Assembly (NCBI GenBank): GCA_034520565.1
Contig: JAXHNL010000002.1
Location: 480,001 to 544,000, forward strand
Origin: Halodesulfurarchaeum sp.
GTDB taxonomy: Archaea; Halobacteriota; Halobacteria; Halobacteriales; Halobacteriaceae
DNA: 64,000 bases
Direction of reading: 5' to 3'
Each line of letters starts with the position of its first letter. Position 1 is the stretch's first letter. The position numbers and the translations under genes were made by a program. A model generated the notes under the pieces. That model had not been told where the DNA came from and did no database searches. It saw only the letters and a program-made list of their open reading frames with translations. Positions 1 to 64,000 of this stretch are shown piece after piece.

Positions 1-971
1 CGACTTCGATCTCGAAGAATCCGAGTTTTCGATATTGAACACCACAAGCAAGGGTGAAGTCGGTCTCGATTACGACATTCGAACGTTGATCATGGAGACA
101 CCGAAAGGGCCGACTGCCGGAAGTGATTTTCTCCAACGGTTCGGCCGTGCGGGCCGACAGGCCAAAGCAACGGTTGACGTCTATGGATTGGGACAGCTTC
201 CGTGGGGAGACGATCTGTCGTTTCCAGAGTTTTCCAAATTGATTGTAGATGCGCTGGGAAACTCCCAAATGCAAATCAAAAGCCTCGATGATCTGGTCGG
301 ACTTCGAGCTGCATACGCCCTTCACGTGCGAAAGCGGGATTACAATCTCGAACTCCAGGAGGACTTCGCGTCCGTGAATCAATATGGGAGGTGGAAGGGG
401 TTTATGGATGCAATCAGGAACGTCCTCGAAAACGAGGTCGGAGGGCTCGGAGATCCACTTCAGGAAAACGATCCCGAAACGAAAATTCTCGAATTCACCG
501 ATCATTGTTTCGGTGCATTCCGTGGTCTGAGAGGTCGATCGTTGACTGGCGAAATTAGATATCCGAGAGGCGACCGGACCGCCCTAACGAGCTACGACCT
601 TCTTTCGACGCTTCGATACTATGACATCGAAACTGTCGAGGACGAATCCGTGATCGTCCTCGGCGAAGTACAGGACGAATATCCGACCACAGGTGACCGC
701 TCGACTACCAGGTTACGAATCCCGACCTCGGGATTATGGTTCCTCCACTCAGGACATCGAGCATGATTTGCAGCAATGGATCCACGGCGAGATTGATCGG
801 GGAGATATCGACGCTAAAGTCGGCATTAGCAGTGATCTGCTTCACCTGTTCTTTGACCGAGTCCGAATAACCGAAGCCGCCGTCCCGACGTTAGTTCGCT
901 GCGGGAAGTTCGAAATTGAAGTCGAGCTCGATGGAATTCCGACGGTCACCGCATACCAGAGAGACCTATGA
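1..971 (+). CDS. cas3: CRISPR-associated helicase Cas3' (type I-D-like), C-terminal part; 5' end outside window, frameshift near 692
   Basis: SF2 helicase motifs TSKGEVGLD and QRFGRAGR; ORFs 35..766 and 693..971 join if one G at ~692 is removed; directly upstream of cas4-cas1-cas2. Confidence 0.8.
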
Positions 972-1561
972 GTGAAAACCTCGTCAACGTCTCGGATTTG
1001 AACCAATACCTCTACTGTCCGCGTCGATACTGGTATCTCGAATTTTTCGACACGCAAGGGAGGAATTACTACCGGATAGAAGGGAAAACACGACACGAGA
1101 ACAAAGCGTCTCGGGGCAATTGGATCGACGAGTTATACCTCGAATCTGATACACTCGGGCTCAAAGGAAAAATCGACGTAATAGATCTCGAGGACGGACG
1201 GACAGTCCCGATCGAACGGAAGCGTGCCGAAAGTGGCGACTATTACTGGAACGATGAAATCCAGCTTGCGGCGTATTGTCTCCTGCTGGAAGAAAATATC
1301 GGAGAGGACGTCCGAGAGGGAGCGATCTACCTCTATGAAACCGACCAACGAATGCACATCCCCATCACGGCAGACCACCGGAAAGCGGTCCGTGAGGCTA
1401 TCGAATCAATGCGGTCGATGTCGCCGGATTCTGTCCCATCACTCACGGACAACCCAAACAAGTGCGAGAAGTGCTCCACCCGCCAGTACTGCATGCCCGC
1501 CGAAACCGCGCAACTCGAACCCGAGCGGGCCCGCGGAACGGGCTGGGAGGTGGACGGATGA
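968..1561 (+). CDS. cas4: CRISPR-associated exonuclease Cas4
   Basis: YCPRR, GKIDVI..PIERK, QLAAY, and C-terminal CEKCSTRQYC Fe-S cysteines. Confidence 0.95.
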   Translation: MSENLVNVSDLNQYLYCPRRYWYLEFFDTQGRNYYRIEGKTRHENKASRGNWIDELYLESDTLGLKGKIDVIDLEDGRTVPIERKRAESGDYYWNDEIQLAAYCLLLEENIGEDVREGAIYLYETDQRMHIPITADHRKAVREAIESMRSMSPDSVPSLTDNPNKCEKCSTRQYCMPAETAQLEPERARGTGWEVDG

Positions 1562-2563
1562 AATCGACGGAAGGAATGTTAGACGAGTCGGTCGTCTACG
1601 TCACCAAGCAGGGCACCCAGGTCCGCACCGCAGAGGGCCGGATCGTCGTCTGGGACCCAAACGCCGAGGAAGACGAGGACCCGGAACTCGCGACCTACCC
1701 CAAAGAAAAGCTCGATACGATCAACGTCTTCGGCGGGGTCAATTTCACCACGCCGTTTCTGGCCGAAGCGAACCGGTACGGGATCGTCGCTCAACTACTT
1801 CACCCAGCACGGGAAGTACCGCGGAAGTTTCGTCCCGGAGCGAAACACCATCGCGGAGATCAGACGGGCCCAGTACGCACTGGATTTCTCGGAGGAACTC
1901 GCGATCGCGAAGTCGATGATCGCCGCGAAGATCCGCAACCAGCGAACGCTTCTCTCACGAAAGGGCGTCCGTGGGACGGAGGTGCTCAAGGACCTCGGAA
2001 AACGGACCCGAAACGCCTCGAATAAGGACGACCTCCGCGGAACGGAGGGCGAGGCGGCCGAGCGGTACTTCAGCCGTCTCGACGAGACGCTCGTCTCAGA
2101 CTGGACCTTCGAGAAGCGAACCAAGCGACCGCCGGAGGATCACGTCAATTCACTCCTCTCGTTGACCTACACGTTCATGAAGAACGAGGCGATGGGCGCG
2201 CTTCGGCAGTACAACCTCGATCCGTTCCTCGGCGTACTGCACGCCGATCGACACGGACGACCGTCACTCGCGCTCGACCTCGAGGAGGAATTCCGGCCGA
2301 TATTCTGTGACGCGCTTGTGACCCGACTGATCAATCGGGGAGTGTTCACCCACGACGATTTCAACAAGGACAATCACCTCTCAGAGGACGCGTTCAAGAC
2401 CTACCTCTCGAAGTTCGAGGACTTCATGCAGGAGGAGTTCACGCACCCGTATTTCGACTACCGGGTGACTCGGCGGAAGGCCATCAGACAGCAAACGATC
2501 CTCCTCCGAAAGGCGATCACGAACGAACTGAACGAATATCACGCACTCTCATTCGACAGATAA
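1558..2563 (+). CDS. cas1: CRISPR integrase Cas1 (apparent +1 frameshift at ~1789)
   Basis: N-terminal VYVTKQGTQV; C-terminal GTEGEAAERYF, NSLLSLTY, GVLHADRHGRPSLALDLEEEFRP; frames join by deleting the G at ~1789 (GIVLNYFTQHGKYRG). Confidence 0.93.
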
Positions 2564-2565
2564 CC

Positions 2566-2838
2566 ATGCGACTTGCCGTCACCTACGACGTCAGTTCGGA
2601 CTCGAACCGTCGCCGAGTGTATCGAACGCTGCAACGTTACGGGGCCTGGAAGCAATACAGCGTCTTCGAACTCAACGTTAGCAAAACGGAACGAGTGGAG
2701 TTAGAGGACGAACTCGAGTCACACATCGAGCCCGAGGACGACGATCGGATTCGAATCTACCGGTTGTGTGATGCCTGCCTCCGGGACACCACTGATCTCG
2801 GGACAGAACCGCCCGAAGAGCAGTCGAACGTCCTATAA
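2566..2838 (+). CDS. cas2: CRISPR-associated endonuclease Cas2
   Basis: VTYDVS...YGAWKQYSVFE...DRIRIYRLC. Confidence 0.95.
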   Translation: MRLAVTYDVSSDSNRRRVYRTLQRYGAWKQYSVFELNVSKTERVELEDELESHIEPEDDDRIRIYRLCDACLRDTTDLGTEPPEEQSNVL

Positions 2839-2950
2839 CTAGTTCGTGGATCTTTTTGTATCGGGTGTATAGCCCCCGTCCACGAAAACTGGTCGGCATT
2901 TGATGTCCAGAGGAAGATTTATGGCCTCTGTGGGCTGATTTTGACCCCCA
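2839..2950 (+). promoter_or_regulatory. CRISPR leader
   Basis: Non-coding, relatively AT-rich stretch between cas2 and the first intact repeat; the degenerate repeat is at the opposite end. Confidence 0.75.
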
Positions 2951-4077
2951 GTCTCAGAAGGCAGAAAACCCGAACCGGGATTGAAACCGCAGTTCGTCGC
3001 GTTCGGACAGGTTCAACAGGGCTGTCTCAGAAGGCAGAAAACCCGAACCGGGATTGAAACCGTTGGATGTCCCCCTCTCATACGCTCACGTTTCAAGCGT
3101 CTCAGAAGGCAGAAAACCCGAACCGGGATTGAAACTCATAGAAGATAATCGCCCCGTCGGTGTCGTTCCAGTCTCAGAAGGCAGAAAACCCGAACCGGGA
3201 TTGAAACATGGTGATAAACCCAAAGCCGAACAAGCCAAGCGTCTCAGAAGGCAGAAAACCCGAACCGGGATTGAAACTGCACGGCTACGTGTACGGCCTA
3301 CGGCCGCGAATCGCGTCTCAGAAGGCAGAAAACCCGAACCGGGATTGAAACCGGGAGTTTTACACCAGTACAACCGGGCGTCAGGAAGTCTCAGAAGGCA
3401 GAAAACCCGAACCGGGATTGAAACTGGGTTCGCGTGGATTACGAAGGGTGGCGAATGCACGTCTCAGAAGGCAGAAAACCCGAACCGGGATTGAAACGGC
3501 AACTATGTATGAACGCGACAACCCCGTAGGGTTGGGTCTCAGAAGGCAGAAAACCCGAACCGGGATTGAAACGGCAACTATGTATGAACGCGACAACCCC
3601 GTAGGGTTGCGAGTATCTCAGAAGGCAGAAAACCCGAACCGGGATTGAAACAAGGGTATTGCTCTGGATAAAGGGGTCAACGACTGGTCTCAGAAGGCAG
3701 AAAACCCGAACCGGGATTGAAACCTGTGCGTTCTCGCGGTTCTTCGGCTTGCGGAGCGCGTCTCAGAAGGCAGAAAACCCGAACCGGGATTGAAACAATG
3801 AAACCGTCCTGCGAACCGTGCCGTCCAATCAACGCGTCTCAGAAGGCAGAAAACCCGAACCGGGATTGAAACCGCGCCTTAGAGCCAGCCCGCCTGCCGG
3901 TCGTCTCGAGTCTCAGAAGGCAGAAAACCCGAACCGGGATTGAAACTGTCCATGCGGAACCGTTCTAGTGGTGGTGTTCAAGGTCTCAGAAGGCAGAAAA
4001 CCCGAACCGGGATTGAAACATCTTGGCTGGATGTTCAGGCGGTGGGGTCCTGAACGTCTCAGAAGGCAGAAAACCCG
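2951..4077 (+). CRISPR. CRISPR array, 37-bp repeat GTCTCAGAAGGCAGAAAACCCGAACCGGGATTGAAAC, 16 repeats/15 spacers (33-~40 bp)
   Basis: Repeats start at 2951, 3024, 3099, 3171, 3241, 3315, 3388, 3461, 3536, ~3615 (variant), 3687, 3760, 3836, 3910, 3983 and 4056 (truncated terminal repeat); internal CCCG-AAC-CGGG hairpin; ends in ATTGAAAC. Confidence 0.99.
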
Positions 4078-4133
4078 GTCCGTGTAAGGGGAGCACCGGC
4101 ACGGTTTTTTCCCACCCCCGCCATCGCCCGCAC

Positions 4134-5510
4134 ATGGACCAGATCTCGTTTGGCACCTCCGGCTGGCGGGCGACTCTCGATACCTTCACGGATCGACGGG
4201 TCCGGATGGTCGCACAGGCGACCGCCGATCACCTCGCGGCCGAAGGCCTCGCTGACCGCCCAGTCGCCGTGGGCTACGACGCCAGGGAGACTTCCCGGGG
4301 GTTCGCCGAGGAGGTCAGCCGGGTGCTCGCCGCCAACGGCTTCGATGTCATGCTCCCCGAGCGCGACGTCCCCACCCCGCTCGTGGCCTACGCCATCGCG
4401 GATCGGGATCTCGCGGGCGGGCTGGTGATCTCGGCCTCGCACAACCCACCGGAGTACAACGGCATCAAGTTCTTCCCGGCCGACGCCGCCCCCGCGATGC
4501 CCGAGACGACCGACGACATCGAATCCCGGCTTTCCGAACCCGACCCGCTGCCCGAAGCCGGGTGGGGATCGATCCGCGAGGTCGACTACCGCGAACCCCA
4601 CGCGAGCCACGCGATGGACCTCGTCGAACCTGATCTCGCGGGGCTCGAGATCGTCTACGACGCGATGCACGGCAGCGGCCGCGGGGTCACCGACCGCCTG
4701 CTCGAGACGGCCGGGGCAACGGTTACCCGCCGTCGCTGCGAACTGGACCCGGAATTCGGGGGGACCCCGCCGGAACCGAGCGAGGAGAACCTCCAGGGGC
4801 TCGTCGACGCAGTCGTCGAAGCCGGCGCCGACCTCGGGATCGCAAACGACGGCGACGCCGACCGCCTGGCGGTCGTGACGCCCGAGCGAGGCTACCTCGA
4901 CGAGAACCTGTTTTTCGCCGCGACCTACGACCGCCTCCTCGAACAGCAATCGGGCCCGGCGGTCCGCACCGTCTCGACGACGTTCCTGATCGACCGGGTC
5001 GTGACGTCCCACGGCGAACAGGTGATCGAGACGCCCGTAGGGTTCAAGTGGGTCGCCCAGGCCATGCAAGAACACGACGCGCTGATGGGCGGGGAGGAGT
5101 CCGGCGGGTTCTCGATCCGCGGACACATCCGGGAGAAAGACGGTGTGCTGATGGCGCTCCTCGCGGCCGCGACCGAGGCCGAACGGGCCTACGACGACCG
5201 GCTCGACGCCCTTCGAGACGAACACGGCGAAATCCACCAGGACAAGGTGAGCGTGGACTGTCCCGACGCCGAGAAGGAGCGCGTGATCGCCGAGCTGGCG
5301 GAGACCCTCCCCGAGACCATCGCGGACCGGTCGGTCGAGGACACAAACCCGGCCGACGGCGTCAAGGCGCTGCTCGAAGACGGTTCGTGGCTGCTCGTCC
5401 GCCCGAGTGGCACGGAACCGAAGATGCGGGTCTACGCCGAGGCGGCGAGCCGGAATCGGGTCGAAGCGCTGCTCGCGGCCGGCCGGGAGCTGGTCGAACC
5501 CCTGGTGTAG
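4134..5510 (+). CDS. Phosphoglucomutase/phosphomannomutase
   Basis: FGTSGWR, SASHNPPEYNG, DGDADR, GGEESGG, RPSGTEP motifs; ATG at 4134. Confidence 0.95.
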   Translation: MDQISFGTSGWRATLDTFTDRRVRMVAQATADHLAAEGLADRPVAVGYDARETSRGFAEEVSRVLAANGFDVMLPERDVPTPLVAYAIADRDLAGGLVISASHNPPEYNGIKFFPADAAPAMPETTDDIESRLSEPDPLPEAGWGSIREVDYREPHASHAMDLVEPDLAGLEIVYDAMHGSGRGVTDRLLETAGATVTRRRCELDPEFGGTPPEPSEENLQGLVDAVVEAGADLGIANDGDADRLAVVTPERGYLDENLFFAATYDRLLEQQSGPAVRTVSTTFLIDRVVTSHGEQVIETPVGFKWVAQAMQEHDALMGGEESGGFSIRGHIREKDGVLMALLAAATEAERAYDDRLDALRDEHGEIHQDKVSVDCPDAEKERVIAELAETLPETIADRSVEDTNPADGVKALLEDGSWLLVRPSGTEPKMRVYAEAASRNRVEALLAAGRELVEPLV

Positions 5511-5527
5511 GCTCCCGAGCCCGGTTC

Positions 5528-5962
5528 TCAGTACAGGCCGCCACCGTCGTCGTCACTCGACTCGCCCAGCGGCTCCTCGATCGTCGCATCCCCCACGCCG
5601 ACTTTCATGCTCATGCCCGAGAGGTCCGCGGAGCCGTGATAGGCACAGTATACCTCGTAGACGCCGCTCTCCTCGAAGGTGTGTGTCGTCTCCTCGCCGC
5701 TTGCCACGACGGTGTCTTTCTCCCAGTTCGTCGAGGCACTGGTCACCGTGTGATCCATCCCGGAATCGTTCGTCCAGGTGACGGTCGTCCCGGCGTCGAC
5801 CTCGATGTTCCGCGGGTCGAACTGGGAATCGGTCATCGAGACGGTCGCCGGTCCGGTTTCGGTGGTGCCATTCCCCGTGTCGCTTCCCCCGCCCGCACAG
5901 CCGGCGACCAGCACGAGACCGCCGGCGACGGCAGTTCGAAGGAACTCGCGTCGGTGTGTCAT
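5528..5962 (-). CDS. Halocyanin/plastocyanin-like blue copper lipoprotein (Tat-exported)
   Basis: RREFL twin-arginine signal, VAGC lipobox, HTVT and YCAYHG...M copper ligands. Confidence 0.88.
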   Translation of the reverse strand: MTHRREFLRTAVAGGLVLVAGCAGGGSDTGNGTTETGPATVSMTDSQFDPRNIEVDAGTTVTWTNDSGMDHTVTSASTNWEKDTVVASGEETTHTFEESGVYEVYCAYHGSADLSGMSMKVGVGDATIEEPLGESSDDDGGGLY

Positions 5963-6079
5963 GCTAACAAGTTTCAATCCCGGCAGGTTGGGGCTTTGCC
6001 ATCCGGCGGCGCTCGCTGGCAAATTCGGCGGTTTCGACCCTGCTCGGTGCAGAGGGGTGACAGACGACGAGAGGGGTAA

Positions 6080-6523
6080 TCAGTCGACCGCGCGCTCGAC
6101 GTACGCCACCGCCGCAGCCGGCGTCTCGACGGGCTCCACGCCCTCGACGTCGTGCGTGTCGAGTCCGGCGACCGGCCGGCCCATGTCGAGCGCGTGGGCG
6201 ATCTCCGAGAGCGTGCCGGTGGCGCCGTCGACGGCGATGGCCGCCTCGCCGTTCTTGACGACGAGCACGTTCCGGGCCGACCCCATTCCGGTCGCGATCG
6301 GCACGTCGATATACCGGTTGGCCGCGGCCGGGTCGTCGCCGGGCAAAATGCCGATCGTTCGGCCACCGACCTCGTCCATACCGCGAGCGACCGCCTCCAT
6401 GACGCCCGTCAGCCCGCCACAGACCACCTCGTGGCCCCGATCCCCGAGTTGGCGCCCGAGCGAGGTGGCCACCTGCTCGGTATCCCCGTCCACCGTCCCA
6501 CCGCCGATGACGCTGACTCGCAT
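6080..6523 (-). CDS. TIGR00725/LOG-family Rossmann-fold protein
   Basis: VCGGLTGVMEAV, GILPG, RNVLVV, GTLSEIA. Confidence 0.88.
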   Translation of the reverse strand: MRVSVIGGGTVDGDTEQVATSLGRQLGDRGHEVVCGGLTGVMEAVARGMDEVGGRTIGILPGDDPAAANRYIDVPIATGMGSARNVLVVKNGEAAIAVDGATGTLSEIAHALDMGRPVAGLDTHDVEGVEPVETPAAAVAYVERAVD

Positions 6524-6675
6524 TTGCCTGTTCTACGCCGTGCGCGGTCCGTAGTCCTTCCGGCCGCAACGCAGTCGAGTTGTCCGAGGGGCCGAATCGG
6601 TCGCGTCTTCAAACCGGAGCGTCGGCCAGACACCCGGCACCCAGCTTTAAGCCGTGTCTCGACGGACGTTCGGAT

Positions 6676-7239
6676 ATGCTCCTCCAGGTTTCGGGCCCGA
6701 TCGTCGGCCTAATCGGGGACGTGTTCGGCGAGCTGCTGGGTTCGATCGTCGAAGCGTTGCCCCGGTTGCTCTCCGGGCTCCTGTTTCTCGGACTGGCCTA
6801 CATCGGGATCAGAGTCGTTCTCTCGGTCCTGCGACGGATACTCGACCGGGCCTATCCCGCCGAACAGGACATGATCGTCGACCTTTCGGTGGTCGTAATC
6901 GGCGGGCTCCTCTGGTTCGGGGCGCTGCTGGTCCTGCTGAAACTCGTCGGGATGGGCGAGGTCGCGGCCAGCCTCGGGACTGCCACGGGGTTCATCGCGC
7001 TGGGGATCGCGTTCGCACTGAAGGAGATGATCGCGGACACCGTCGCCGGGGTCTACCTCCTCAAAGACCCCGATTTCAACATCGGCGATGCCGTCGAGAC
7101 GGCCTCGGTCTCGGGCACCATCGAGCGGATCGACCTTCGGAAGACCCGGATCCGTGACACGGAGGGACACCTCGTCGTGGTCGCCAACCGCGACGTCGAA
7201 AAGCGGTGGACCCAGCAAAGTTCCGAGCCCGTCGACTGA
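6676..7239 (+). CDS. MscS-family mechanosensitive channel protein
   Basis: Three TM segments, then DFNIGDAV..GTIERIDLRKTRI. Confidence 0.85.
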   Translation: MLLQVSGPIVGLIGDVFGELLGSIVEALPRLLSGLLFLGLAYIGIRVVLSVLRRILDRAYPAEQDMIVDLSVVVIGGLLWFGALLVLLKLVGMGEVAASLGTATGFIALGIAFALKEMIADTVAGVYLLKDPDFNIGDAVETASVSGTIERIDLRKTRIRDTEGHLVVVANRDVEKRWTQQSSEPVD

Positions 7240-7286
7240 CTTCGGAAACCTGGCGGTGTCGACCGAGTCCCCCCGAAAGCGAGGAG

Positions 7287-8181
7287 CTACACCGGCGGTT
7301 TCCGGCCCCGAATGAGTGCCGAATGCAGGAGGTTCCTGGCGTCCGGGGCGTCGTACATTACGTCGATGATCACCTCGCTATTTTCCTTCGGACGAACCGT
7401 CACGGACTCGAAACCAGCCTCCGTGAGCAGCTCGTCCAATCGCTCGATCGTCGCCGCACCGGAGATGCAACTCGCGTACTGTTCGAGATCCGTTTGGTCG
7501 AGTTCGGCCTGGCCCCGCTCGGTCATCGCGACGTCCGAAATCGCCAGCCGTCCCCCCGGTTTGAGGACCCGAAAGGCATCCGCGAAGACCTGTTCTTTGG
7601 ACGGGGAGAGGTTGATCACGCAGTTCGAGATGATCGCGTCCACCGAGTTGTCCGCGACCGGCAGGTGTTCGATCTCGCCGAGCCGGAACTCCACGTGTTC
7701 GAGATCCGAGCGCTCCGCGTTCCGCCGGGACCGTCTCGACCATCTCGGGAGTCATGTCCACGCCGATGACCTGGCCCGCGGGCCCGACTTCCTGGGCGGC
7801 GAGGAAGCAGTCGAATCCGCCGCCGGAGCCGAGATCCAGCACGGTTTCCCCCGGCTCGAGTTCGGCGATCGCGGTGGGATTGCCACAGCCCAATCCGAGA
7901 TTCGCCCCCTCGGGGACCGTCTCGAGGCCGGCCGGGTCGTAGCCGAGGGTTTCGCTGAAGTCGGTGGCCGGCTCGTTCCCGCAGCAGGACGACTCCTCCG
8001 CGGTTTCGGAGCCGCCACAGCACCCGTCCGCTTCGCCGGTCACGTCACCCTCCCGGTCCGCCGACCCGTCTGCGGCCGCGATCGAGCCGTACCGTTCCCG
8101 GACGACAGCTCTGGTTTCTTCGGCGGTCCCAGAGGAGTCGCCGCCGTCCCGGTCGGCGGCCGTTTCCTCGGCCACGATCAC
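7287..8181 (-). CDS. arsM: Arsenite S-adenosylmethyltransferase (frameshift at ~7730)
   Basis: [35 protein letters not shown]; two ORFs join by removing one base at ~7730. Confidence 0.88.
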
Positions 8182-8558
8182 GCACCTCCGAGCGCGTCGA
8201 GGGTCGAAAGCAGTCGCTCCGCTCGATCCGTTGTCGAGTAGTACCGCCAGCGACCGTCCTTTCGACGATCCACGAGCTCGGCCTCGTACAGTCGCTTCAG
8301 CGCCCGGCTGGCCGTACTCTGATCCACCGCGAGTTCGGGCTCGAGGTCACAGGCACAGACCGGCCCGGAAGCCCCCGAGAGGAGCCGAAGGACCGTATAC
8401 CGGGTCTCGTTACCCATCGCGGCGAGCAGTTGGACGTCCCGTTCGATCCGATAATCGGACAGGTCATGTCCCACGGCGGTGCAGCACGCGTCGTCTCGAC
8501 GTGGCGAGGTTGCCTCCCTGTCGCCGGTTTCAGCTCCCGACCGCGGGCCCATATTCAT
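8178..8558 (-). CDS. arsR: ArsR/SmtB transcriptional regulator
   Basis: CC pair, [22 protein letters not shown]; overlaps the arsM start. Confidence 0.88.
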
Positions 8559-8671
8559 ATATGTGCAAATAGGACATCTAAAGGAAAAGGGTACCGATCG
8601 ACGATTCGCCACAATGCTCGCTTCGACTCCCTCGACGACCGAAAAGACGACGGCCAGGTGCCACCGGAAAG

Positions 8672-9052
8672 CTACCCGTTCGGGTCCAACCGACCGCTAC
8701 ACCGGTCCCCATAGTCGACCTCGAAGCCGGCCTGTCGGTAAAACGGGGCCAGTTCCCGATCGAAACTGGCCGTCAGCCGCCCCCATCGCGTGCCCGCTTC
8801 CCTGATCAACACCGTCCCGATCCCCTGGCCTCGCCGCCCGGGACGCACCGCGATCGGTTCGATCCGAACGTCCCGTTCGCGTGGGCGACCGACGAGGGCA
8901 GCGAGGACTGTCCCTCGCTTCGAACGGGCCACGAGCACCTCGCTCCGATCGATGTGCGCGTCGACCGTCTCGGCGGACACCTCGAGGTCGGCCCCGTCGA
9001 ACACGTTCATCACCGCCGCGAGGTCCTCGGGCCCGGCTTCCTCGACGATCAT
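8672..9052 (-). CDS. GNAT acetyltransferase
   Basis: AVRPGRRGQGIG acetyl-CoA motif; FYRQAGF. Confidence 0.85.
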   Translation of the reverse strand: MIVEEAGPEDLAAVMNVFDGADLEVSAETVDAHIDRSEVLVARSKRGTVLAALVGRPRERDVRIEPIAVRPGRRGQGIGTVLIREAGTRWGRLTASFDRELAPFYRQAGFEVDYGDRCSGRLDPNG

Positions 9053-9246
9053 CCGCCCTGGACGAGTCGCACGACCTGCACCTCGCGCTCGGTGACGGGC
9101 TCGTCGGCGGGTTTCGGCCGGCCGTCGACGAAGACGCTCGCCTCGTGGGGGCTCAGGTCGACGGCCGCGAGGAGGTCCCCGTAGGTCCCCTCCTCGATCG
9201 AGACCTCCTCGCTTCGGTCGCCGACCACGTCGACGGTCACGCGCAT
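9049..9246 (-). CDS. samp2: Ubiquitin-like small archaeal modifier protein 2
   Basis: 65 aa beta-grasp sequence ending RLVQGG; coupled to GNAT gene, near rfcS. Confidence 0.85.
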   Translation of the reverse strand: MRVTVDVVGDRSEEVSIEEGTYGDLLAAVDLSPHEASVFVDGRPKPADEPVTEREVQVVRLVQGG

Positions 9247-9329
9247 CGTTCGGCCGGTGCTACCGGTCGAATGGGCATGAGCGTGTCGCAGCAGTCCGAA
9301 AACAAACAGCTGGCTGTCGCAAATCCGAC

Positions 9330-10511
9330 TCAGACCGGGGACGTCGACTCCGATCCCTCCGTGACCGTCGTCGGGGTCGCCCCCGAGCCGCGGCGGCGGT
9401 ACGCCCCCCGGATCGCGCTGACGAGCCCGCCGAGGCCCACCAGCAGGGCACTGAAAACGAGCAACCCGCCGACGACAGGGATCGCCCCGAGGACCGCAAA
9501 GAGGACCAGGCCGAGCCCCAGCGCGTACCACCGGTTCGGCTCCTCGCTCCGGCGGCCGAGGAGCCAGCGACCGACCGCGTACTCGCCGTAGACGACACCC
9601 ACCCAGAGGACGAAGAGATACCCGAACAATCCGAGGATTGCGAGTGGAATGCCCACGATCGTAACGGCAACGAGCGCGAGCAGGAACGGGATGCCGATCA
9701 GGGCAAGCAGGCCAACGAGGACGGACCACCCGGGCGAGGCGGCCGCTCGATCGGCCACCCGGTTCGAGAAGTCTGGGAGGACCAGGAGGAGCACCGCGCC
9801 GAGGAGCAAGTTGGCGAAGAGACCGTACACGGCGTTCAGCCAGCCCCCGCCGAAGAAGAACCACGAGTGTCCGGACACCCCCACGGGACCGAAGCCGCCG
9901 ATGGAGCTGTCCTGGACGATTGGACCGTCGACGACGGCGCCGGACTCCTGTGTGAGCGCCCCGTCATAGCGGAGTTCGCCCCCGATCCGGGCGGCCGAGC
10001 CGAGCGCGATCGTGTCTGCGCCGATGGTCGCGTCTCCGGCGACCTGGCCCTCGACGGTCACCGTTCCAGCCCCGACCGAGAAGGCATCGCCGACGCTGCC
10101 CGTGCGGGCGAGCGTGACGACGCCTGCGCCGGCGGACACGCTCCCCTCGACCGTCCCGGCGATTCGCAGCGACCCGGTTGCGACGCTCACGTCACCCGTC
10201 ACGACCCCAGACTCGGCGATGACGACGTCGCCGGCGAAGCCGTTCAAATCGCCCGCGACGGTGCCCCGGATGACGACCGTCCCGGCCATCACGTCCAGGC
10301 CGTTGACGGTCTCACCCTCGGCCACGACGGCACTGCCGGTCATCGAGGTGGCCCCGAGGCCACCGCCGGCCGATCCGGCGAGGGCGACGGTTGGTCCCGA
10401 GGCGAGCACGAGGAGGGCGACGAGTGCGAGGACGAAATACCGGGCTTGCTCGGGGACGGCACGTTCATGGCCCGCAATTGGTTCGGGTGACTGATGAATA
10501 TTCGCTGACAT
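9330..10511 (-). CDS. Bactofilin-like (polymer-forming) beta-helix membrane protein
   Basis: Signal peptide, repeated GxVxGD(V/L) beta-helix units, C-terminal multi-TM region. Confidence 0.75.
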   Translation of the reverse strand: MSANIHQSPEPIAGHERAVPEQARYFVLALVALLVLASGPTVALAGSAGGGLGATSMTGSAVVAEGETVNGLDVMAGTVVIRGTVAGDLNGFAGDVVIAESGVVTGDVSVATGSLRIAGTVEGSVSAGAGVVTLARTGSVGDAFSVGAGTVTVEGQVAGDATIGADTIALGSAARIGGELRYDGALTQESGAVVDGPIVQDSSIGGFGPVGVSGHSWFFFGGGWLNAVYGLFANLLLGAVLLLVLPDFSNRVADRAAASPGWSVLVGLLALIGIPFLLALVAVTIVGIPLAILGLFGYLFVLWVGVVYGEYAVGRWLLGRRSEEPNRWYALGLGLVLFAVLGAIPVVGGLLVFSALLVGLGGLVSAIRGAYRRRGSGATPTTVTEGSESTSPV

Positions 10512-10642
10512 GAAATGGCACTGCAGCCGGAGGATTTGCCCTCGACGGGTTTCGAATCCGGAGCGCGCCGTGCCGGATACGAATTTTGCAGCGAAAGCAC
10601 TGTCTCGGGGACTTTAAGGCCGGGACGGGCCTCCCGTCTACC

Positions 10643-11617
10643 ATGACAGCTTCCGCGGCCGGGCGCCAGGAGATCTGGGTCGAGAAGTACCGACCCGAGC
10701 GCCTCGAGGACGTCGTCGGGCACGAGGCCATCATCTCGCGGGTGAAAAGTTACGTCGAGCGAGACGACGTCCCTAACCTGCTCTTTGCCGGGCCGGCGGG
10801 CACCGGGAAGACGGCCACATCCCAGGCCATCGCCAAGGAGCTCTACGGCGAGGACTGGCAGGAGAACTTCCTCGAACTCAACGCTTCCGACGAGCGCGGG
10901 ATCGACGTCGTCCGCGAGCGGATCAAGGACTTCGCCCGGACCTCCTTTGGCGGCTACAACTACCGGATCATCTTTCTCGACGAGGCAGACGCACTCACGT
11001 CTGACGCGCAATCCGCGCTTCGCCGGACGATGGAGCAGTTCTCGAAGAACACCCGATTCGTCCTCTCCTGTAACTACTCCTCGAAGATCATCGACCCGAT
11101 CCAGTCCCGCACCGCCGTCTTCCGGTTCTCCCCGATCGCCGACGAGGACGTGACCGACCGAGTCCGGGACATCGCCGAAACCGAGGGGCTCGAGTACACC
11201 GAGGACGGCCTCGACGCCCTGGCCTACGCGGCGGACGGTGACATGCGCCGGGCGATCAACGCCCTCCAGGCCGCGGCGGCCGCCGGCGGGGTGGTCGATG
11301 AGGAAAGCGTCTACGCCATCACGAGCACCGCCCGACCGGAGGAGATCGAGGAGATGATCGAGCGGGCCCTCGATGGTGACTTCACGGGCGCCCGCGCCCA
11401 CCTCGTTGATCTGATCACTGAGCGCGGACTCGCCGGCGGGGACATCATCGATCAACTTCACCGGTCGGTCTGGGAGTTCGACCTCGACGAGGAGGCCGCC
11501 GTCCACCTCATGGACCGCCTGGGAGAGGCCGACTACCGGATCAGCGAAGGAGCAAACGAACAGGTCCAACTCGAGGCGCTGCTCGCGTCGGTCGCGCTCG
11601 CCGCCAAAGACGACTAA
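10643..11617 (+). CDS. rfcS: Replication factor C small subunit
   Basis: [38 protein letters not shown]. Confidence 0.96.
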
Positions 11618-11684
11618 GACGGGCAGTTCGACCCGCTCCGGTGTCCCGGAACTGTTTTAGCCCCGCATCGGCCACTACCCTGCA

Positions 11685-14464
11685 ATGAGCGACCTCGAAG
11701 ACGCCTACCGCCTCGAATACTTCGAGACGGAGGACTTCGTTCGGAAGGAGTGTACGGAGTGTGGCTCCTTCTTCTGGACACGGGATCCCGACCGGGCGAC
11801 CTGTGGGGAACCCCCGTGTGACGAGTACGAGTTCATCGACACACCCGGGCTTCGACCGAGGAGTACACCCTCGAGGAGATGCGCGAGGCGTTCCTCTCCT
11901 TCTTCGAGGCCCACGACCACGAGCGGATCGACCCGTATCCGGTCGCGGCGAACCGGTGGCGGGACGACGTCCTGCTCACCCAGGCCTCGATTTACGACTT
12001 CCAGCCGCTCGTCACGTGCGGGCCAGACGCCGCCGCCGGCCGAACCCGCTGACGCATCTGCCAGCCCTGCATCCGGATGCAGGACATCGACAACGTGGGC
12101 AAGACCGGGCGCCACACGATGGCCTTCGAGATGATGGCCCACCACGCGTTCAACGCCCGCGAGGACGCCGAGGACCGAGTACGCCTACGAGGGCGAGGTG
12201 TACTGGAAGGACGAGACCGTCGAGCTCTGCGATGAGCTTCTTCGAGCGAACTGGGCGTCGACCTCGCGGAGATCACCTACATCGAGGACCCGTGGGTCGG
12301 CGGCGGGAACGCCGGCCCGGCGTTCGAGGTGCTCTACCGCGGGGCCGAACTCGCCACGCTCGTCTTCATGTCGATGGAGCAGGACCCGGACGGCGAGTAC
12401 GAGATGAAGGACGGGAACCGCTACAGCCCGATGGACACCTACATCGTCGACACCGGCTACGGGCTCGAGCGGTGGACCTGGGTGAGCCAGGGTACGCCGA
12501 CCGTCTACGAGGCAGTCTACCCCGAGATGATCGCGTTCCTCAAGGAGGCCGCGGGGATCGACCTGACCGAGGAAGAAGAGACCCTGATCCACCGGGCGGC
12601 AAAGCTCTCGGGGCGACTCGATATCGACGAGGCCGATGACGTCTCCGCGGCCCGAAAGACCATCGCCGAGGAACTCGGCGTCGATGCGGCGTACATCGAC
12701 GAACTCGTGTCGCCCCTCGAGGACATCTACGCCATCGCGGACCACGCCCGCACGCTCGCGTACATGTTCGGGGACGGTATCGTGCCGTCGAACGTGGGCA
12801 CCGGCTACCTGGCGCGGATGGTTCTCCGCCGAACCAAGCGGCTGGTCGACGAACTCGGCGTCGAGACGCCCATCGAAGACCTCGTCGATATGCAGGCCGA
12901 GCGACTGGGCTATGCGGACCGAAAAACGATCGCGGACATCGTTCGCTCGGAGGTCGAGAAGTACGAGGAGACCCTCGAACGGGGCGGTCGCCGGGTCAGA
13001 CAGATCGCCGAGGACCACGCCACACGAGACGAGGCGATCCCCGAGTCGACGCTCGTCGAACTCTACGACTCCCACGGCATCCAGCCGGACATGGTCGAGG
13101 AGATCGCCGCCGAGTACGGCGTCGACGTGGCAGTCCCGGAGAACTTCTACGGCCTCGTCGCGGCCCGCCACGACACCGGCACCACCGAGACGGCCCGGGC
13201 GGGCCAGGACGAGCGCTTTACCGACCTCCCCGAGACCGAACGCCTGTACTACGACGACGCCTATCGCACCGAGTTCGAGGCGATCGTCCTCGACGTCTTC
13301 GAACACGAGGAGGGCTACGACGTGGTCCTCGACCAGACGATGTTCTACCCGGAAGGCGGGGGCCAACCCGCCGACTACGGGACGCTCTCGACCGGAGAGC
13401 GGACCGTCGAGGTGAAAGACGTCCAGATCGAGGACGGCGTGATCCGTCACCATACCGACGCGGACCCGGGCAAAGGCGAGTTCGTGACCGGCCAGATCGA
13501 CGTCGAACGCCGACGGCGGCTCATGCGCCACCACACGGCCACCCACGTCGTCATCGACGCGGCCCGCTCGGTGCTCGGCGATCACGTCCGCCAGGCCGGC
13601 GCCCAGAAGGGGACCAGTTCCTCCCGGATCGACATCCGGCATTACGAGCGCCTGGATCGGGCGACCGTCGAGGAGATCGAGCGCTGGGCGAACGAGACAG
13701 TGATGGCCGACCTCCACGTCCACCAGGAGTGGCCCAACCGCCACGAGGCAGAGGAAACCTACGGCTTTGACCTCTATCAGGGAGGGATTCCGCCCGGGAA
13801 GAACATCCGGCTGATCCACGTCGGCGAGGACGTCCAGGCCTGCGGTGGCACCCACGTCGCCCGCACGGGCGAGATCGGGTCGATCAAGATCCTCTCCACG
13901 GAGCGGGTGCAGGACGGCGTCGAACGACTCACCTTCGCCGCGGGCGAGGCCGCCGTCGAGCACGTCCAGTCGATGGAGCGGAACCTGCAGGTGGCCGCCG
14001 AGACCTTCGACGTCACCCCCCAGGAGGTCCCGGAGACGGCGAATCGCTTTTTCGAGGAGTGGAAAGAACGGGGCAAGCAGATCGATCGGCTGAAAGACCA
14101 GCTCGCCGAGGCCCGAGCGTCCGGAGAGTCGACGGGCGAACTGGTCGAGATCGGCGACTGGGAGGCTGTCGTCAAACGGCTCGACGTCGACATGGACGAA
14201 CTCCGCGCCACGGCCAACGCGATCGGCGAGGAGGGCACCGTCGCTGTCGTGGGAAGCGGCGTCGACGGGGCACAGTTCGTCGTCGCCGCGCCAGAAGGCG
14301 CCCCAGTTGACGCAGGTACCCTCGTCGCGGAGCTGGCCAGCCGGGTCGGCGGCGGTGGCGGCGGCCCCCCGGACTTCGCGCAGGGTGGCGGCCCGAACGT
14401 GGACGCGTTGGACGATACACTCGACGCCGTCCCGGAACTTCTCAAAGCGAGCGTCGAAGCCTGA
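11685..14464 (+). CDS. alaS: Alanine--tRNA ligase (several frameshifts at ~11850-12260)
   Basis: Archaeal AlaRS N-terminus ([28 protein letters not shown]), [28 protein letters not shown]-Ala domain. Confidence 0.95.
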
Positions 14465-14482
14465 GAAAAAGCGGCGGGCCCT

Positions 14483-14641
14483 TCAGGCCCGGTCGATGTC
14501 CAGTTCCTCCTGAAGCGCCTCGAAAGACGACTCCGAGAGTTCGGTCAGCCGCTCGCGGAAGTGATCCTCGCAGAGCCCGACACGTACGCCGTCGGTTTCG
14601 GCGACGACGTCGGCAGTCCGCCCACAGTAATGACACTCCAT
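14483..14641 (-). CDS. Small Zn-finger-like protein (52 aa)
   Basis: MECHYCGR...GLCEDHF; acidic haloarchaeal composition. Confidence 0.75.
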   Translation of the reverse strand: MECHYCGRTADVVAETDGVRVGLCEDHFRERLTELSESSFEALQEELDIDRA

Positions 14642-14673
14642 GTGAGTGCCTTCTCGCCCGACCACCCTGAACG

Positions 14674-15483
14674 TCACGGCTCCGGCGAAAGCGCGGCCTC
14701 GAACTCGCGGTACTCGTCCGGGTCGAGACCGGCCGCACCGAGTTCGGTGCCGTGGGCGTCGCTCCCGCCCGTCAGGAGCAGATCGTACTCGGCGATCGTC
14801 GATTCCAAAAGCGACTCGTCCACGATCGGTTCGCCGGTGACCGGGCGGTCGTAGGGATAGTACCGCTCCACGGCGTCGAGCGCGGCACAACGCTCGAGTG
14901 CGGCCGCTGGATCCGAGTAGCGAAACGGATGGGCGAGACCGACGACCTGGGCGGCTTCCGTGAGGAGGGCAACCCCGCGCTCGAACGTGGGAACGTCGCG
15001 GGAGACAAAGCAGGGCCGGCCGTCGCCAATGAGATCCTCGAATACCGCCTCGATCGATTCGTACGCCGTCTCCGGGTGGGCCACGACCGCCCGGGCGATG
15101 TGGGGACGACCGGTCCGTTCGCCGATCGAAATGTCGAGTTCGACCCCGAGTTCGGCCTCCAGACACGACACGATTTCCCGTCCACGCCGCACTCGATCCG
15201 CCCCGATTCGCTCGGTTTCGACGCGCAATTCGGGGGTCGGTTCCAGCCCGTACCCGAGCAAGTCCACCCGCTGGACCGGCGTTTCGACCCGGAGTTCGAT
15301 CCCGTGGACCACGGTGATCCCGTCCAGTTCGACGACCGGGGCCTCGAGGACCGGGTGGACCCGGTCGTGGTCGGTGACGGCAACGACCGCGAGGTCGGCG
15401 GCTCGGGCGGCCGGCGGAATCTCGTCGATGGAGAGCTGCCCGTCCGAGTTCCGCGTGTGGACGTGCAGGTCCGCATAGACCAT
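14674..15483 (-). CDS. PHP-domain metal-dependent phosphoesterase
   Basis: DLHVHTRNSDG, VTDHD, GRPHIA, LAHP, GGSDAH. Confidence 0.92.
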   Translation of the reverse strand: MVYADLHVHTRNSDGQLSIDEIPPAARAADLAVVAVTDHDRVHPVLEAPVVELDGITVVHGIELRVETPVQRVDLLGYGLEPTPELRVETERIGADRVRRGREIVSCLEAELGVELDISIGERTGRPHIARAVVAHPETAYESIEAVFEDLIGDGRPCFVSRDVPTFERGVALLTEAAQVVGLAHPFRYSDPAAALERCAALDAVERYYPYDRPVTGEPIVDESLLESTIAEYDLLLTGGSDAHGTELGAAGLDPDEYREFEAALSPEP

Positions 15484-15579
15484 ACCTGAGCGGGAACGGC
15501 CGGCCCCAAACCACTTTCGCCGGGCCGAAATCGGCGATACATTGATAACAATACCCACACAAGATACGGAATACCTCTC

Positions 15580-15753
15580 ATGTCACTGGGATCTTACGAC
15601 GAACAGGAGCACGAGCGCCGAGAGCGGAAGAATTCGAGCCTCGATCTCTCCGAGGACGACACCCGATCGAGCTACCAGGGGTCCGTGGAGTTCGATTCGG
15701 GGGAGTCCGCCGAGGATCTCCTCGACCAGTTCCACGAGATCACCGACCAGTGA
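15580..15753 (+). CDS. Small acidic conserved haloarchaeal protein (57 aa, DUF5786-like)
   Basis: Hand-translated MSLGSYDEQEHERRERKN...GSVEFDSGESAEDLLDQF; below the ORF-track cutoff. Confidence 0.7.
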   Translation: MSLGSYDEQEHERRERKNSSLDLSEDDTRSSYQGSVEFDSGESAEDLLDQFHEITDQ

Positions 15754-15808
15754 GTCGACCGATTCGGCGAGTCCACGGTGGGTTTCGGTTCGGTCGCGTC
15801 GATCGACC

Positions 15809-16015
15809 ATGACCGACAGATGTGACGGCTGTGGCAGCGAGATCCCGGTGGCCGGTGGCATCGCGAACTTCTGGCCGATGGATTCGACCGAGACCGGCGG
15901 TATGACCCTCGAACTCGTCGACGGCTCGGAGCACGACCTCTGTTTTGACTGTATCGAGGCGCTCCCGGAGGACGCCACCGCGACGGACGTCGCCGCCCTC
16001 GATGGCGAGAAATAG
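15809..16015 (+). CDS. Small CxxC zinc-finger protein
   Basis: CDGCG ... LCFDCI; ATG at 15809. Confidence 0.72.
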   Translation: MTDRCDGCGSEIPVAGGIANFWPMDSTETGGMTLELVDGSEHDLCFDCIEALPEDATATDVAALDGEK

Positions 16016-16038
16016 TCGGGAACCGGGCCAGCGGAACG

Positions 16039-16122
16039 TTACAGGAAGGAAACGCCATAGAGGATTGCAGAGCCGAGCATCAGGAAGACCAGGAACAGCG
16101 CCATGAGTTGTTGGCGATCCAT
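16039..16122 (-). CDS. Putative 27-aa single-TM microprotein
   Basis: Hand-translated MDRQQLMALFLVFLMLGSAILYGVSFL*; fills the intergenic gap. Confidence 0.55.
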   Translation of the reverse strand: MDRQQLMALFLVFLMLGSAILYGVSFL

Positions 16123-16178
16123 ACCCGCGTTCCGGTCTGCAGGAATTTAGCGGTTTGGTCCGGCTGCACGGGCCGTGG

Positions 16179-17198
16179 TCAATCCACGACGGCATCGAGG
16201 ACCACGTGGGCGACGCCCTCGCTGTGGGACTTGATCCGGTGGCGATCGACCGACCTGACGGTCCGGTCGGCAGCCTCGACAGCCGCTTTCAGCCGATCGA
16301 CGGGTCGATCCCAGAGCAGGGCTTCGGGGGTCGCCTCGTGCATGTGCACGGTTCCCCCGGGTTCCAGAGCCGCGAGCGCGGGTTCGAGGTACTCGTGGGC
16401 GTCGTAGTAGCCCATCACCACCCGGTCGTAGCGGTCCCCGGCCTCGACGCGGAGCGGGACGGTCTCTCGGCAATCGCCGAGAAAGAGCGAGACTCGATCC
16501 TCGACCTCGTTGAGCCGGGCGTTCTCAGTAAGGAACTGGAAGGCGACCGGGTTCTTCTCGATCGCGGTGACCGTCGCGCCGGCCCGTGCCATGGGCAACG
16601 TGAAGTAGCCGATCCCGGCGAACATGTCGAGGACCAGCTCCCCGTCCCCGACGATCTCCCCCATCCGAGCCCGTTCGGCCTTGTTCCCCGGGGCGAACAT
16701 CACCCGCGAGAGGTCCATCGCGTAGTGGGTGCCGTGCTCGGTGTGGACCGTTTCGGTGTCGCCCTCGCCGGCGACGACCTCGACTGCGGGTTCGCGGTGC
16801 TCGCCGGAAACCCCGCCGCGAGCGAGGACCGTGTCGGCCCCGCGATGGAGTTCGAGAAGGGCCTCCCCCACCGCTTCGCGGCGCTCACAGTCGTCAAAGC
16901 GCACGAGGATCACGCTCCCGATGACCGCCCACGAGCCCGGGGCGCGCTCGATTTCGGCCGCCGAGAACCCGCGTTCGCGGAGCAGCGTCGAGAGGTCGGT
17001 TACCCGCGGTTCGGGGTCGACCTGCTCGATCACGTCCCGTACCCGGGTGTCCCGTGGCGGCTCGGTGACCGGGATCGCGACCGTCTCGTCGTCGTACTCC
17101 ACGAGTCGACGGCTGTCGTCGTGGACCCCCTCCTCGCGGAGCGAGGCGATCGCCACGTCGACGTCGGGTTTGGCCACGAGGGCGGCGAGGACGTTCAT
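16179..17198 (-). CDS. Trm5/Taw2-family SAM-dependent tRNA-modifying enzyme
   Basis: VMFAPGNKAER, DMFAGIGYF, EKNP, DRVVMG. Confidence 0.85.
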   Translation of the reverse strand: MNVLAALVAKPDVDVAIASLREEGVHDDSRRLVEYDDETVAIPVTEPPRDTRVRDVIEQVDPEPRVTDLSTLLRERGFSAAEIERAPGSWAVIGSVILVRFDDCERREAVGEALLELHRGADTVLARGGVSGEHREPAVEVVAGEGDTETVHTEHGTHYAMDLSRVMFAPGNKAERARMGEIVGDGELVLDMFAGIGYFTLPMARAGATVTAIEKNPVAFQFLTENARLNEVEDRVSLFLGDCRETVPLRVEAGDRYDRVVMGYYDAHEYLEPALAALEPGGTVHMHEATPEALLWDRPVDRLKAAVEAADRTVRSVDRHRIKSHSEGVAHVVLDAVVD

Positions 17199-18286
17199 GA
17201 CTCGGGAAGCACGTAGAGGGTTTCGGCTGTTCGAAACACGTCGACGGTCGCCACGTCGGGGTCGAAGTAGGTGGGGCGGGCCACCGTGCGCGTCACGCTC
17301 GTTTTCGGATCGAGAACCTGCACGGCGTGCTCGTCCGGGACCGAGACGACCGCCGTTTCCCTGGCTTCGTCACGTGAGCCCACCTTCGTGGCTCCCGGGA
17401 CGGTCCCGTCCTCGAAGTTCGTCTCGAACGGGTCGCCGGTCTCGACGTCGACCCCCTTGAGATTGCCGCGGACGCCTTCCACGAGCACCGGCCCCTCGGC
17501 CGCCGGGACCTCAATGATGTCCCCCGGTCGGAAGGCCGGCAGGCGAACGGCGTAGGTCACGCGGTAGACCTCGTTCCCGTCCCTGTCCTCGGTAACCAGT
17601 GTCTCGGAGTCGGACATCGAGCCCCCGAACTCCTCGATCAGCTTCATCGCCACCCGTCGCCCGAGCTTCGTCGTCGAGAGTTTGATGTCCGGGCCGTGGC
17701 CCTCGTCGGTGACCTCGGTCACGAAGGCCTCCCGGTCGCCCTTCGCCTCCATCTCCTCGGTGAGCTGGTGGGCGATCTCGACGGCCCGGTCGGCCTCCTC
17801 CTGACGGGGGTGCCGGTCGCTGGCGCGAACCTGGACGACACTCGCATAGGAGTTGCCGGCGATGCGACCACACCGCCGACAGGTGCCCCGGCCGATCGAG
17901 ACCCGGATGGGCTGTTCGACGTCGATCGGCCGGTCCCGGACGGTGGCCAAAAAGGTGGCGTGCAGCACGATCGTGTTCCGGTCGATCTGTTCGGGCTCGA
18001 CCGTCCAGGAGAAGTCCTCGGCGTCCCGATGGGCTTTGACCGCCTCGGTGGCCTCCTCGATGGCCACCTCGGTGAGGTCGCGAGCGCCCACATCGACCCA
18101 CTGGTCGCCCCGCTTGACCGCTCCGCAGCGGGCACAGACGGTAACCTCGACCGTCTCGGGGGCGTCGAGCAGTTCGAAGTCCTCGAGATAGCAGTCGGTG
18201 CAGAGCCCCCGCTCGGTCTCCCCCACGATATCGGGGTCGACGGGATCGCCACACCGGGGACAGAAGGTCCCGGAATCCGTCGTCAT
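17195..18286 (-). CDS. NMD3-family ribosome export/biogenesis protein
   Basis: Four CxxC pairs; YASVVQVR; YRVTYAVRLP. Confidence 0.9.
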   Translation of the reverse strand: MTTDSGTFCPRCGDPVDPDIVGETERGLCTDCYLEDFELLDAPETVEVTVCARCGAVKRGDQWVDVGARDLTEVAIEEATEAVKAHRDAEDFSWTVEPEQIDRNTIVLHATFLATVRDRPIDVEQPIRVSIGRGTCRRCGRIAGNSYASVVQVRASDRHPRQEEADRAVEIAHQLTEEMEAKGDREAFVTEVTDEGHGPDIKLSTTKLGRRVAMKLIEEFGGSMSDSETLVTEDRDGNEVYRVTYAVRLPAFRPGDIIEVPAAEGPVLVEGVRGNLKGVDVETGDPFETNFEDGTVPGATKVGSRDEARETAVVSVPDEHAVQVLDPKTSVTRTVARPTYFDPDVATVDVFRTAETLYVLPES

Positions 18287-18484
18287 TGCCCGGGGCTATG
18301 CCGTCGAGGGGTTAAAGTGGCCCGTCATAGCCGCCGATCGGTGGGACTCCGGTCCCGGCTCCAGGGGACCCGGGCGGTGCGTATTGCACCGCCGGCCGTT
18401 CCGTTGCACCGCTCCGAATGGAGCGGACGCCTCGCCACCGTGCCGGAAAGGGTTTCTATCTCGATACGCAATCCCAGAGCACGC

Positions 18485-19366
18485 ATGGAGTGGAAAGCTG
18501 ACTGGGGCCTGCGGCTTCGGATGGGCGTGACGATGTTCCTGCTCTTCGTCCTCTACATCGTCTTCGCCGGCGTGATCACCGTCTACCTGGGCGGTGGCGC
18601 GACCATGATGCTCCTCTTTTTCGGGGGGTTCTCGCTCGTCCAGTGGTTCTTCAGCGACAAGCTCACCCTCTGGTCGATGGGCGCCAAAGAGGTGACCCCG
18701 GAGGAGCAGCCAAAGTTGCACGCGACGATCTCCCGGCTCTCCCAGCAGGCTGACCTCCCGAAGCCGAAGGTGGCCGTCGTCGACTCGCAGGTGCCAAACG
18801 CCTTCGCGACGGGCCGCTCGAAGAACAACGCCGCCGTGGCCGTCACGACGGGCATCATGCAGACCCTCGACGAGGACGAACTCGAGGGGGTCCTCGCTCA
18901 CGAACTCTCCCACATCAAGAACCGGGACATGACGGTGATGACGATCGCCTCGTTCCTCTCGACGCTCGCCTTCATCGTCGTCCGCTGGGGCTGGCTGTTC
19001 GCCGGTGGCCGGAACCGCCAGGGCGGGGGCGCACCGGTCTTCGTGGCGATCGCCGTCTCGATCGTGGTCTGGATCATCTCCTTCCTGCTCATCCGGGCGC
19101 TCTCGCGGTACCGGGAGTACGCCGCGGACCGCGGGGCCGCGATGATCAGCGGGAAGCCGTCGAAACTGGCCTCGGCGCTGTTGAAGATCGACAACCGGAT
19201 CGATCGGGTTCCCAAGGAGGACCTCCGGGACGAGGCCGAGATGAACGCCTTCTTCATCATCCCGATCAAGGCCGGATTCGTCGGCAAGCTCTTCAGCACC
19301 CACCCACCGACCGAACGCCGCGTCGAGCGCCTCCGTGATCTCGAAAAGGAGATCGAGACGGTCTAA
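18485..19366 (+). CDS. htpX: Zinc metalloprotease HtpX
   Basis: PNAFATG, AHELSH, SRYREYAAD, STHPP. Confidence 0.95.
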   Translation: MEWKADWGLRLRMGVTMFLLFVLYIVFAGVITVYLGGGATMMLLFFGGFSLVQWFFSDKLTLWSMGAKEVTPEEQPKLHATISRLSQQADLPKPKVAVVDSQVPNAFATGRSKNNAAVAVTTGIMQTLDEDELEGVLAHELSHIKNRDMTVMTIASFLSTLAFIVVRWGWLFAGGRNRQGGGAPVFVAIAVSIVVWIISFLLIRALSRYREYAADRGAAMISGKPSKLASALLKIDNRIDRVPKEDLRDEAEMNAFFIIPIKAGFVGKLFSTHPPTERRVERLRDLEKEIETV

Positions 19367-19367
19367 C

Positions 19368-19964
19368 ATGGGAATTCTCGACAGCTTCCGGAAGATCTTC
19401 GGCAGTCAGGCCGCGGCCGACGCCACCCGCGCAGCCGACCCCGACGACCTGTTCCAGTTGACCGCGGCCTCGGTGACGATGACCGTCGACCTCGATTACG
19501 AGCCCGGGGACACCGCGGGACTGGTCTTCTCCGCGATGGACTCGACGGATTTCACGAGCGCGCTGCGGGACGTCGAGGCGGTCCTCGAGGGCAGCGGCTG
19601 GTCGCAGGTCCACGAGGACGACCACGGGTATACCTGGGCGGTCGCGACCCGCGACGGGTTCGAGGAACTCGTCGCGGACCTCTACGTCGCCGCCGACACC
19701 CTCGAGGATCGGGGCTACGGCAACCGGCTGCTCGCGGCGGTCTTCCACTTCGAACCCGAAGCCGGCGGCGACGGTGTCTACTGGATCTACTCGTTCCGCC
19801 GCGGCTCCTTCTATCCATTCGCACCGCGTGGCACGTCGGACCGAAACGACTCCCTGGAGGTCAAACTCCAGTCGGTCATGGACGACGAACTCGACGTCGA
19901 GGAGGACACGGCCTACTGGTATCCGCTCTGGCCGGACCGGGCCGGCGCCCACCCCTGGGAATAA
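19368..19964 (+). CDS. PspA-associated PspAB-like conserved protein
   Basis: YWIYSFRRGSFYPFAP, WYPLWP; typical htpX-radA neighbour. Confidence 0.75.
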   Translation: MGILDSFRKIFGSQAAADATRAADPDDLFQLTAASVTMTVDLDYEPGDTAGLVFSAMDSTDFTSALRDVEAVLEGSGWSQVHEDDHGYTWAVATRDGFEELVADLYVAADTLEDRGYGNRLLAAVFHFEPEAGGDGVYWIYSFRRGSFYPFAPRGTSDRNDSLEVKLQSVMDDELDVEEDTAYWYPLWPDRAGAHPWE

Positions 19965-20066
19965 AACCTTGTGCCAAGCCTCGAATCGGCCGGTTCCCCT
20001 GTGGCGATTTCACTTTCACTTTGGTGTTTACGAATGTTTATCCCCGGAGCCGCACAATCCCCGCCC

Positions 20067-21101
20067 ATGGCAAGTGACGCGGATCTCGAAGACCTGCCGG
20101 GCGTGGGGCCAGCGACTGCCGACAAGCTCATGGACGCCGGTTTCGACTCCTACGAGGGACTGGCGGTCGCCTCACCGGGCGAGTTGTCGAACACGGCCGA
20201 CGTGGGCGAATCGAGCGCGGCCGACATCATCAACGCGGCCCGCGAGAAGGCAGACGTCGGGGGCTTCGAGAGCGGCCGGGACGTCCTCGAGCGCCGGGAG
20301 CAGATCGGCAAACTCACCTGGGGGGTCGACGCGGTCGACGACCTGCTGGGCGGCGGCTCGGAAACCCAGTCCATCACGGAGGTCTACGGCGAGTTCGGCT
20401 CCGGGAAGTCCCAGATCACCCACCAGCTCTGTGTCACCGTCCAGCTCCCCGAGGCGTACGGCGGCCTCAGGGGAAGTGCCATCTTCGTCGACAGCGAGGA
20501 CACGTTCCGCCCCGAGCGGATCGACGACATGGTGCGGGGGCTCGACGACGAGACCCTCCAGGCGACGATGGACGACCGGGAAATCGAGGGCAGCCCCGAC
20601 GACGACGCGGCGATGGAAACCCTGATCGAGGACGTCCTCGACAAGATCCACGTCGCGAAGGCCTTCAACTCGAACCACCAGATCCTGCTGGCCGAGAAGG
20701 CAAAGGAGGTCGCCTCCGAGCACCAGGACAGCGAGTGGCCGGTCCGCCTGCTCAACGTCGACTCGCTCACCGCCCACTTCCGGGCGGAGTACGTCGGTCG
20801 GGGCGAACTCGCCGACCGCCAGCAGAAGCTCAACAAGCACCTGCACGACCTGTTGCGAATCGGCGACCTCTACAATACTGCGGTGGTCGTGACCAACCAG
20901 GTCCAGTCGAACCCCGATGCCTTCTTCGGCGACCCGACCAAGCCGATCGGCGGGAACATTCTGGGCCACACCTCCACGTTCCGCATCTACCTCCGGAAAT
21001 CCAAGGGTAGCAAGCGGATCGTACGGCTCGTCGACGCCCCGAACCTCGCGGACGGGGAAGCAGTCATGCGCGTCGAGGACGGCGGCCTCATGCCCGAGTG
21101 A
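20067..21101 (+). CDS. radA: DNA repair and recombination protein RadA
   Basis: Hh[30 protein letters not shown]. Confidence 0.97.
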
Positions 21102-21102
21102 T

Positions 21103-21121
21103 CCGTCACGGTTCGTGACGG
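21103..21121 (+). terminator. Hairpin immediately after the radA stop (possible terminator/processing site)
   Basis: CCGTCACG-GTT-CGTGACGG perfect 8-bp stem. Confidence 0.35.
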
Positions 21122-21364
21122 TTCCGGGATAGGATCGAAGGCGTGGGCGGGCAAACGCCCCGGCAAACGGACGATTTTGCGGCCCGTTTGGCGCTTCAAA
21201 ACCACGTTTGGGTGGGTAGTGAGCGTCTCGCCCACGACGGTGAGGGTCTCGGGACCCGTTTGGCGCTGCCAAACGCCCTTGAGGATGGCGGGAGATTCCC
21301 GCAATCTTGGAATGAAAATGCATTACTACGCTGAACGACGTAGGCATACTGTGGTGGACGCAAA

Positions 21365-21760
21365 ATGACCGGCTATGCAATCGTCCTCGCCTCCGAGGAG
21401 TTCGAACGAGTGCAGGCAGTGAGCATGATCGCGAGCGTCGCTGCCTCCTCGGACGTTCCAGTGGAGGTCTTCGTGACGATGAACGGACTCAACGCCTTCG
21501 AGAAAGAGACGGTGGAAAATCGGGACTTCACGGGCGGTCGCGTCGCGAAAGCGATGCAATCCGCCGAGAACGAGAGTCCACTTTTCACCGAGCAGCTCGA
21601 AAAGGCAAAGGCCATCGGCCCACTCAACGTGTACGCGTGTGAGATGGCGATGGACGTGCTCGGAAACGAGATCGAGGATTACGTCGACGTCTTCGACGAC
21701 GTGCTGGGCGTTTCCGGGTTCCTGAACCGCGCACAAGACAAACAGATCATCTTCGTATAA
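21365..21760 (+). CDS. DsrE/DsrF/DrsH-like sulfur-relay protein
   Basis: VFVTMNGL, VYACEMAMD, VLGVSGFL, IIFV end. Confidence 0.85.
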   Translation: MTGYAIVLASEEFERVQAVSMIASVAASSDVPVEVFVTMNGLNAFEKETVENRDFTGGRVAKAMQSAENESPLFTEQLEKAKAIGPLNVYACEMAMDVLGNEIEDYVDVFDDVLGVSGFLNRAQDKQIIFV

Positions 21761-21765
21761 CAACA

Positions 21766-22008
21766 ATGAGCGAAACAGACATTCAAGCGGACGTTACGGT
21801 GGACGCACGCGGCTCGGCCTGCCCGGGCCCCCTGATGGACCTGATCGGCAAGATCAAAGACGTCGAAGAAGGAACGGTCGTCGCGCTCCTCACCGGCGAC
21901 GAAGGGTCGAAAAACGACGTGCCCGAATGGGTCGAAGAAGCGAACCACGAACTCCTCGACACCGTCGACGAAGGGGAGTATTACTCGATCTACGTGAAAA
22001 AGACCTGA
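21766..22008 (+). CDS. TusA/SirA-family sulfurtransferase
   Basis: VDARGSACPGPL motif. Confidence 0.92.
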   Translation: MSETDIQADVTVDARGSACPGPLMDLIGKIKDVEEGTVVALLTGDEGSKNDVPEWVEEANHELLDTVDEGEYYSIYVKKT

Positions 22009-22009
22009 T

Positions 22010-23149
22010 ATGACGGAGCGAATCGTCATCGTCGGTGGCGGATCCGGCGGCACGATCACGGCCAACCGCCTCGCCGAGGAACTGCAGGGAGAGATCGATG
22101 CGGGAGCGGTGGAGGTCACGATCGTCAGTGACAACCCGAACCACGTCTACAAACCGCTCTTTCTCTACGTGCCCTTCGGCGAAGCGGACCTGTCGGATAC
22201 CACGCGCCCGCTCGTCGATCTGGTCGACCGCCGAGTCAACTTGGTCTACGAGCGCGTGACGGAAATCGACACGGACGGCAAGTCCCTCTCGATGGCCGAC
22301 GGCAGCGATCTCGGCTACGATTACCTCGTCGTCGGGACCGGCGCGATTCCCCAGCCCGAGGAGACCCCCGGACTGGGTGCGGATGGCCCCGGCCATCACT
22401 TCTACGGCCCCGAAGCGTCCGAGGAGCTCCGCGAAGCGCTCGCGGACTTCGAGGAGGGACATCTCGTCCTCTCGGTCATCGGCACGCCACACGTCTGTCC
22501 GGCGGCCCCGGCCGAGTTCCCGATGATCGTCGACCAGTGGCTCCGCGAACGCGGCGTTCGCGAAGACGTCGAGATCACCTACACCTACCCCATCCAGCGG
22601 CTCCACGGGGTTCGACCCGTTGCCGAGTGGCTGGTCCCACGCTTCGAGGAACGTGACATCAAGACGCAGACGTTCTTCAACCTCGAAAACGTCGAGGACG
22701 GGACCATGGAGACCCTGGAGGGGAAGGAACTCGACTTCGACCTGCTGGTGGGTATTCCCGAGTTCACCGCCTCGCCGATCATCGAAGCGGCCGGCCTGGG
22801 CGAGGAGTGGATGGAGGTCGATCGGAACACCCTCGAATCCGACCACGCCGAGGACGTCTATGGCATCGGCGACGTGACCAACCTCCCGACCAGCAAGGCA
22901 GGGAGTGTTGCCCACTACGCCTCGGGCACGCTGGTCTCTCGAATCGCGAGCGAAATTCGAGGGCAGACCCCGACGGCAACCTTCCACGGCAAGACGATCT
23001 GCTTCATCGAAGCCGGGACCGAGGAAGGGACGTTCATCGAGTTCGGCTACGGTCGCGAACCCGTCGTGCGCGACGAGAACGAGTTCCTCCACTGGTCGAA
23101 GCTCGGCTACAACGAAGCCTACTGGCTCACCGCCAGAGGGGTGATGTAA
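22010..23149 (+). CDS. Sulfide:quinone oxidoreductase-like FAD oxidoreductase
   Basis: IVGGGSGG, CPAAPAEF, GIGDV, SKAGSVAH, GKTICF. Confidence 0.85.
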   Translation: MTERIVIVGGGSGGTITANRLAEELQGEIDAGAVEVTIVSDNPNHVYKPLFLYVPFGEADLSDTTRPLVDLVDRRVNLVYERVTEIDTDGKSLSMADGSDLGYDYLVVGTGAIPQPEETPGLGADGPGHHFYGPEASEELREALADFEEGHLVLSVIGTPHVCPAAPAEFPMIVDQWLRERGVREDVEITYTYPIQRLHGVRPVAEWLVPRFEERDIKTQTFFNLENVEDGTMETLEGKELDFDLLVGIPEFTASPIIEAAGLGEEWMEVDRNTLESDHAEDVYGIGDVTNLPTSKAGSVAHYASGTLVSRIASEIRGQTPTATFHGKTICFIEAGTEEGTFIEFGYGREPVVRDENEFLHWSKLGYNEAYWLTARGVM

Positions 23150-23578
23150 ATGAGTGACGAAATCGACGAACTCGAAGCCGAATCGGAAGCGATTCAGGAA
23201 GCGGCCGACACGATGGTCGAACTCCAGCAGGACGGCACGCTGGATGACCTGACCGAGGCGGCCACGGCCGTCTCGCTCCTCGCGAACGCGCTCGACGACG
23301 AGATGGTCGTCGAGGCTGCGGGGCTGGCAAACGAACTCGGCCTGGTCGCCGGCAGTGCGAACCAGCCGAACGTGATCCGCACCCTCGCGACCATGATGGA
23401 CGCGATGGACGAGGCAAACGCCTTCGAGGATCCCGAACAGGTCGGGATGTTCGGCGCGGTCGGCAAGATGCGGGATCCGGACGTACAGCGCGGACTGGGC
23501 TTCTTACTCGAGTTCCTCGGCGCGCTCGGTCGCCAGATCGAGCGACGCTCCGAGGCCTACGAGCAGGCAGAAAACTGA
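23150..23578 (+). CDS. DUF1641-domain protein
   Basis: C-terminal VGMFGAVGKMRDPDVQRGLGFLLEFLGALG. Confidence 0.82.
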   Translation: MSDEIDELEAESEAIQEAADTMVELQQDGTLDDLTEAATAVSLLANALDDEMVVEAAGLANELGLVAGSANQPNVIRTLATMMDAMDEANAFEDPEQVGMFGAVGKMRDPDVQRGLGFLLEFLGALGRQIERRSEAYEQAEN

Positions 23579-23632
23579 GATTTTTCGGGATTCGGTCCGA
23601 TTCGAAACCACCGGGGAGCCGAGTCCGCCGAG

Positions 23633-24052
23633 TTAGCCCTCGAGTTGAGTCGTCTGGTCCTCGAGGTCGCCCGTGTAGATCGCCGCCCCGTCCTGGACGA
23701 CCTTCTCCGCGAGCACCGCACACTTGATCCGCATTGGACTGATCTCCCCACCCAGCAGGTCGACCATGTCCTCCCGTTCGAGTTCCTGGACTTCCTCGAG
23801 TGTCATCCCCGGGAGCTGCTGGCCGAGCAGACTCGCGCCGGCCTGACTGATCGCACACCCCTCCCCACGGAAGGCGACCGACTCGATGGTTTCGCCGTCG
23901 TCGGCCAACTCGACGTCGAACTCGAGGTCGTCACCGCAGGAGGGGTTGTGCCCCCGGTGGCTAAACGTCGGCTCGGCGAGTTCGCCGTAGTTCCGGGGGT
24001 TCTTGTAGTGATCCAGGATCTGCTGGCGGTACATGTCCGATCCCATGCTCAT
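23633..24052 (-). CDS. sufU: Fe-S scaffold SufU/IscU
   Basis: ILDHYKNPRN, NPSCGD, GCAISQA, RIKCA. Confidence 0.92.
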   Translation of the reverse strand: MSMGSDMYRQQILDHYKNPRNYGELAEPTFSHRGHNPSCGDDLEFDVELADDGETIESVAFRGEGCAISQAGASLLGQQLPGMTLEEVQELEREDMVDLLGGEISPMRIKCAVLAEKVVQDGAAIYTGDLEDQTTQLEG

Positions 24053-24107
24053 GTCCCGGGCTACGCGAGCGGGGATACAAGGATCCTGCGGGTGATCGAA
24101 CCGAGAC

Positions 24108-25355
24108 TCAGGCAAACAGGTCACGGGCGGCGTCCAACCCGGAACACAGCGCATCGACCTCCGCGGTCGTGTTGTAGAGATAGAAGGAGGCGCGGGCGGT
24201 GGCCGACACGCCGAGTTCGTCGTGCAGCGGCTGGGTACAGTGGTCGCCGGCCCGGATCGCCACGCCGAACTCGTTCAAGATCGAGGAGAGATCGTGCGGA
24301 TGCACGCCGTCGAGGGTGAACGAAACGAGCGAGCCACGTTCCTCCCCGAGTGGTGGGCCATACACCGTCACGTCCTCGCGCTCGGCGAGCCGTTCGTGGG
24401 CGTACTGAGTCACCCAGGCCTCGTGGGCCTGCACCTCGCCCATTCCCAGATGGTCGAGGTAGTCCGCGGCCGCGGCGAACCCGATACCCTCTGCGATCGG
24501 GGGCGTCCCGGCCTCGAACTTCATGGGGACGTCGGCCCACGTCGCGCCCTCGAACGTGACCCGCTCGATCATGCCGCCGCCGTACTGGAACGGCTCCATT
24601 TCCTCGAGGAGCTCCGCGCGGCCGTAGAGCGCGCCAATACCGGTCGGCCCGGCCATCTTGTGCCCCGAGAACGCGTAGAAGTCGACGTCCAAGGCTTTGA
24701 CGTCGACCGGTCGGTTGGGTACGGCCTGGGCCCCGTCGCCGAGAATCACGGCGTCGTGTTCGTGGGCCATCTCGGCGAGCTCTGCAAGCGGGTTGACCGT
24801 CCCGAGCGTGTTCGAGACGTGGGGCACACTCACCACTTCCACGTCGTCGTCGATGAGACCGGCGGCTTTCTCCATGTCGAGTCTGCCGGTGTCATCCACG
24901 GGGATGTGCCGGACGTCGGCACCCGTTCGGTCGGCGATCTGTGCGAACGGAACCAGCGAGGCGTGGTGGTCCATCTCCGTCAGGACGACCGCTTTCCCGG
25001 GTTCGAGGTGTTCGCGACCCCAGGCCTGGGCGACCGTGTTCATCGCTTCAGTCGTGTTCTTCGTAAAGACGAGCTCCTCGCGGCCGTCGGCCCCGACGAA
25101 GTGCCCGATGCGGTCGTGGGCCTCCTCGTATTCGATCGAGGCCTCCATCGAGAGCTGATGGATCCCCCGGTCGACGTTCGCGTTGTACTCGCGATAGAAC
25201 TCGTTCATCGCCTCGATAACCGGCACCGGCGTCTGGCTCGTCGCAGCGTTGTCGAGGTAGACCAGCGGCGTGTCTTCATCGACCATCCGCGAGAGGATCG
25301 GGAAGTCCTCGCGGACGGCCTCGACGTCGAGTGGTTCTGGCTCCGTGGCCGTCAT
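24108..25355 (-). CDS. sufS: Cysteine desulfurase SufS
   Basis: YLDNAATSQ, FSGHKM, RAGDHCTQP, RASFYLYN. Confidence 0.95.
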   Translation of the reverse strand: MTATEPEPLDVEAVREDFPILSRMVDEDTPLVYLDNAATSQTPVPVIEAMNEFYREYNANVDRGIHQLSMEASIEYEEAHDRIGHFVGADGREELVFTKNTTEAMNTVAQAWGREHLEPGKAVVLTEMDHHASLVPFAQIADRTGADVRHIPVDDTGRLDMEKAAGLIDDDVEVVSVPHVSNTLGTVNPLAELAEMAHEHDAVILGDGAQAVPNRPVDVKALDVDFYAFSGHKMAGPTGIGALYGRAELLEEMEPFQYGGGMIERVTFEGATWADVPMKFEAGTPPIAEGIGFAAAADYLDHLGMGEVQAHEAWVTQYAHERLAEREDVTVYGPPLGEERGSLVSFTLDGVHPHDLSSILNEFGVAIRAGDHCTQPLHDELGVSATARASFYLYNTTAEVDALCSGLDAARDLFA

Positions 25356-25599
25356 TGCTCACCGTTTGGAGGTGGGCCCCCAAGTGTCGTTCGGTCGGTT
25401 GAGCACGCGCCGGCTCCCTCAGTTGGGAGTCGGCATCCGGACCCGGTTCCAGCTCTCCAGCGGGACCCTTGCCCAAACTCTCCAGCGAAACCCGCTCCCA
25501 GTTCTCCAGCGCTCGCAATTGCGCCCACGGCGCCCGAATCTACGTATCACAATACTTTACCACCCGAGCGGAGAAGTTCGACCAAGAAGCCGTCGAGTC

Positions 25600-26493
25600 A
25601 TGACCGATTCAGATTCACTTCCCGAACAGGACATCACCGGTACGGACTGGGACTACCTCATCGTTCTCGATGCGGCCCGGTACGACGTCTTCGCGGACAT
25701 CTACGAGGAGTACCTCGACGGCACGTTGACGAAAGTTCGGAGCCCCGGCTCGGCGACCCCGGAGTGGGCGACCCGGACCTTTACCGGCCAGCACGAGCTG
25801 ACCTACCTCTCCGCGAACCCGTTCATCAACAGCCTGGGGATCCCGCTCAACGAACTCAAGTGGGGAGCCTCCTCGGGGTACGAGTGGACCGCCACCGACC
25901 ACATCGACACCATCGTCGATCTCTGGCAGGACGAGTGGGAAGAGGACCTGGGAGCGGTCACGCCACAGGCGGTAACCGAAGCCGCCCGTCGACAGCTCGA
26001 ATCGGGGTACGATGGTCGACTGGTCGTGCACTACCTCCAGCCCCACGCCCCGTTCATCCAGGAGGGCACGGGCCGCAAGATGAAGCGCATCAAGGCCGGG
26101 TTCGACGACGTTCCCGAGGCGGGCAACGCTCCGGAGGAATCGGACTCCTCCCTCGGCGGCCGGCTCAGGCGGTGGATCGAGCCCAAGCTGGGCAACAGCG
26201 AACTCGCCCAGCGACTGGGCATGCTTGTGGAACTCGACGCCGGGAGCGCGACGGACATCGTCACCGAGGGCATCGAGGACACGCTGCGTGAGTACTACGA
26301 GGACAACCTCCGGCTGGCGCTCGCCGAGACCGCGAAACTCGTCGAAGAGCTGGACGGAACGGTGGTGGTCACCTCGGATCATGGCGAGGCCTTCGGCGAG
26401 CAGGGCGTCTGGGAGCACCATATCGAGACGTACATCCCGGAACTGGTGGACGTTCCGTGGCTCGAAGTGGACACTGCCAAAAGCGAGGAGTAA
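25600..26493 (+). CDS. Sulfatase/alkaline-phosphatase superfamily protein
   Basis: IVLDAARYD, HYLQPHAP, VTSDHGEAFGE..WEH. Confidence 0.82.
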   Translation: MTDSDSLPEQDITGTDWDYLIVLDAARYDVFADIYEEYLDGTLTKVRSPGSATPEWATRTFTGQHELTYLSANPFINSLGIPLNELKWGASSGYEWTATDHIDTIVDLWQDEWEEDLGAVTPQAVTEAARRQLESGYDGRLVVHYLQPHAPFIQEGTGRKMKRIKAGFDDVPEAGNAPEESDSSLGGRLRRWIEPKLGNSELAQRLGMLVELDAGSATDIVTEGIEDTLREYYEDNLRLALAETAKLVEELDGTVVVTSDHGEAFGEQGVWEHHIETYIPELVDVPWLEVDTAKSEE

Positions 26494-26611
26494 TGAGACC
26501 CCCGGAACACGTTTTGGCGAGGGGGAAATCCGGGCACACGAGCGATCGCCGAGAGGTGTTTGGAACCCACAGAGCCCTGTGCGGGCCTGGATCGCCCGGG
26601 GGCGGGAGACC

Positions 26612-27631
26612 ATGAACAGACAGCAGCTCGCAGTGCTGGGATTCCTCGGCTCGCTCGCGGTGATGGGCCTTCTGCTCTCGATCGTCGGGATCGAGCGGAT
26701 CGGCGAGGCCCTCTCCGCGGCCAGCCCGGAACTGCTCGCGGTCGTCGCACTCTTCGGGCTCGGGCAAATCGCCGCCTGGGGACTCTCCCTGCGGGCGGTA
26801 CTCGGTTCGCTCGACGTCCCGGTTTCCCGCCGGAAGGGGATCGCTCTCTACGGATCGGCCATGTTCGCGAACAACGTCACCCCCTTCGGCCAGGCCGGTG
26901 GCGAACCGGTCACGGCGTACGTGATCAACCGAGTGACCGAGACGCGGTTCGAAACCGGTCTCGCCGCCATCGCGACGGTCGACGCCGCCCACGTCGTCAC
27001 CTCCCTGGGGATCGCGGTCTCGGGGGCGCTGTTGACGGTGACGGTCTTCTCGCCGAACCGGAAGTTGACACTGGTCGTGCTCGCGGTACTGGCTCTCGCC
27101 CTCCTCGGAGTGGTGGTGGCAACCCTGCTTCTCCGGTACCGACGGTCGATCGTCCGGCGGCTCGAAGCCCCAGTCTCGGACGCCGTCGACCGGCTCAGGG
27201 CCTCGTTTCCGGACCTCCTGGCCGAACTGTTGCAAACGGCCCGAAAGCGCTTTGCAGCGTTCCGGGCTGACCTGGGCCGGATCGCCGCGAGCCGAACCTC
27301 GCTGGCCCAGGTGCTTACCTACTCGAGTGCCGGCTGGCTCTTCGAGGTCGGCGCCCTGTCGGTCGCGCTCTGGGGACTGGGTGGGCCGGTCCCCGTCGCG
27401 ACGCTATTGATCGTTATCCCGGTTGGCAAACTCGCCGGGTTCGTCCCGCTCCCGGGCGGATTCGGCAGCATCGAAGCCACGATCGTCGCCCTGCTCGTTG
27501 CGACCACCCCGGCCGGGAGCGGCGTGGCGACGGCCGCCGTATTGCTCCACCGGGCGGCGACCTACTGGCTCCCGACGATCCTGGGTGGCGGCGTGTCACT
27601 GGCGCTCGGTGTCAGTTCGCGGTGGGGTTGA
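26612..27631 (+). CDS. Lysylphosphatidylglycerol-synthase-like flippase domain membrane protein
   Basis: FANNVTPFGQAGGEP, PLPGGFGSIE, multiple TMs. Confidence 0.85.
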   Translation: MNRQQLAVLGFLGSLAVMGLLLSIVGIERIGEALSAASPELLAVVALFGLGQIAAWGLSLRAVLGSLDVPVSRRKGIALYGSAMFANNVTPFGQAGGEPVTAYVINRVTETRFETGLAAIATVDAAHVVTSLGIAVSGALLTVTVFSPNRKLTLVVLAVLALALLGVVVATLLLRYRRSIVRRLEAPVSDAVDRLRASFPDLLAELLQTARKRFAAFRADLGRIAASRTSLAQVLTYSSAGWLFEVGALSVALWGLGGPVPVATLLIVIPVGKLAGFVPLPGGFGSIEATIVALLVATTPAGSGVATAAVLLHRAATYWLPTILGGGVSLALGVSSRWG

Positions 27632-27670
27632 GATTGCGAACTGGCCGCCTGGCCGGTGCAGAAAGCGAGA

Positions 27671-27961
27671 CTACAACCGAAGGTATTGCGCGTGGAGCGT
27701 CTGTTCGACCTCGAGCACGTTGCCCTCCTCGATGAAGCCCTCCTCGATGGCGAGCTCGACCGTCTCGGTCCCGACGAGGTTGGCGATGCTCGCCCGGGAC
27801 AGCGCCTCGATCACGGTCTCGGTCTCGGCCCGCTCGCCGCCGTAGAAGTCCTCGGTGACCGAGAGGGAAATCGAGCCCTCCTCGAAGGTCTCGCCGAGCA
27901 CGTCCGGGTCACAGACCGTGATCAGCAGGCCCTGTTCGGTGTGTCGCTCCGTGAGGATCAT
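27671..27961 (-). CDS. DUF424-family protein
   Basis: VCDPDVLGETFEEG, FYGG, ANLVG. Confidence 0.82.
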   Translation of the reverse strand: MILTERHTEQGLLITVCDPDVLGETFEEGSISLSVTEDFYGGERAETETVIEALSRASIANLVGTETVELAIEEGFIEEGNVLEVEQTLHAQYLRL

Positions 27962-28743
27962 TCGCCCTGGACGAGACGTTCTTCTTCTTGCTCCTGCATT
28001 TCGGTTGCAGTCTCGCGCATCTCGGCGGCCTCCTCGTCGCGCTCTAGTCCCTCGAGGGCCCGGGCTTTCTCCTCGTAGACCGCGGACTCCTGGAAGCCCA
28101 GCCGAATCGCGTTGTCGAGCGCGTCGAGGGCATCCTCGTACTGGGCCCGCTCGACCTGGATGTAGCCGAGGTTGTACCAGGCCTGAGGGAGCCGCTGGTC
28201 GGCCCGGACGGCGTCCTCGGCGTGCTGGAACGCCGCCTCGTCCTCGCCGTGCTCCCAGAGCGCGTATGCCAGGTTGGTGTGGGCGAGGGCGGCGTACTCG
28301 CCGTCCTCGTCGACGTGCAGCGCCTCCCGGTGGGAGGAGATGGCGGCGTCCCACTCCTCGAGTTCGCCGTGGGCGATGCCCTTGTTGACCCAGGCTTCTG
28401 CCTCCAGGGACTCGCTCTCGGCGTATCTGGCCGCGCGCTCGAAGGTCTCGACGGCCTGTTCGTCCCGGTTGATCGCCATGTACTCGATGCCCACGTCGAG
28501 GAGCGCGTCGGCGTCGACCTCGTCACCGGCGATGTTACGGTCGTCGAGGAGGTCGGTCACGGCCCGTGAATCCACCGGATCGACGATCGAGGGGTCCGCC
28601 ACGTCGAGTTCGGGCGGGTCGAGGTCAAAGCCCTCATAGGGTTCGGAAAAGCCCTGGCCCGAGGAGAACTCGTGTGGCCGCTCGCGATCCTCGCGGTCGT
28701 CCGCGCGGCCCTCGTGGTCGTCCTCGCGGTCCGAGTCGGTCAT
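27958..28743 (-). CDS. Tetratricopeptide repeat protein
   Basis: AWVNKG, AHTNLA, AWYNLG TPR units. Confidence 0.88.
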   Translation of the reverse strand: MTDSDREDDHEGRADDREDRERPHEFSSGQGFSEPYEGFDLDPPELDVADPSIVDPVDSRAVTDLLDDRNIAGDEVDADALLDVGIEYMAINRDEQAVETFERAARYAESESLEAEAWVNKGIAHGELEEWDAAISSHREALHVDEDGEYAALAHTNLAYALWEHGEDEAAFQHAEDAVRADQRLPQAWYNLGYIQVERAQYEDALDALDNAIRLGFQESAVYEEKARALEGLERDEEAAEMRETATEMQEQEEERLVQGE

Positions 28744-28796
28744 ACACGAGGTATGTGAGACGGAGGGTTAAGGACACCGGCACGCGAAGAACCGGT

Positions 28797-29351
28797 ATGC
28801 GGCTGTTCGTCAGCGTCGATCTCCCCGACCGGCTCGCGGCGCCGATCGCCGACCTCCAGTCGGAATTCGCAGGCGCATCGGGAGTGGATTGCACCGATCC
28901 CGAACAGGCACACCTCACGCTGAAGTTCCTCGGCGACACCGATCCCGGCCGCGTGGAGGACATCGGCGAGGCTCTCGAGACGGCCGTTGCAGAATCGAGC
29001 GTCGAACCCTTCGAGGCCACCTTCGAGGGGCTGGGCGTGTTTCCCTCGATGGACTACATCAGCGTGATCTGGCTGGGCGTCGGCCAGGGGGCCGGCGCCT
29101 TCAGGCGACTCCAGCGCCCGATCGAGGGGCGGCTGGTCGACCGGGGATTCGACCCGGAAGACCACGAGTTCACCCCCCACGTGACACTGGCCCGGATGAA
29201 ACACGCCGGCGGGAAGGAACTGGTCCAGAACCTCGTCCGGGACGAGGATCCGACCGTTGGAACGATGACCGTCGAGGAAGTGCGGCTGACCGAGAGTACC
29301 CTCACCGCGGACGGGCCGGTGTACGAGACGGTCGCTCGGGTCCCGCTCTGA
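28797..29351 (+). CDS. thpR: RNA 2',3'-cyclic phosphodiesterase (2H family)
   Basis: [22 protein letters not shown]. Confidence 0.9.
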
Positions 29352-29443
29352 GCGGGTGCAGGCCGGGGGTCAAGTCACATGCACCGACGGGCCGGACGAA
29401 ACAAACAACGTTTTAAAGCGTACAGCCAGTATCTCAGCCCACT

Positions 29444-29596
29444 ATGAGCAAGAAGACGAAGGCCAAGAAAAAGCGGCTGGCGAAACTCGATCGCCAGAAC
29501 AGCCGCGTCCCGGCCTGGGTCATCATGAAGACCGACCAGGAGACCCAGCGAAACCCCCAGCGCCGTCACTGGCGGCGAAGCGACACGGACGAGTAA
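29444..29596 (+). CDS. rpl39e: 50S ribosomal protein L39e
   Basis: Hand-translated [26 protein letters not shown]...RRHWRR. Confidence 0.95.
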
Positions 29597-29599
29597 TCC

Positions 29600-29881
29600 A
29601 TGAGCGCAAGCGATTTCGAGGAGCGCATCGTCACGGTGCCCCTCCGAAAGGTCAAGGCGTCATCGAAATCATCCCGCGGGGACAAGGCCATGTCCATCGT
29701 GCGCGAACACCTGGCCACCCAGTTCGGAGTGACGGAGGATGCCGTCCGCCTCGACCCATCTATCAACGAGGCCGTCTGGGAGCGGGGACGAGCCAACCCG
29801 CCGAGCAAGGTCCGCGTGCGGGCCGCCCGGTTCGAGGAAGAAGGGGCCGCGGTCGTCGAGGCCGAACACGCCGAGTCCTGA
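29600..29881 (+). CDS. rpl31e: 50S ribosomal protein L31e
   Basis: [25 protein letters not shown]. Confidence 0.95.
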
Positions 29882-29883
29882 GA

Positions 29884-30549
29884 GTGCTTCGCACAAGCTT
29901 CTACGGATCGTCGTACGTCGGGGTCTACGGGGCCGGGGCCGATGCTTTCCTCGTCGTCCGCCCGGACCTGGAAGCGGAGACCCTCGCGGCGATCGAAGCG
30001 GAGTTCGACGTCCCGGTCGTCGAAACCACCATCGACGGCTCCGATACCGTCGGGGCCCTCCTCGCGGCGAACGGCAACGGGATCGTGGTCAGCGAGCGCA
30101 CAGCCGACCACGAGCGGGAGCGGCTGGAATCCGGCACGGACGTTTCCGTCGCGTCGCTGCCGGGACGGATCAACGCCGCCGGGAACGTGATCCTCGCCAA
30201 CGACCACGGCGCCTACCTCCACCCGGACCTTCCCGAGGACGCCACCGCAGCCGTCGAGGAGGCACTCGACGTCCCGGCCGAACGGGGACGGCTGGGCGGC
30301 GTCGGCACTGTCGGGTCGGCCGCCGTCGCGACCAATCGGGGGGTTCTGTGTCACCCACAGGCCACCGACGAGGAACTCGACGCCGTCGAGGCGGCACTGT
30401 CGGTGCCGGCGGACGTCGGGACGGTCAATTACGGGGGCCACTTCGTCGGGTCGGGACTCGTCGCCACGGGAGCCGGCTACCTCGTCGGCGAGGACACCAC
30501 CGGCCCGGAGTTGGGCCGCATCGAGGACGCCCTGGGCTACATCGAGTGA
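29884..30549 (+). CDS. eif6: Translation initiation factor 6
   Basis: [32 protein letters not shown]; GTG start. Confidence 0.93.
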
Positions 30550-30604
30550 GTTTTCGCGGTCCCGAGTAGGAAGATACTTCCCTCCGAGAGACCGGTTTCC
30601 GACC

Positions 30605-31048
30605 ATGAGTATTGGTGGCGGCGGCGGTCAACTTCAGGCGCTCCAGCAGGAGATGGAAGCGATCGCGGAGCGACGGGAAGAACTCGACGAGGAGATCGAA
30701 TCGCTACAGGAAGAACAACGCGAGATCGACGAGGCCATCGAAGGACTCGACGTGCTCGAAAGCGGCCAGACCGTCCACGTCCCGCTGGGCGGGGACGCCT
30801 TCGTCCGTGCGACGATCGAGGACGCCGACGAGATCGTGGTCAGTCTCGGCGCCAACTTCGCCGCGACCGAGGACCGCGAGGAAGCGGCCGAAACCCTCGA
30901 GACCAAACAGGAGCGTCTCGACGAGCGGATCGAAGAACTCCGCGAGGAGCAGTCAGAACTCGATGGCCAGGAAAAACGCTTGGAGCAGGAGGCCCAGCAG
31001 GCCCAGCAGCAGATGCTTCAGCAGCAGGCCCAACAGCAGGGCGAGTAA
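30605..31048 (+). CDS. pfdA: Prefoldin subunit alpha
   Basis: Coiled coils flanking VPLGGDAFV..IVVSLGA. Confidence 0.92.
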   Translation: MSIGGGGGQLQALQQEMEAIAERREELDEEIESLQEEQREIDEAIEGLDVLESGQTVHVPLGGDAFVRATIEDADEIVVSLGANFAATEDREEAAETLETKQERLDERIEELREEQSELDGQEKRLEQEAQQAQQQMLQQQAQQQGE

Positions 31049-31051
31049 GGG

Positions 31052-32113
31052 ATGTTCGAGGGGCTGAAGGAGAAGCTGGGAGCGTTCCGCGAGGATGCAG
31101 CCGACGTGGCCGCGGAGCAAGCAACCACGGCGGCGGATGCCCAAGCCGAGGAGGCCCCTGACGATTCTGCACCAACAACCGATTCGGAAGCGACTGCCAC
31201 CGACGAGGCCGAGGCGGCAACCCCGGACACGTCGTTTACCGAGCGGGCCAAGTCCCTCGCGAAGGGGCGTGTTATTCTCGACGCCGACGACCTCGAGGGG
31301 CCGCTCTGGGACCTCGAGATGGCCCTCCTCGAAAACGACGTCGAGATGGGCGTCGCCGAGGAGATCCTCGACGGGATCGAGGCCGAACTCGTCGGGGAGC
31401 AAAAGACCATCACCGAGAGCACGGGGGCGCTCATCGAGTCGGCACTCCACGACGCGCTCCTAGAGGTCGTCTCAGTCGGGCAGTTCGACTTCCTCGAACG
31501 GGTCGCGGCCGCGGAGCGCCCGGTCGTCATCATCTTCACCGGCGTCAACGGGGTCGGGAAGACGACGACGATCGCCAAGCTGGCCACCTACCTCGAGGCG
31601 CAGGGGTTCTCCTCGGTGCTCGCGAACGGCGATACCTACCGCGCCGGGGCAAACGAACAGATCGAGGAACACGCCGACCGGATCGACGCGCCGCTCATCA
31701 GCCACGAGCAGGGCGGCGATCCGGCCGCCGTCATCTACGATGCCGTCGAGTACGCGGAGGCCCACGATATCGACGTCGTCCTCGGGGACACTGCCGGCCG
31801 ACTGCACACGAGCGACGGCCTGATGAACCAACTCGCGAAAATCGACCGCGTCGTCGAGCCGGATCTGACGCTGTTCGTCGACGAGGCCGTCGCCGGCCAG
31901 GACGCGGTTACCCGGGCTCGAGAGTTCAACGAGGCCGCGAACATCGACGGGACGGTGCTCACAAAGGCCGACGCCGACACCCACGGCGGCGCGGCGGTTT
32001 CGATCGCGAGCGTGACCGGCGCGCCGATCCTCTTTCTCGGCACGGGACAGGAATATGACGACATCGAGCCGTTCGATCCGGAAGCGCTCGTCGAGGAGCT
32101 GCTCGGCGCGTAG
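31052..32113 (+). CDS. ftsY: SRP receptor FtsY
   Basis: GVNGVGKTT, DTYRAGA, DTAGR, TKAD. Confidence 0.96.
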   Translation: MFEGLKEKLGAFREDAADVAAEQATTAADAQAEEAPDDSAPTTDSEATATDEAEAATPDTSFTERAKSLAKGRVILDADDLEGPLWDLEMALLENDVEMGVAEEILDGIEAELVGEQKTITESTGALIESALHDALLEVVSVGQFDFLERVAAAERPVVIIFTGVNGVGKTTTIAKLATYLEAQGFSSVLANGDTYRAGANEQIEEHADRIDAPLISHEQGGDPAAVIYDAVEYAEAHDIDVVLGDTAGRLHTSDGLMNQLAKIDRVVEPDLTLFVDEAVAGQDAVTRAREFNEAANIDGTVLTKADADTHGGAAVSIASVTGAPILFLGTGQEYDDIEPFDPEALVEELLGA

Positions 32114-32165
32114 GGGACTCGTATCAGGCCGAAGGGCTTTCCTCCCCGCCCACGAGGGATCGAGT

Positions 32166-32396
32166 ATGGCCGAGGATTACGACGATCTGGTTAGCTACCT
32201 CACGCCGCGTGGGGAGACCGACTCGATGAAGCGCTACCAGAACACCACCGCGATCCCCTGTCCGGTCTGCGAGGAGGCCTTCGCGGACCTGGTCGTCGTG
32301 ACCGGCGAGACCACGAGCCTGGAGCTGTCCGAACCGCTCGATCTCTGTGTCACGACCACGTCAGAGGGGAAGCCGATGATCTTCACCCACTCGTAG
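32166..32396 (+). CDS. Small conserved haloarchaeal CxxC protein
   Basis: YQNTTAIPCPVCEEAF; acidic; ATG at 32166. Confidence 0.7.
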   Translation: MAEDYDDLVSYLTPRGETDSMKRYQNTTAIPCPVCEEAFADLVVVTGETTSLELSEPLDLCVTTTSEGKPMIFTHS

Positions 32397-32580
32397 TCGG
32401 TCGAGGAGGGGCCAGTCACGGGCCGGTGTGTGGGGCGAACAGGTGACACTCGTCCGGCCCGGAACGGTGTGTCACGCTTCCGCCTCGTTCGTTCCGGGTT
32501 GGTGATCGAGGGATGGGCGACGCTGGTCCGGGCTTCTGATTTAAAATTCCGTGCCGGAGTCGTCCTCGAAGTGGTGCCGG

Positions 32581-33072
32581 TTACCCGTCGAAGTCCAGAT
32601 CGGGAGTGGCGGCAGCGACGACTGCGAGATCCCGGCGCGTACTGTCCCGGTCGTAGGCCGACACGTTCCCCGGTTGCCAGGGCGGAACGGCCACCACGAC
32701 GGTCGCGTGCAGGTCGTCGCGGACGGTGAGTTCGGGGTTCCCGTCCGGATGGGAGAGAAAGCGGCCCTGGGACTGGCCGGCCGGGGTGCCGAGATCGACC
32801 CCGAAGACGAAGTCGAGTGCGTTACCCACGTCCGGAAAGTAGAAATCGGAGAATACGGGGGTCTCGGGTTCGAGATCGTCCAGGGCGCGGTGAATTGGCC
32901 CGTCGGGTGGCCCGATTTCCGATGTATCGGTTTCCACCCCCGAGAAGGGTTCGAGGTCGCCCGCCGCACTCGTCACCAGATAGACGTTCGCCGGGTTGGG
33001 CTCGGCGTCGGCTGCGATCTCCAGCAACACGGACAGAAGGGGCCGCGTAATGTAGAGCGGCTGGGGTGACAC
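32581..33072 (-). CDS. Hypothetical protein, degenerate JAB/MPN-like
   Basis: ITRPLLSVLLEIAADAEPN and FLSHPDGNPELTVRDDL resemble MPN motifs. Confidence 0.6.
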   Translation of the reverse strand: MSPQPLYITRPLLSVLLEIAADAEPNPANVYLVTSAAGDLEPFSGVETDTSEIGPPDGPIHRALDDLEPETPVFSDFYFPDVGNALDFVFGVDLGTPAGQSQGRFLSHPDGNPELTVRDDLHATVVVAVPPWQPGNVSAYDRDSTRRDLAVVAAATPDLDFDG

Positions 33073-33193
33073 AACCGGTTTTCGGGAGGCGACCGGATAA
33101 ATCGGTGGATCTCAGTTGGATCGGGGGTGACACTGCACCCGGCCGGACACGGTTAGACATTTACCGCTCGACCGGCCACCTACAGGTAACACG

Positions 33194-34582
33194 ATGGTAC
33201 TCGAGGATCTGGGGAGTTCGCTACGATCGACGCTCGAGGACCTCCGGGGCAAATCCCGCATCAGCGAGGAGGACGTCGCGGAGGTCGTCACGGAGATCCA
33301 GCGATCGCTCCTCCAAGCCGACGTGGACACCGGACTCGTGATGGACCTCTCGGATGCCATCCGCGAGCGGGCCCTCGACGAGGAGCCCCCGGCCGGGACC
33401 ACGGCCCGCGATCACGTCCTTCGGATCGTCTACGAGGAGCTGGTCGAACTTGTCGGCGAGTCGACGGACATTCCGCTGGAATCCCAGACGATCCTCCTCG
33501 CCGGTCTACAGGGCTCGGGGAAGACGACGACCGCGGCCAAAATGGCGTGGTGGTTCTCGAAAAAGGGCCTTCGCCCAGCGGTCATCCAGACTGACACCTT
33601 CCGCCCAGGAGCCTACGAACAGGGAAAAGAGATGGCCGAACGCGCCGAGGTGGAGTTCTACGGCGACCCTGACGCCAAGGACCCGGTCGAAATCGCGAGG
33701 GCGGGGCTCGAAGCGACCGAAGACGCCGACGTCCACATCGTCGACACCGCCGGTCGCCACGCACTCGAGGAGGGGTTGATCGACGAAATCGAGGGCATTG
33801 CAGCCGCCGTCGAGCCGGACCGCAACCTGCTCGTCCTCGATGCTGCCATCGGCCAGGGCGCAAAGGAACAAGCCACCCGGTTCGACGATGCCATCGGCAT
33901 CGACGGCGTCGCCATCGCCAAGCTCGACGGCACGGCCAAGGGAGGCGGGGCATTGACGGCGGTCAACGAGACCGACTCGACGATCGCCTTCCTCGGGACC
34001 GGCGAGACCGTCAAGGACATCGAGCGCTTCGAGCCCTCGGGCTTCATCTCCCGTCTTCTCGGCATGGGCGACCTCAAGCAGCTCACCGAGCGGGTCGAGC
34101 GGGCGATGGAGGAGACCGAGGCCGAGGAGGGTGACTGGAGCCCCGAGGACATGCTCGAAGGGGACTTCACCCTCAAGGATATGCGCCATCAAATGAAGGC
34201 CCTCGACCGAATGGGGCCGCTCTCCCAGGTCCTCGACATGGTGCCGGGACTGGGCGGCGGAATGATGGACCAACTCCCGGACGAGGCCATGGACATGACC
34301 CAGGAGCGGATGCGGACCTTCGAGATCGTCATGGACTCGATGACCGAGGACGAACTCGAGAATCCCCGCTCGATCGGCGCGAGTCGGATGAAGCGGATCG
34401 CCGCGGGGAGCGGCACCCAGGTCGACGACGTGCGGGAACTCCTCGAACAGTACCGGATGATGGCCCGAGCCCTGAAGCAGTTCCAGGGCATGGGCGATGC
34501 CGACATGGAGCGGATGATGAAGCAGATGCAGCAGGGCGGCGGCCCGGGCGGCGACCTCGGCGGCATGGGCCCGATGGGATAG
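33194..34582 (+). CDS. srp54: Signal recognition particle protein Srp54
   Basis: [24 protein letters not shown], Met-rich M domain. Confidence 0.97.
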
Positions 34583-34642
34583 GACCGTTCGGAAGCCGGC
34601 GCGGACGGACCCTTTTTGAGCACTCCGGTCGACGTACCCACG

Positions 34643-35215
34643 ATGACAGTCGCCTCGCTGGCACGACGTGCGTACCGCGAGGCGATCGGACCGCTGCTGG
34701 TCAGTGCCGTCGGGGGGCTCTTCGCTGGCCTCGTCCTTGCGGGGATGGAACCAGATCTCGAGCGGATCCGGGGCCTGCTCGTGCTCGTACCGGCCCTGCT
34801 GGCCACCAGGGGGAACGTTTTCGGCGCCTACGCCGCCAGGATCGCCTCGGGCCTCCACAAAGGGCTCGTGGAGCCCGAATTTCACATGGACGACCGGCGT
34901 CTCCGGGCGGCCACCGCCGCGGCCACGTCGAACAACCTGCTCGCCAGCGGCTTCGCCGCCGTCCTCACCGTCGTGGCCCTGATTGCGTTCGGGCAACCCG
35001 CGGCCCCACTCTGGATGCTGCTGGCAATCGCCCTAATCGCGGCCTTCCTTTCGGGGGTCGCCCTCGCGATCGTCGTCATCGGGGCCATGTTCATGGGCTA
35101 CCGCCGCGGGATCGACCCGGACACGCTCGTCGGCCCCCTCGTCACGACAACGGGGGACGTCATCGGCATCGCCTTCCTCCTGCTCGCGGTCAGGATCGTC
35201 GCGGGGGGGATCTGA
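34643..35215 (+). CDS. MgtE-like magnesium transporter membrane subunit
   Basis: LLATRGNVFG, GIDPD...PLVTTTGD. Confidence 0.85.
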   Translation: MTVASLARRAYREAIGPLLVSAVGGLFAGLVLAGMEPDLERIRGLLVLVPALLATRGNVFGAYAARIASGLHKGLVEPEFHMDDRRLRAATAAATSNNLLASGFAAVLTVVALIAFGQPAAPLWMLLAIALIAAFLSGVALAIVVIGAMFMGYRRGIDPDTLVGPLVTTTGDVIGIAFLLLAVRIVAGGI

Positions 35216-35785
35216 ATGCAGGGCGCCCCGAGCCAGTACTGGACCTTCCGCGCGATCTCCCGGGCCACGCTCCCCACCCTCCTGCTCCTCACAGCAGTCG
35301 CGGTGGGCTCGGGACTCCTGCTCGGCACCTTCGAGGGAGTACTCTACCGCTATCCCTCGCTTTTGATCCTCGTCCCGGTGACAATCGGCACCGCCGGGAA
35401 CCTTGGCAGCCTGCTCGCCTCGCGGCTCTCGACGGCCTTCCACCTCGGTACCCTCTCCTTCCGGCCCGGGGACGAGCAACTCGGCGGGCATGCCCTGGCC
35501 ACCGTGGCACTCGCGCTCACGCTCTTTCCGCTCGTCGGTGCAGGGGCGTGGGTTCTTGCGCTCGTGACGGGGCGGGTGGTCCTCCCGCTCTGGCGGGTCC
35601 TCGCGATTTCGACACTGAGCGGAGCGGGGCTGGCGGTCGTGGCCATCATCGCCACGGTCCTCACGACCTACGGCGCCTACCGGGCCGGCCTCGACCCAGA
35701 CGACGTCGTCATCCCGGTCGTGACGGTGACCGCCGACGTCTTCGGCGTGGTCATGCTCTTCGTGGCCGTCGCGCTGTTCACCTGA
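35216..35785 (+). CDS. MgtE-like magnesium transporter membrane subunit (second)
   Basis: GTAGNLGS, GLDPDDVVIPVVT..AD. Confidence 0.85.
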   Translation: MQGAPSQYWTFRAISRATLPTLLLLTAVAVGSGLLLGTFEGVLYRYPSLLILVPVTIGTAGNLGSLLASRLSTAFHLGTLSFRPGDEQLGGHALATVALALTLFPLVGAGAWVLALVTGRVVLPLWRVLAISTLSGAGLAVVAIIATVLTTYGAYRAGLDPDDVVIPVVTVTADVFGVVMLFVAVALFT

Positions 35786-35804
35786 AAACGGGGGCCAAAC
35801 CGGC

Positions 35805-36770
35805 TCACTCCGGGGGTTCGGGTGGGGCCCCGTCCTCGGTCGCGGGCGCGAAAGCGTCGATGAATTCCTCGACGTCGGGCTCGTGAACGGTCACCGCGAC
35901 TTCGATGGCCCCCAGCTCGTCGGGGGTCCCCACGGAGAAGTTGATTACGTCCTCCAGTGCCGCCTGCTTTTTCAGTTCGAACGAGAAGCCCCGGGGCCCG
36001 GCCCGCTCGAAGAAGACGTCCCGGGCGGTGTCGAGGATCCGCTGCTCGAAGAGCCGCTGCCGGAAGTGCCCGAGGTCGTGAGTCGTGGCCACCACTCGAT
36101 CGTCTCGGGTTTCGACCTCGCTCTCGGGGAAGAGGGTCGTAATCGCCTCGAGGACCCGCTTGGCTACCTCGGTCTCCTTCACCGGCGCTTCGACCGTCGC
36201 CTCGATCCGGCGAACGGGACCCTCGATCGTGTCTCCCAGGAGGTCGCTCACCGCCTCGCGGTAGGCCGCAAGGGAGGACGCGTTCTCGATTTCCACGTCG
36301 GCGTCGGCCATCGCCTCGCGGAGTCCGAACCCGAGTTCGCGCTCGTCGCGGTCGGCGAGGGTCTCCCCACCCGCCTCGGCCCCGGAGTCACGATTGCGCA
36401 CCGCGAGCCGCTCGGCCCGCAGGTCGTCGGGCGCGGTGATCGCGACGAGCGTGAACTCCTTGCCGAAGGCGTCCTCGAAGCGCTCGACCTCGACCCCGGA
36501 GCGGATCCCGTCGATCACCACCGCGTCGGAATCGCTTCGGGCCTCCCGGATCGCTGGCAGGGCGCGGTCGGCGATGGCCGCGAGCCCCTCCTCCTCGCGG
36601 AGGGCCTGGGCCACCCGCCCGTGGTCGGCGGCGGGGTCGAGGCCGCGTTCTTCGGTCTCCTGGCGGACGATGTCCCCCATCGTGACGACGGGGAGGCCGA
36701 GTTCGCGGGCCACCGTCGCGGCTTCGCTCTTGCCGCTGCCGGGAAGGCCGACGATGCCGATGACAGTCAT
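35805..36770 (-). CDS. Fused UPF0200 P-loop kinase + UPF0201 RNA-binding-like protein
   Basis: GLPGSGKS, VIDGIRS, RDERELGFG, then a second domain with QRILDTAR and LKKQAA. Confidence 0.8.
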   Translation of the reverse strand: MTVIGIVGLPGSGKSEAATVARELGLPVVTMGDIVRQETEERGLDPAADHGRVAQALREEEGLAAIADRALPAIREARSDSDAVVIDGIRSGVEVERFEDAFGKEFTLVAITAPDDLRAERLAVRNRDSGAEAGGETLADRDERELGFGLREAMADADVEIENASSLAAYREAVSDLLGDTIEGPVRRIEATVEAPVKETEVAKRVLEAITTLFPESEVETRDDRVVATTHDLGHFRQRLFEQRILDTARDVFFERAGPRGFSFELKKQAALEDVINFSVGTPDELGAIEVAVTVHEPDVEEFIDAFAPATEDGAPPEPPE

Positions 36771-36871
36771 TGGGTGGCCCTATCGGCCGTGCGGTCTTTT
36801 CGGTTCCGTTCTCGGGTCGCCTCGGCGTCGGGTGTAACACATAAGACGGCGGGAGCCAAATTCCCGGCCGA

Positions 36872-36976
36872 GGGCACGTAGCTCAGTCCGGACAGAGCGT
36901 CGGACTTCTATCCCGCACAGTGTTGCTGTGGGGGGAAGACATCCGACGGTCGCGGGTTCGAATCCCGTCGTGCCCG
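36872..36976 (+). tRNA. tRNA-Arg(UCU) with a 30-nt intron at 37/38 (36911-36940)
   Basis: Acceptor GGGCACG/CGTGCCC, D-arm GCTC/GAGC, anticodon stem TCGGA/TCCGA with TCT, T-arm GGTTCGAATCC; BHB motif (CTTC/GAAG central helix, TAT and ACA bulges). Confidence 0.96.
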
Positions 36977-37494
36977 TGAGTTTCCTTTCGGTTTCCGACC
37001 CGTACAGAGAACGGACGGAGAGACGCCCAAACAACCGGATTTGGGCAGTTCTCAAGAATCACTAAGCCCCCTCGATCTGGAGTTCGTTCAGCAACTTTGT
37101 GGCCCCCTTCGCCCTCACTCGGTTTTCAGATTCGTCGAAAGGGCAAACCTCGGTCTTCATTCTGCCACACTCGGCCAGCCACCCACCCACCTCGCCCGGA
37201 CCAAAGCGGGGCCCACCTGGCCCCCGACGGTCCGCGGCGTTGTTCCTCGAGCTTTCACAGCCGACGAAAGCGAGGGAGAGGGAGATCGCGCACGCCCGGC
37301 AGCGCAGCGACCGTTGGGAGCGAGCAGCCCGGAACGGTCCGCGGGCGCCAACCGCGGACCGCACGGGATCGACCGGCCGGAAGCGGGCCCCCTCCCACGG
37401 GGGCCCGACCCGGAAGCCCGAGCGCATCCCCCGAGCCCGAAGGGCGAGGGGGTTCCCGTCTGGCTGTGCGGTTTGCGGTGCGGTGGTGGTCGGT

Positions 37495-38844
37495 ATGCGT
37501 GAAGCAAACCGATCAGTCGAATCAGCCTCCGCATCGGAAAGCGCAAAACTAGATCAGTTCGCCTCTCGGCCTACCAAGACTAACTGTACAACCCCAGAAT
37601 CACGCTCTCTCCCGGCCGGTGAGAGCAGTTGGGAAGGATACTGGTGGAAACAGAAAAACGCACTCGTCGATCAGTTCGTCGAGGAGTATCCCAATCGGGC
37701 AGCCCGGCCAATTTCGGTTAGGGGCGGAGAACTTCTCCGCGAGGAGTGCACGCTCTCTCGACCGGAGGGAGAAGGACCCGTCTCAAAGTCGTGGTCGTCC
37801 GTTATGAACGAATACCTCAAGTGGTACAACGGATATCGAGATTCCCATCTGGTTTTTCGAGACCCCGACGGAAACCGAGTTCGTACCCAAATGGAAAACG
37901 CGCACATGCCCGAGTACGGCGACAAGTATTATGCCAAGTTGAAAGCCCTAGAGCGGCAGATCGCCTCCGAATACGATGATCTTCACATCGCGATGCTCAC
38001 CTTCACTGGCTCGACGAAGAACGGAAACGGCGGCTGGCGGGCTGTGTCAGACCACCTCCGGGACGTGATCGACAGTTGGCGGCCAGATCGCGGTCGAGGC
38101 GTCTATCACGCCCTTCGCGATTCACTCGAATGCCAAGAATGGGAATACGCCCTTGTCGTCGAGAAACACCAGAGTGGCTACGGGCACGTGCATTGTGCCG
38201 TGTTCGTCGACGGGGAGGTCGATGAGTCGGATTTTCATCCCGCTATTGATGCCCACCTTCGAACCTGCAACATCGCCCATCGGGATGCTCACAACTACTT
38301 TGCAGAGGATGAAACAACACGGCCCATTTCGGTGAGTAGTGTCGATACGGATCTCGATCCAAACCGGGGCGACGTGGACAAGATCACGAACGTTGGCACC
38401 TATATCGGCGAGTACATCGGCTCATACGGAGAACCATTGTTTGATCGGAGCATCGAAGAGCTAGCGTTTCGGGCAGCAGTATGGGCGACTGGGACCCAGC
38501 TCGTTCGGTTCAGTACGGGTGCAAATGAACTCATTCGGGAAGAACTTGACCGGGAACAAACCGAGTTAAAAGTGCCCGAGCTGGTCCAAAAACCTGAGTT
38601 CGATCCAGAAGCCGAAGATCCAGGAGAGACGGTTGAAGGTTCGCCTTTTGACGTGGTGAATAAAGGATGGTCACTCGAAGGCGTTGGAAGAGTGGATTCA
38701 GAGGGGGAGACAATATACGACGTTCAAAATAGTGGAGTGCAGTTTGTCGAAATAGCGGATTCTTCTCATCTAGATCCAATTAATTCTCAACCCCCGGATA
38801 GGCCACAACCGAGGGCTAAAGTTAGAGATTTAGAGAGCTTCTAA
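37495..38844 (+). CDS. rep: Rolling-circle replication initiator (HUH endonuclease, haloarchaeal plasmid/pleolipovirus type); start uncertain
   Basis: Motif I MLTFTG, motif II HQSGYGHVHCAVF, motif III YIGEYIG. Confidence 0.85.
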   Translation: MREANRSVESASASESAKLDQFASRPTKTNCTTPESRSLPAGESSWEGYWWKQKNALVDQFVEEYPNRAARPISVRGGELLREECTLSRPEGEGPVSKSWSSVMNEYLKWYNGYRDSHLVFRDPDGNRVRTQMENAHMPEYGDKYYAKLKALERQIASEYDDLHIAMLTFTGSTKNGNGGWRAVSDHLRDVIDSWRPDRGRGVYHALRDSLECQEWEYALVVEKHQSGYGHVHCAVFVDGEVDESDFHPAIDAHLRTCNIAHRDAHNYFAEDETTRPISVSSVDTDLDPNRGDVDKITNVGTYIGEYIGSYGEPLFDRSIEELAFRAAVWATGTQLVRFSTGANELIREELDREQTELKVPELVQKPEFDPEAEDPGETVEGSPFDVVNKGWSLEGVGRVDSEGETIYDVQNSGVQFVEIADSSHLDPINSQPPDRPQPRAKVRDLESF

Positions 38845-39088
38845 CCAACCAGAATTTGTGAGATGTGTCGGATTATTAATTGCTAATTTTCAATAGTCGT
38901 CAAACTTGCAATGATTTATTTTCTTCATAGGGGTTTGGTTAAATTATTAAAATTCAACGAGACTACTACAGAGCATCAGATGCCATTATGAGATTTATTT
39001 TTCTACATGACAAGGCGATATAAACGTATCAATTTTTCCGGGAAAACCCTATTTAATTGTCCTAATAGAGTGTAGACAGGGTAAGAAG

Positions 39089-39439
39089 ATGAGTGTGCCA
39101 AAGAGGAAGACAAAAAAATCCAATTCTATTTTTAAAGAGAGTGTAGAAAAGGAACACGAATGGTTGGAAAGTTTGGGAGTGGAAGAACTATCAGACATTC
39201 TTCAGAGCCATGCGGGTGAGCTCTCCCTTCGGTTTGCATCTGAACTGAATGGTTACTATGTTGTGGCAAATGAGGATAACGAAGGTTTGCAAGTGATTTA
39301 TTCCGGTTTAAGTGGGCCGGAACACAAACCAGTGAAATTGTCGAAAGCTAATTTGCGGAGACTTCAATCAAAATCAGAGTTGATCAGATTCGTCCCATAT
39401 GAAGAGTCTCCATTTGATTCATTTGTAATTAAAAAATAA
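39089..39439 (+). CDS. Hypothetical protein (116 aa)
   Basis: Clean ORF in AT-rich DNA with a TTTAATT TATA-like box upstream. Confidence 0.65.
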   Translation: MSVPKRKTKKSNSIFKESVEKEHEWLESLGVEELSDILQSHAGELSLRFASELNGYYVVANEDNEGLQVIYSGLSGPEHKPVKLSKANLRRLQSKSELIRFVPYEESPFDSFVIKK

Positions 39440-39470
39440 TTGGCGCGCTATACCTCTTTAGGAGGGAGTT

Positions 39471-39832
39471 CTACCAGAATTCCCAAGTGGGTTGGCTAAT
39501 TGCGAGGGTCCGGTCAGCCAGGGTTTCCTCGATGAGACTGCGAATCTCACTTGTGGAAAGAGACTTGGCCTTCTTTTCCAAGTGCGGAGCGTGATGCCGC
39601 ACTATTCGAATAAGGTTCTCTCGAGAACCTCCCATAACCTCCAATTCGCCGTTAATCACCACAGAGGGAATTCGGTTAGGAACTTTTTCCCCCTGGATTC
39701 TCCCATTGGAAGTCATCTCTTTCGCATTTTGACGGACGTGTCCATCGCTGTAACCGGTTCCATCTGCGATATCGGCCACGCGCGAGCGTCCGTTTTTGAA
39801 AGGTGGGCTTGAATAGCATCTTTGACGGTCAT
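39471..39832 (-). CDS. Winged-helix protein (homopolymer frameshift at ~39793-39797)
   Basis: Adding one A gives MTVKDAIQAHLSKNGRSRVADIADGTGYSDGHVRQNAKEMTSNGRI...PTWEFW; ATG overlaps the upstream stop. Confidence 0.6.
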
Positions 39833-40032
39833 TTGTTATCACCTCCATTGACGACCGTTTCTCTGCTCACAGCAGCAAGTTTCAAGTATTGGACCTCCGA
39901 AGGGAGATTTGTATCCCCAATAGATCCCATTGCCGTTGAGGCAGAGAGGCAAAACTGCAAGCCTTTCTCCTGGACCGAGAATGGCTGAGGCCGATGCGGT
40001 CGTGAGTGGTGATTTTCATCGCGTGTTATCAC
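39829..40032 (-). CDS. Short hypothetical ORF coupled to the wHTH gene
   Basis: ATGA overlap at 39829-39832; otherwise unsupported. Confidence 0.3.
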   Translation of the reverse strand: MITRDENHHSRPHRPQPFSVQEKGLQFCLSASTAMGSIGDTNLPSEVQYLKLAAVSRETVVNGGDNK

Positions 40033-40163
40033 CTAGCGCCTAGTAAATGGTGCCCCCACTTAAGGGTTCCCCGTGGTAACGTTACTGTGTGAATGTATGA
40101 TACAGTGAATTAGTAATTATACTATAGAAAAAGATATCCGCATTTGGTGCTATACTTTTAGTT

Positions 40164-40931
40164 ATGCCTTACCAAGTGCCCGACCGCGTTCACCTAATGC
40201 CGGTGGGGTTCGAGGAAGACAGAATATTCAAAGTTGCAGAAGATCTGAAGGCTGATAAAGTCGTATTAATAGCAAATAGGGGTGATTCGGATGACGCTCG
40301 CAAACACCTAGAGAAGGCAAAGCAAAAATTGATCGATATGGGTTATGATCCATTGGTAAAAGAGTGTGATATCTTTGATTTATATGAATCATTGGGCCTT
40401 ATTGCGAATATAATTGCCCAGTTTTCTGATGATGAAGTATACGTAAATGTCTCAACGGGTAGTAAGGTAACCGCGATTGCAGGGATGATTGCAGCTATGA
40501 TGACCGGAGCAAATGCCTACTATGCACGAGCTAAAGAATATAGATCGGATGACGTACCCCGTGGAATAGATACCATTTTCCAGCTGCCAAATTATCCTAT
40601 TGAATCCCCTGAGAAAAAGCATGTGTTAGTCCTAAAATACTTAGAAAAAAATGGAGAAATAGATGTTACTAAAAGTGATCTGATTGACTTTGCGGAAAAT
40701 AGTGGCCTCAAGTTCATTTCAGATAAAGATGTGAGTAGAAAGGCGAAGTACCGGCTCTTAGACAACCATATCATTTCCCCACTACTTAATCGGGGGTATA
40801 TTCGGATAGAGGAAAAGGGACGTAACCGACTAGTTAGTATTTCAAATGACGGGAGGGATTTTGTAGAGGCCTTTGGTTTCATGTCAAAAACATACGAGGA
40901 AAATGAGAAGAGCGCTATAACTGCTAGATAG
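40164..40931 (+). CDS. DUF6293/HFX_2341-family CARF-like + wHTH regulator
   Basis: VHLMPVGFEEDRI, VYVNVSTGSKV, C-terminal AKYRLLDNHIISPLLNRGYI..EKGRN wHTH. Confidence 0.8.
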   Translation: MPYQVPDRVHLMPVGFEEDRIFKVAEDLKADKVVLIANRGDSDDARKHLEKAKQKLIDMGYDPLVKECDIFDLYESLGLIANIIAQFSDDEVYVNVSTGSKVTAIAGMIAAMMTGANAYYARAKEYRSDDVPRGIDTIFQLPNYPIESPEKKHVLVLKYLEKNGEIDVTKSDLIDFAENSGLKFISDKDVSRKAKYRLLDNHIISPLLNRGYIRIEEKGRNRLVSISNDGRDFVEAFGFMSKTYEENEKSAITAR

Positions 40932-41093
40932 ATGAAAAGCGCATTATGGGATGGTTTTGAGTTTTTCTGAGAACCCTACTCCAAAAGGTTATTGTTCAAT
41001 ATTATGTAAAAGAATTTGATTTGGGTAAATGAAGTATGATCTGATGGGAGGCTGGACCGTTCGACCATTAACATTATGCAGTTTGGTTAGGAC

Positions 41094-44023
41094 ATGTATT
41101 CCATGGCTTCACCCTCCCCCGAAGCACGTTTTCATTCCAAGTTATTTGATAAATTAGACGACTATATTTATGAAAATGATACACCGTTCCATAATGTAAG
41201 CATTGAAGACCGTATGGAAGACGGGGGGCGAGCAGACATATTTGTTGAATCGAATCTAACAGAAAGTTTTGTTATAGAGGTCAAAAGGGACGATAAAAAT
41301 CCATTAAAGAAGGAGTTCATTACTCAAGCTAGAGATTACGCTAAAAGTAAGCAAGTTAGGTTCTTTGCCATTTGCAATTCAAATGATTATTTTTTATTTG
41401 ATTATCGGGGCGAGGTTAATGTAACCGATATTGATTTCCACTACCTAGATCTTCGCCAAGGGAATATCCGAGATCAAACGTTTGGTGGCCTGATCCCGAA
41501 GATGCTTCAAGCGGTACAATACCTTTCGAAGCATGACCAGCTTCCCAAGCAAAAGACACGCAAACAAATTGTTGGCGTAATTCGGTCATTCCATACCTCA
41601 ATTTGGCCCACCTACAAAGAATTGGCTAGGGAAGCATTTGGAAGAAACGCAGAATTCACCGAATACTTTGAAAATTGGGTAGCGGAAAACAACTATAGTC
41701 AAAGAGACAAGGATGAACAATTCGAAATTGCGGCTAAACAACATGCCTACCTCTTAGGTAATAAAATTCTATTCTATGACCTTATAAGGGACCGTACTCC
41801 AAGTGATATTCAAACAAAAAGTGGCTATAAACTAAATTCGCTTTACCAAACATCTTCCGGCAAAAATATAGATATTGAAGGTATAAAACCCAGAATTGAA
41901 CAGCAATTCAATCGTATTATAGAGGAGATTGATTACGAACCTGTTTTTAACGATTCTGATACTATATTTAGTTCCTTCCCTGAAAACCGAAAGACTCAGA
42001 GAGCTATCCAGACTCTTTTATCGAACTTTGAATCGAAACGCCTAGAAGAAGTGAACGAAGATCTCCTGGGTGAACTTTACCAAGAATTGATTCCTAAAGA
42101 TGAACGCCGGAATTTGGGGCAATTTTATACTCCGCCGTCAATTGCAGAAGCCCTAGTGAGATGGGCTATTGATTCATCGGATCAAGATGAGTTGCCTCGC
42201 ATTTTAGATCCAGCATCTGGGAGCGGGACATTTCCGGTTGAGGTATATGAGTATTTGCATCAGATATTTCCAGAAGCAAATCACCAAGAATTGATAGACT
42301 CGATATTTGCAGTTGACATTAACAAATTCCCCATTCATCTTACTTCCTTTAATCTTGCAATCCGAAATATTACCTCTGAGACAGATCAGATCCATACTAA
42401 AAACGGTTCATTCTTTGATGTATCTCCCACAGCAGAGACTCTAAATGCATTCACTAACAGCGGGCAAGAATTCACTGAAAATTTTGATGCAGTGGTGGGA
42501 AATCCGCCTTACATCTTCCATCAAAATTTGTTCCCTGATAAAGAGCATTTCCGCCATCATCTGACAAATTACCAAGACGAAAATGGGGAATCGCCATATT
42601 ATGACGGTGAAAAGAAATTTGATACCTATACTGACGCATATATTTACTTTGTGACTCACGCATTTCAATTTCTCAAAGAGGGGGAAAACTAGCATTCATA
42701 ATCTCTGCGAAGTGGTTAGATGTTGAATATGGATTCCCATTTCAGCAATTTTTGTTCGATAACGCCAAAATACAGTCAATTATTACATTTAACTCCCGTT
42801 CGTTCGAAGATGCATTAGTAAATACATCACTACTTTTAATTGAGAAGTGTTCAGATGCATCAGAGAGAAGAGAGACAGTAACCGACTTTATTCGCATTAA
42901 GAAGCAAACCCCTCCAAAGGACCTAGTAAGTACAATTGAACATGAGCGTACAATTCCTGAAGGAAAACCATACAAATTTGAATCACGTAGCGGATATCGT
43001 GTTTTTTCGCGTTCTCAAAGTGAACTAGAAAAAGAGGGACCACGGAAATTGGGATATTATCATTCTGCGCCCCGTCCCATTATTGACTTAATTGACAGTG
43101 GTTTATTCAAACCAATGAGTGACCTGCCATTCTCCCGTGTTCGTCGGGGTTACATGACTGGTGCTAATTCCTTCTTTATTTTAGATGAGGACGATGTCGC
43201 ACAATGGGGAATTGATCATAGATTTTTGAAGCCAGCAATCAAGAGTGTGAAAAATCTCCATGAGCTTAGAACTCCAGAGGATGGAATTGGTCTATATATT
43301 CTTGATCTTCGTGAATTTATAGAAGATACTCGCCATATCTGGAAAAATAGTGACAAAGATGAGTCGTTTGAAAATGCTGTGAAAGAGCGATTAAAGGAAG
43401 AAGGATACGAGAATACATATCAGTATATCAGATACGGTGAATCAGATGGGATTGATGAGATGTACAATCCTAGTCGGCGAAAGGTATGGTTCCAGCTTCC
43501 TGATTTGGTTGCTCCAGACGTACTCCACCCAGTTTTCTATAATGAAGATCTTTATACAATTAAGAACGACGGCGGATTAGTCCCATCGAATGCGATATTA
43601 TGTGTATGGTTTGAGGAATATCAAGACGTGATGAGAGGGATAATGAATTCAACATTATACAAAGTCATTCTAGAGGTTTGGGGCCGAAAGGAGGGAGGTG
43701 GGGCTCTTCAATTTCTTCCTGATGAGATAAAGTCAATTCCTATCCCAGACCCACGGTCGCTTGATGAAACAGCAAAAGAAACCGTAATTAAAAACGCTGA
43801 AAAACTTGAGTTTGATAGCGATGTTGGCCAAGATGATCTGGACAAGGCCATTCTTGATGGATACGATATACCCATTTCAGTTGACGATCTTCAACAGATG
43901 CAATCGCTAATGACAAAACAGAGGGTCGAAGGAGCAGAGGATACAACAATTCTTGTTCAGGATTTGGAGGAATTCGATGAATATGATCTCGAAGGGTTCA
44001 TAAAAAAGCAAAATGGGGGCTGA
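41094..44023 (+). CDS. Type IIG restriction-modification enzyme (nuclease + N6-adenine MTase + TRD), frameshift in G5 run at 42680-42684
   Basis: RADIF..VIEVKR PD-(D/E)xK; LGQFYTP; LDPASGSGTF; GNPPY; adding one G restores KEGGKLAFIISAKWLDVEYG into ORF 42752..44023. Confidence 0.85.
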
Positions 44024-44109
44024 GGGAACATTGTCAGTATCGTATGACTGACTTGGACATAATGTTGGCCTCAATCAGATTCTGCAATCCATGACTTTAC
44101 ATTCATTTT

Positions 44110-44532
44110 TTATTCCCATTCCATTTTTTCAGCCTCGTCAGCACTCGGGACTTTGAATTGATACCAATTCTCGGAGCGATCTCGAATTGGGTTATCCGCT
44201 ATTTCATTGGAGACCTTCTCAATCATTCTTGCTTTTCCTTCATCTGTGAGTTGGTAATAGCCCCGTTCCACTTTTTTAACGATACCCCCGGCTTCGAGTG
44301 TGTTTAGTCTCCGAGAAACAGCTCCCCTCGACCGGTCTATGTTTTTTGCGATCACTGATGGGCCTAACATTAAATCAGGTGATGCGAGCAAATCGACGAT
44401 TTCATAATCTAATTCCGTGAGCCAATCCGGAGGGTGGAGATCTTCGTCATAAAACTTGTCATCATCTATGTCAGCCCGGTATTTGTCCGGAATGACGTTT
44501 TCTGGGGGTTCGTATTCATTGTCCTCGGCCAT
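44110..44532 (-). CDS. PhiH1-repressor-like wHTH protein
   Basis: DWLTELDYEIVDLL...PSVIAKNIDRSRGAVSRRLNTL..GIVKKVERGYYQLTDEG; divergent from integrase. Confidence 0.82.
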   Translation of the reverse strand: MAEDNEYEPPENVIPDKYRADIDDDKFYDEDLHPPDWLTELDYEIVDLLASPDLMLGPSVIAKNIDRSRGAVSRRLNTLEAGGIVKKVERGYYQLTDEGKARMIEKVSNEIADNPIRDRSENWYQFKVPSADEAEKMEWE

Positions 44533-44793
44533 GAGTCCAGAAAAACTACCCATTACAAAAAAGGTACCGCATATATTGCATTACAAATAGTACGGTTACA
44601 AATTCATGATAAAGAATAAGTGACCCCCTGTTTAACCATTATTCGTCACGGCCCACTCGGAGCGTGACCCCGTCCAAAGAGACACGCCCCGAATCTCGCC
44701 GTGGCATCCAAGGTGGATGCATGCCCAAATACACACTTCAACACTGTAAGACTGCTGAAGGCGCGTACAGAATCAGAGCAGGTGCTATCCTCG

Positions 44794-45843
44794 ATGGGTG
44801 ACTTAGAACCCATCCCGCCTGCTGAGGCGGTCCAAATGTTTCACGAGGCTATGATCGACGAGCACGCGGAGTCCACTCGTCGAAGCGAAAAACATCGACT
44901 CAAAGCCTTCGTACAATTCTGCGATGAACACGGCATCGAGGACCTGACCGAATTAACGGGACGAGACCTCTATCTCTACCGGAGCTGGCGGAGAGAGGGC
45001 CAGGGCGATGACCGGGAACCGATAAAAACAGTCACGCTGAAAAGTCAGTTAGCGTCACTCCGTCGGTTCCTCCGCTTTGCTGCTGATATTGATGCTGTTC
45101 AAGCAACGCTCTATGAACAGGTTTCGCTGCCAGTCATGCGAAACGGTGAGGACGTCTCGGAATCAACTTTAGAGGCAGATCGGGCTCTCGAAATCCTGGA
45201 CTATCTCGAGCACGCACAACCCGCTTCGCGTGACCACATTATCGTTTTGCTCCTCTGGAAAACCGGGGCCAGAACCGGCGCAATTCGTGGGCTCGATCTC
45301 CGGGACTTGGATCTCGAAGGAACTCACCCACGCGTGTCCGGGCCGGCAATTCACTTCGTCCACAGACCCGATACGGGAACCCCGCTTAAGAACCAAGACA
45401 AGGGTACGCGGTGGAATCGAATCAGCGGGGTGACGGCCCGGTACATCTCTGATTACATCGAATACAACCGGCCCAACGTCACCGACGAACACGGGCGAGA
45501 ACCCCTCATAGCCACTCAGTACGGACGGCCGGCCGGGAATACACTCCGCACCACCCTGTATCGAGTGACCCGGCCCTGCTGGCGAAACGAACCGTGCCCC
45601 CACGATCGGGATACTGAGACTTGTGAGGCCACCCATTTGGATCACGCCAGCAAGTGCCCCTCCGCTCGATCACCCCACGATCTCCGAAGTGGGAGAGTGA
45701 CCTACTATCGTCGAGAAGACGTCCCCCGCCGAGTCGTCAAAGATCGGCTCAATGCCAGCGAAGACATTCTAGATCGGCATTATGACCGGCGTTCGGACCG
45801 AGAACAGGCAGATCAGCGAAGCGACTACCTCCCAGACCTATAA
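44794..45843 (+). CDS. int: Tyrosine integrase, SNJ2-like family
   Basis: TGARTG, PLKN, CPHDRD..C..CPSARSPHDLRSG, DRHYDRR; adjacent to tRNA-derived att. Confidence 0.92.
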   Translation: MGDLEPIPPAEAVQMFHEAMIDEHAESTRRSEKHRLKAFVQFCDEHGIEDLTELTGRDLYLYRSWRREGQGDDREPIKTVTLKSQLASLRRFLRFAADIDAVQATLYEQVSLPVMRNGEDVSESTLEADRALEILDYLEHAQPASRDHIIVLLLWKTGARTGAIRGLDLRDLDLEGTHPRVSGPAIHFVHRPDTGTPLKNQDKGTRWNRISGVTARYISDYIEYNRPNVTDEHGREPLIATQYGRPAGNTLRTTLYRVTRPCWRNEPCPHDRDTETCEATHLDHASKCPSARSPHDLRSGRVTYYRREDVPRRVVKDRLNASEDILDRHYDRRSDREQADQRSDYLPDL

Positions 45844-45943
45844 TAATGCCATGTGCCAACACTTGCAGGCCTAATTCCGAGATAGCGGGACCCCGTCGTG
45901 CCCGTACAGCGAGGAGCGGAGCGACGAGCGAACCGGCGCGCAT

Positions 45944-46025
45944 GGGATTTGAGCCCTGGAAGGCGCGCGCAACGAACGGAGTGAGTGAGCACGGCTTCCT
46001 CTGGTTCGAATCCCGTCGTGCCCGT
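45944..46025. repeat. T-arm-mimic inverted repeat ending in a 23-bp copy of the tRNA-Arg 3' end
   Basis: GGGATTTGAGCC..GGAAG / CTTCC..GGTTCGAATCCC; 46003-46025 identical to 36955-36977. Confidence 0.85.
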
Positions 46026-46267
46026 TCGGAGACAATCGTTTTCGACCATTCACAGAAAACCGTGAGAGCCAAGAAGACGGGTATTCTGGCCGTTCTCAAA
46101 GAACGTTTAGCCAACGGAATTTGGTGTCCATTCAGCATCTGAACGTCCCCTCATAAACAAATGGCCCATCATGCAGGGAGAACGAATCTGTTATTATAAC
46201 TAGGTTATACTCTATCCATAAAATTAGAAAAAGTGTTATCGGCAATACCTCTGAGAATATTTATAGT

Positions 46268-47632
46268 ATGGACAAATCGTTGCTCGCCACCTCATCAAAA
46301 ACTGTTCGAGAATCCGCTAAAGAGCTTGGTAAAATAGTAGAAACTGAGGAGTTGTATCTGCCACAAAATTCGCCAGTTTTCTATTTTTTGGATAGGTTTG
46401 GGTCGGGCTCTGTTAATGAATTTATTGAGAAATGGCCAAATTCGGAGTTTGAACCTATGGGGATGGCAATTGAAACTCCCGAAATCATTACATATTTGAT
46501 TAAAATTCATAGAAATCATGGAGCTTTCAATGGGAAACAGAAGAGGATAATTCAAGATATGATTGACAAAGTAATCCAAAATCAAAACGTCCACGGGCAG
46601 ATGTCAAATTACCATTCTAAACAGCTTAGAGCACTAATTTTATTCGATCCAAAATCTGAACCAGCAATAAATGGAGTGAGTCATTTGACATCAGAGGTTA
46701 TTCCCAATACAGCCTATACAAACAGATCACGTAGAATCCAAGAGTTAGCAAACGGAATTATTTCTCTTTGCGAATTAGATTATTACACATATGAGAATGA
46801 GATTGAGGAGGCAGCGTCACAAATTCGAGATTTAATTGATGACGGGCCTAAAAATGATGATCTTGAGAATATATATGACCCAAGCAATCTTGCAATAGCC
46901 CTTTCCAAACTCCAAAATTATAGGTTCGAATTTGAACAAAAATTGTCGGAAGTACTTATGAGAGAATTATCAAATAGAGATGACTTAAAAATTGGTTTGG
47001 ATGATATTGATGGACTATTTAGTCCCTACATAATCATTGGGAAGTCTTTAGTTGGCCTCTTGGCCCTTGGAAAAGGACCCAAAGCCCCGATTTATCAAAA
47101 TGATTGGGAAAAAGAACTCGAAAGGCAACGATTGGCCCGTTCTAAGGCCTCATTTGTTTCCACTCTCCCCGCGAGCGAGTTACAGTCACGTCGAATAGAG
47201 ATATATGAGAAGGCCTATTCTATCATTAATTCAGTTCAAAGCGAGTTGCGAATTTCCACACTAATGATGGATATGTTTTACAATGAAATTCTCGACCTTA
47301 TTGAGCAAGATTCTGATGTTCAAGTTCGCATACTTGCCAGACGAGAAGGACCAAAAGGGGAACGAAGGAGGATGAAAGAAGCCGTGATGAAGGAACTAGT
47401 TAAAGCAGGTGAATCGGAAATCGTTCGAGGAGACCATTTACTCCATAGTCGGATGATTATTGGTGATGACTCTGAACTGCTCGTTTCATCTGCAGATTTG
47501 ACACGAGATCGGCTATACGATGAATTTAATGCAGGGATCTATACTCGTGACCCAGACGCGGTAAATGAAGCTATTGAGTATTTTGACAATATTTGGAATC
47601 AAGGCAAATCGCTCGATGTGGAAAAGTATTAG
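46268..47632 (+). CDS. Protein with helical N-terminal region and C-terminal PLD-like domain
   Basis: HSRMIIGD..LLVSSADLT...FNAGI...YFDNIW (HxR variant of the HKD motif). Confidence 0.75.
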   Translation: MDKSLLATSSKTVRESAKELGKIVETEELYLPQNSPVFYFLDRFGSGSVNEFIEKWPNSEFEPMGMAIETPEIITYLIKIHRNHGAFNGKQKRIIQDMIDKVIQNQNVHGQMSNYHSKQLRALILFDPKSEPAINGVSHLTSEVIPNTAYTNRSRRIQELANGIISLCELDYYTYENEIEEAASQIRDLIDDGPKNDDLENIYDPSNLAIALSKLQNYRFEFEQKLSEVLMRELSNRDDLKIGLDDIDGLFSPYIIIGKSLVGLLALGKGPKAPIYQNDWEKELERQRLARSKASFVSTLPASELQSRRIEIYEKAYSIINSVQSELRISTLMMDMFYNEILDLIEQDSDVQVRILARREGPKGERRRMKEAVMKELVKAGESEIVRGDHLLHSRMIIGDDSELLVSSADLTRDRLYDEFNAGIYTRDPDAVNEAIEYFDNIWNQGKSLDVEKY

Positions 47633-48018
47633 ACTCTGTTGAAAATTTTTTTGATCAGTGGTATTTTGAGAACGGTCTCCTGAATACACCGCTCGTATTC
47701 ACCAATCGCATTCTCGGGAATCCCCCGGCACATCTTAATTTTTGTAGCATGGTCTTGTTGGCCAGGAAGCGGTCCAGAAAGTCTTGGGAAGGGAGTATTA
47801 GTTGATTCGGACTGAGCCCCCGCACTTTTGCTGTGCTATTTGAGAAGGTGAGGACGATACTAGTAGACAAGTGTTGCTCTCTTCGTGAAGTTTCTTACAG
47901 TGAAATGTGTCATGTCCGCCTGAGGGAGGTCAGTTAAATCATGGTAATGGGGCACATACCATTATGTCGAAAAGACATCCCTAAAGATGTCATCAACATT
48001 TAACATACGTTTGATAAT

Positions 48019-49578
48019 TTATTGTCGAATTATCTCATTCTGTAATGACCCGGGACTATTTCCAGTAATTCTATTTCTCATCTCAACTGCCTGGGACTCA
48101 GTCATATTAGATATCAAATCGGCTACAATCCTTGCCCGTAAGGTACAATCTTCGCTATCTATATTCTTAATTCGCTCCCGGTACGGTTCCATAATTAATG
48201 AGGTGTCTACAGATTCTGGGTCCGCTTCGTTGTACAATTCTTCGAATAGCACGTTAATAATTTCCTTTTGACCGGCTTGCTGAGCCGAAAGGGTAGGATT
48301 GCTTATCACGTAATAGAAGGTCAATTCCTTCAAAATTTCAATCTCTTTCATTAATTCTTCATCAACGTCCAACGTGGGCAACCCATCAACTGAATGGCCA
48401 ATTACACCAACATTACGTTCCGAAGGTTCCCGCTCCGTTGCTTCAATGTACCATCCTATTAAGGAGGATATTAACTTATTGAGCTGATTCCTTTCCCTTT
48501 GAGTACCCTCATATGGAGTAAATAGCGAGTCCCCAATAAATGCGAAATCTGTTAGCTTTATTAGAAAATCCAATACTTCAGGAAGAGTTGCTTCAACACC
48601 TGATTTATCAGAAACATATTCTGCAAAATCAAATACTTCCATATTATGTGATTTAGAGTGCTCCACAATTAGTCGATCATAATCCGGTAATTCATCAATT
48701 CCAGCCTCATCTGGTAGTTGTTTGAATAGCTCTTTTGCTTCCCGAAGCAGTTGATCAAGCGGAAGAAGACCACTTCTATAGAAATCCTCCACGTCGTGTA
48801 TCGCATAGGTCAAATCATCCGCAAAGTCCATGACTTCTGCTTCAATAACTTTATTGCGTCCACCGTCTGTCCCTGCCCTTGCAAAGTTAAAGTGGCTATT
48901 TTCGGAAGGGTAGTACCCCCATTTGTCATCAGTATCTTTGTCAGAAGCGATGTCTTCAGCATCTCGCTTCCACGGGTATTTTAGCATAGCATTTAAAGTA
49001 GCCCTAGTCAAATCCATCCCACATATACCGGGGCGATGCGTTCCCAGTTTAGTCACGGCCCGGAATGATTGGGCATTACCCTCAAATCCCTGGATGTTAT
49101 TATTCTCAATATCATCTGAATCTTCCTGGCCAGCTTGTTCTTTTGATTTTTGTCGGATTTTCAAATCTAGTAAGTTCTCAGTCTCGTGGCCAAACGGGGG
49201 ATGGCCAATATCATGGGCCAAGCAAGCAGCTTCCACTACATCTTCATTCAGATATTGCCCAAGGTTCTCAAATTCGCCACCATAATAATCTATTAATAAC
49301 TCAGCCAATCTACGGCCAACTTGGGCGACTTTCAAGGAGTGTGTGAGTCGGTCATGGTAAAGGTAGGATTCTCCAGTCCTAGCAACTTGTGTGACGTCTT
49401 TCAACCGCCTGAACTCACGGCTGTAGAGGATTCGGTCGCGATCTCGTTCAAAGGGAGTTCGCTGGTCACTAGGGTCAATGTTAATTGCTGCATCAGCTTC
49501 TAATTGTGAATCGTACTCTTCCTCCAAATTTTGGTCTAGTGCTGAAGGACGGCGCTCTCGAGGAAAATTTGAAGGCAT
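48019..49578 (-). CDS. dgt: dGTP triphosphohydrolase (HD family)
   Basis: FERDRDRILYS..FRRLKDVTQV, RLTHSLKVAQVGR, AHDIGHPPFGH, FEGNAQ, KYPW, ADDLTYAIHDVED. Confidence 0.92.
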   Translation of the reverse strand: MPSNFPRERRPSALDQNLEEEYDSQLEADAAINIDPSDQRTPFERDRDRILYSREFRRLKDVTQVARTGESYLYHDRLTHSLKVAQVGRRLAELLIDYYGGEFENLGQYLNEDVVEAACLAHDIGHPPFGHETENLLDLKIRQKSKEQAGQEDSDDIENNNIQGFEGNAQSFRAVTKLGTHRPGICGMDLTRATLNAMLKYPWKRDAEDIASDKDTDDKWGYYPSENSHFNFARAGTDGGRNKVIEAEVMDFADDLTYAIHDVEDFYRSGLLPLDQLLREAKELFKQLPDEAGIDELPDYDRLIVEHSKSHNMEVFDFAEYVSDKSGVEATLPEVLDFLIKLTDFAFIGDSLFTPYEGTQRERNQLNKLISSLIGWYIEATEREPSERNVGVIGHSVDGLPTLDVDEELMKEIEILKELTFYYVISNPTLSAQQAGQKEIINVLFEELYNEADPESVDTSLIMEPYRERIKNIDSEDCTLRARIVADLISNMTESQAVEMRNRITGNSPGSLQNEIIRQ

Positions 49579-49589
49579 TCCGAAAATGC

Positions 49590-49817
49590 CTAAGCTGAGA
49601 CCGATGCGTGGCTTGCCAATTTATACTCAAAGCCAGGGCTGGTTCCAATTTGGCCTTCATCAATCAGTTCTTGCAGAATATCTTTTACATCTTCCCTTCC
49701 TTCAGCGGATGTATTTTTCATCAAATGGTCTAGGGTCACTGGGCCATCACTTTCTATCAAGGCTTCAAATATTTCCGTCCGGAGAGAGTCTTCGCTTCCG
49801 CCACTATTTCGAATCAT
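49590..49817 (-). CDS. Small winged-helix protein upstream of dGTPase
   Basis: LRTEIFEALIESDGPVTLDHL...VKDILQELIDEGQI...YKL; 11-nt gap to the dGTPase ATG. Confidence 0.65.
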   Translation of the reverse strand: MIRNSGGSEDSLRTEIFEALIESDGPVTLDHLMKNTSAEGREDVKDILQELIDEGQIGTSPGFEYKLASHASVSA

Positions 49818-50333
49818 ACCTTGAGGATAGATTGGGTTCTACTTAGTTCTGATGTCAAATGGGGTACTTTGAATGCCAAATAATGGTACTAATCTAGACC
49901 GGATTATAGCCACGATTGCACCCAATTAACGAGACGTAATCATGAGGTTTTAAGTCGGTATATATGGTCTCCAAAATACATCACAAAGGAACCCCCCCCC
50001 AAGAGATTCAAAATCGGGAGATGTATGAAAATATCACCAAGCCACCTTACAAAATTGTAGGGTTGTGTCTATCTGGGCGAAATTATAGCCAGAGGATCTT
50101 CTCAGCTTCGCGACTTTCCACCCCTTCCCCGTGTTTCCCAAAGTAGAGCCGGTGAAGAGTCGGGTAACCCTCTCACCCGCTCCATTGCATCACTACGCTC
50201 GGTAGAACGCCGGCCTCAAGAGTGAGGTTTCCCTAGGTCCGGTGGGGATCGTGCGGCCCGAGGTACCGCCAGCCTCGATAGGGTCCTGCTTCTCAAGTTC
50301 CTCCGCAACGGTGGCAACCCATCGGCGAATCGT

Positions 50334-50459
50334 CCTCGTCGTGTCGTCAAAGACCGGCACAATGCCAGCGAAAACATTCTTGACCGGCATTATGAACGGC
50401 GTTCGGACCGCGAACAGGCTGATCAGCGGAGCGACTACCTCCCAGACCTACAACAATGA
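50334..50459 (+). pseudogene. 3' remnant of an SNJ2-like integrase
   Basis: PRRVVKDRHNASENILDRHYERRSDREQADQRSDYLPDL aligns to 45724-45843, with mostly third-position differences. Confidence 0.88.
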
Positions 50460-50555
50460 CATGTGCCAACACTTGCAGCGCAAATTCCGAGATAGCTGAA
50501 CCCCCCATCGTGCCCGCTTCTGCGACGAACGGAGGTGAGGAGCGAAGCGGCGCAT

Positions 50556-50617
50556 GGGATTTGAGCCCTGGAAGAGGAGCGAGCGCAGCGAGCGAGTCTT
50601 CCTTCGGTTCGAATCCC
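50556..50617. repeat. Second T-arm-mimic inverted repeat
   Basis: GGGATTTGAGCCCTGGAAG ... CTTCC..GGTTCGAATCCC, same architecture as 45944-46014. Confidence 0.8.
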
Positions 50618-50823
50618 TTCGTAGGCGATTTTAGGTGGCAATATTACTTTTAAAGGCCATACAATAGAGATGGGATGATTATATAGGGCAAGTTTTGGGC
50701 AGCTTGATATCAATCATACTCCGGTATTTCCAAAATATTGGGTTGGCGATTTTTTAATAATCTAATCTAAAAATATAAATTTTGCAAAAGAAACATTATG
50801 GCGGAGAAAGATAGGCCAGATAA

Positions 50824-51690
50824 ATGAAGCGAACGATAAGATTTGCTCGGCTTTCATTTGAAAGAAAGTTAAGTCACTATGAAAGCGACGAAAACCCCAT
50901 AGAACGGCGAAAGAAGGCGTTATTAGATGTGATTGATTTTGATTTGGATGTCAACCGCCTTCTTCTTGAGACCGATCTAAAAATGATACGGGATAGAGGA
51001 GATTGGTATTTTGGTGATGTGGAAACAGAAGAGTCCGTAATTTCAGGATGGATAGGTAAAGAAAAAGAAGAGATAGAGAAGCACGTTGATGAAGATAAAA
51101 AAGGATTCAAAGAGACGGAAGAAAGCAAGGCAGATGTGGCATTTTTCGTAATTGACGTAGCCAATTCTGTAATGGCCTATGAGTTTAGATCAAATGTTGG
51201 AGAAAAAGCACCATACCGAATTCTGGAAGGTGTATTTAATGTCTACCACAAAGGTGAAGAAGAACTCTCTATCTCTCCAATAGTTGATAAAGAGGAAGTC
51301 CGATCAGAGCTTGATAGGATTTCTAGAGTAACTCAGGTGAAGTTCCAAGGTCTAAAGCCAACAAATCCAGATCGAACTGATTTATCAAAGCCAATGGATG
51401 AGTTTCTACAAGAAGGAGGCATTGACCGCTTATTTTTCAATGGCAAAAGTGATGATTCGACAAGAGGAATAAATTTGGAGGTGCCACTTTTGAATGGGGG
51501 TCTTAGCTTAGCCGAAGAAGGATATGGTAGTGCTACGATTAGTGGGAAGATGAAATCAGGAGAAGACATAGTCGTTACAACGGATGAAAAACAAATAGAG
51601 TCAGAAGTTGATGAGGCGAAAACCGACAGAATGTATAGAAAAAGACTAATAAATGAAATCGGAGAAACACTGGAGGATCTCGAAAATTGA
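50824..51690 (+). CDS. DUF4747-like hypothetical protein
   Basis: 288-aa ORF; FFVID..SVMAYE, LKPTNPD and AEEGYGSATISG resemble DUF4747 from memory (unverified). Confidence 0.6.
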   Translation: MKRTIRFARLSFERKLSHYESDENPIERRKKALLDVIDFDLDVNRLLLETDLKMIRDRGDWYFGDVETEESVISGWIGKEKEEIEKHVDEDKKGFKETEESKADVAFFVIDVANSVMAYEFRSNVGEKAPYRILEGVFNVYHKGEEELSISPIVDKEEVRSELDRISRVTQVKFQGLKPTNPDRTDLSKPMDEFLQEGGIDRLFFNGKSDDSTRGINLEVPLLNGGLSLAEEGYGSATISGKMKSGEDIVVTTDEKQIESEVDEAKTDRMYRKRLINEIGETLEDLEN

Positions 51691-52274
51691 TGGATAACTC
51701 TAATATGTTTTATCGGTTAAAGGAATTCGGATTTAGAAATATTATCTTGAGTTACGATACCCTTGGAGGGGGTATCTCGTTTTTTATAGTATACATATAT
51801 CTTGATGGGAGCGTGCCTCGGGAAATTGGATCAGACATACTGCCAACTATCGCGGTAGTATCGTCCACGTTGTTTGCCATCGTTCTTACTGGATTTACTA
51901 TAATCACATCTTTTACAGACCGTTACTTCCTTTATGCCTGGAAAGAAGTGGGCGACTTTGATGGAGTTGTTACCCTCTTTCAGTATAATCTCGCCTTGCC
52001 AATAATTGTTATTTTGGCATCTGTATCACTTATAATAAATTATAATGGGGTCGGGATGATGATCTTGATCTCTCTATTCGTATACATGATCTTGTCCTTA
52101 CTTAATTTAGTGGGATTTATTTCCAAGTACTCATTGCAAAGAGCAGAATTCGTTAAACAACAAATGGAGAAATCTGCTAAACAATCACCAAAAAACCAGG
52201 ATGATGATCCAACGTTGTCAACAAAACAGCTTAAAAAAGTCAAAAACTTATTAACTGAATACCCAGATGAATGA
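51690..52274 (+). CDS. Four-TM membrane protein, translationally coupled to the upstream gene
   Basis: TGATG overlap; four hydrophobic segments and a charged C-terminal tail. Confidence 0.75.
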   Translation: MDNSNMFYRLKEFGFRNIILSYDTLGGGISFFIVYIYLDGSVPREIGSDILPTIAVVSSTLFAIVLTGFTIITSFTDRYFLYAWKEVGDFDGVVTLFQYNLALPIIVILASVSLIINYNGVGMMILISLFVYMILSLLNLVGFISKYSLQRAEFVKQQMEKSAKQSPKNQDDDPTLSTKQLKKVKNLLTEYPDE

Positions 52275-52311
52275 TTATTTATATTGAAGATTTGGGATTG
52301 TGACTAAGAAT

Positions 52312-52510
52312 TTAGAGATTTGGAGATTGCCCCACAACCGGCAACCGCACCGTAAACACCGCCCCGCGAGGCGCCACGTCCACCTCGCCCCCGTACCGCT
52401 CGACCAGCGTCTCCACGATGTACAGCCCCAGCCCGGTCCCCTCGCTTTCGGGGTTGCGAACGCCCTCCTCGAAAATGGGCACCTTCTTGCCGTCGGGCAC
52501 GCCCGGCCGT
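52312..52510 (-). pseudogene. Histidine kinase HATPase_c C-terminal remnant
   Basis: PGVPDGKKVPIFEEG...GTGLGLYIVETLVERYGG..GAVFTVRLP with no upstream kinase domains. Confidence 0.75.
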
Positions 52511-52546
52511 CGAGAAGCACCACCAACACCCACCGACCGCCCCCAC

Positions 52547-54742
52547 TTACCGACCCGGGGGCGGCCCCCGAACCAGCACGACGTTCCCGGTCGCGTGCCT
52601 CGCGATCTGTTCCGTGAATCCCCCGTACTGAATCCCTGTCCCGTCGGTCCGGTGTGAAAGCCCGATAACGACCGTCTCGTACGCCTCAATGGCCTCCCCG
52701 ATGGCGGCCTCGATGTCCTCACTGACCAGAACCTCGGCGTCGTACGCCCCGGGGTCGAGTCCGGCCGAGTTCGCGATGTCCGCGAGCACCTCCCGCCCCG
52801 TTTCACGGGCGTCCGTCGCGGGAGCGGTACCCGGCGAGTGGGCGTACAGCAGGGTCGGAACGGTCCCGGCTGCAGTCGCAAATTCGACGGCCCGGCGGGC
52901 GACGACGGGGGCGTTCTCCCCGGGCGCGACCGGCGCGACGGGGGTGCCGACCGAGTCGGCGCTGAGCTTGACGAGGGAGACCGCACACGGGGCCCGCTCG
53001 ATCACCGGGTCGATCGTCTGCCCGAAGGTATCCTCCCCACCGCCGACTTCGCCGTCCCAGCCGAGCAGGACCTGGTCGGGATCCTCCTCGGCGATCAGGT
53101 CCAAAAGCGCGGTACTGACGTCGGGAGCGACGACTGCTCGAGTCCGGAGGCGAACGTCCTGCTCATCGGCGATGGCATGTGCACCCCGGAGGAGGTCCCG
53201 CTGGTGTTCGAGCCGCTCGGCCTCGATGTTCTGGTGGGACGTGTCCTGTGGACCCTCGAGGACGTTGATGGCGACGAGTTCCGGCACCCCGTGGTCCTCG
53301 TTGGCGTGGGCCGTCGCCGCGGCCAGCCTGAGCAACCCCTGCTGTGTCTCCGGGTTGGAAATGGGGACGACGACGCGGTAGGGTTCGCCGGGCGCGCTGG
53401 TCACCGCCTCCCGGAGGAGGCCGCTTCCGACGATACGAGTTCTCGCGTAGACGACATACCAGCCGACGCCGAGTGCGATGATGCCCGAGCCGATCAGGAC
53501 GATGACGGTCGCCATCTGGGAGATGACCACCACGGTGAGGACGAGCCCCAGCACCGGCACCAGCGGATAGAGGGGGCCCGGGAGTTCGAATGACGGGTCG
53601 TACTCGTCGGGATTCACCCGCCGGAACACCACGAGGGAGACGTGGACCAGCAAGTACGCCACGAGAAAGCTGAAACTCGCGGCCTCGGCGAGGAGGGCGA
53701 TGATCGACTCGACCTGGAGCCCGATCCCGATCAAGAGCGCCGTGACCCCGCCGGTGGCCAGGATAGCCCGGTGTGGCGTGTAGAACCGGTCGTGGCTCTC
53801 GTTGAACCACTCGCTCATGAGTCCGTCCCGGCCCATGGCATATATCACCCGCGAGGCGGCCAGGATCGAGGAGTTCGAACTCGAGATGGCGGCGATGACC
53901 GCGGCAAAAGAGATGCCGATCACCCCCACCGTCCCCATCGACACGGCCGCGACGTCGGAAACCGGGATCGGCGACTCCCCGAGCACGTCGATCGGGACGA
54001 CCCCCGTGCTCACGAGCATGACGAGCACGTAGAGCAGCGTCACCGAGACCACCGAGAGGATCATCGATAGCGGGATGATCCGGCTCGGGTTCTTGATCTC
54101 GCCGGCCACCGTGGCGATGATCTCGAAGCCGAGAAACGACACGAACACGATACCGGTGGTCGCGATGACGCCGGTCGCGCCCGTGGGAGCGAACGGCTCG
54201 AGGTTCGCCCCCTCGATGAAGAAGAGACCGACGGCGACGAAGACCAGCACGATCGCCGTCTCGGTTCCGATCATGACGTTCTGGAGCGCGCTCGATTCGT
54301 CGGTCCCGTAGTAGTTGACCGCGACGAGGAGTGCCAATCCGGACAGCCCGAGCGCGATGACGACCTGGCGACCGTCCAGGCCCGGAATCGGCCCGACGAT
54401 GTACTGGCCGAACCCGACCATGTAGAAGGCACTGGCAAACATCAGCCCGGTCCACATCCCCCACCCGACGATCGAGCCGAAGAGACCGCCGAGCGCCCGG
54501 TTGACGTAGTGATAGCTCCCGCCGGCGATCGGCATGCCGGTCGCGAGTTCCGAAAGTGAGAGGGCCGCGAGGAGCGCGACGAAACCGGCGATGGCATAGG
54601 AGACGGAACTCGCCGGGCCGGCACCTCGGGCCGCGATCCCGGGGAGGATGAAGATCCCGGCACCGATCATCGTCCCACCGCCGAGGGTCATGGCCTCCAG
54701 AAAGCCCAGGGTCCGTTCCAGTCCGCCTTCCTCGGCAGTCAT
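52547..54742 (-). CDS. APC-family amino acid permease with C-terminal USP domains
   Basis: GTMIGAGIFILPG, FLGFEIIATVAGEIKNP, ~12 TMs, then RVVVPISNPET USP-like region. Confidence 0.92.
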   Translation of the reverse strand: MTAEEGGLERTLGFLEAMTLGGGTMIGAGIFILPGIAARGAGPASSVSYAIAGFVALLAALSLSELATGMPIAGGSYHYVNRALGGLFGSIVGWGMWTGLMFASAFYMVGFGQYIVGPIPGLDGRQVVIALGLSGLALLVAVNYYGTDESSALQNVMIGTETAIVLVFVAVGLFFIEGANLEPFAPTGATGVIATTGIVFVSFLGFEIIATVAGEIKNPSRIIPLSMILSVVSVTLLYVLVMLVSTGVVPIDVLGESPIPVSDVAAVSMGTVGVIGISFAAVIAAISSSNSSILAASRVIYAMGRDGLMSEWFNESHDRFYTPHRAILATGGVTALLIGIGLQVESIIALLAEAASFSFLVAYLLVHVSLVVFRRVNPDEYDPSFELPGPLYPLVPVLGLVLTVVVISQMATVIVLIGSGIIALGVGWYVVYARTRIVGSGLLREAVTSAPGEPYRVVVPISNPETQQGLLRLAAATAHANEDHGVPELVAINVLEGPQDTSHQNIEAERLEHQRDLLRGAHAIADEQDVRLRTRAVVAPDVSTALLDLIAEEDPDQVLLGWDGEVGGGEDTFGQTIDPVIERAPCAVSLVKLSADSVGTPVAPVAPGENAPVVARRAVEFATAAGTVPTLLYAHSPGTAPATDARETGREVLADIANSAGLDPGAYDAEVLVSEDIEAAIGEAIEAYETVVIGLSHRTDGTGIQYGGFTEQIARHATGNVVLVRGPPPGR

Positions 54743-54782
54743 GAAAAGCCCGTCCGGCGACCGGACAGCGTGGTGGTCGGCG

Positions 54783-55490
54783 TCATTCGACGTCCCTCAC
54801 GACGAGCGCCGAAGCCGGGACGTCGTCGATGATTCGAGAGAGGACGTCGCCGATGATGCGCTCGCGAAGCGAGGGTTCCGTTTCCCCGAGGACGACGAGA
54901 TCGTACGCGTCCCCCATCACAACGATGTCCTGGTGGGGGTCGCCGGCATCGCCGACCTGCCAGTCGATTCGATCCGCATCGATGCCGTATTCGATCAATC
55001 GCTCGGCCGTGCCCCGAAGGAGGAATTCCGCCTCCTCGGCGTCCTGTGCCCCGTCGATCGAATGGAAGAAGGTCGCGGTCGCTCGGCTGCCCCGCAGGAG
55101 TTCAGCGAGGACGGAGACGATCCGTTCGATGTTCGCCTCCCCCCGGATCGGCACGAGAACCCGGTCGATGTGGTCCGTGTCCCCGACAGTCAGCACTGCA
55201 TCGCAGTCGTACTGGTCGGCGACCCGGTCGATGGTGGTCTCTCTGTCGTGGGTGAACACCAGCAACTCGGTGACGTCGGCTCGCCCCCCGGTGATCGCGT
55301 CGAGTCTGGCCTCCGCTTCGGCCTCGTACTCGTGTTTGATGAGAGCCGGTTCGGCCTGGTCCGGGACCGGGAAGTACCCGAGTAGCACCACCTCGAAGGG
55401 CTGGAGGAGGTCGATGACCGAAAGAGCCGGCGGCTCCGGCTCCGAGACGTCGACCGGGAGCAAAATCGTCAATTCGCCGATCGGGGGCAT
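54783..55490 (-). CDS. Universal stress protein
   Basis: RVLVPIRG, DLVVLGET..RERIIG. Confidence 0.85.
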   Translation of the reverse strand: MPPIGELTILLPVDVSEPEPPALSVIDLLQPFEVVLLGYFPVPDQAEPALIKHEYEAEAEARLDAITGGRADVTELLVFTHDRETTIDRVADQYDCDAVLTVGDTDHIDRVLVPIRGEANIERIVSVLAELLRGSRATATFFHSIDGAQDAEEAEFLLRGTAERLIEYGIDADRIDWQVGDAGDPHQDIVVMGDAYDLVVLGETEPSLRERIIGDVLSRIIDDVPASALVVRDVE

Positions 55491-55820
55491 CGTTTTCTAG
55501 CAGTTGTCGGGGGGATGTTGTGAATCCATCGCGTGTCGGAATCCTTCCCCCAAGATCGATGCGAGGACGGTATCGGTCACCTCACCACCGGCAATCGGAC
55601 CCTAAAGCATGCCGCGCCGCGATCACAAAAGACCCGACACGTCCTCAAAGTCGGCCGCACAGTAGGGACACCGATAGGTCGTCTCGAATGAATCGCGGGT
55701 GGCGACCGTCCGGATCTCGAGTTCGTGCATCGCGATGGCGCGATCGCACTCCGGGCAGTCGATGCTGGGCACGCACAACCGTATGGCTCCCAGAAACTTG
55801 AAGGATGGTACCGAGAGAGG

Positions 55821-56285
55821 TCAGCGGCGGTCGACGGCGAGGGACAGCGGCGTCGAATTCGCGATATTGTCGCTGACCGGGCACCGCTCTTCGACCGTTT
55901 CGAGCCAGGTTTCGAGCTGGTCGTCCTCGGCCTCCGTTTCGACTGCAAGCGAGACCGAAACCTGCTGATACCCGGCGCGCGGGTCCTCGCTTTGCCCCAT
56001 GAACTTCCGCGGGTCGAGGTCGCCCTCGATCTCCACGTCGATGTTCCGCATCTCGATGTCCATCTCGGCTGCGACGGTGTGCCCGACGACGTTCAGGCAC
56101 CCGGCGAGGGCCCCGAGGAGGTACTCGACCGGGTTCGGCCCGGCGTTCGTGCCACCGAGTTCGGTCGGTTCGTCGACGGAGAAGGTGAAATCCCGCGCCT
56201 CGACCACCGTGTGTGTCTCCGTTCGGCTCTCGGCGCTGATCGAAAACGAGACAGTCTCGTCCGCTTTCGATTTATGTCGTGCCAT
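55821..56285 (-). CDS. OsmC-family protein
   Basis: DEPTELGGTNAGPNPVEYLLGALAGC, ERCPVSD. Confidence 0.9.
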   Translation of the reverse strand: MARHKSKADETVSFSISAESRTETHTVVEARDFTFSVDEPTELGGTNAGPNPVEYLLGALAGCLNVVGHTVAAEMDIEMRNIDVEIEGDLDPRKFMGQSEDPRAGYQQVSVSLAVETEAEDDQLETWLETVEERCPVSDNIANSTPLSLAVDRR

Positions 56286-56421
56286 ATATCCAATTTTGTT
56301 CTGAATAACCGTATATCTACCCATTAGTTCGGGAGAAAGTGTGACATTAACACACGTTAATGCGGAACACTCTTGCACGGGGACCGTCATCGGTTTACCG
56401 GCCGACCCCGGAAGGTTGGAT

Positions 56422-57435
56422 ATGATCGACCTGCGGAGTGATACCGTCACCCGTCCAACCACGGAAATGCGCGAGGCAGCCGCCGGGGCCGAGGTCGGCG
56501 ACGACGTTCACGGCGACGACCCCACTGTCGCGGACCTCCAGGCCAGGGCTGCAGACGTCGTCGGCACCGAAGCGGCGTTGTTCGTTCCCTCGGGAACGAT
56601 GGGCAACCAGATCGCTGCCCACGTCCACACGCAACCGGGCCAGGAAGTCATCACGGACCGCGAAAGCCACGTCGTGCGCTACGAGCGGGCCGGGTTCGCC
56701 CAGCACTCGGGCCTCCAGATCCGCACCATCGACGCCGACCGGGGCCTCCCAACCCCCGAGCAGGTCCGGGAGGCGTTTCTCGAAGGCAACTTGCACCGAC
56801 CCCCGACGGGGTTGCTCTCGCTCGAAAACACGCACAACGCCCGGGGTGGACTGGCGCTCGATCCCGATCGGTTCGGGGAAACGGTAGCCGCGGCCCACGA
56901 CCTGGGCGTTCCGATCCATCTCGACGGCGCCCGGCTGTTCAACGCGGCGGTCGCCCACGACGTGAGCGTGACCGCCTACACCGAGCACGTCGATTCGGTC
57001 ATGTTCTGCCTCTCGAAGGGACTCGGGGCGCCGATCGGCTCGATCCTGGCCGGCCCGGCCGACTTCATCGAGGACGCCCTCGGGATCCGGAAACTGTTCG
57101 GCGGCGGAATGCGACAGGCAGGCATGGTGGCCGCACCGGGGTTGCTGGGCCTCGAGGACCGCTCACACCTCGAAATCGACCACGAGAACGCCCACCACCT
57201 CGCCGACGGCCTCGCCGAAATCGACGGCCTGGCGATCACCGAACCAGAGACCAACATCGTGCTGGCGGACACGTCTGGTCTGGGGGACTCGGCCGCAACG
57301 TTCCTCGAGACGATCGAAGCCGCAGGCGTCCAGGCCTCGGAGTTCGGTCCCACCACCACCCGCTTCGTCACCCATCGTGACGTCTCCCCGAGCGACATCG
57401 AAACCGCAATCGAGGCGGTGCAGGGTGCCGTCTAG
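56422..57435 (+). CDS. ltaE: Low-specificity L-threonine aldolase
   Basis: [39 protein letters not shown]. Confidence 0.93.
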
Positions 57436-57566
57436 TCCCGGTCACGAGCCCGGTCCATCCCCTCTTTGAACCCGAGGAGCGTCCGGCGGATCATCAGATA
57501 GATGAAGAAGAAAAAGAGCAACAGCGCCGCGAGGATGAAGTAAAACACCGGGCCTGTCTCGACCAT
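57432..57566 (-). CDS. 44-aa single-TM small protein
   Basis: Hand-translated [44 protein letters not shown]. Confidence 0.65.
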
Positions 57567-57770
57567 ACCGTGAGGTCGGCCGGCGGGGACAAAGCCGTTT
57601 CGTCACCGAAACCGCCCGTTCGGTCCCGGTGCGTTCGGAGCTCCCGGGACTCAAATGCGCGTTTGAGCCTCCGGTGGGCCCTTTATGAACCCGCGTGTAG
57701 CACTGCTCGGGGCGGAACCCGCATTCCCCCCATTGGTCGGGTTCGGCCCTGCCCCCCACCGTGCTGTGTC

Positions 57771-58286
57771 TCAGTTTCGGCCCTCCAGCCGGAATCCCTG
57801 TTCCTTTGTTCCCGAAACGGTCCGAATGACACCCTCGATCCTGCCGTTTTGCACTTCGAACGTCGCGTAGGTCGGCTCCCCGCCCCGCGGATCGGCGTGG
57901 CTCCCGGGGTTGAGAAGCGCCGGGCCGTCCCCTGAAACGAAATGTGGCCGGTGGGTGTGTCCGGAGATGACCAGGTCGGCGTCCCGTTCGGCCCCGAAGT
58001 ACGAGAGACCGGTCCGTCCGCCAGCCTGTGTATGGGTGACCGCGACCGTGAACCCGTTCACGTCGAGCGTTCGGGCTTCGGGCAGTCGATCAATCACCGC
58101 CGTGTCGTCCCGGTTGCCGGCGACCGCGAAAAGGGTGTGGGCCATCTCGTGAAACCCGTCGAGGACGGCCTCGGTGGTGAAATCCCCGGCGTGGATCACC
58201 CGGTCGGCCCGGGAGACGGCCTCGGCGAGGTGGTCATCGAGTCCAGGGCGTTCTGTTCGATGGGTGTCCGAGACGACCACGATCAT
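57771..58286 (-). CDS. YfcE/Vps29-like metallophosphoesterase
   Basis: SDTH, HAGDF, GNRD, GHTH, NPGS. Confidence 0.9.
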   Translation of the reverse strand: MIVVVSDTHRTERPGLDDHLAEAVSRADRVIHAGDFTTEAVLDGFHEMAHTLFAVAGNRDDTAVIDRLPEARTLDVNGFTVAVTHTQAGGRTGLSYFGAERDADLVISGHTHRPHFVSGDGPALLNPGSHADPRGGEPTYATFEVQNGRIEGVIRTVSGTKEQGFRLEGRN

Positions 58287-58429
58287 GGTCGAGACTCGAG
58301 GTGGAGCCACCTCAGGCTTTGGACCCGGAACGATCGGTCAGGCTCGTCGCCGCGTCGGATGGGTGACCCGCCCGGGGCCACCGGCGCGGAGGAAGAGGTT
58401 TATGCCCGCGTGGGCAGTGACCCCCACAC

Positions 58430-60601
58430 GTGGCAGCCGAGTACGACCAGTTCTTTCCGAAACCCGCGCCCTACGAGCACCAGGGCGAGGCGATGGACGC
58501 CATCGCGGACGCCCTCGAGGTCGGCCGAGACGTCGCGTTCGAGGGGGCCCCGGGAACCGGAAAGACCCTCGCGGCGCTCGCGCCGGCGCTCGCCTACGCC
58601 CGCGAGCACGACAAGACCGTCGTCATCACGACGAACGTGCACCAGCAGATGCGCCAGTTCGTCGCGGAGGCCCGCGAGATCCACGCCGAGACCCCCATTC
58701 GGGCCGCGGTGTTCAAGGGGAAATCCTCGATGTGTCACATCGACGTCGGCTACGAGGAGTGCCAGGTGCTCCGGGACACGACCCGCGAGGTCGTCGAACT
58801 CGAGGAAGAACTCGCCGAGTTGCGGGACCGGGAACGCTGGCTGCTCGAGGAGGCCCAGAGCGGCTCGGAGGCGGCCGCCGAGAAGCGACAGGCGGTCCTC
58901 GACGAGATCGAGGCCGTCGAAGCGGAAATCGAGGACCGCTCGGACTCGCATACCTGCGAACACTACCGGGCGAACCTGACCCAACCGGGGGACAGCTTCG
59001 TCTCCTGGCTGTTCGACGGCGTCCGCACCCCCGATGAGGTCTACAGCTACGCCGAACGCCGCGGATCCTGTGGCTACGAGCGACTCAAGGAGGGCCTGAA
59101 CGGCGTCGAGCTGGTGGTGGCCAACTACCACCACCTGCTCGATCCCACCATTCGGGCCCAGTTCTTCCGGTGGCTCGACCGCGATCCGGAGAACGTCATC
59201 GCCGTCTTCGACGAGGCCCACAACGTCGAGGACGCCGCCAGGGACCACGCGACCCGCACGCTTACCGAGAACACCCTCGAGGAGGCCGAAAACGAGGCCG
59301 ACGACGTCGACGACTCGCGGGCCGAGGGAGCCCGCCGGATCTTCGAGCCGTTTCGCGACGGCCTGATCGAGACCTACGAGTCGAGTTTCGACTTCGGGGA
59401 CCGCGAGGCCGTCGGGCAGAACTGGCAGGACGTTCCGGTGGCAAACGAGACCGGCCGGGACGACCTCACCCGCGCGTTTCTCAACCAGTATCGCGGGCCA
59501 GGCATCGAATCGGACCTCGAGGACGCGGTCAAGCTGGGCGTCGTTCTGGACGAGGAGTACGAAACCGCCTACCGCGAGGGCGACGCCGAGACCCGCCGAG
59601 AGTCCCAGACCCTCCTCGCTGCGGATTTCATCGACCGCTACCTGGAGGAGGGCGACCGGACCGGTCGCTATCCCACGCTGGGCGTTCGACGGGACGACTC
59701 GACGGGCGAGGTGTATGGACGGGCCGAACTCTTCAACTGCATTCCACGGGAGGTCACCGAGACGCTCTTCGAGGAGGTTCACTCGACGGTCCTCATGAGC
59801 GCCACGCTGCGGCCCTTTGACGTCCTCGGTGAGGTGCTGGGGCTCCAGGACCCCGAGGAGCTGGCCTTCGGGCTCACCTTCCCCGAGGAAAACCGCCGGA
59901 CCTTCGCCGTCGACGTCCCGCCGCTTTTCGCCAGCCGGCGCGAGGACCCGGGCATCCAGGAGGTGGTTTCGGACACCCTCCGGGACGCGATCGAGTTCAC
60001 GCCGGGGAACACGCTCGTCTTCTTCCCGAGTTACTCGGAGGCCGAGCGGTACTACGACCGTCTCGACGGGGACGTCGACGCGACGACGTACCTCGACGAG
60101 CCGGGGGTCCCCGTCGAGGAGAAACGCCAGTCCTTCGTCTCGCGAACGGACGGGGCCATGTTCACCTCGCTCTGGGGTACCCTCGCGGAGGGGGTGAGCT
60201 TCGACGGCGACGACGCCCGCTCGGTCGCGGTCGTGGGCGTCCCGTACCCGCGCCTCGACGAGCGCTCGGAGGCGATCCAGGACGCCTACGACGAGGTGTT
60301 CGGCCACCGCGGGGAGAACGCCGGCTGGCGCTATGCCGTCGAGATCCCCACCGTCCGGAAGACCCGACAGGCGATCGGTCGGGTGATCCGCTCGCCCGAA
60401 GACATCGGCGTCCGGGCCCTGATCGACCGCCGCTACACCGCCGCCTCGCGCACCGGCATGAAAGACTACTCGGTCAACACGGACTTTCCACCGGAGGAGC
60501 GCCGGGAACTGGTCGACATTCAGCCCCAGAAGCTTCGGTACGCGATGCTGAACTTCTTCAAGGATCGGGCGGGCTACGACGGCAACCCCCCGGAACCCTG
60601 A
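58430..60601 (+). CDS. XPD/Rad3-family DNA helicase
   Basis: GAPGTGKT, Fe-S cysteines, DEAHN, MSATL, QAIGRVIR. Confidence 0.92.
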   Translation: MAAEYDQFFPKPAPYEHQGEAMDAIADALEVGRDVAFEGAPGTGKTLAALAPALAYAREHDKTVVITTNVHQQMRQFVAEAREIHAETPIRAAVFKGKSSMCHIDVGYEECQVLRDTTREVVELEEELAELRDRERWLLEEAQSGSEAAAEKRQAVLDEIEAVEAEIEDRSDSHTCEHYRANLTQPGDSFVSWLFDGVRTPDEVYSYAERRGSCGYERLKEGLNGVELVVANYHHLLDPTIRAQFFRWLDRDPENVIAVFDEAHNVEDAARDHATRTLTENTLEEAENEADDVDDSRAEGARRIFEPFRDGLIETYESSFDFGDREAVGQNWQDVPVANETGRDDLTRAFLNQYRGPGIESDLEDAVKLGVVLDEEYETAYREGDAETRRESQTLLAADFIDRYLEEGDRTGRYPTLGVRRDDSTGEVYGRAELFNCIPREVTETLFEEVHSTVLMSATLRPFDVLGEVLGLQDPEELAFGLTFPEENRRTFAVDVPPLFASRREDPGIQEVVSDTLRDAIEFTPGNTLVFFPSYSEAERYYDRLDGDVDATTYLDEPGVPVEEKRQSFVSRTDGAMFTSLWGTLAEGVSFDGDDARSVAVVGVPYPRLDERSEAIQDAYDEVFGHRGENAGWRYAVEIPTVRKTRQAIGRVIRSPEDIGVRALIDRRYTAASRTGMKDYSVNTDFPPEERRELVDIQPQKLRYAMLNFFKDRAGYDGNPPEP

Positions 60602-60630
60602 TCGGGGCCGACCAGTCGGGCACGCGTGAC

Positions 60631-61143
60631 TCAGGCCGGGAGCGGAATCGCTTCGATCCGTTCGTCGTACGCGCTGTCGTAGAACTCCAGGGTCTCGACG
60701 GAGAACGTGACCGGTTCGATTTCGCGAGCGAGAAGCCGGTCAGCAGCTGACGGTGGCCCACCGCGGGCCAGAGTCACGTGTGGGACATAATCCGGCCCCT
60801 CGAGGGCCTCCACCGCCCCGAAGACGTCGACGAGCCGGTCGTGAATCGTCCACAACCCCTGGCCCTCGACGGCGAGATAGCCGACCGGTGCCGGCCCCCG
60901 CGGAGGATTCTGGAACGCTGCAGTTCCCGTCACCCGGACCTCGAACGGGGCCGTCCCGGCCAGCGCCGCCCTGGCCCGTCGAGCCGCCTCGAGGTACTCG
61001 CGACGGTCCGTGGCGGGGAGGCGCTTGAGGACCAGCGTCCGGGTGCGGGCAGGGCGGATCCGGTCGAAACCGCTGAGCGCGGGCCGGAGCTGTCTCGCGA
61101 GCTCCCTGACTTCGACCGGAACCGGAACGTTCAGACTGTACAC
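60631..61143 (-). CDS. 2'-5' RNA ligase/2H phosphoesterase family protein
   Basis: YSLNVPVP, TLVLKRL, YVPHVTLARG. Confidence 0.8.
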   Translation of the reverse strand: MYSLNVPVPVEVRELARQLRPALSGFDRIRPARTRTLVLKRLPATDRREYLEAARRARAALAGTAPFEVRVTGTAAFQNPPRGPAPVGYLAVEGQGLWTIHDRLVDVFGAVEALEGPDYVPHVTLARGGPPSAADRLLAREIEPVTFSVETLEFYDSAYDERIEAIPLPA

Positions 61144-61183
61144 GGCGGTGTTAGTCGGTTCGGGAATAAAAGCGACCGGGGGG

Positions 61184-61375
61184 TTACAGGACGTCTTCGA
61201 GGAGTTTCAACGCCACAAGCACCAGAACGACGAGGACCAGGACGCCGACACCCATCCAGATCAGTCGACCGACGAATCGGATCACCGAGCCGAGCACGAC
61301 AAAGCCGATCACGAGGGCGACGACCGCGAGGAGGACTTTCAGGACCGTCCACGTGTCGATACCGTCTGCGTTCAT
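61184..61375 (-). CDS. Small two-TM membrane protein
   Basis: 63-aa hydrophobic ORF. Confidence 0.65.
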   Translation of the reverse strand: MNADGIDTWTVLKVLLAVVALVIGFVVLGSVIRFVGRLIWMGVGVLVLVVLVLVALKLLEDVL

Positions 61376-61499
61376 TACGAAGCGGTTGGGCGAGGACCTA
61401 CATAAGCCCCGTGACGAACGCGAGCTGCCGCTCGAACCACCCGTTGGCCCCCGCGGAAAAGAAGGATTGAAATACCCCGACTTGATAGAGACGGGTACG

Positions 61500-61589
61500 A
61501 TGACACCCTCGACGCCACGGCAGTCGGTCCGGTCCGTGAGCCGGGGGCCTGTTCTTTACTCCTCGCGACGACGAGGGGGGTCCTTCTGA
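61500..61589 (+). promoter_or_regulatory. Candidate Arg-rich leader peptide (uORF) of the arg operon
   Basis: MTPSTPRQSVRSVSRGPVLYSSRRRGGSF*, CGA-CGA-CGA, TATA-like TTGAAATA at 61467-61474, hairpin over the stop. Confidence 0.5.
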
Positions 61590-61679
61590 CCCCAGATACA
61601 TTCACCCCGACCCCATTCGTCTCGAACGCCACGCCCGACAGAAGCGTCGGCGTGGTGAATTTCCATCCACACCATCACA

Positions 61680-62912
61680 ATGTCACACGACACCGTCGCG
61701 CTCGCCTTCTCCGGCGGGCTCGATACGACCGTCACGGTACCGCTGCTGCAAGAAGAGTACGGCTATCGCGAGGTGATCGGCGTCACCGTCGACGTCGGCC
61801 AACCCGAAGCCGAGTTCGAGGAGGCCCGGGAGACGGCCGAAGCGCTCGACGTCGAGCACTACGTCGTCGACGCGACCGAACCCTTCGCCGACCTCCTGAT
61901 GGAGGCCGTCAAGGCAAACGCCACGTATGAGGGCTATCCCCTCGGGACCGCCCTCGCCCGCCCGGTCATCGCGGCCACGATCCAGGCCGTCGCCGAGGAC
62001 CTCGGCGCAGACGGACTCGCCCACGGCTGCACCGGCAAGGGCAACGACCAGCTCCGCTTCGAGGCGGTCTGGCGCCAGTCCGACATGGACGTCATCGCGC
62101 CCGTTCGCGAACTCGATCTGACCCGCGAGTGGGAGATCGAGTACGCCGAGGAGAAGGGCCTGCCCGTCGACAGCGGCAACGACGGGACCTGGTCGATCGA
62201 CTCGAACCTCTGGAGCCGCTCGATCGAGGGCGGGCGGCTGGAGGAGCCCGACTACGTCCCGCCCGAGGACATCTACGAGTGGACCGCGGAACCGAGCGGC
62301 GAGACCGAACTCGTGGAGATCGAGTTCGAGGAGGGCGTCCCCGTGGCTCTCGACGGCGAGACCATGGACCCCGTCTCGCTCGTCACCACACTCAACGAGG
62401 TCGCCGGCGCCCACGGCGTCGGCCGCACGGACATGATGGAGGACCGCATTCTCGGGCTGAAAGTCCGGGAGAACTACGAACACCCCGCAGCGACGACCCT
62501 GCTCGCGGCCCACGAGGCCCTCGAGGCCTACGTTCTCACCGCCGAGACCCTCTCGTTCAAGAAGGGAGTCGACGACATGTGGGCGAAAAAGGCCTACCAG
62601 GGCTTGCTCGCCTCGCCGCTCGTGGACAGCCTGAACGCGTTCATCGAGGACACGCAAACGGCGGTCACCGGCACGGTGACGATCAAGTTCGAGGGCGGAC
62701 AGGCCCGGCCCGTCGCCCGCGAGAGCGACAACGGTGTCTACTCGGCCTCGGCGGCCTCGTTCAACACCGAGGCGATCATGGATGACATCACTCAGGGCGA
62801 TGCGACCGGCGTCGCGAAGTACCACGGCTTCCAGGACCGCCTCGCGGCCTCGATCCAGGCCTCGACGGGCGTCTCGGATTTCGCCGCGGACGTTTCGACC
62901 GGGGACGAGTAG
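61680..62912 (+). CDS. argG: Argininosuccinate synthase
   Basis: LAFSGGLDT, HGCTGKGNDQLRF, SIDSNLWSRSIEGG. Confidence 0.97.
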   Translation: MSHDTVALAFSGGLDTTVTVPLLQEEYGYREVIGVTVDVGQPEAEFEEARETAEALDVEHYVVDATEPFADLLMEAVKANATYEGYPLGTALARPVIAATIQAVAEDLGADGLAHGCTGKGNDQLRFEAVWRQSDMDVIAPVRELDLTREWEIEYAEEKGLPVDSGNDGTWSIDSNLWSRSIEGGRLEEPDYVPPEDIYEWTAEPSGETELVEIEFEEGVPVALDGETMDPVSLVTTLNEVAGAHGVGRTDMMEDRILGLKVRENYEHPAATTLLAAHEALEAYVLTAETLSFKKGVDDMWAKKAYQGLLASPLVDSLNAFIEDTQTAVTGTVTIKFEGGQARPVARESDNGVYSASAASFNTEAIMDDITQGDATGVAKYHGFQDRLAASIQASTGVSDFAADVSTGDE

Positions 62913-62924
62913 GAGAACAGACAA

Positions 62925-64000
62925 ATGACCGAGGATACATCGGACGGACCGCCTGAGGCTCCTGGGGAACGCCAGGACGGGTCAGACGACGGGGACAACC
63001 CGAAGGAGACCGTCGTCCGCCGCGATCGCTTCAGCGGCGGCCCGGCCCGGGACTTCCTCTCCTCGATGGCCGCGGACGCCAGGATCTTCGACGCCGACCT
63101 GGCCGTCGACCGCGCCCACGTCGTCATGCTCGCCGAGCAGGGGATCATCGAGGACGAGACCGCCGGCGAGATCCTCGGGGCACTCGACGTCGTCGAGGAA
63201 GCCGGACACGGTGCCCTCCCCGACGGCGAGGACGTCCACGAGGCCATCGAGACGGCCGTAATCGACACGATCGGCCCGGAAGGTGGGCGGATGCACACCG
63301 GTCGGTCGCGCAACGACGAGGTGGCAGCCTGCATTCGGTATCAACTGCGGGCCGACCTGCTCGAGGCGATCGAAGCGGTACTCGAGTTCCGCGAGACGCT
63401 GCTCGAAGTCGCCGCCGAGCACACCGAGACGGTGATGCCCGGGTACACCCACCTCCAGCCGGCCCAGCCGACGACGGTGGCCCATTACCTCCTCTCGTAC
63501 GCGGGCGCGGCCGCCCGAGACACCGAACGCCTGTTCGGGGCGTTCGAGCGGACGAACCGTTCGCCGCTGGGGGCTGCCGCACTCGCCGGCACCCCATTCG
63601 ATGTGGATCGCGAGCGGACGGCCGAACTCCTGGGTTTTGACGGACTGGTGGAGAACAGCATGGACGCCGTCGCGGGCCGGGACGTACTCCTCGAGTCGAT
63701 GAGCGCGATCGCCGGACTCTCGGTGACGCTCTCCGGGCTCGCGGAGGACGTGATCCTCTTTGCGAACCGGGACTTCGTGACGCTCGCGGACGCCTACAGC
63801 TCGACCTCCTCGATCATGCCCCAGAAGAAGAACCCGGATAGCCTCGAGCTGGTCCGGGCGACCGCCGGCGACGCCGCCGGGGCCGTACAGGGGCTTTTGA
63901 CCACGATCGCCGGACTCCCCCGGGCCTACAACCGCGACCTCCAGCGGGCCACCCCACACGTCTGGGAGCCGATGGACGACGTGACCGAGGCCACCCGGGT
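62925..64000 (+). CDS. argH: Argininosuccinate lyase (runs off the window)
   Basis: EDVHEAIE, HTGRSRNDEV, MPGYTHLQPAQP, SSIMPQKKNPD, AYNRDLQ. Confidence 0.96.
   Translation, partial: MTEDTSDGPPEAPGERQDGSDDGDNPKETVVRRDRFSGGPARDFLSSMAADARIFDADLAVDRAHVVMLAEQGIIEDETAGEILGALDVVEEAGHGALPDGEDVHEAIETAVIDTIGPEGGRMHTGRSRNDEVAACIRYQLRADLLEAIEAVLEFRETLLEVAAEHTETVMPGYTHLQPAQPTTVAHYLLSYAGAAARDTERLFGAFERTNRSPLGAAALAGTPFDVDRERTAELLGFDGLVENSMDAVAGRDVLLESMSAIAGLSVTLSGLAEDVILFANRDFVTLADAYSSTSSIMPQKKNPDSLELVRATAGDAAGAVQGLLTTIAGLPRAYNRDLQRATPHVWEPMDDVTEATR

What the first reader, a model, noticed from the sequence alone, without database searches (positions are those of the whole stretch)
36872..52310. tRNA-Arg(UCU) tandem-integration island accumulating candidate antiviral modules
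Seen: tRNA 3'-end copies at 36964, 45892, 46003 (23 bp) and 50504 (degenerate). The unit [integrase end - conserved ~45-nt spacer - att - hairpin] occurs twice, separating three AT-rich cargo blocks: CARF-like regulator + IIG R-M; PLD + wHTH-dGTPase; DUF4747-like + 4TM. Inference: successive SNJ2-like integrations at one tRNA push older, decayed elements outward while their defence cargo is kept, giving an integron-like, age-ordered defence array in an archaeon.
Basis: partly seen in the sequence, partly recalled or inferred. Interest (0 to 1): 0.82.

Follow-up and report, generated by a model that had tools for sequence, protein, structure and literature searches.

The report
Tandem mobile elements at tRNA-Arg
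A haloarchaeal tRNA-Arg gene is followed by one intact and two decayed mobile-element insertions that carry likely antiviral genes, an ordinary kind of genomic island whose internal attachment sites belong to an unexplained family of small hairpin units found behind many tRNA genes.

Summary
An intron-bearing tRNA-Arg(UCU) at 36872-36976 is followed by a 15.4-kb low-GC island. The island is split by two homologous junctions, each made of an integrase 3' end, a 48-nt spacer, a 13-nt att and a hairpin unit ending in a longer att copy.

- **E1 (36977-45904)** is a complete SNJ2-type element without virion genes. It has a rolling-circle Rep, a Csa3-like CARF regulator, a frameshifted ~975-aa methyltransferase gene, a wHTH gene and an integrase 60% identical to SNJ2 Int.
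- **E2 (46025-50516)** keeps both element ends but only 41 integrase codons. It carries a PLD protein and a dGTPase.
- **Block 3 (50628-~52332)** is a DUF4747/RexA-like gene plus a membrane partner, a λ RexAB-type pair. Its origin is unproven.

Genus relatives lack the island.

The hairpin and att units are not carried by the elements. They are chromosomal ~110-nt mini-units that follow 18 of 48 tRNA genes in this genome, so position alone does not give age. Nothing integron-like was found. PLD and dGTPase are not a conserved pair. Sister elements carry no recognisable defence genes.

Verdict: a new member of a known kind (tandem tRNA island). Two side results are the archaeal RexAB-like pair and the unexplained mini-units.

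The parts
36872..36976 (+). tRNA-Arg(UCU) gene with a 30-nt intron. Its last 13 nt (36964-36976) are the att core, and its last 22 nt are the sequence copied downstream.
   Evidence: Rfam RF00005, 60.1 bits. ARAGORN -i: tRNA-Arg(tct) i(40,30). Orthologous tRNA plus left flank found in 39 of 41 genomes, G000 included.
36977..45904 (+). E1: a complete SNJ2-type integrative element without virion genes. The backbone is Rep, a cargo slot, wHTH on the minus strand, int, then att13.
   Evidence: Same backbone as Halfgib1 and as ~5.8-kb sister elements in L033, L035 and L046. PHROGs finds only Rep, a regulator and the integrase among its genes.
37099..38844 (+). Rolling-circle Rep (DUF1424). The ORF as listed is probably too long at its N-terminus.
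   Evidence: Pfam PF07232 2.2e-52, residues 210-497. phrog_10542 replication protein 2.8e-41. 26-27% identical to HHPV1/2 and Humcor2 Rep.
40164..40931 (+). Csa3-like CARF regulator (HFX_2341_N plus a C-terminal winged helix).
   Evidence: Pfam PF19810 2.1e-34, PF22665 4.6e-29, Csa3_N 2.5e-10. PADLOC CARF3 1.5e-81.
41094..44023 (+). One N6-adenine methyltransferase gene of Eco57I/type IIG-like architecture (~975 aa in relatives). Here it is split into 532-aa and 423-aa ORFs by a single frameshift in a G-run near 42680.
   Evidence: Pfam N6_Mtase 3e-19, Eco57I 2.1e-13. Homologues of 937-1015 aa, up to 80% identical over 99% of the first piece. tblastn of P0002 switches frame at residue 527. Run X1 contigs agree with the window at this site, while X2 shows another indel there.
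44110..44553 (-). Winged-helix regulator, divergent from int, as in Halfgib1 and pHK2.
   Evidence: Pfam HTH_IclR 8.6e-05 and others. phrog_2440 3.4e-15. Homologues sit at the same place in 7 of 16 related loci.
44701..45843 (+). SNJ2-type tyrosine integrase, apparently intact.
   Evidence: 60.3% identity and 93% coverage to SNJ2 Int, 59.7% to HHPV4, 55.9% to Halfgib1. TGAR, HDxRSG and RHYDRR blocks conserved. 75-91% identical relatives at 16 loci in many genera.
45844..45904 (+). 48-nt spacer plus the 13-nt att core (45892-45904). This is the right end (attR) of E1.
   Evidence: The 48-bp distance and 14-bp core are described for SNJ2 subgroup I. An ORF starting at 45846 runs through att, like the attP-spanning CDS of Dyall-Smith et al..
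45905..46024 (+). Mini-unit 1: a spacer, an imperfect hairpin, then an exact 22-nt copy of the tRNA 3' end (46003-46024).
   Evidence: The spacer matches a chromosomal mini-unit of relative G009. An X1 contig bridges 44560-48737.
46025..50516 (+). E2: a decayed element of the same family. It keeps a homologous left end, the PLD gene, the dGTPase gene, the last 41 integrase codons, the spacer and att13' (50504-50516).
   Evidence: Left end 57% identical to E1's, score 18 against a shuffle maximum of -3. Int remnant 50328-50450 is 88% identical to residues 340-380. Junction alignment.
46268..47632 (+). 454-aa protein with a C-terminal PLD (HKD) nuclease-type domain. The N-terminal 320 residues are unassigned.
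   Evidence: Pfam PLDc_2 2.2e-09. Only weak DrmC matches. Homologues in 8 of 400 other genomes, mostly solitary low-GC genes, none with a dGTPase within 1.5 kb.
48019..49578 (-). dGTP triphosphohydrolase (HD plus HD_assoc domains), a candidate dNTP-depletion defence gene.
   Evidence: PADLOC dGTPase 1.4e-89. NCBIfam TIGR01353 265 bits against a cut-off of 152. The antiphage_dGTPase model scores 222, below its cut-off of 400. Found in 5 of 60 other relatives.
50517..50627 (+). Mini-unit 2, ending in a degenerate tRNA-end copy (50606-50627, 18 of 22).
   Evidence: The spacer matches the G009 mini-unit next to the tRNA.
50824..51690 (+). DUF4747-family, RexA-like protein (288 aa).
   Evidence: 13 of 27 family members match PF15931, best E 4.7e-07, though the window's own copy does not. 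Model pLDDT 87. Foldseek: RdgC prob 0.99, λ RexA prob 0.96. VIA-align: RexA ranks first, Z 8.3, rmsd 4.6, 151 residues aligned, tied with CENP-N at Z 8.1.
51690..52274 (+). Membrane partner (194 aa) with three clear and one weaker hydrophobic segment. Its start codon overlaps the upstream stop codon (TGATG).
   Evidence: Hydropathy and sequence. Homologue immediately downstream in 3 of 3 close loci, 40-52% identical by tblastn.
52275..52332 (.). Right border of the island. The abrupt change to host GC falls about 12-25 nt beyond where relatives have the last mini-unit att. No right-hand att is left.
   Evidence: Sequence. Comparison with the G007 and G008 flanks.

Best explanation
The region is a composite genomic island built by site-specific integration at the 3' end of tRNA-Arg(UCU).

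E1 is a complete integrative element of about 8.9 kb without virion genes, of the SNJ2-integrase / pHK2-Halfgib1 backbone type. It has a rolling-circle Rep, a compositionally foreign low-GC cargo slot, a divergent wHTH gene, a tyrosine integrase, and a 13-nt att 48 nt after int. Its integrase would recombine the 13-nt core of a circular form with the identical tRNA end.

E2 is an older or more decayed relative. It has lost Rep and all but 41 integrase codons, but keeps both ends around a PLD protein and a dGTPase.

Block 3 is a RexA-like plus membrane-protein pair. It lies exactly where a third att-directed insertion would lie, but it has lost, or never had, recognisable element ends.

The att copies that separate the blocks are not brought by the elements. 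They belong to ~110-nt chromosomal mini-units that follow many tRNA genes in this genus. Each unit ends in an exact copy of the tRNA 3' end, so the locus offered several equivalent landing sites.

The cargo is mostly candidate antiviral: a methyltransferase/restriction-type gene (broken here) with a CARF regulator, dNTP depletion by the dGTPase, and a RexAB-type abortive-infection pair.

Shown: the anatomy, the homologies, and the absence of the island in relatives. Inferred: integration at mini-unit att copies, the order of arrival, present mobility, and every antiviral function.
For: - Integrase family and att geometry.
- Backbone shared with Halfgib1, which also targets a tRNA-Arg, and with L033, L035 and L046.
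- tRNA-Arg(tct) lies upstream in 5 of the 10 related loci scanned.
- att13 lies 48-52 nt after int in 11 of 16 related loci.
- E1-E2 relatedness.
- Mini-units are chromosomal. They follow the same tRNA in G008, G001, G007 and G009 with no low-GC island, and they follow 18 of 48 tRNAs in this genome as 26 units. A second long att copy follows att13 in only 2 of those 11 related loci. Free SNJ2 and Halfgib1 lack mini-units.
- The same int-spacer-att14-mini-unit-att layout ends a 20-kb island at tRNA-Pro(cgg) with a different integrase.
- Cargo.
- Accessory distribution: RexA-like protein in 5 of 400 other genomes, PLD in 8 of 400, dGTPase in 5 of 60.
- The literature links a DUF4747 protein plus a four-TM partner to λ RexAB and to the Sbash and CarolAnn defence pairs (passages read).
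Against: - Block 3's left end is not detectably homologous to E1 or E2, and it has no int remnant or right att. Its origin as an SNJ2-type element rests on position alone.
- No contig in the available runs joins across any element, so there is no sign of excision or of an empty site. Contigs drop rare forms, and one run is probably the source of the assembly.
- No second integrase hit lies within 10 kb in the other 16 loci, so triple arrays are not shown to be common.
- 0 of 10 cargo ORFs from 6 sister loci match PADLOC, and none passes a Pfam cut-off.
- The methyltransferase gene is frameshifted.
- The dGTPase is below NCBIfam's antiphage cut-off.
- The RexA-like fold match is only marginally above unrelated folds in VIA-align (Z 8.3 against 8.1), and the window's own protein does not hit PF15931.
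- PADLOC sees neither block 3 protein.
Confidence: 0.75

Rival explanations
1. Each element carries the whole unit (int end, spacer, att13, hairpin, att22). Every integration happened at the tRNA itself. Older elements were pushed outward, so the array is strictly ordered by age. Mini-units elsewhere are footprints left when the integrase recombines the tRNA att with the inner att13.
For: Both junctions have the same composite layout, as does the tRNA-Pro island end. Decay increases with distance from the tRNA. Two related loci in other genera also have att13 followed by a long att copy about 100-130 nt further on (L035, L040).
Against: Free SNJ2 and the Halfgib1 record show int, a spacer and a 13-14-nt att with no mini-unit. 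9 of the 11 related loci with att13 have no second long att copy. Mini-unit spacers in the junctions match chromosomal mini-units of G009. The mini-unit att identity (>=18-22 nt, starting in the T-loop) is longer than the SNJ2-type core of 13-14 nt. Mini-unit arms do not resemble the element's attP arms.
Confidence: 0.12
2. E2, and possibly block 3, is a non-autonomous cargo cassette and not just debris. By keeping both att-proximal arms it stays excisable and integrable in trans by the integrase of E1 or of a relative. The locus would then work as a multi-slot docking site for integrase-less defence cassettes, integron-like in outcome though not in mechanism.
For: E2 keeps a homologous left end (57%). 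It also keeps the last 41 int codons, the spacer and att13 at 88% identity to E1. Remnants limited to the int 3' end recur in other genomes: L047 with 59 codons and L048 with 33 codons, and in L048 a spacer and att follow the remnant. SNJ2 Int alone suffices for excision (passage read).
Against: No joined or circular forms were seen. Retention of the ends could be chance, because deletions that remove att leave nothing recognisable. att13' and the long att after E2 are already degenerate. Block 3 lacks a right end.
Confidence: 0.2
3. The low-GC blocks are unrelated horizontally acquired DNA that accumulated at a recombination-prone tRNA locus by mechanisms other than SNJ2-type integration. The cargo may have no antiviral role and be ordinary accessory genes.
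For: Block 3 has no element hallmarks. PLD homologues elsewhere are solitary low-GC genes without integrases in the 1.5 kb fetched on each side. Sister elements' cargo is unassignable.
Against: E1 and E2 have clear element ends at att copies. The dGTPase, the RexA-like pair and the methyltransferase all belong to families with documented or proposed antiviral members.
Confidence: 0.1

Closest known systems
SNJ2-type integrase elements of haloarchaea (Wang et al. 2018, PMC5861418; section 17 read in full, other passages by search)
   Same: Integrase 60% identical to SNJ2 Int with the same catalytic blocks. The att is the last 13-14 nt of a tRNA gene, 48 nt after int. The paper describes two elements reduced to a replication protein plus the integration module, which is what E1's backbone is.
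   Different: The target is tRNA-Arg(UCU), not tRNA-Met. Replication is by a DUF1424 rolling-circle Rep, not Orc1/Cdc6. There is no co-oriented Orf2/Orf3 operon. The cargo is a CARF regulator and a methyltransferase gene. I could not see Table S5, so a tRNA-Arg subgroup may already be listed there.
Halfgib1 / Halfvol3 proviruses and plasmid pHK2 (Dyall-Smith et al. 2021, PMC7911831, passages read; GenBank MW344766)
   Same: The same gene order (Rep, then wHTH on the minus strand, int and a 13-nt attP), integration at a tRNA-Arg, 56% integrase identity, and a CDS running from the int end through attP.
   Different: Halfgib1 carries the pleolipovirus virion genes (VP3-like, spike, NTPase). E1 has none.
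Tandem genomic islands at tRNA genes (tandem-integrated archaeal MGEs are mentioned in the review PMC8371274, passage read; SGI1 tandem arrays PMC2297512, search listing only)
   Same: Several related elements sit in the same orientation at one tRNA, separated by att repeats, with progressive decay.
   Different: Here the internal att repeats sit inside pre-existing chromosomal hairpin mini-units, not as simple attR/attL junctions.
λ RexAB and the actinophage pairs Sbash gp30/31 and CarolAnn gp44/43 (PMC6426596, PMC6426606, PMC11077077; passages read)
   Same: A ~290-aa DUF4747-family protein whose predicted fold is closest to RexA and RdgC, followed immediately by a small multi-TM protein. 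The pairing is conserved and sits on mobile DNA.
   Different: The host is an archaeon. There is no detectable sequence match to the bacterial proteins or to PADLOC models. The pair is not next to an immunity repressor. Its function is untested. The RexA structure paper has 0 mentions of archaea.
Integrons
   Same: Cargo accumulates next to a recombination site through a tyrosine recombinase, and imperfect hairpins lie between cargo blocks.
   Different: The integrase is SNJ2-type, not IntI. There is no attI and no common promoter. The hairpin units do not flank single promoterless genes. Genes lie on both strands. The units occur behind many tRNAs with no cargo.

Membership tests
SNJ2-type tyrosine integrase family | >30% identity and >90% coverage to SNJ2 Int (criterion used by Wang et al. 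2018) | tested here: met
   60.3% identity, 93% coverage.
SNJ2-type tyrosine integrase family | Catalytic R...K...HxxR...Y residues | tested here: met
   TGAR, TPLK, HDLRSG and RHYDRR blocks align with SNJ2 and Halfgib1 Int. This is by alignment only, with no activity assay.
SNJ2-type tyrosine integrase family | att core is the 3' end of a tRNA gene, 13-14 bp, at a fixed short distance after int | tested here: met
   The 13-nt core starts 48 nt after the stop codon. The paper gives 48 bp and 14 bp for subgroup I. 11 of 16 related loci show the same.
SNJ2-type tyrosine integrase family | Orf2 (coiled coil) and Orf3 (MarR wHTH) co-transcribed with int | tested here: not met
   No ORFs sit upstream in the same orientation. 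The only wHTH gene is divergent. The paper states that many members lack these factors, so this feature is not strictly defining.
SNJ2-type tyrosine integrase family | Integrase-dependent excision and integration | not testable with these tools
   Contigs of 2 runs show no joints across the elements. This is uninformative.
Pleolipovirus provirus | [quoted passage not shown] | tested here: not met
   No such matches among E1-E3 proteins in Pfam or PHROGs.
Integron | IntI-type integrase, attI, a common promoter, and single promoterless cassettes each ending in attC | tested here: not met
   The integrase is SNJ2-type. Blocks hold several genes on both strands. Hairpin units also occur behind 18 of 48 tRNAs without cargo.
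RexAB-type exclusion pair | RexA-like DUF4747 protein | tested here: inconclusive
   13 of 27 homologues hit PF15931, but the window's own copy does not. Foldseek gives RexA prob 0.96. VIA-align gives Z 8.3 at rank 1, but tied with CENP-N at 8.1.
RexAB-type exclusion pair | Adjacent small four-TM partner | tested here: met
   194-aa protein with 3 clear and 1 weaker hydrophobic segment and an overlapping start/stop. Partner conserved in 3 of 3 close loci. No sequence match to RexB models in PADLOC.
RexAB-type exclusion pair | Exclusion of superinfecting virus by membrane depolarisation | not testable with these tools
Anti-phage dGTPase (role recalled from Tal et al. 2022, not read here) | Full-length dGTP triphosphohydrolase of the defence clade | tested here: inconclusive
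   PADLOC dGTPase 1.4e-89. NCBIfam TIGR01353 passes (265 against 152), but antiphage_dGTPase scores 222, below its cut-off of 400. Patchy distribution, 5 of 60 relatives.
Type IIG restriction-modification enzyme / MADS MAD2 | Single polypeptide with nuclease, gamma-class N6-adenine methyltransferase and target-recognition domains, intact | tested here: inconclusive
   The methyltransferase and Eco57I domains are clear. The nuclease is supported only by a sub-threshold HSDR_N_2 match (E 0.0095). NCBIfam MAD2 scores 48 bits against a cut-off of 720. The gene is frameshifted here.
CARF (Csa3-like) transcription regulator | CARF Rossmann-like domain plus a C-terminal winged helix | tested here: met
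   PF19810, PF22665 and PF22662 above cut-off. PADLOC CARF3 1.5e-81.

The most novel reading that the evidence does not exclude
The ~110-nt units behind tRNA genes may be a previously undescribed family of att-bearing structured elements. Each has GA-rich hairpins with a GCGAAGC-type loop, an inverted T-loop-like arm, and an exact direct copy of the tRNA 3' end. By multiplying integrase landing sites, they would turn tRNA loci in this genus into multi-slot docking arrays. Integrase-bearing elements such as E1 and integrase-less cassettes that keep both att arms, such as E2, could then be parked and exchanged side by side without ever touching the tRNA itself.
Probability: 0.2. Interest if true: 0.75.

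Novelty: new member of a known kind. Interest (0 to 1): 0.45.

Why it matters
The island is a clear, well-delimited example of how haloarchaea collect accessory and probably antiviral genes at a tRNA through SNJ2-type integrases. It shows that this small Rep-Int backbone has a cargo slot filled with compositionally foreign, low-GC genes.

Two by-products may matter more than the island itself.

First, a DUF4747 protein plus a membrane protein looks like λ RexAB. If that is confirmed, one of the oldest known abortive-infection systems would extend to archaea.

Second, tRNA-end-bearing hairpin mini-units are numerous in this genus. They change how att repeats at tRNA loci should be read, because an internal att copy is not necessarily the scar of an integration.

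Tried and rejected
- Complex prediction on the RexA-like protein and its membrane partner gave no verdict (score 0.00). It counts neither for nor against binding.
- The look-up of sequencing runs listed no RNA holder. The three runs are metagenome contigs from one study, and one may be the source of the assembly. Laying them showed no joints across E1, E2 or block 3 and no empty site. That is uninformative, because contigs drop rare forms.
- Rfam at E<=1 on 45800-50700 gave only two sub-threshold, implausible matches, and nothing for the mini-units.
- I first thought the left hairpin arm was an inverted copy of each tRNA's own end. The control rejects this as a general rule. Own tRNA gives 11.3 of 16 matches and other tRNAs 10.3 of 16. 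For the acceptor-specific 12-mer, only 1 of 28 units reaches >=10. The arm is mostly a generic inverted T-loop-like sequence.
- I first read all three left ends as homologous by eye. Alignment supports this only for E1 and E2.
- The class-wide pattern scan (107 of 401 genomes) is confounded. The GAACCC variants can be real tRNA T-arms on the other strand, so only the GAGCCC variant is specific to mini-units.
- An alignment included the ORF 50242-50499 as the 'int remnant'. It is in the wrong frame. The true remnant is 50328-50450.
- Paper searches with 'haloarchaea / tRNA gene / inverted repeat / integrase / tandem' and passage searches in PMC7911831 and PMC8371274 turned up no description of the mini-units. 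That does not show that none is in print.
- Supplementary tables of the SNJ2 paper (Table S5, subgroups and targets) could not be opened.

Full report
**The observation.** Rfam finds a single tRNA in the window at 36872-36976 on the plus strand (60.1 bits). Default ARAGORN misses it because it carries a 30-nt intron. With introns allowed, ARAGORN calls tRNA-Arg(tct). From about 37500 to 52330 the GC content falls to 0.34-0.57 for most of the stretch, against 0.64-0.71 in the flanks. It rises locally at 44500-46000 (up to 0.61) and at 50000-50500. The last 13 nt of the tRNA recur exactly at 45892 and 46012, and with one mismatch at 50504. That makes 5 matches at <=1 mismatch in the window against 0.38 expected, and 0 of 100 shuffles reach 5. 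The last 22 nt recur exactly at 46003-46024, with 0 expected. A degenerate copy (18 of 22) lies at 50606-50627. The stretch 45724-45894 is 88% identical to 50334-50504, and the similarity continues through the following hairpin.

**The elements.** The integrase at 44701-45843 is 60.3% identical to SNJ2 Int over 93% of its length. It is 59.7% identical to HHPV4 Int and 55.9% to Halfgib1 Int. It keeps the TGAR, HDxRSG and RHYDRR blocks. The att 13-mer begins 48 nt after its stop codon. Wang et al. (PMC5861418, section 17 read) report a 14-bp core 48 bp after int for their subgroup I. They report over 500 such integrases in haloarchaea, and two elements reduced to a replication protein plus the integration module.

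E1 (36977-45904) has the gene order of Halfgib1, which also integrates at a tRNA-Arg. The order is a DUF1424 rolling-circle Rep (2.2e-52), a cargo region, a divergent wHTH gene, int and att. E1 has no virion genes. Close relatives of the integrase (75-91% identity) occur at 16 loci in many genera. In 3 of them (L033, L035, L046) the same Rep-cargo-wHTH-int backbone forms an element of about 5.8 kb next to tRNA-Arg(tct). In each, a 2-3-kb low-GC slot sits between a higher-GC Rep and int.

E2 (46025-50516) begins with a left end 57% identical to E1's (score 18 against a shuffle maximum of -3). It ends with the last 41 integrase codons, the spacer and a one-mismatch att13.

Block 3 (50628-~52332) follows the degenerate att copy. 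It ends about 12-25 nt beyond the point where relatives G007 and G008 have their last att copy. Its left end is not detectably homologous to the others (32-34% identity, within shuffles), and it has no integrase remnant.

**The hairpin units.** The part of the junction from the hairpin to the long att copy also matches places next to six other tRNA genes in the same genome. A census was made of the 48 ARAGORN tRNAs of 180 nt or less. Of these, 18 have at least one copy of their own last 18 nt (<=3 mismatches) within 900 nt downstream. That gives 26 units of 76-176 nt, up to three in tandem. Most units fold into one or two hairpins whose loops follow GAGCGAAGCGAG-like patterns, with tandem G-A mismatches around a GCGAAGC-type mini-hairpin. 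The extraordinary stability of that mini-hairpin as DNA is the subject of PMC13037366 (search listing and start of abstract only). The loop motif occurs 68 times against 30 in a reversed-sequence control, and 28 of the 68 lie within 1 kb downstream of tRNAs.

The 3' arm of the main hairpin is the exact tRNA end. The 5' arm is mostly a generic inverted T-loop-like sequence and not a tRNA-specific copy: own tRNA gives 11.3 of 16 matches against 10.3 of 16 for other tRNAs.

The same tRNA-Arg(UCU) in genus relatives is followed by one to three such units and then directly by the chromosomal flank, with no low-GC island. This holds for G008, G001 and G007. G011 has a partial unit, G010 has none plus a different small insert, and G009's contig breaks at the tRNA. 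The spacers of the two junction units match the two units of G009. Free SNJ2 and the Halfgib1 record have int, a spacer and a 13-14-nt att, and no such unit. Of the 11 related loci with att13, only 2 (L035, L040) have a second long att copy 100-130 nt further on.

I conclude that the units are chromosomal features of tRNA loci, and that the element's own att is the 13-mer. The observed order is tRNA, E1, att13, unit, E2, att13', unit, block 3. It is most simply explained by insertions at the tRNA and at the att copies of two pre-existing units. Alternatively, new units may have arisen at the tRNA between insertions. The data do not distinguish these two possibilities. The order of arrival is therefore suggested only by the gradient of decay, not fixed by position.

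The same layout closes a 20-kb island at tRNA-Pro(cgg) with a different, frameshifted integrase. The mini-unit-specific core variant GATTYGAGCCCTGGAA occurs 8 times in this genome and 3-4 times in each of three genus relatives. It also occurs in about 14 genomes of other genera, once as two copies 111 nt apart. The overall count of 107 of 401 genomes is inflated by true tRNA T-arms.

**Cargo of E1.** E1 carries a Csa3-like CARF regulator (PADLOC CARF3 1.5e-81). It also carries one N6-adenine methyltransferase gene of Eco57I-like architecture. Its relatives are single proteins of 937-1015 aa, up to 80% identical. Here a single frameshift in a G-run near 42680 splits the gene. Contigs of run X1 agree with the window at that site, while run X2, which shows many single-base gaps, has a different indel there. 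A nuclease domain is supported only by a sub-threshold match. The MAD2 model is far below its cut-off.

**Cargo of E2.** E2 carries a 454-aa protein with a C-terminal PLD domain, and a dGTP triphosphohydrolase. The dGTPase hits the PADLOC model at 1.4e-89. It passes NCBIfam TIGR01353 but is below the antiphage_dGTPase cut-off. The two genes are not a conserved pair. PLD homologues occur in 8 of 400 other genomes, mostly as solitary ~1.4-kb low-GC genes, and 0 of 8 have a dGTPase within 1.5 kb. The dGTPase is patchy, in 5 of 60 other relatives.

**Cargo of block 3.** The 288-aa protein belongs to a family in which 13 of 27 members hit DUF4747, although the window's own copy does not. A confident model (pLDDT 87) is closest to RdgC and λ RexA by Foldseek (prob 0.99 and 0.96). 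RexA also ranks first in the independent VIA-align search (Z 8.3, rmsd 4.6, 151 residues aligned), though tied with CENP-N-like folds. The next gene overlaps it by one base and encodes a 194-aa protein with three clear and one weaker hydrophobic segment. That partner is conserved in 3 of 3 close loci. A DUF4747 protein followed by a four-TM protein is the architecture of λ RexAB and of the experimentally shown Sbash gp30/31 and CarolAnn gp44/43 defence pairs (passages read). The family is rare, in 5 of 400 other genomes.

**Against generalising.** 0 of 10 cargo ORFs from six sister loci match PADLOC, and none passes a Pfam cut-off. None of the 16 related loci shares any cargo gene with this island.

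**Comparison and verdict.** The island is a tandem array of SNJ2-type elements at a tRNA gene. That kind of structure is known in archaea and bacteria, and the element type has already been described. It is not integron-like in mechanism.

It is not supported on two: the idea that the hairpin/att units belong to the elements, and the claim that position records age.

What is new:
- the target-specific subgroup with its cargo slot;
- a RexAB-like pair in an archaeon, which needs experimental testing;
- the abundant tRNA-trailing mini-units, for which I found no description in the searches made and no convincing mechanism.

Whether E2 is debris or a cassette that can still be mobilised in trans remains open.

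Noticed in passing
G000:C2, e.g. downstream of tRNA-Leu(tag) 1246168, tRNA-Ser(tga) 1261162, tRNA-Val(gac) 1042945, tRNA-His(gtg) 673678 (outside the window); in the window 45905-46024 and 50517-50627: Tandem ~100-170-nt mini-units follow 18 of 48 tRNA genes. Each ends in a copy of that tRNA's 3' end, exact or nearly so, and is built from hairpins with GAGCGAAGCGAG-type loops. Their origin and function are unknown.
   Followed up: partly
window 2951-4092: A CRISPR array of about 16 copies of a 37-nt repeat with 33-39-nt spacers. None of the 14 spacers extracted matches the tRNA-Arg island. One spacer (3652-3686) matches 24 of 26 nt inside the 20-kb element at tRNA-Pro(cgg) (G000:C2:722211-722236). 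E1 carries a Csa3-like CARF regulator.
   Followed up: partly
G000:C2:706770-727000 (outside the window): A second tRNA island, about 20 kb at tRNA-Pro(cgg). It ends in a frameshifted integrase (32-37% identical to E1's), a 65-nt spacer, a 14-nt att, a mini-unit and a long att copy.
   Followed up: partly
window 52333-52530 (-): Only the C-terminal part of a histidine-kinase ATPase domain is readable between the island and the permease-Usp gene. The same sequence follows the tRNA locus in G007 and G008, so the stub or gene is native and was not cut by the island.
   Followed up: partly
L013 (G001:C1:2053900-2065900), positions 1167-1492: In relative G001 the three mini-units carry the att variant CCCACCGTGCCCG, while the tRNA itself ends in CCCGTCGTGCCCG. 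The mini-unit variant equals the tRNA end of relative G010. This hints that either the tRNA end or the units were exchanged.
   Followed up: no
L025-L032 (PLD homologue loci): Most homologues of the 454-aa PLD protein sit as single ~1.4-kb low-GC (about 0.40) genes flanked on both sides by host-like GC (0.6-0.7), as if the gene moves alone.
   Followed up: no
window 45846-46142 (+): A 98-aa ORF starts 3 nt after the integrase stop and runs through att13, the mini-unit and the long att into E2. Its start corresponds to the attP-spanning CDS that Dyall-Smith et al. describe for pleolipoproviruses, which is split in the integrated state.
   Followed up: no
G000:C2:355930, 762606, 762720, 902356, 1212855, 1395021, 1395073, 1410361: Hairpins with the same GAGCGAAGCGAG-type loop, but not within 1 kb downstream of a tRNA gene. 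The loop motif therefore marks a wider family of intergenic hairpins.
   Followed up: no
L048 positions 9591-10300 and L047 positions 10001-10177: In two other genomes only the last 33 or 59 codons of this integrase type survive. In L048 a spacer and att follow the remnant, about 300 nt after tRNA-Arg(tct) and next to a mini-unit-like hairpin.
   Followed up: partly
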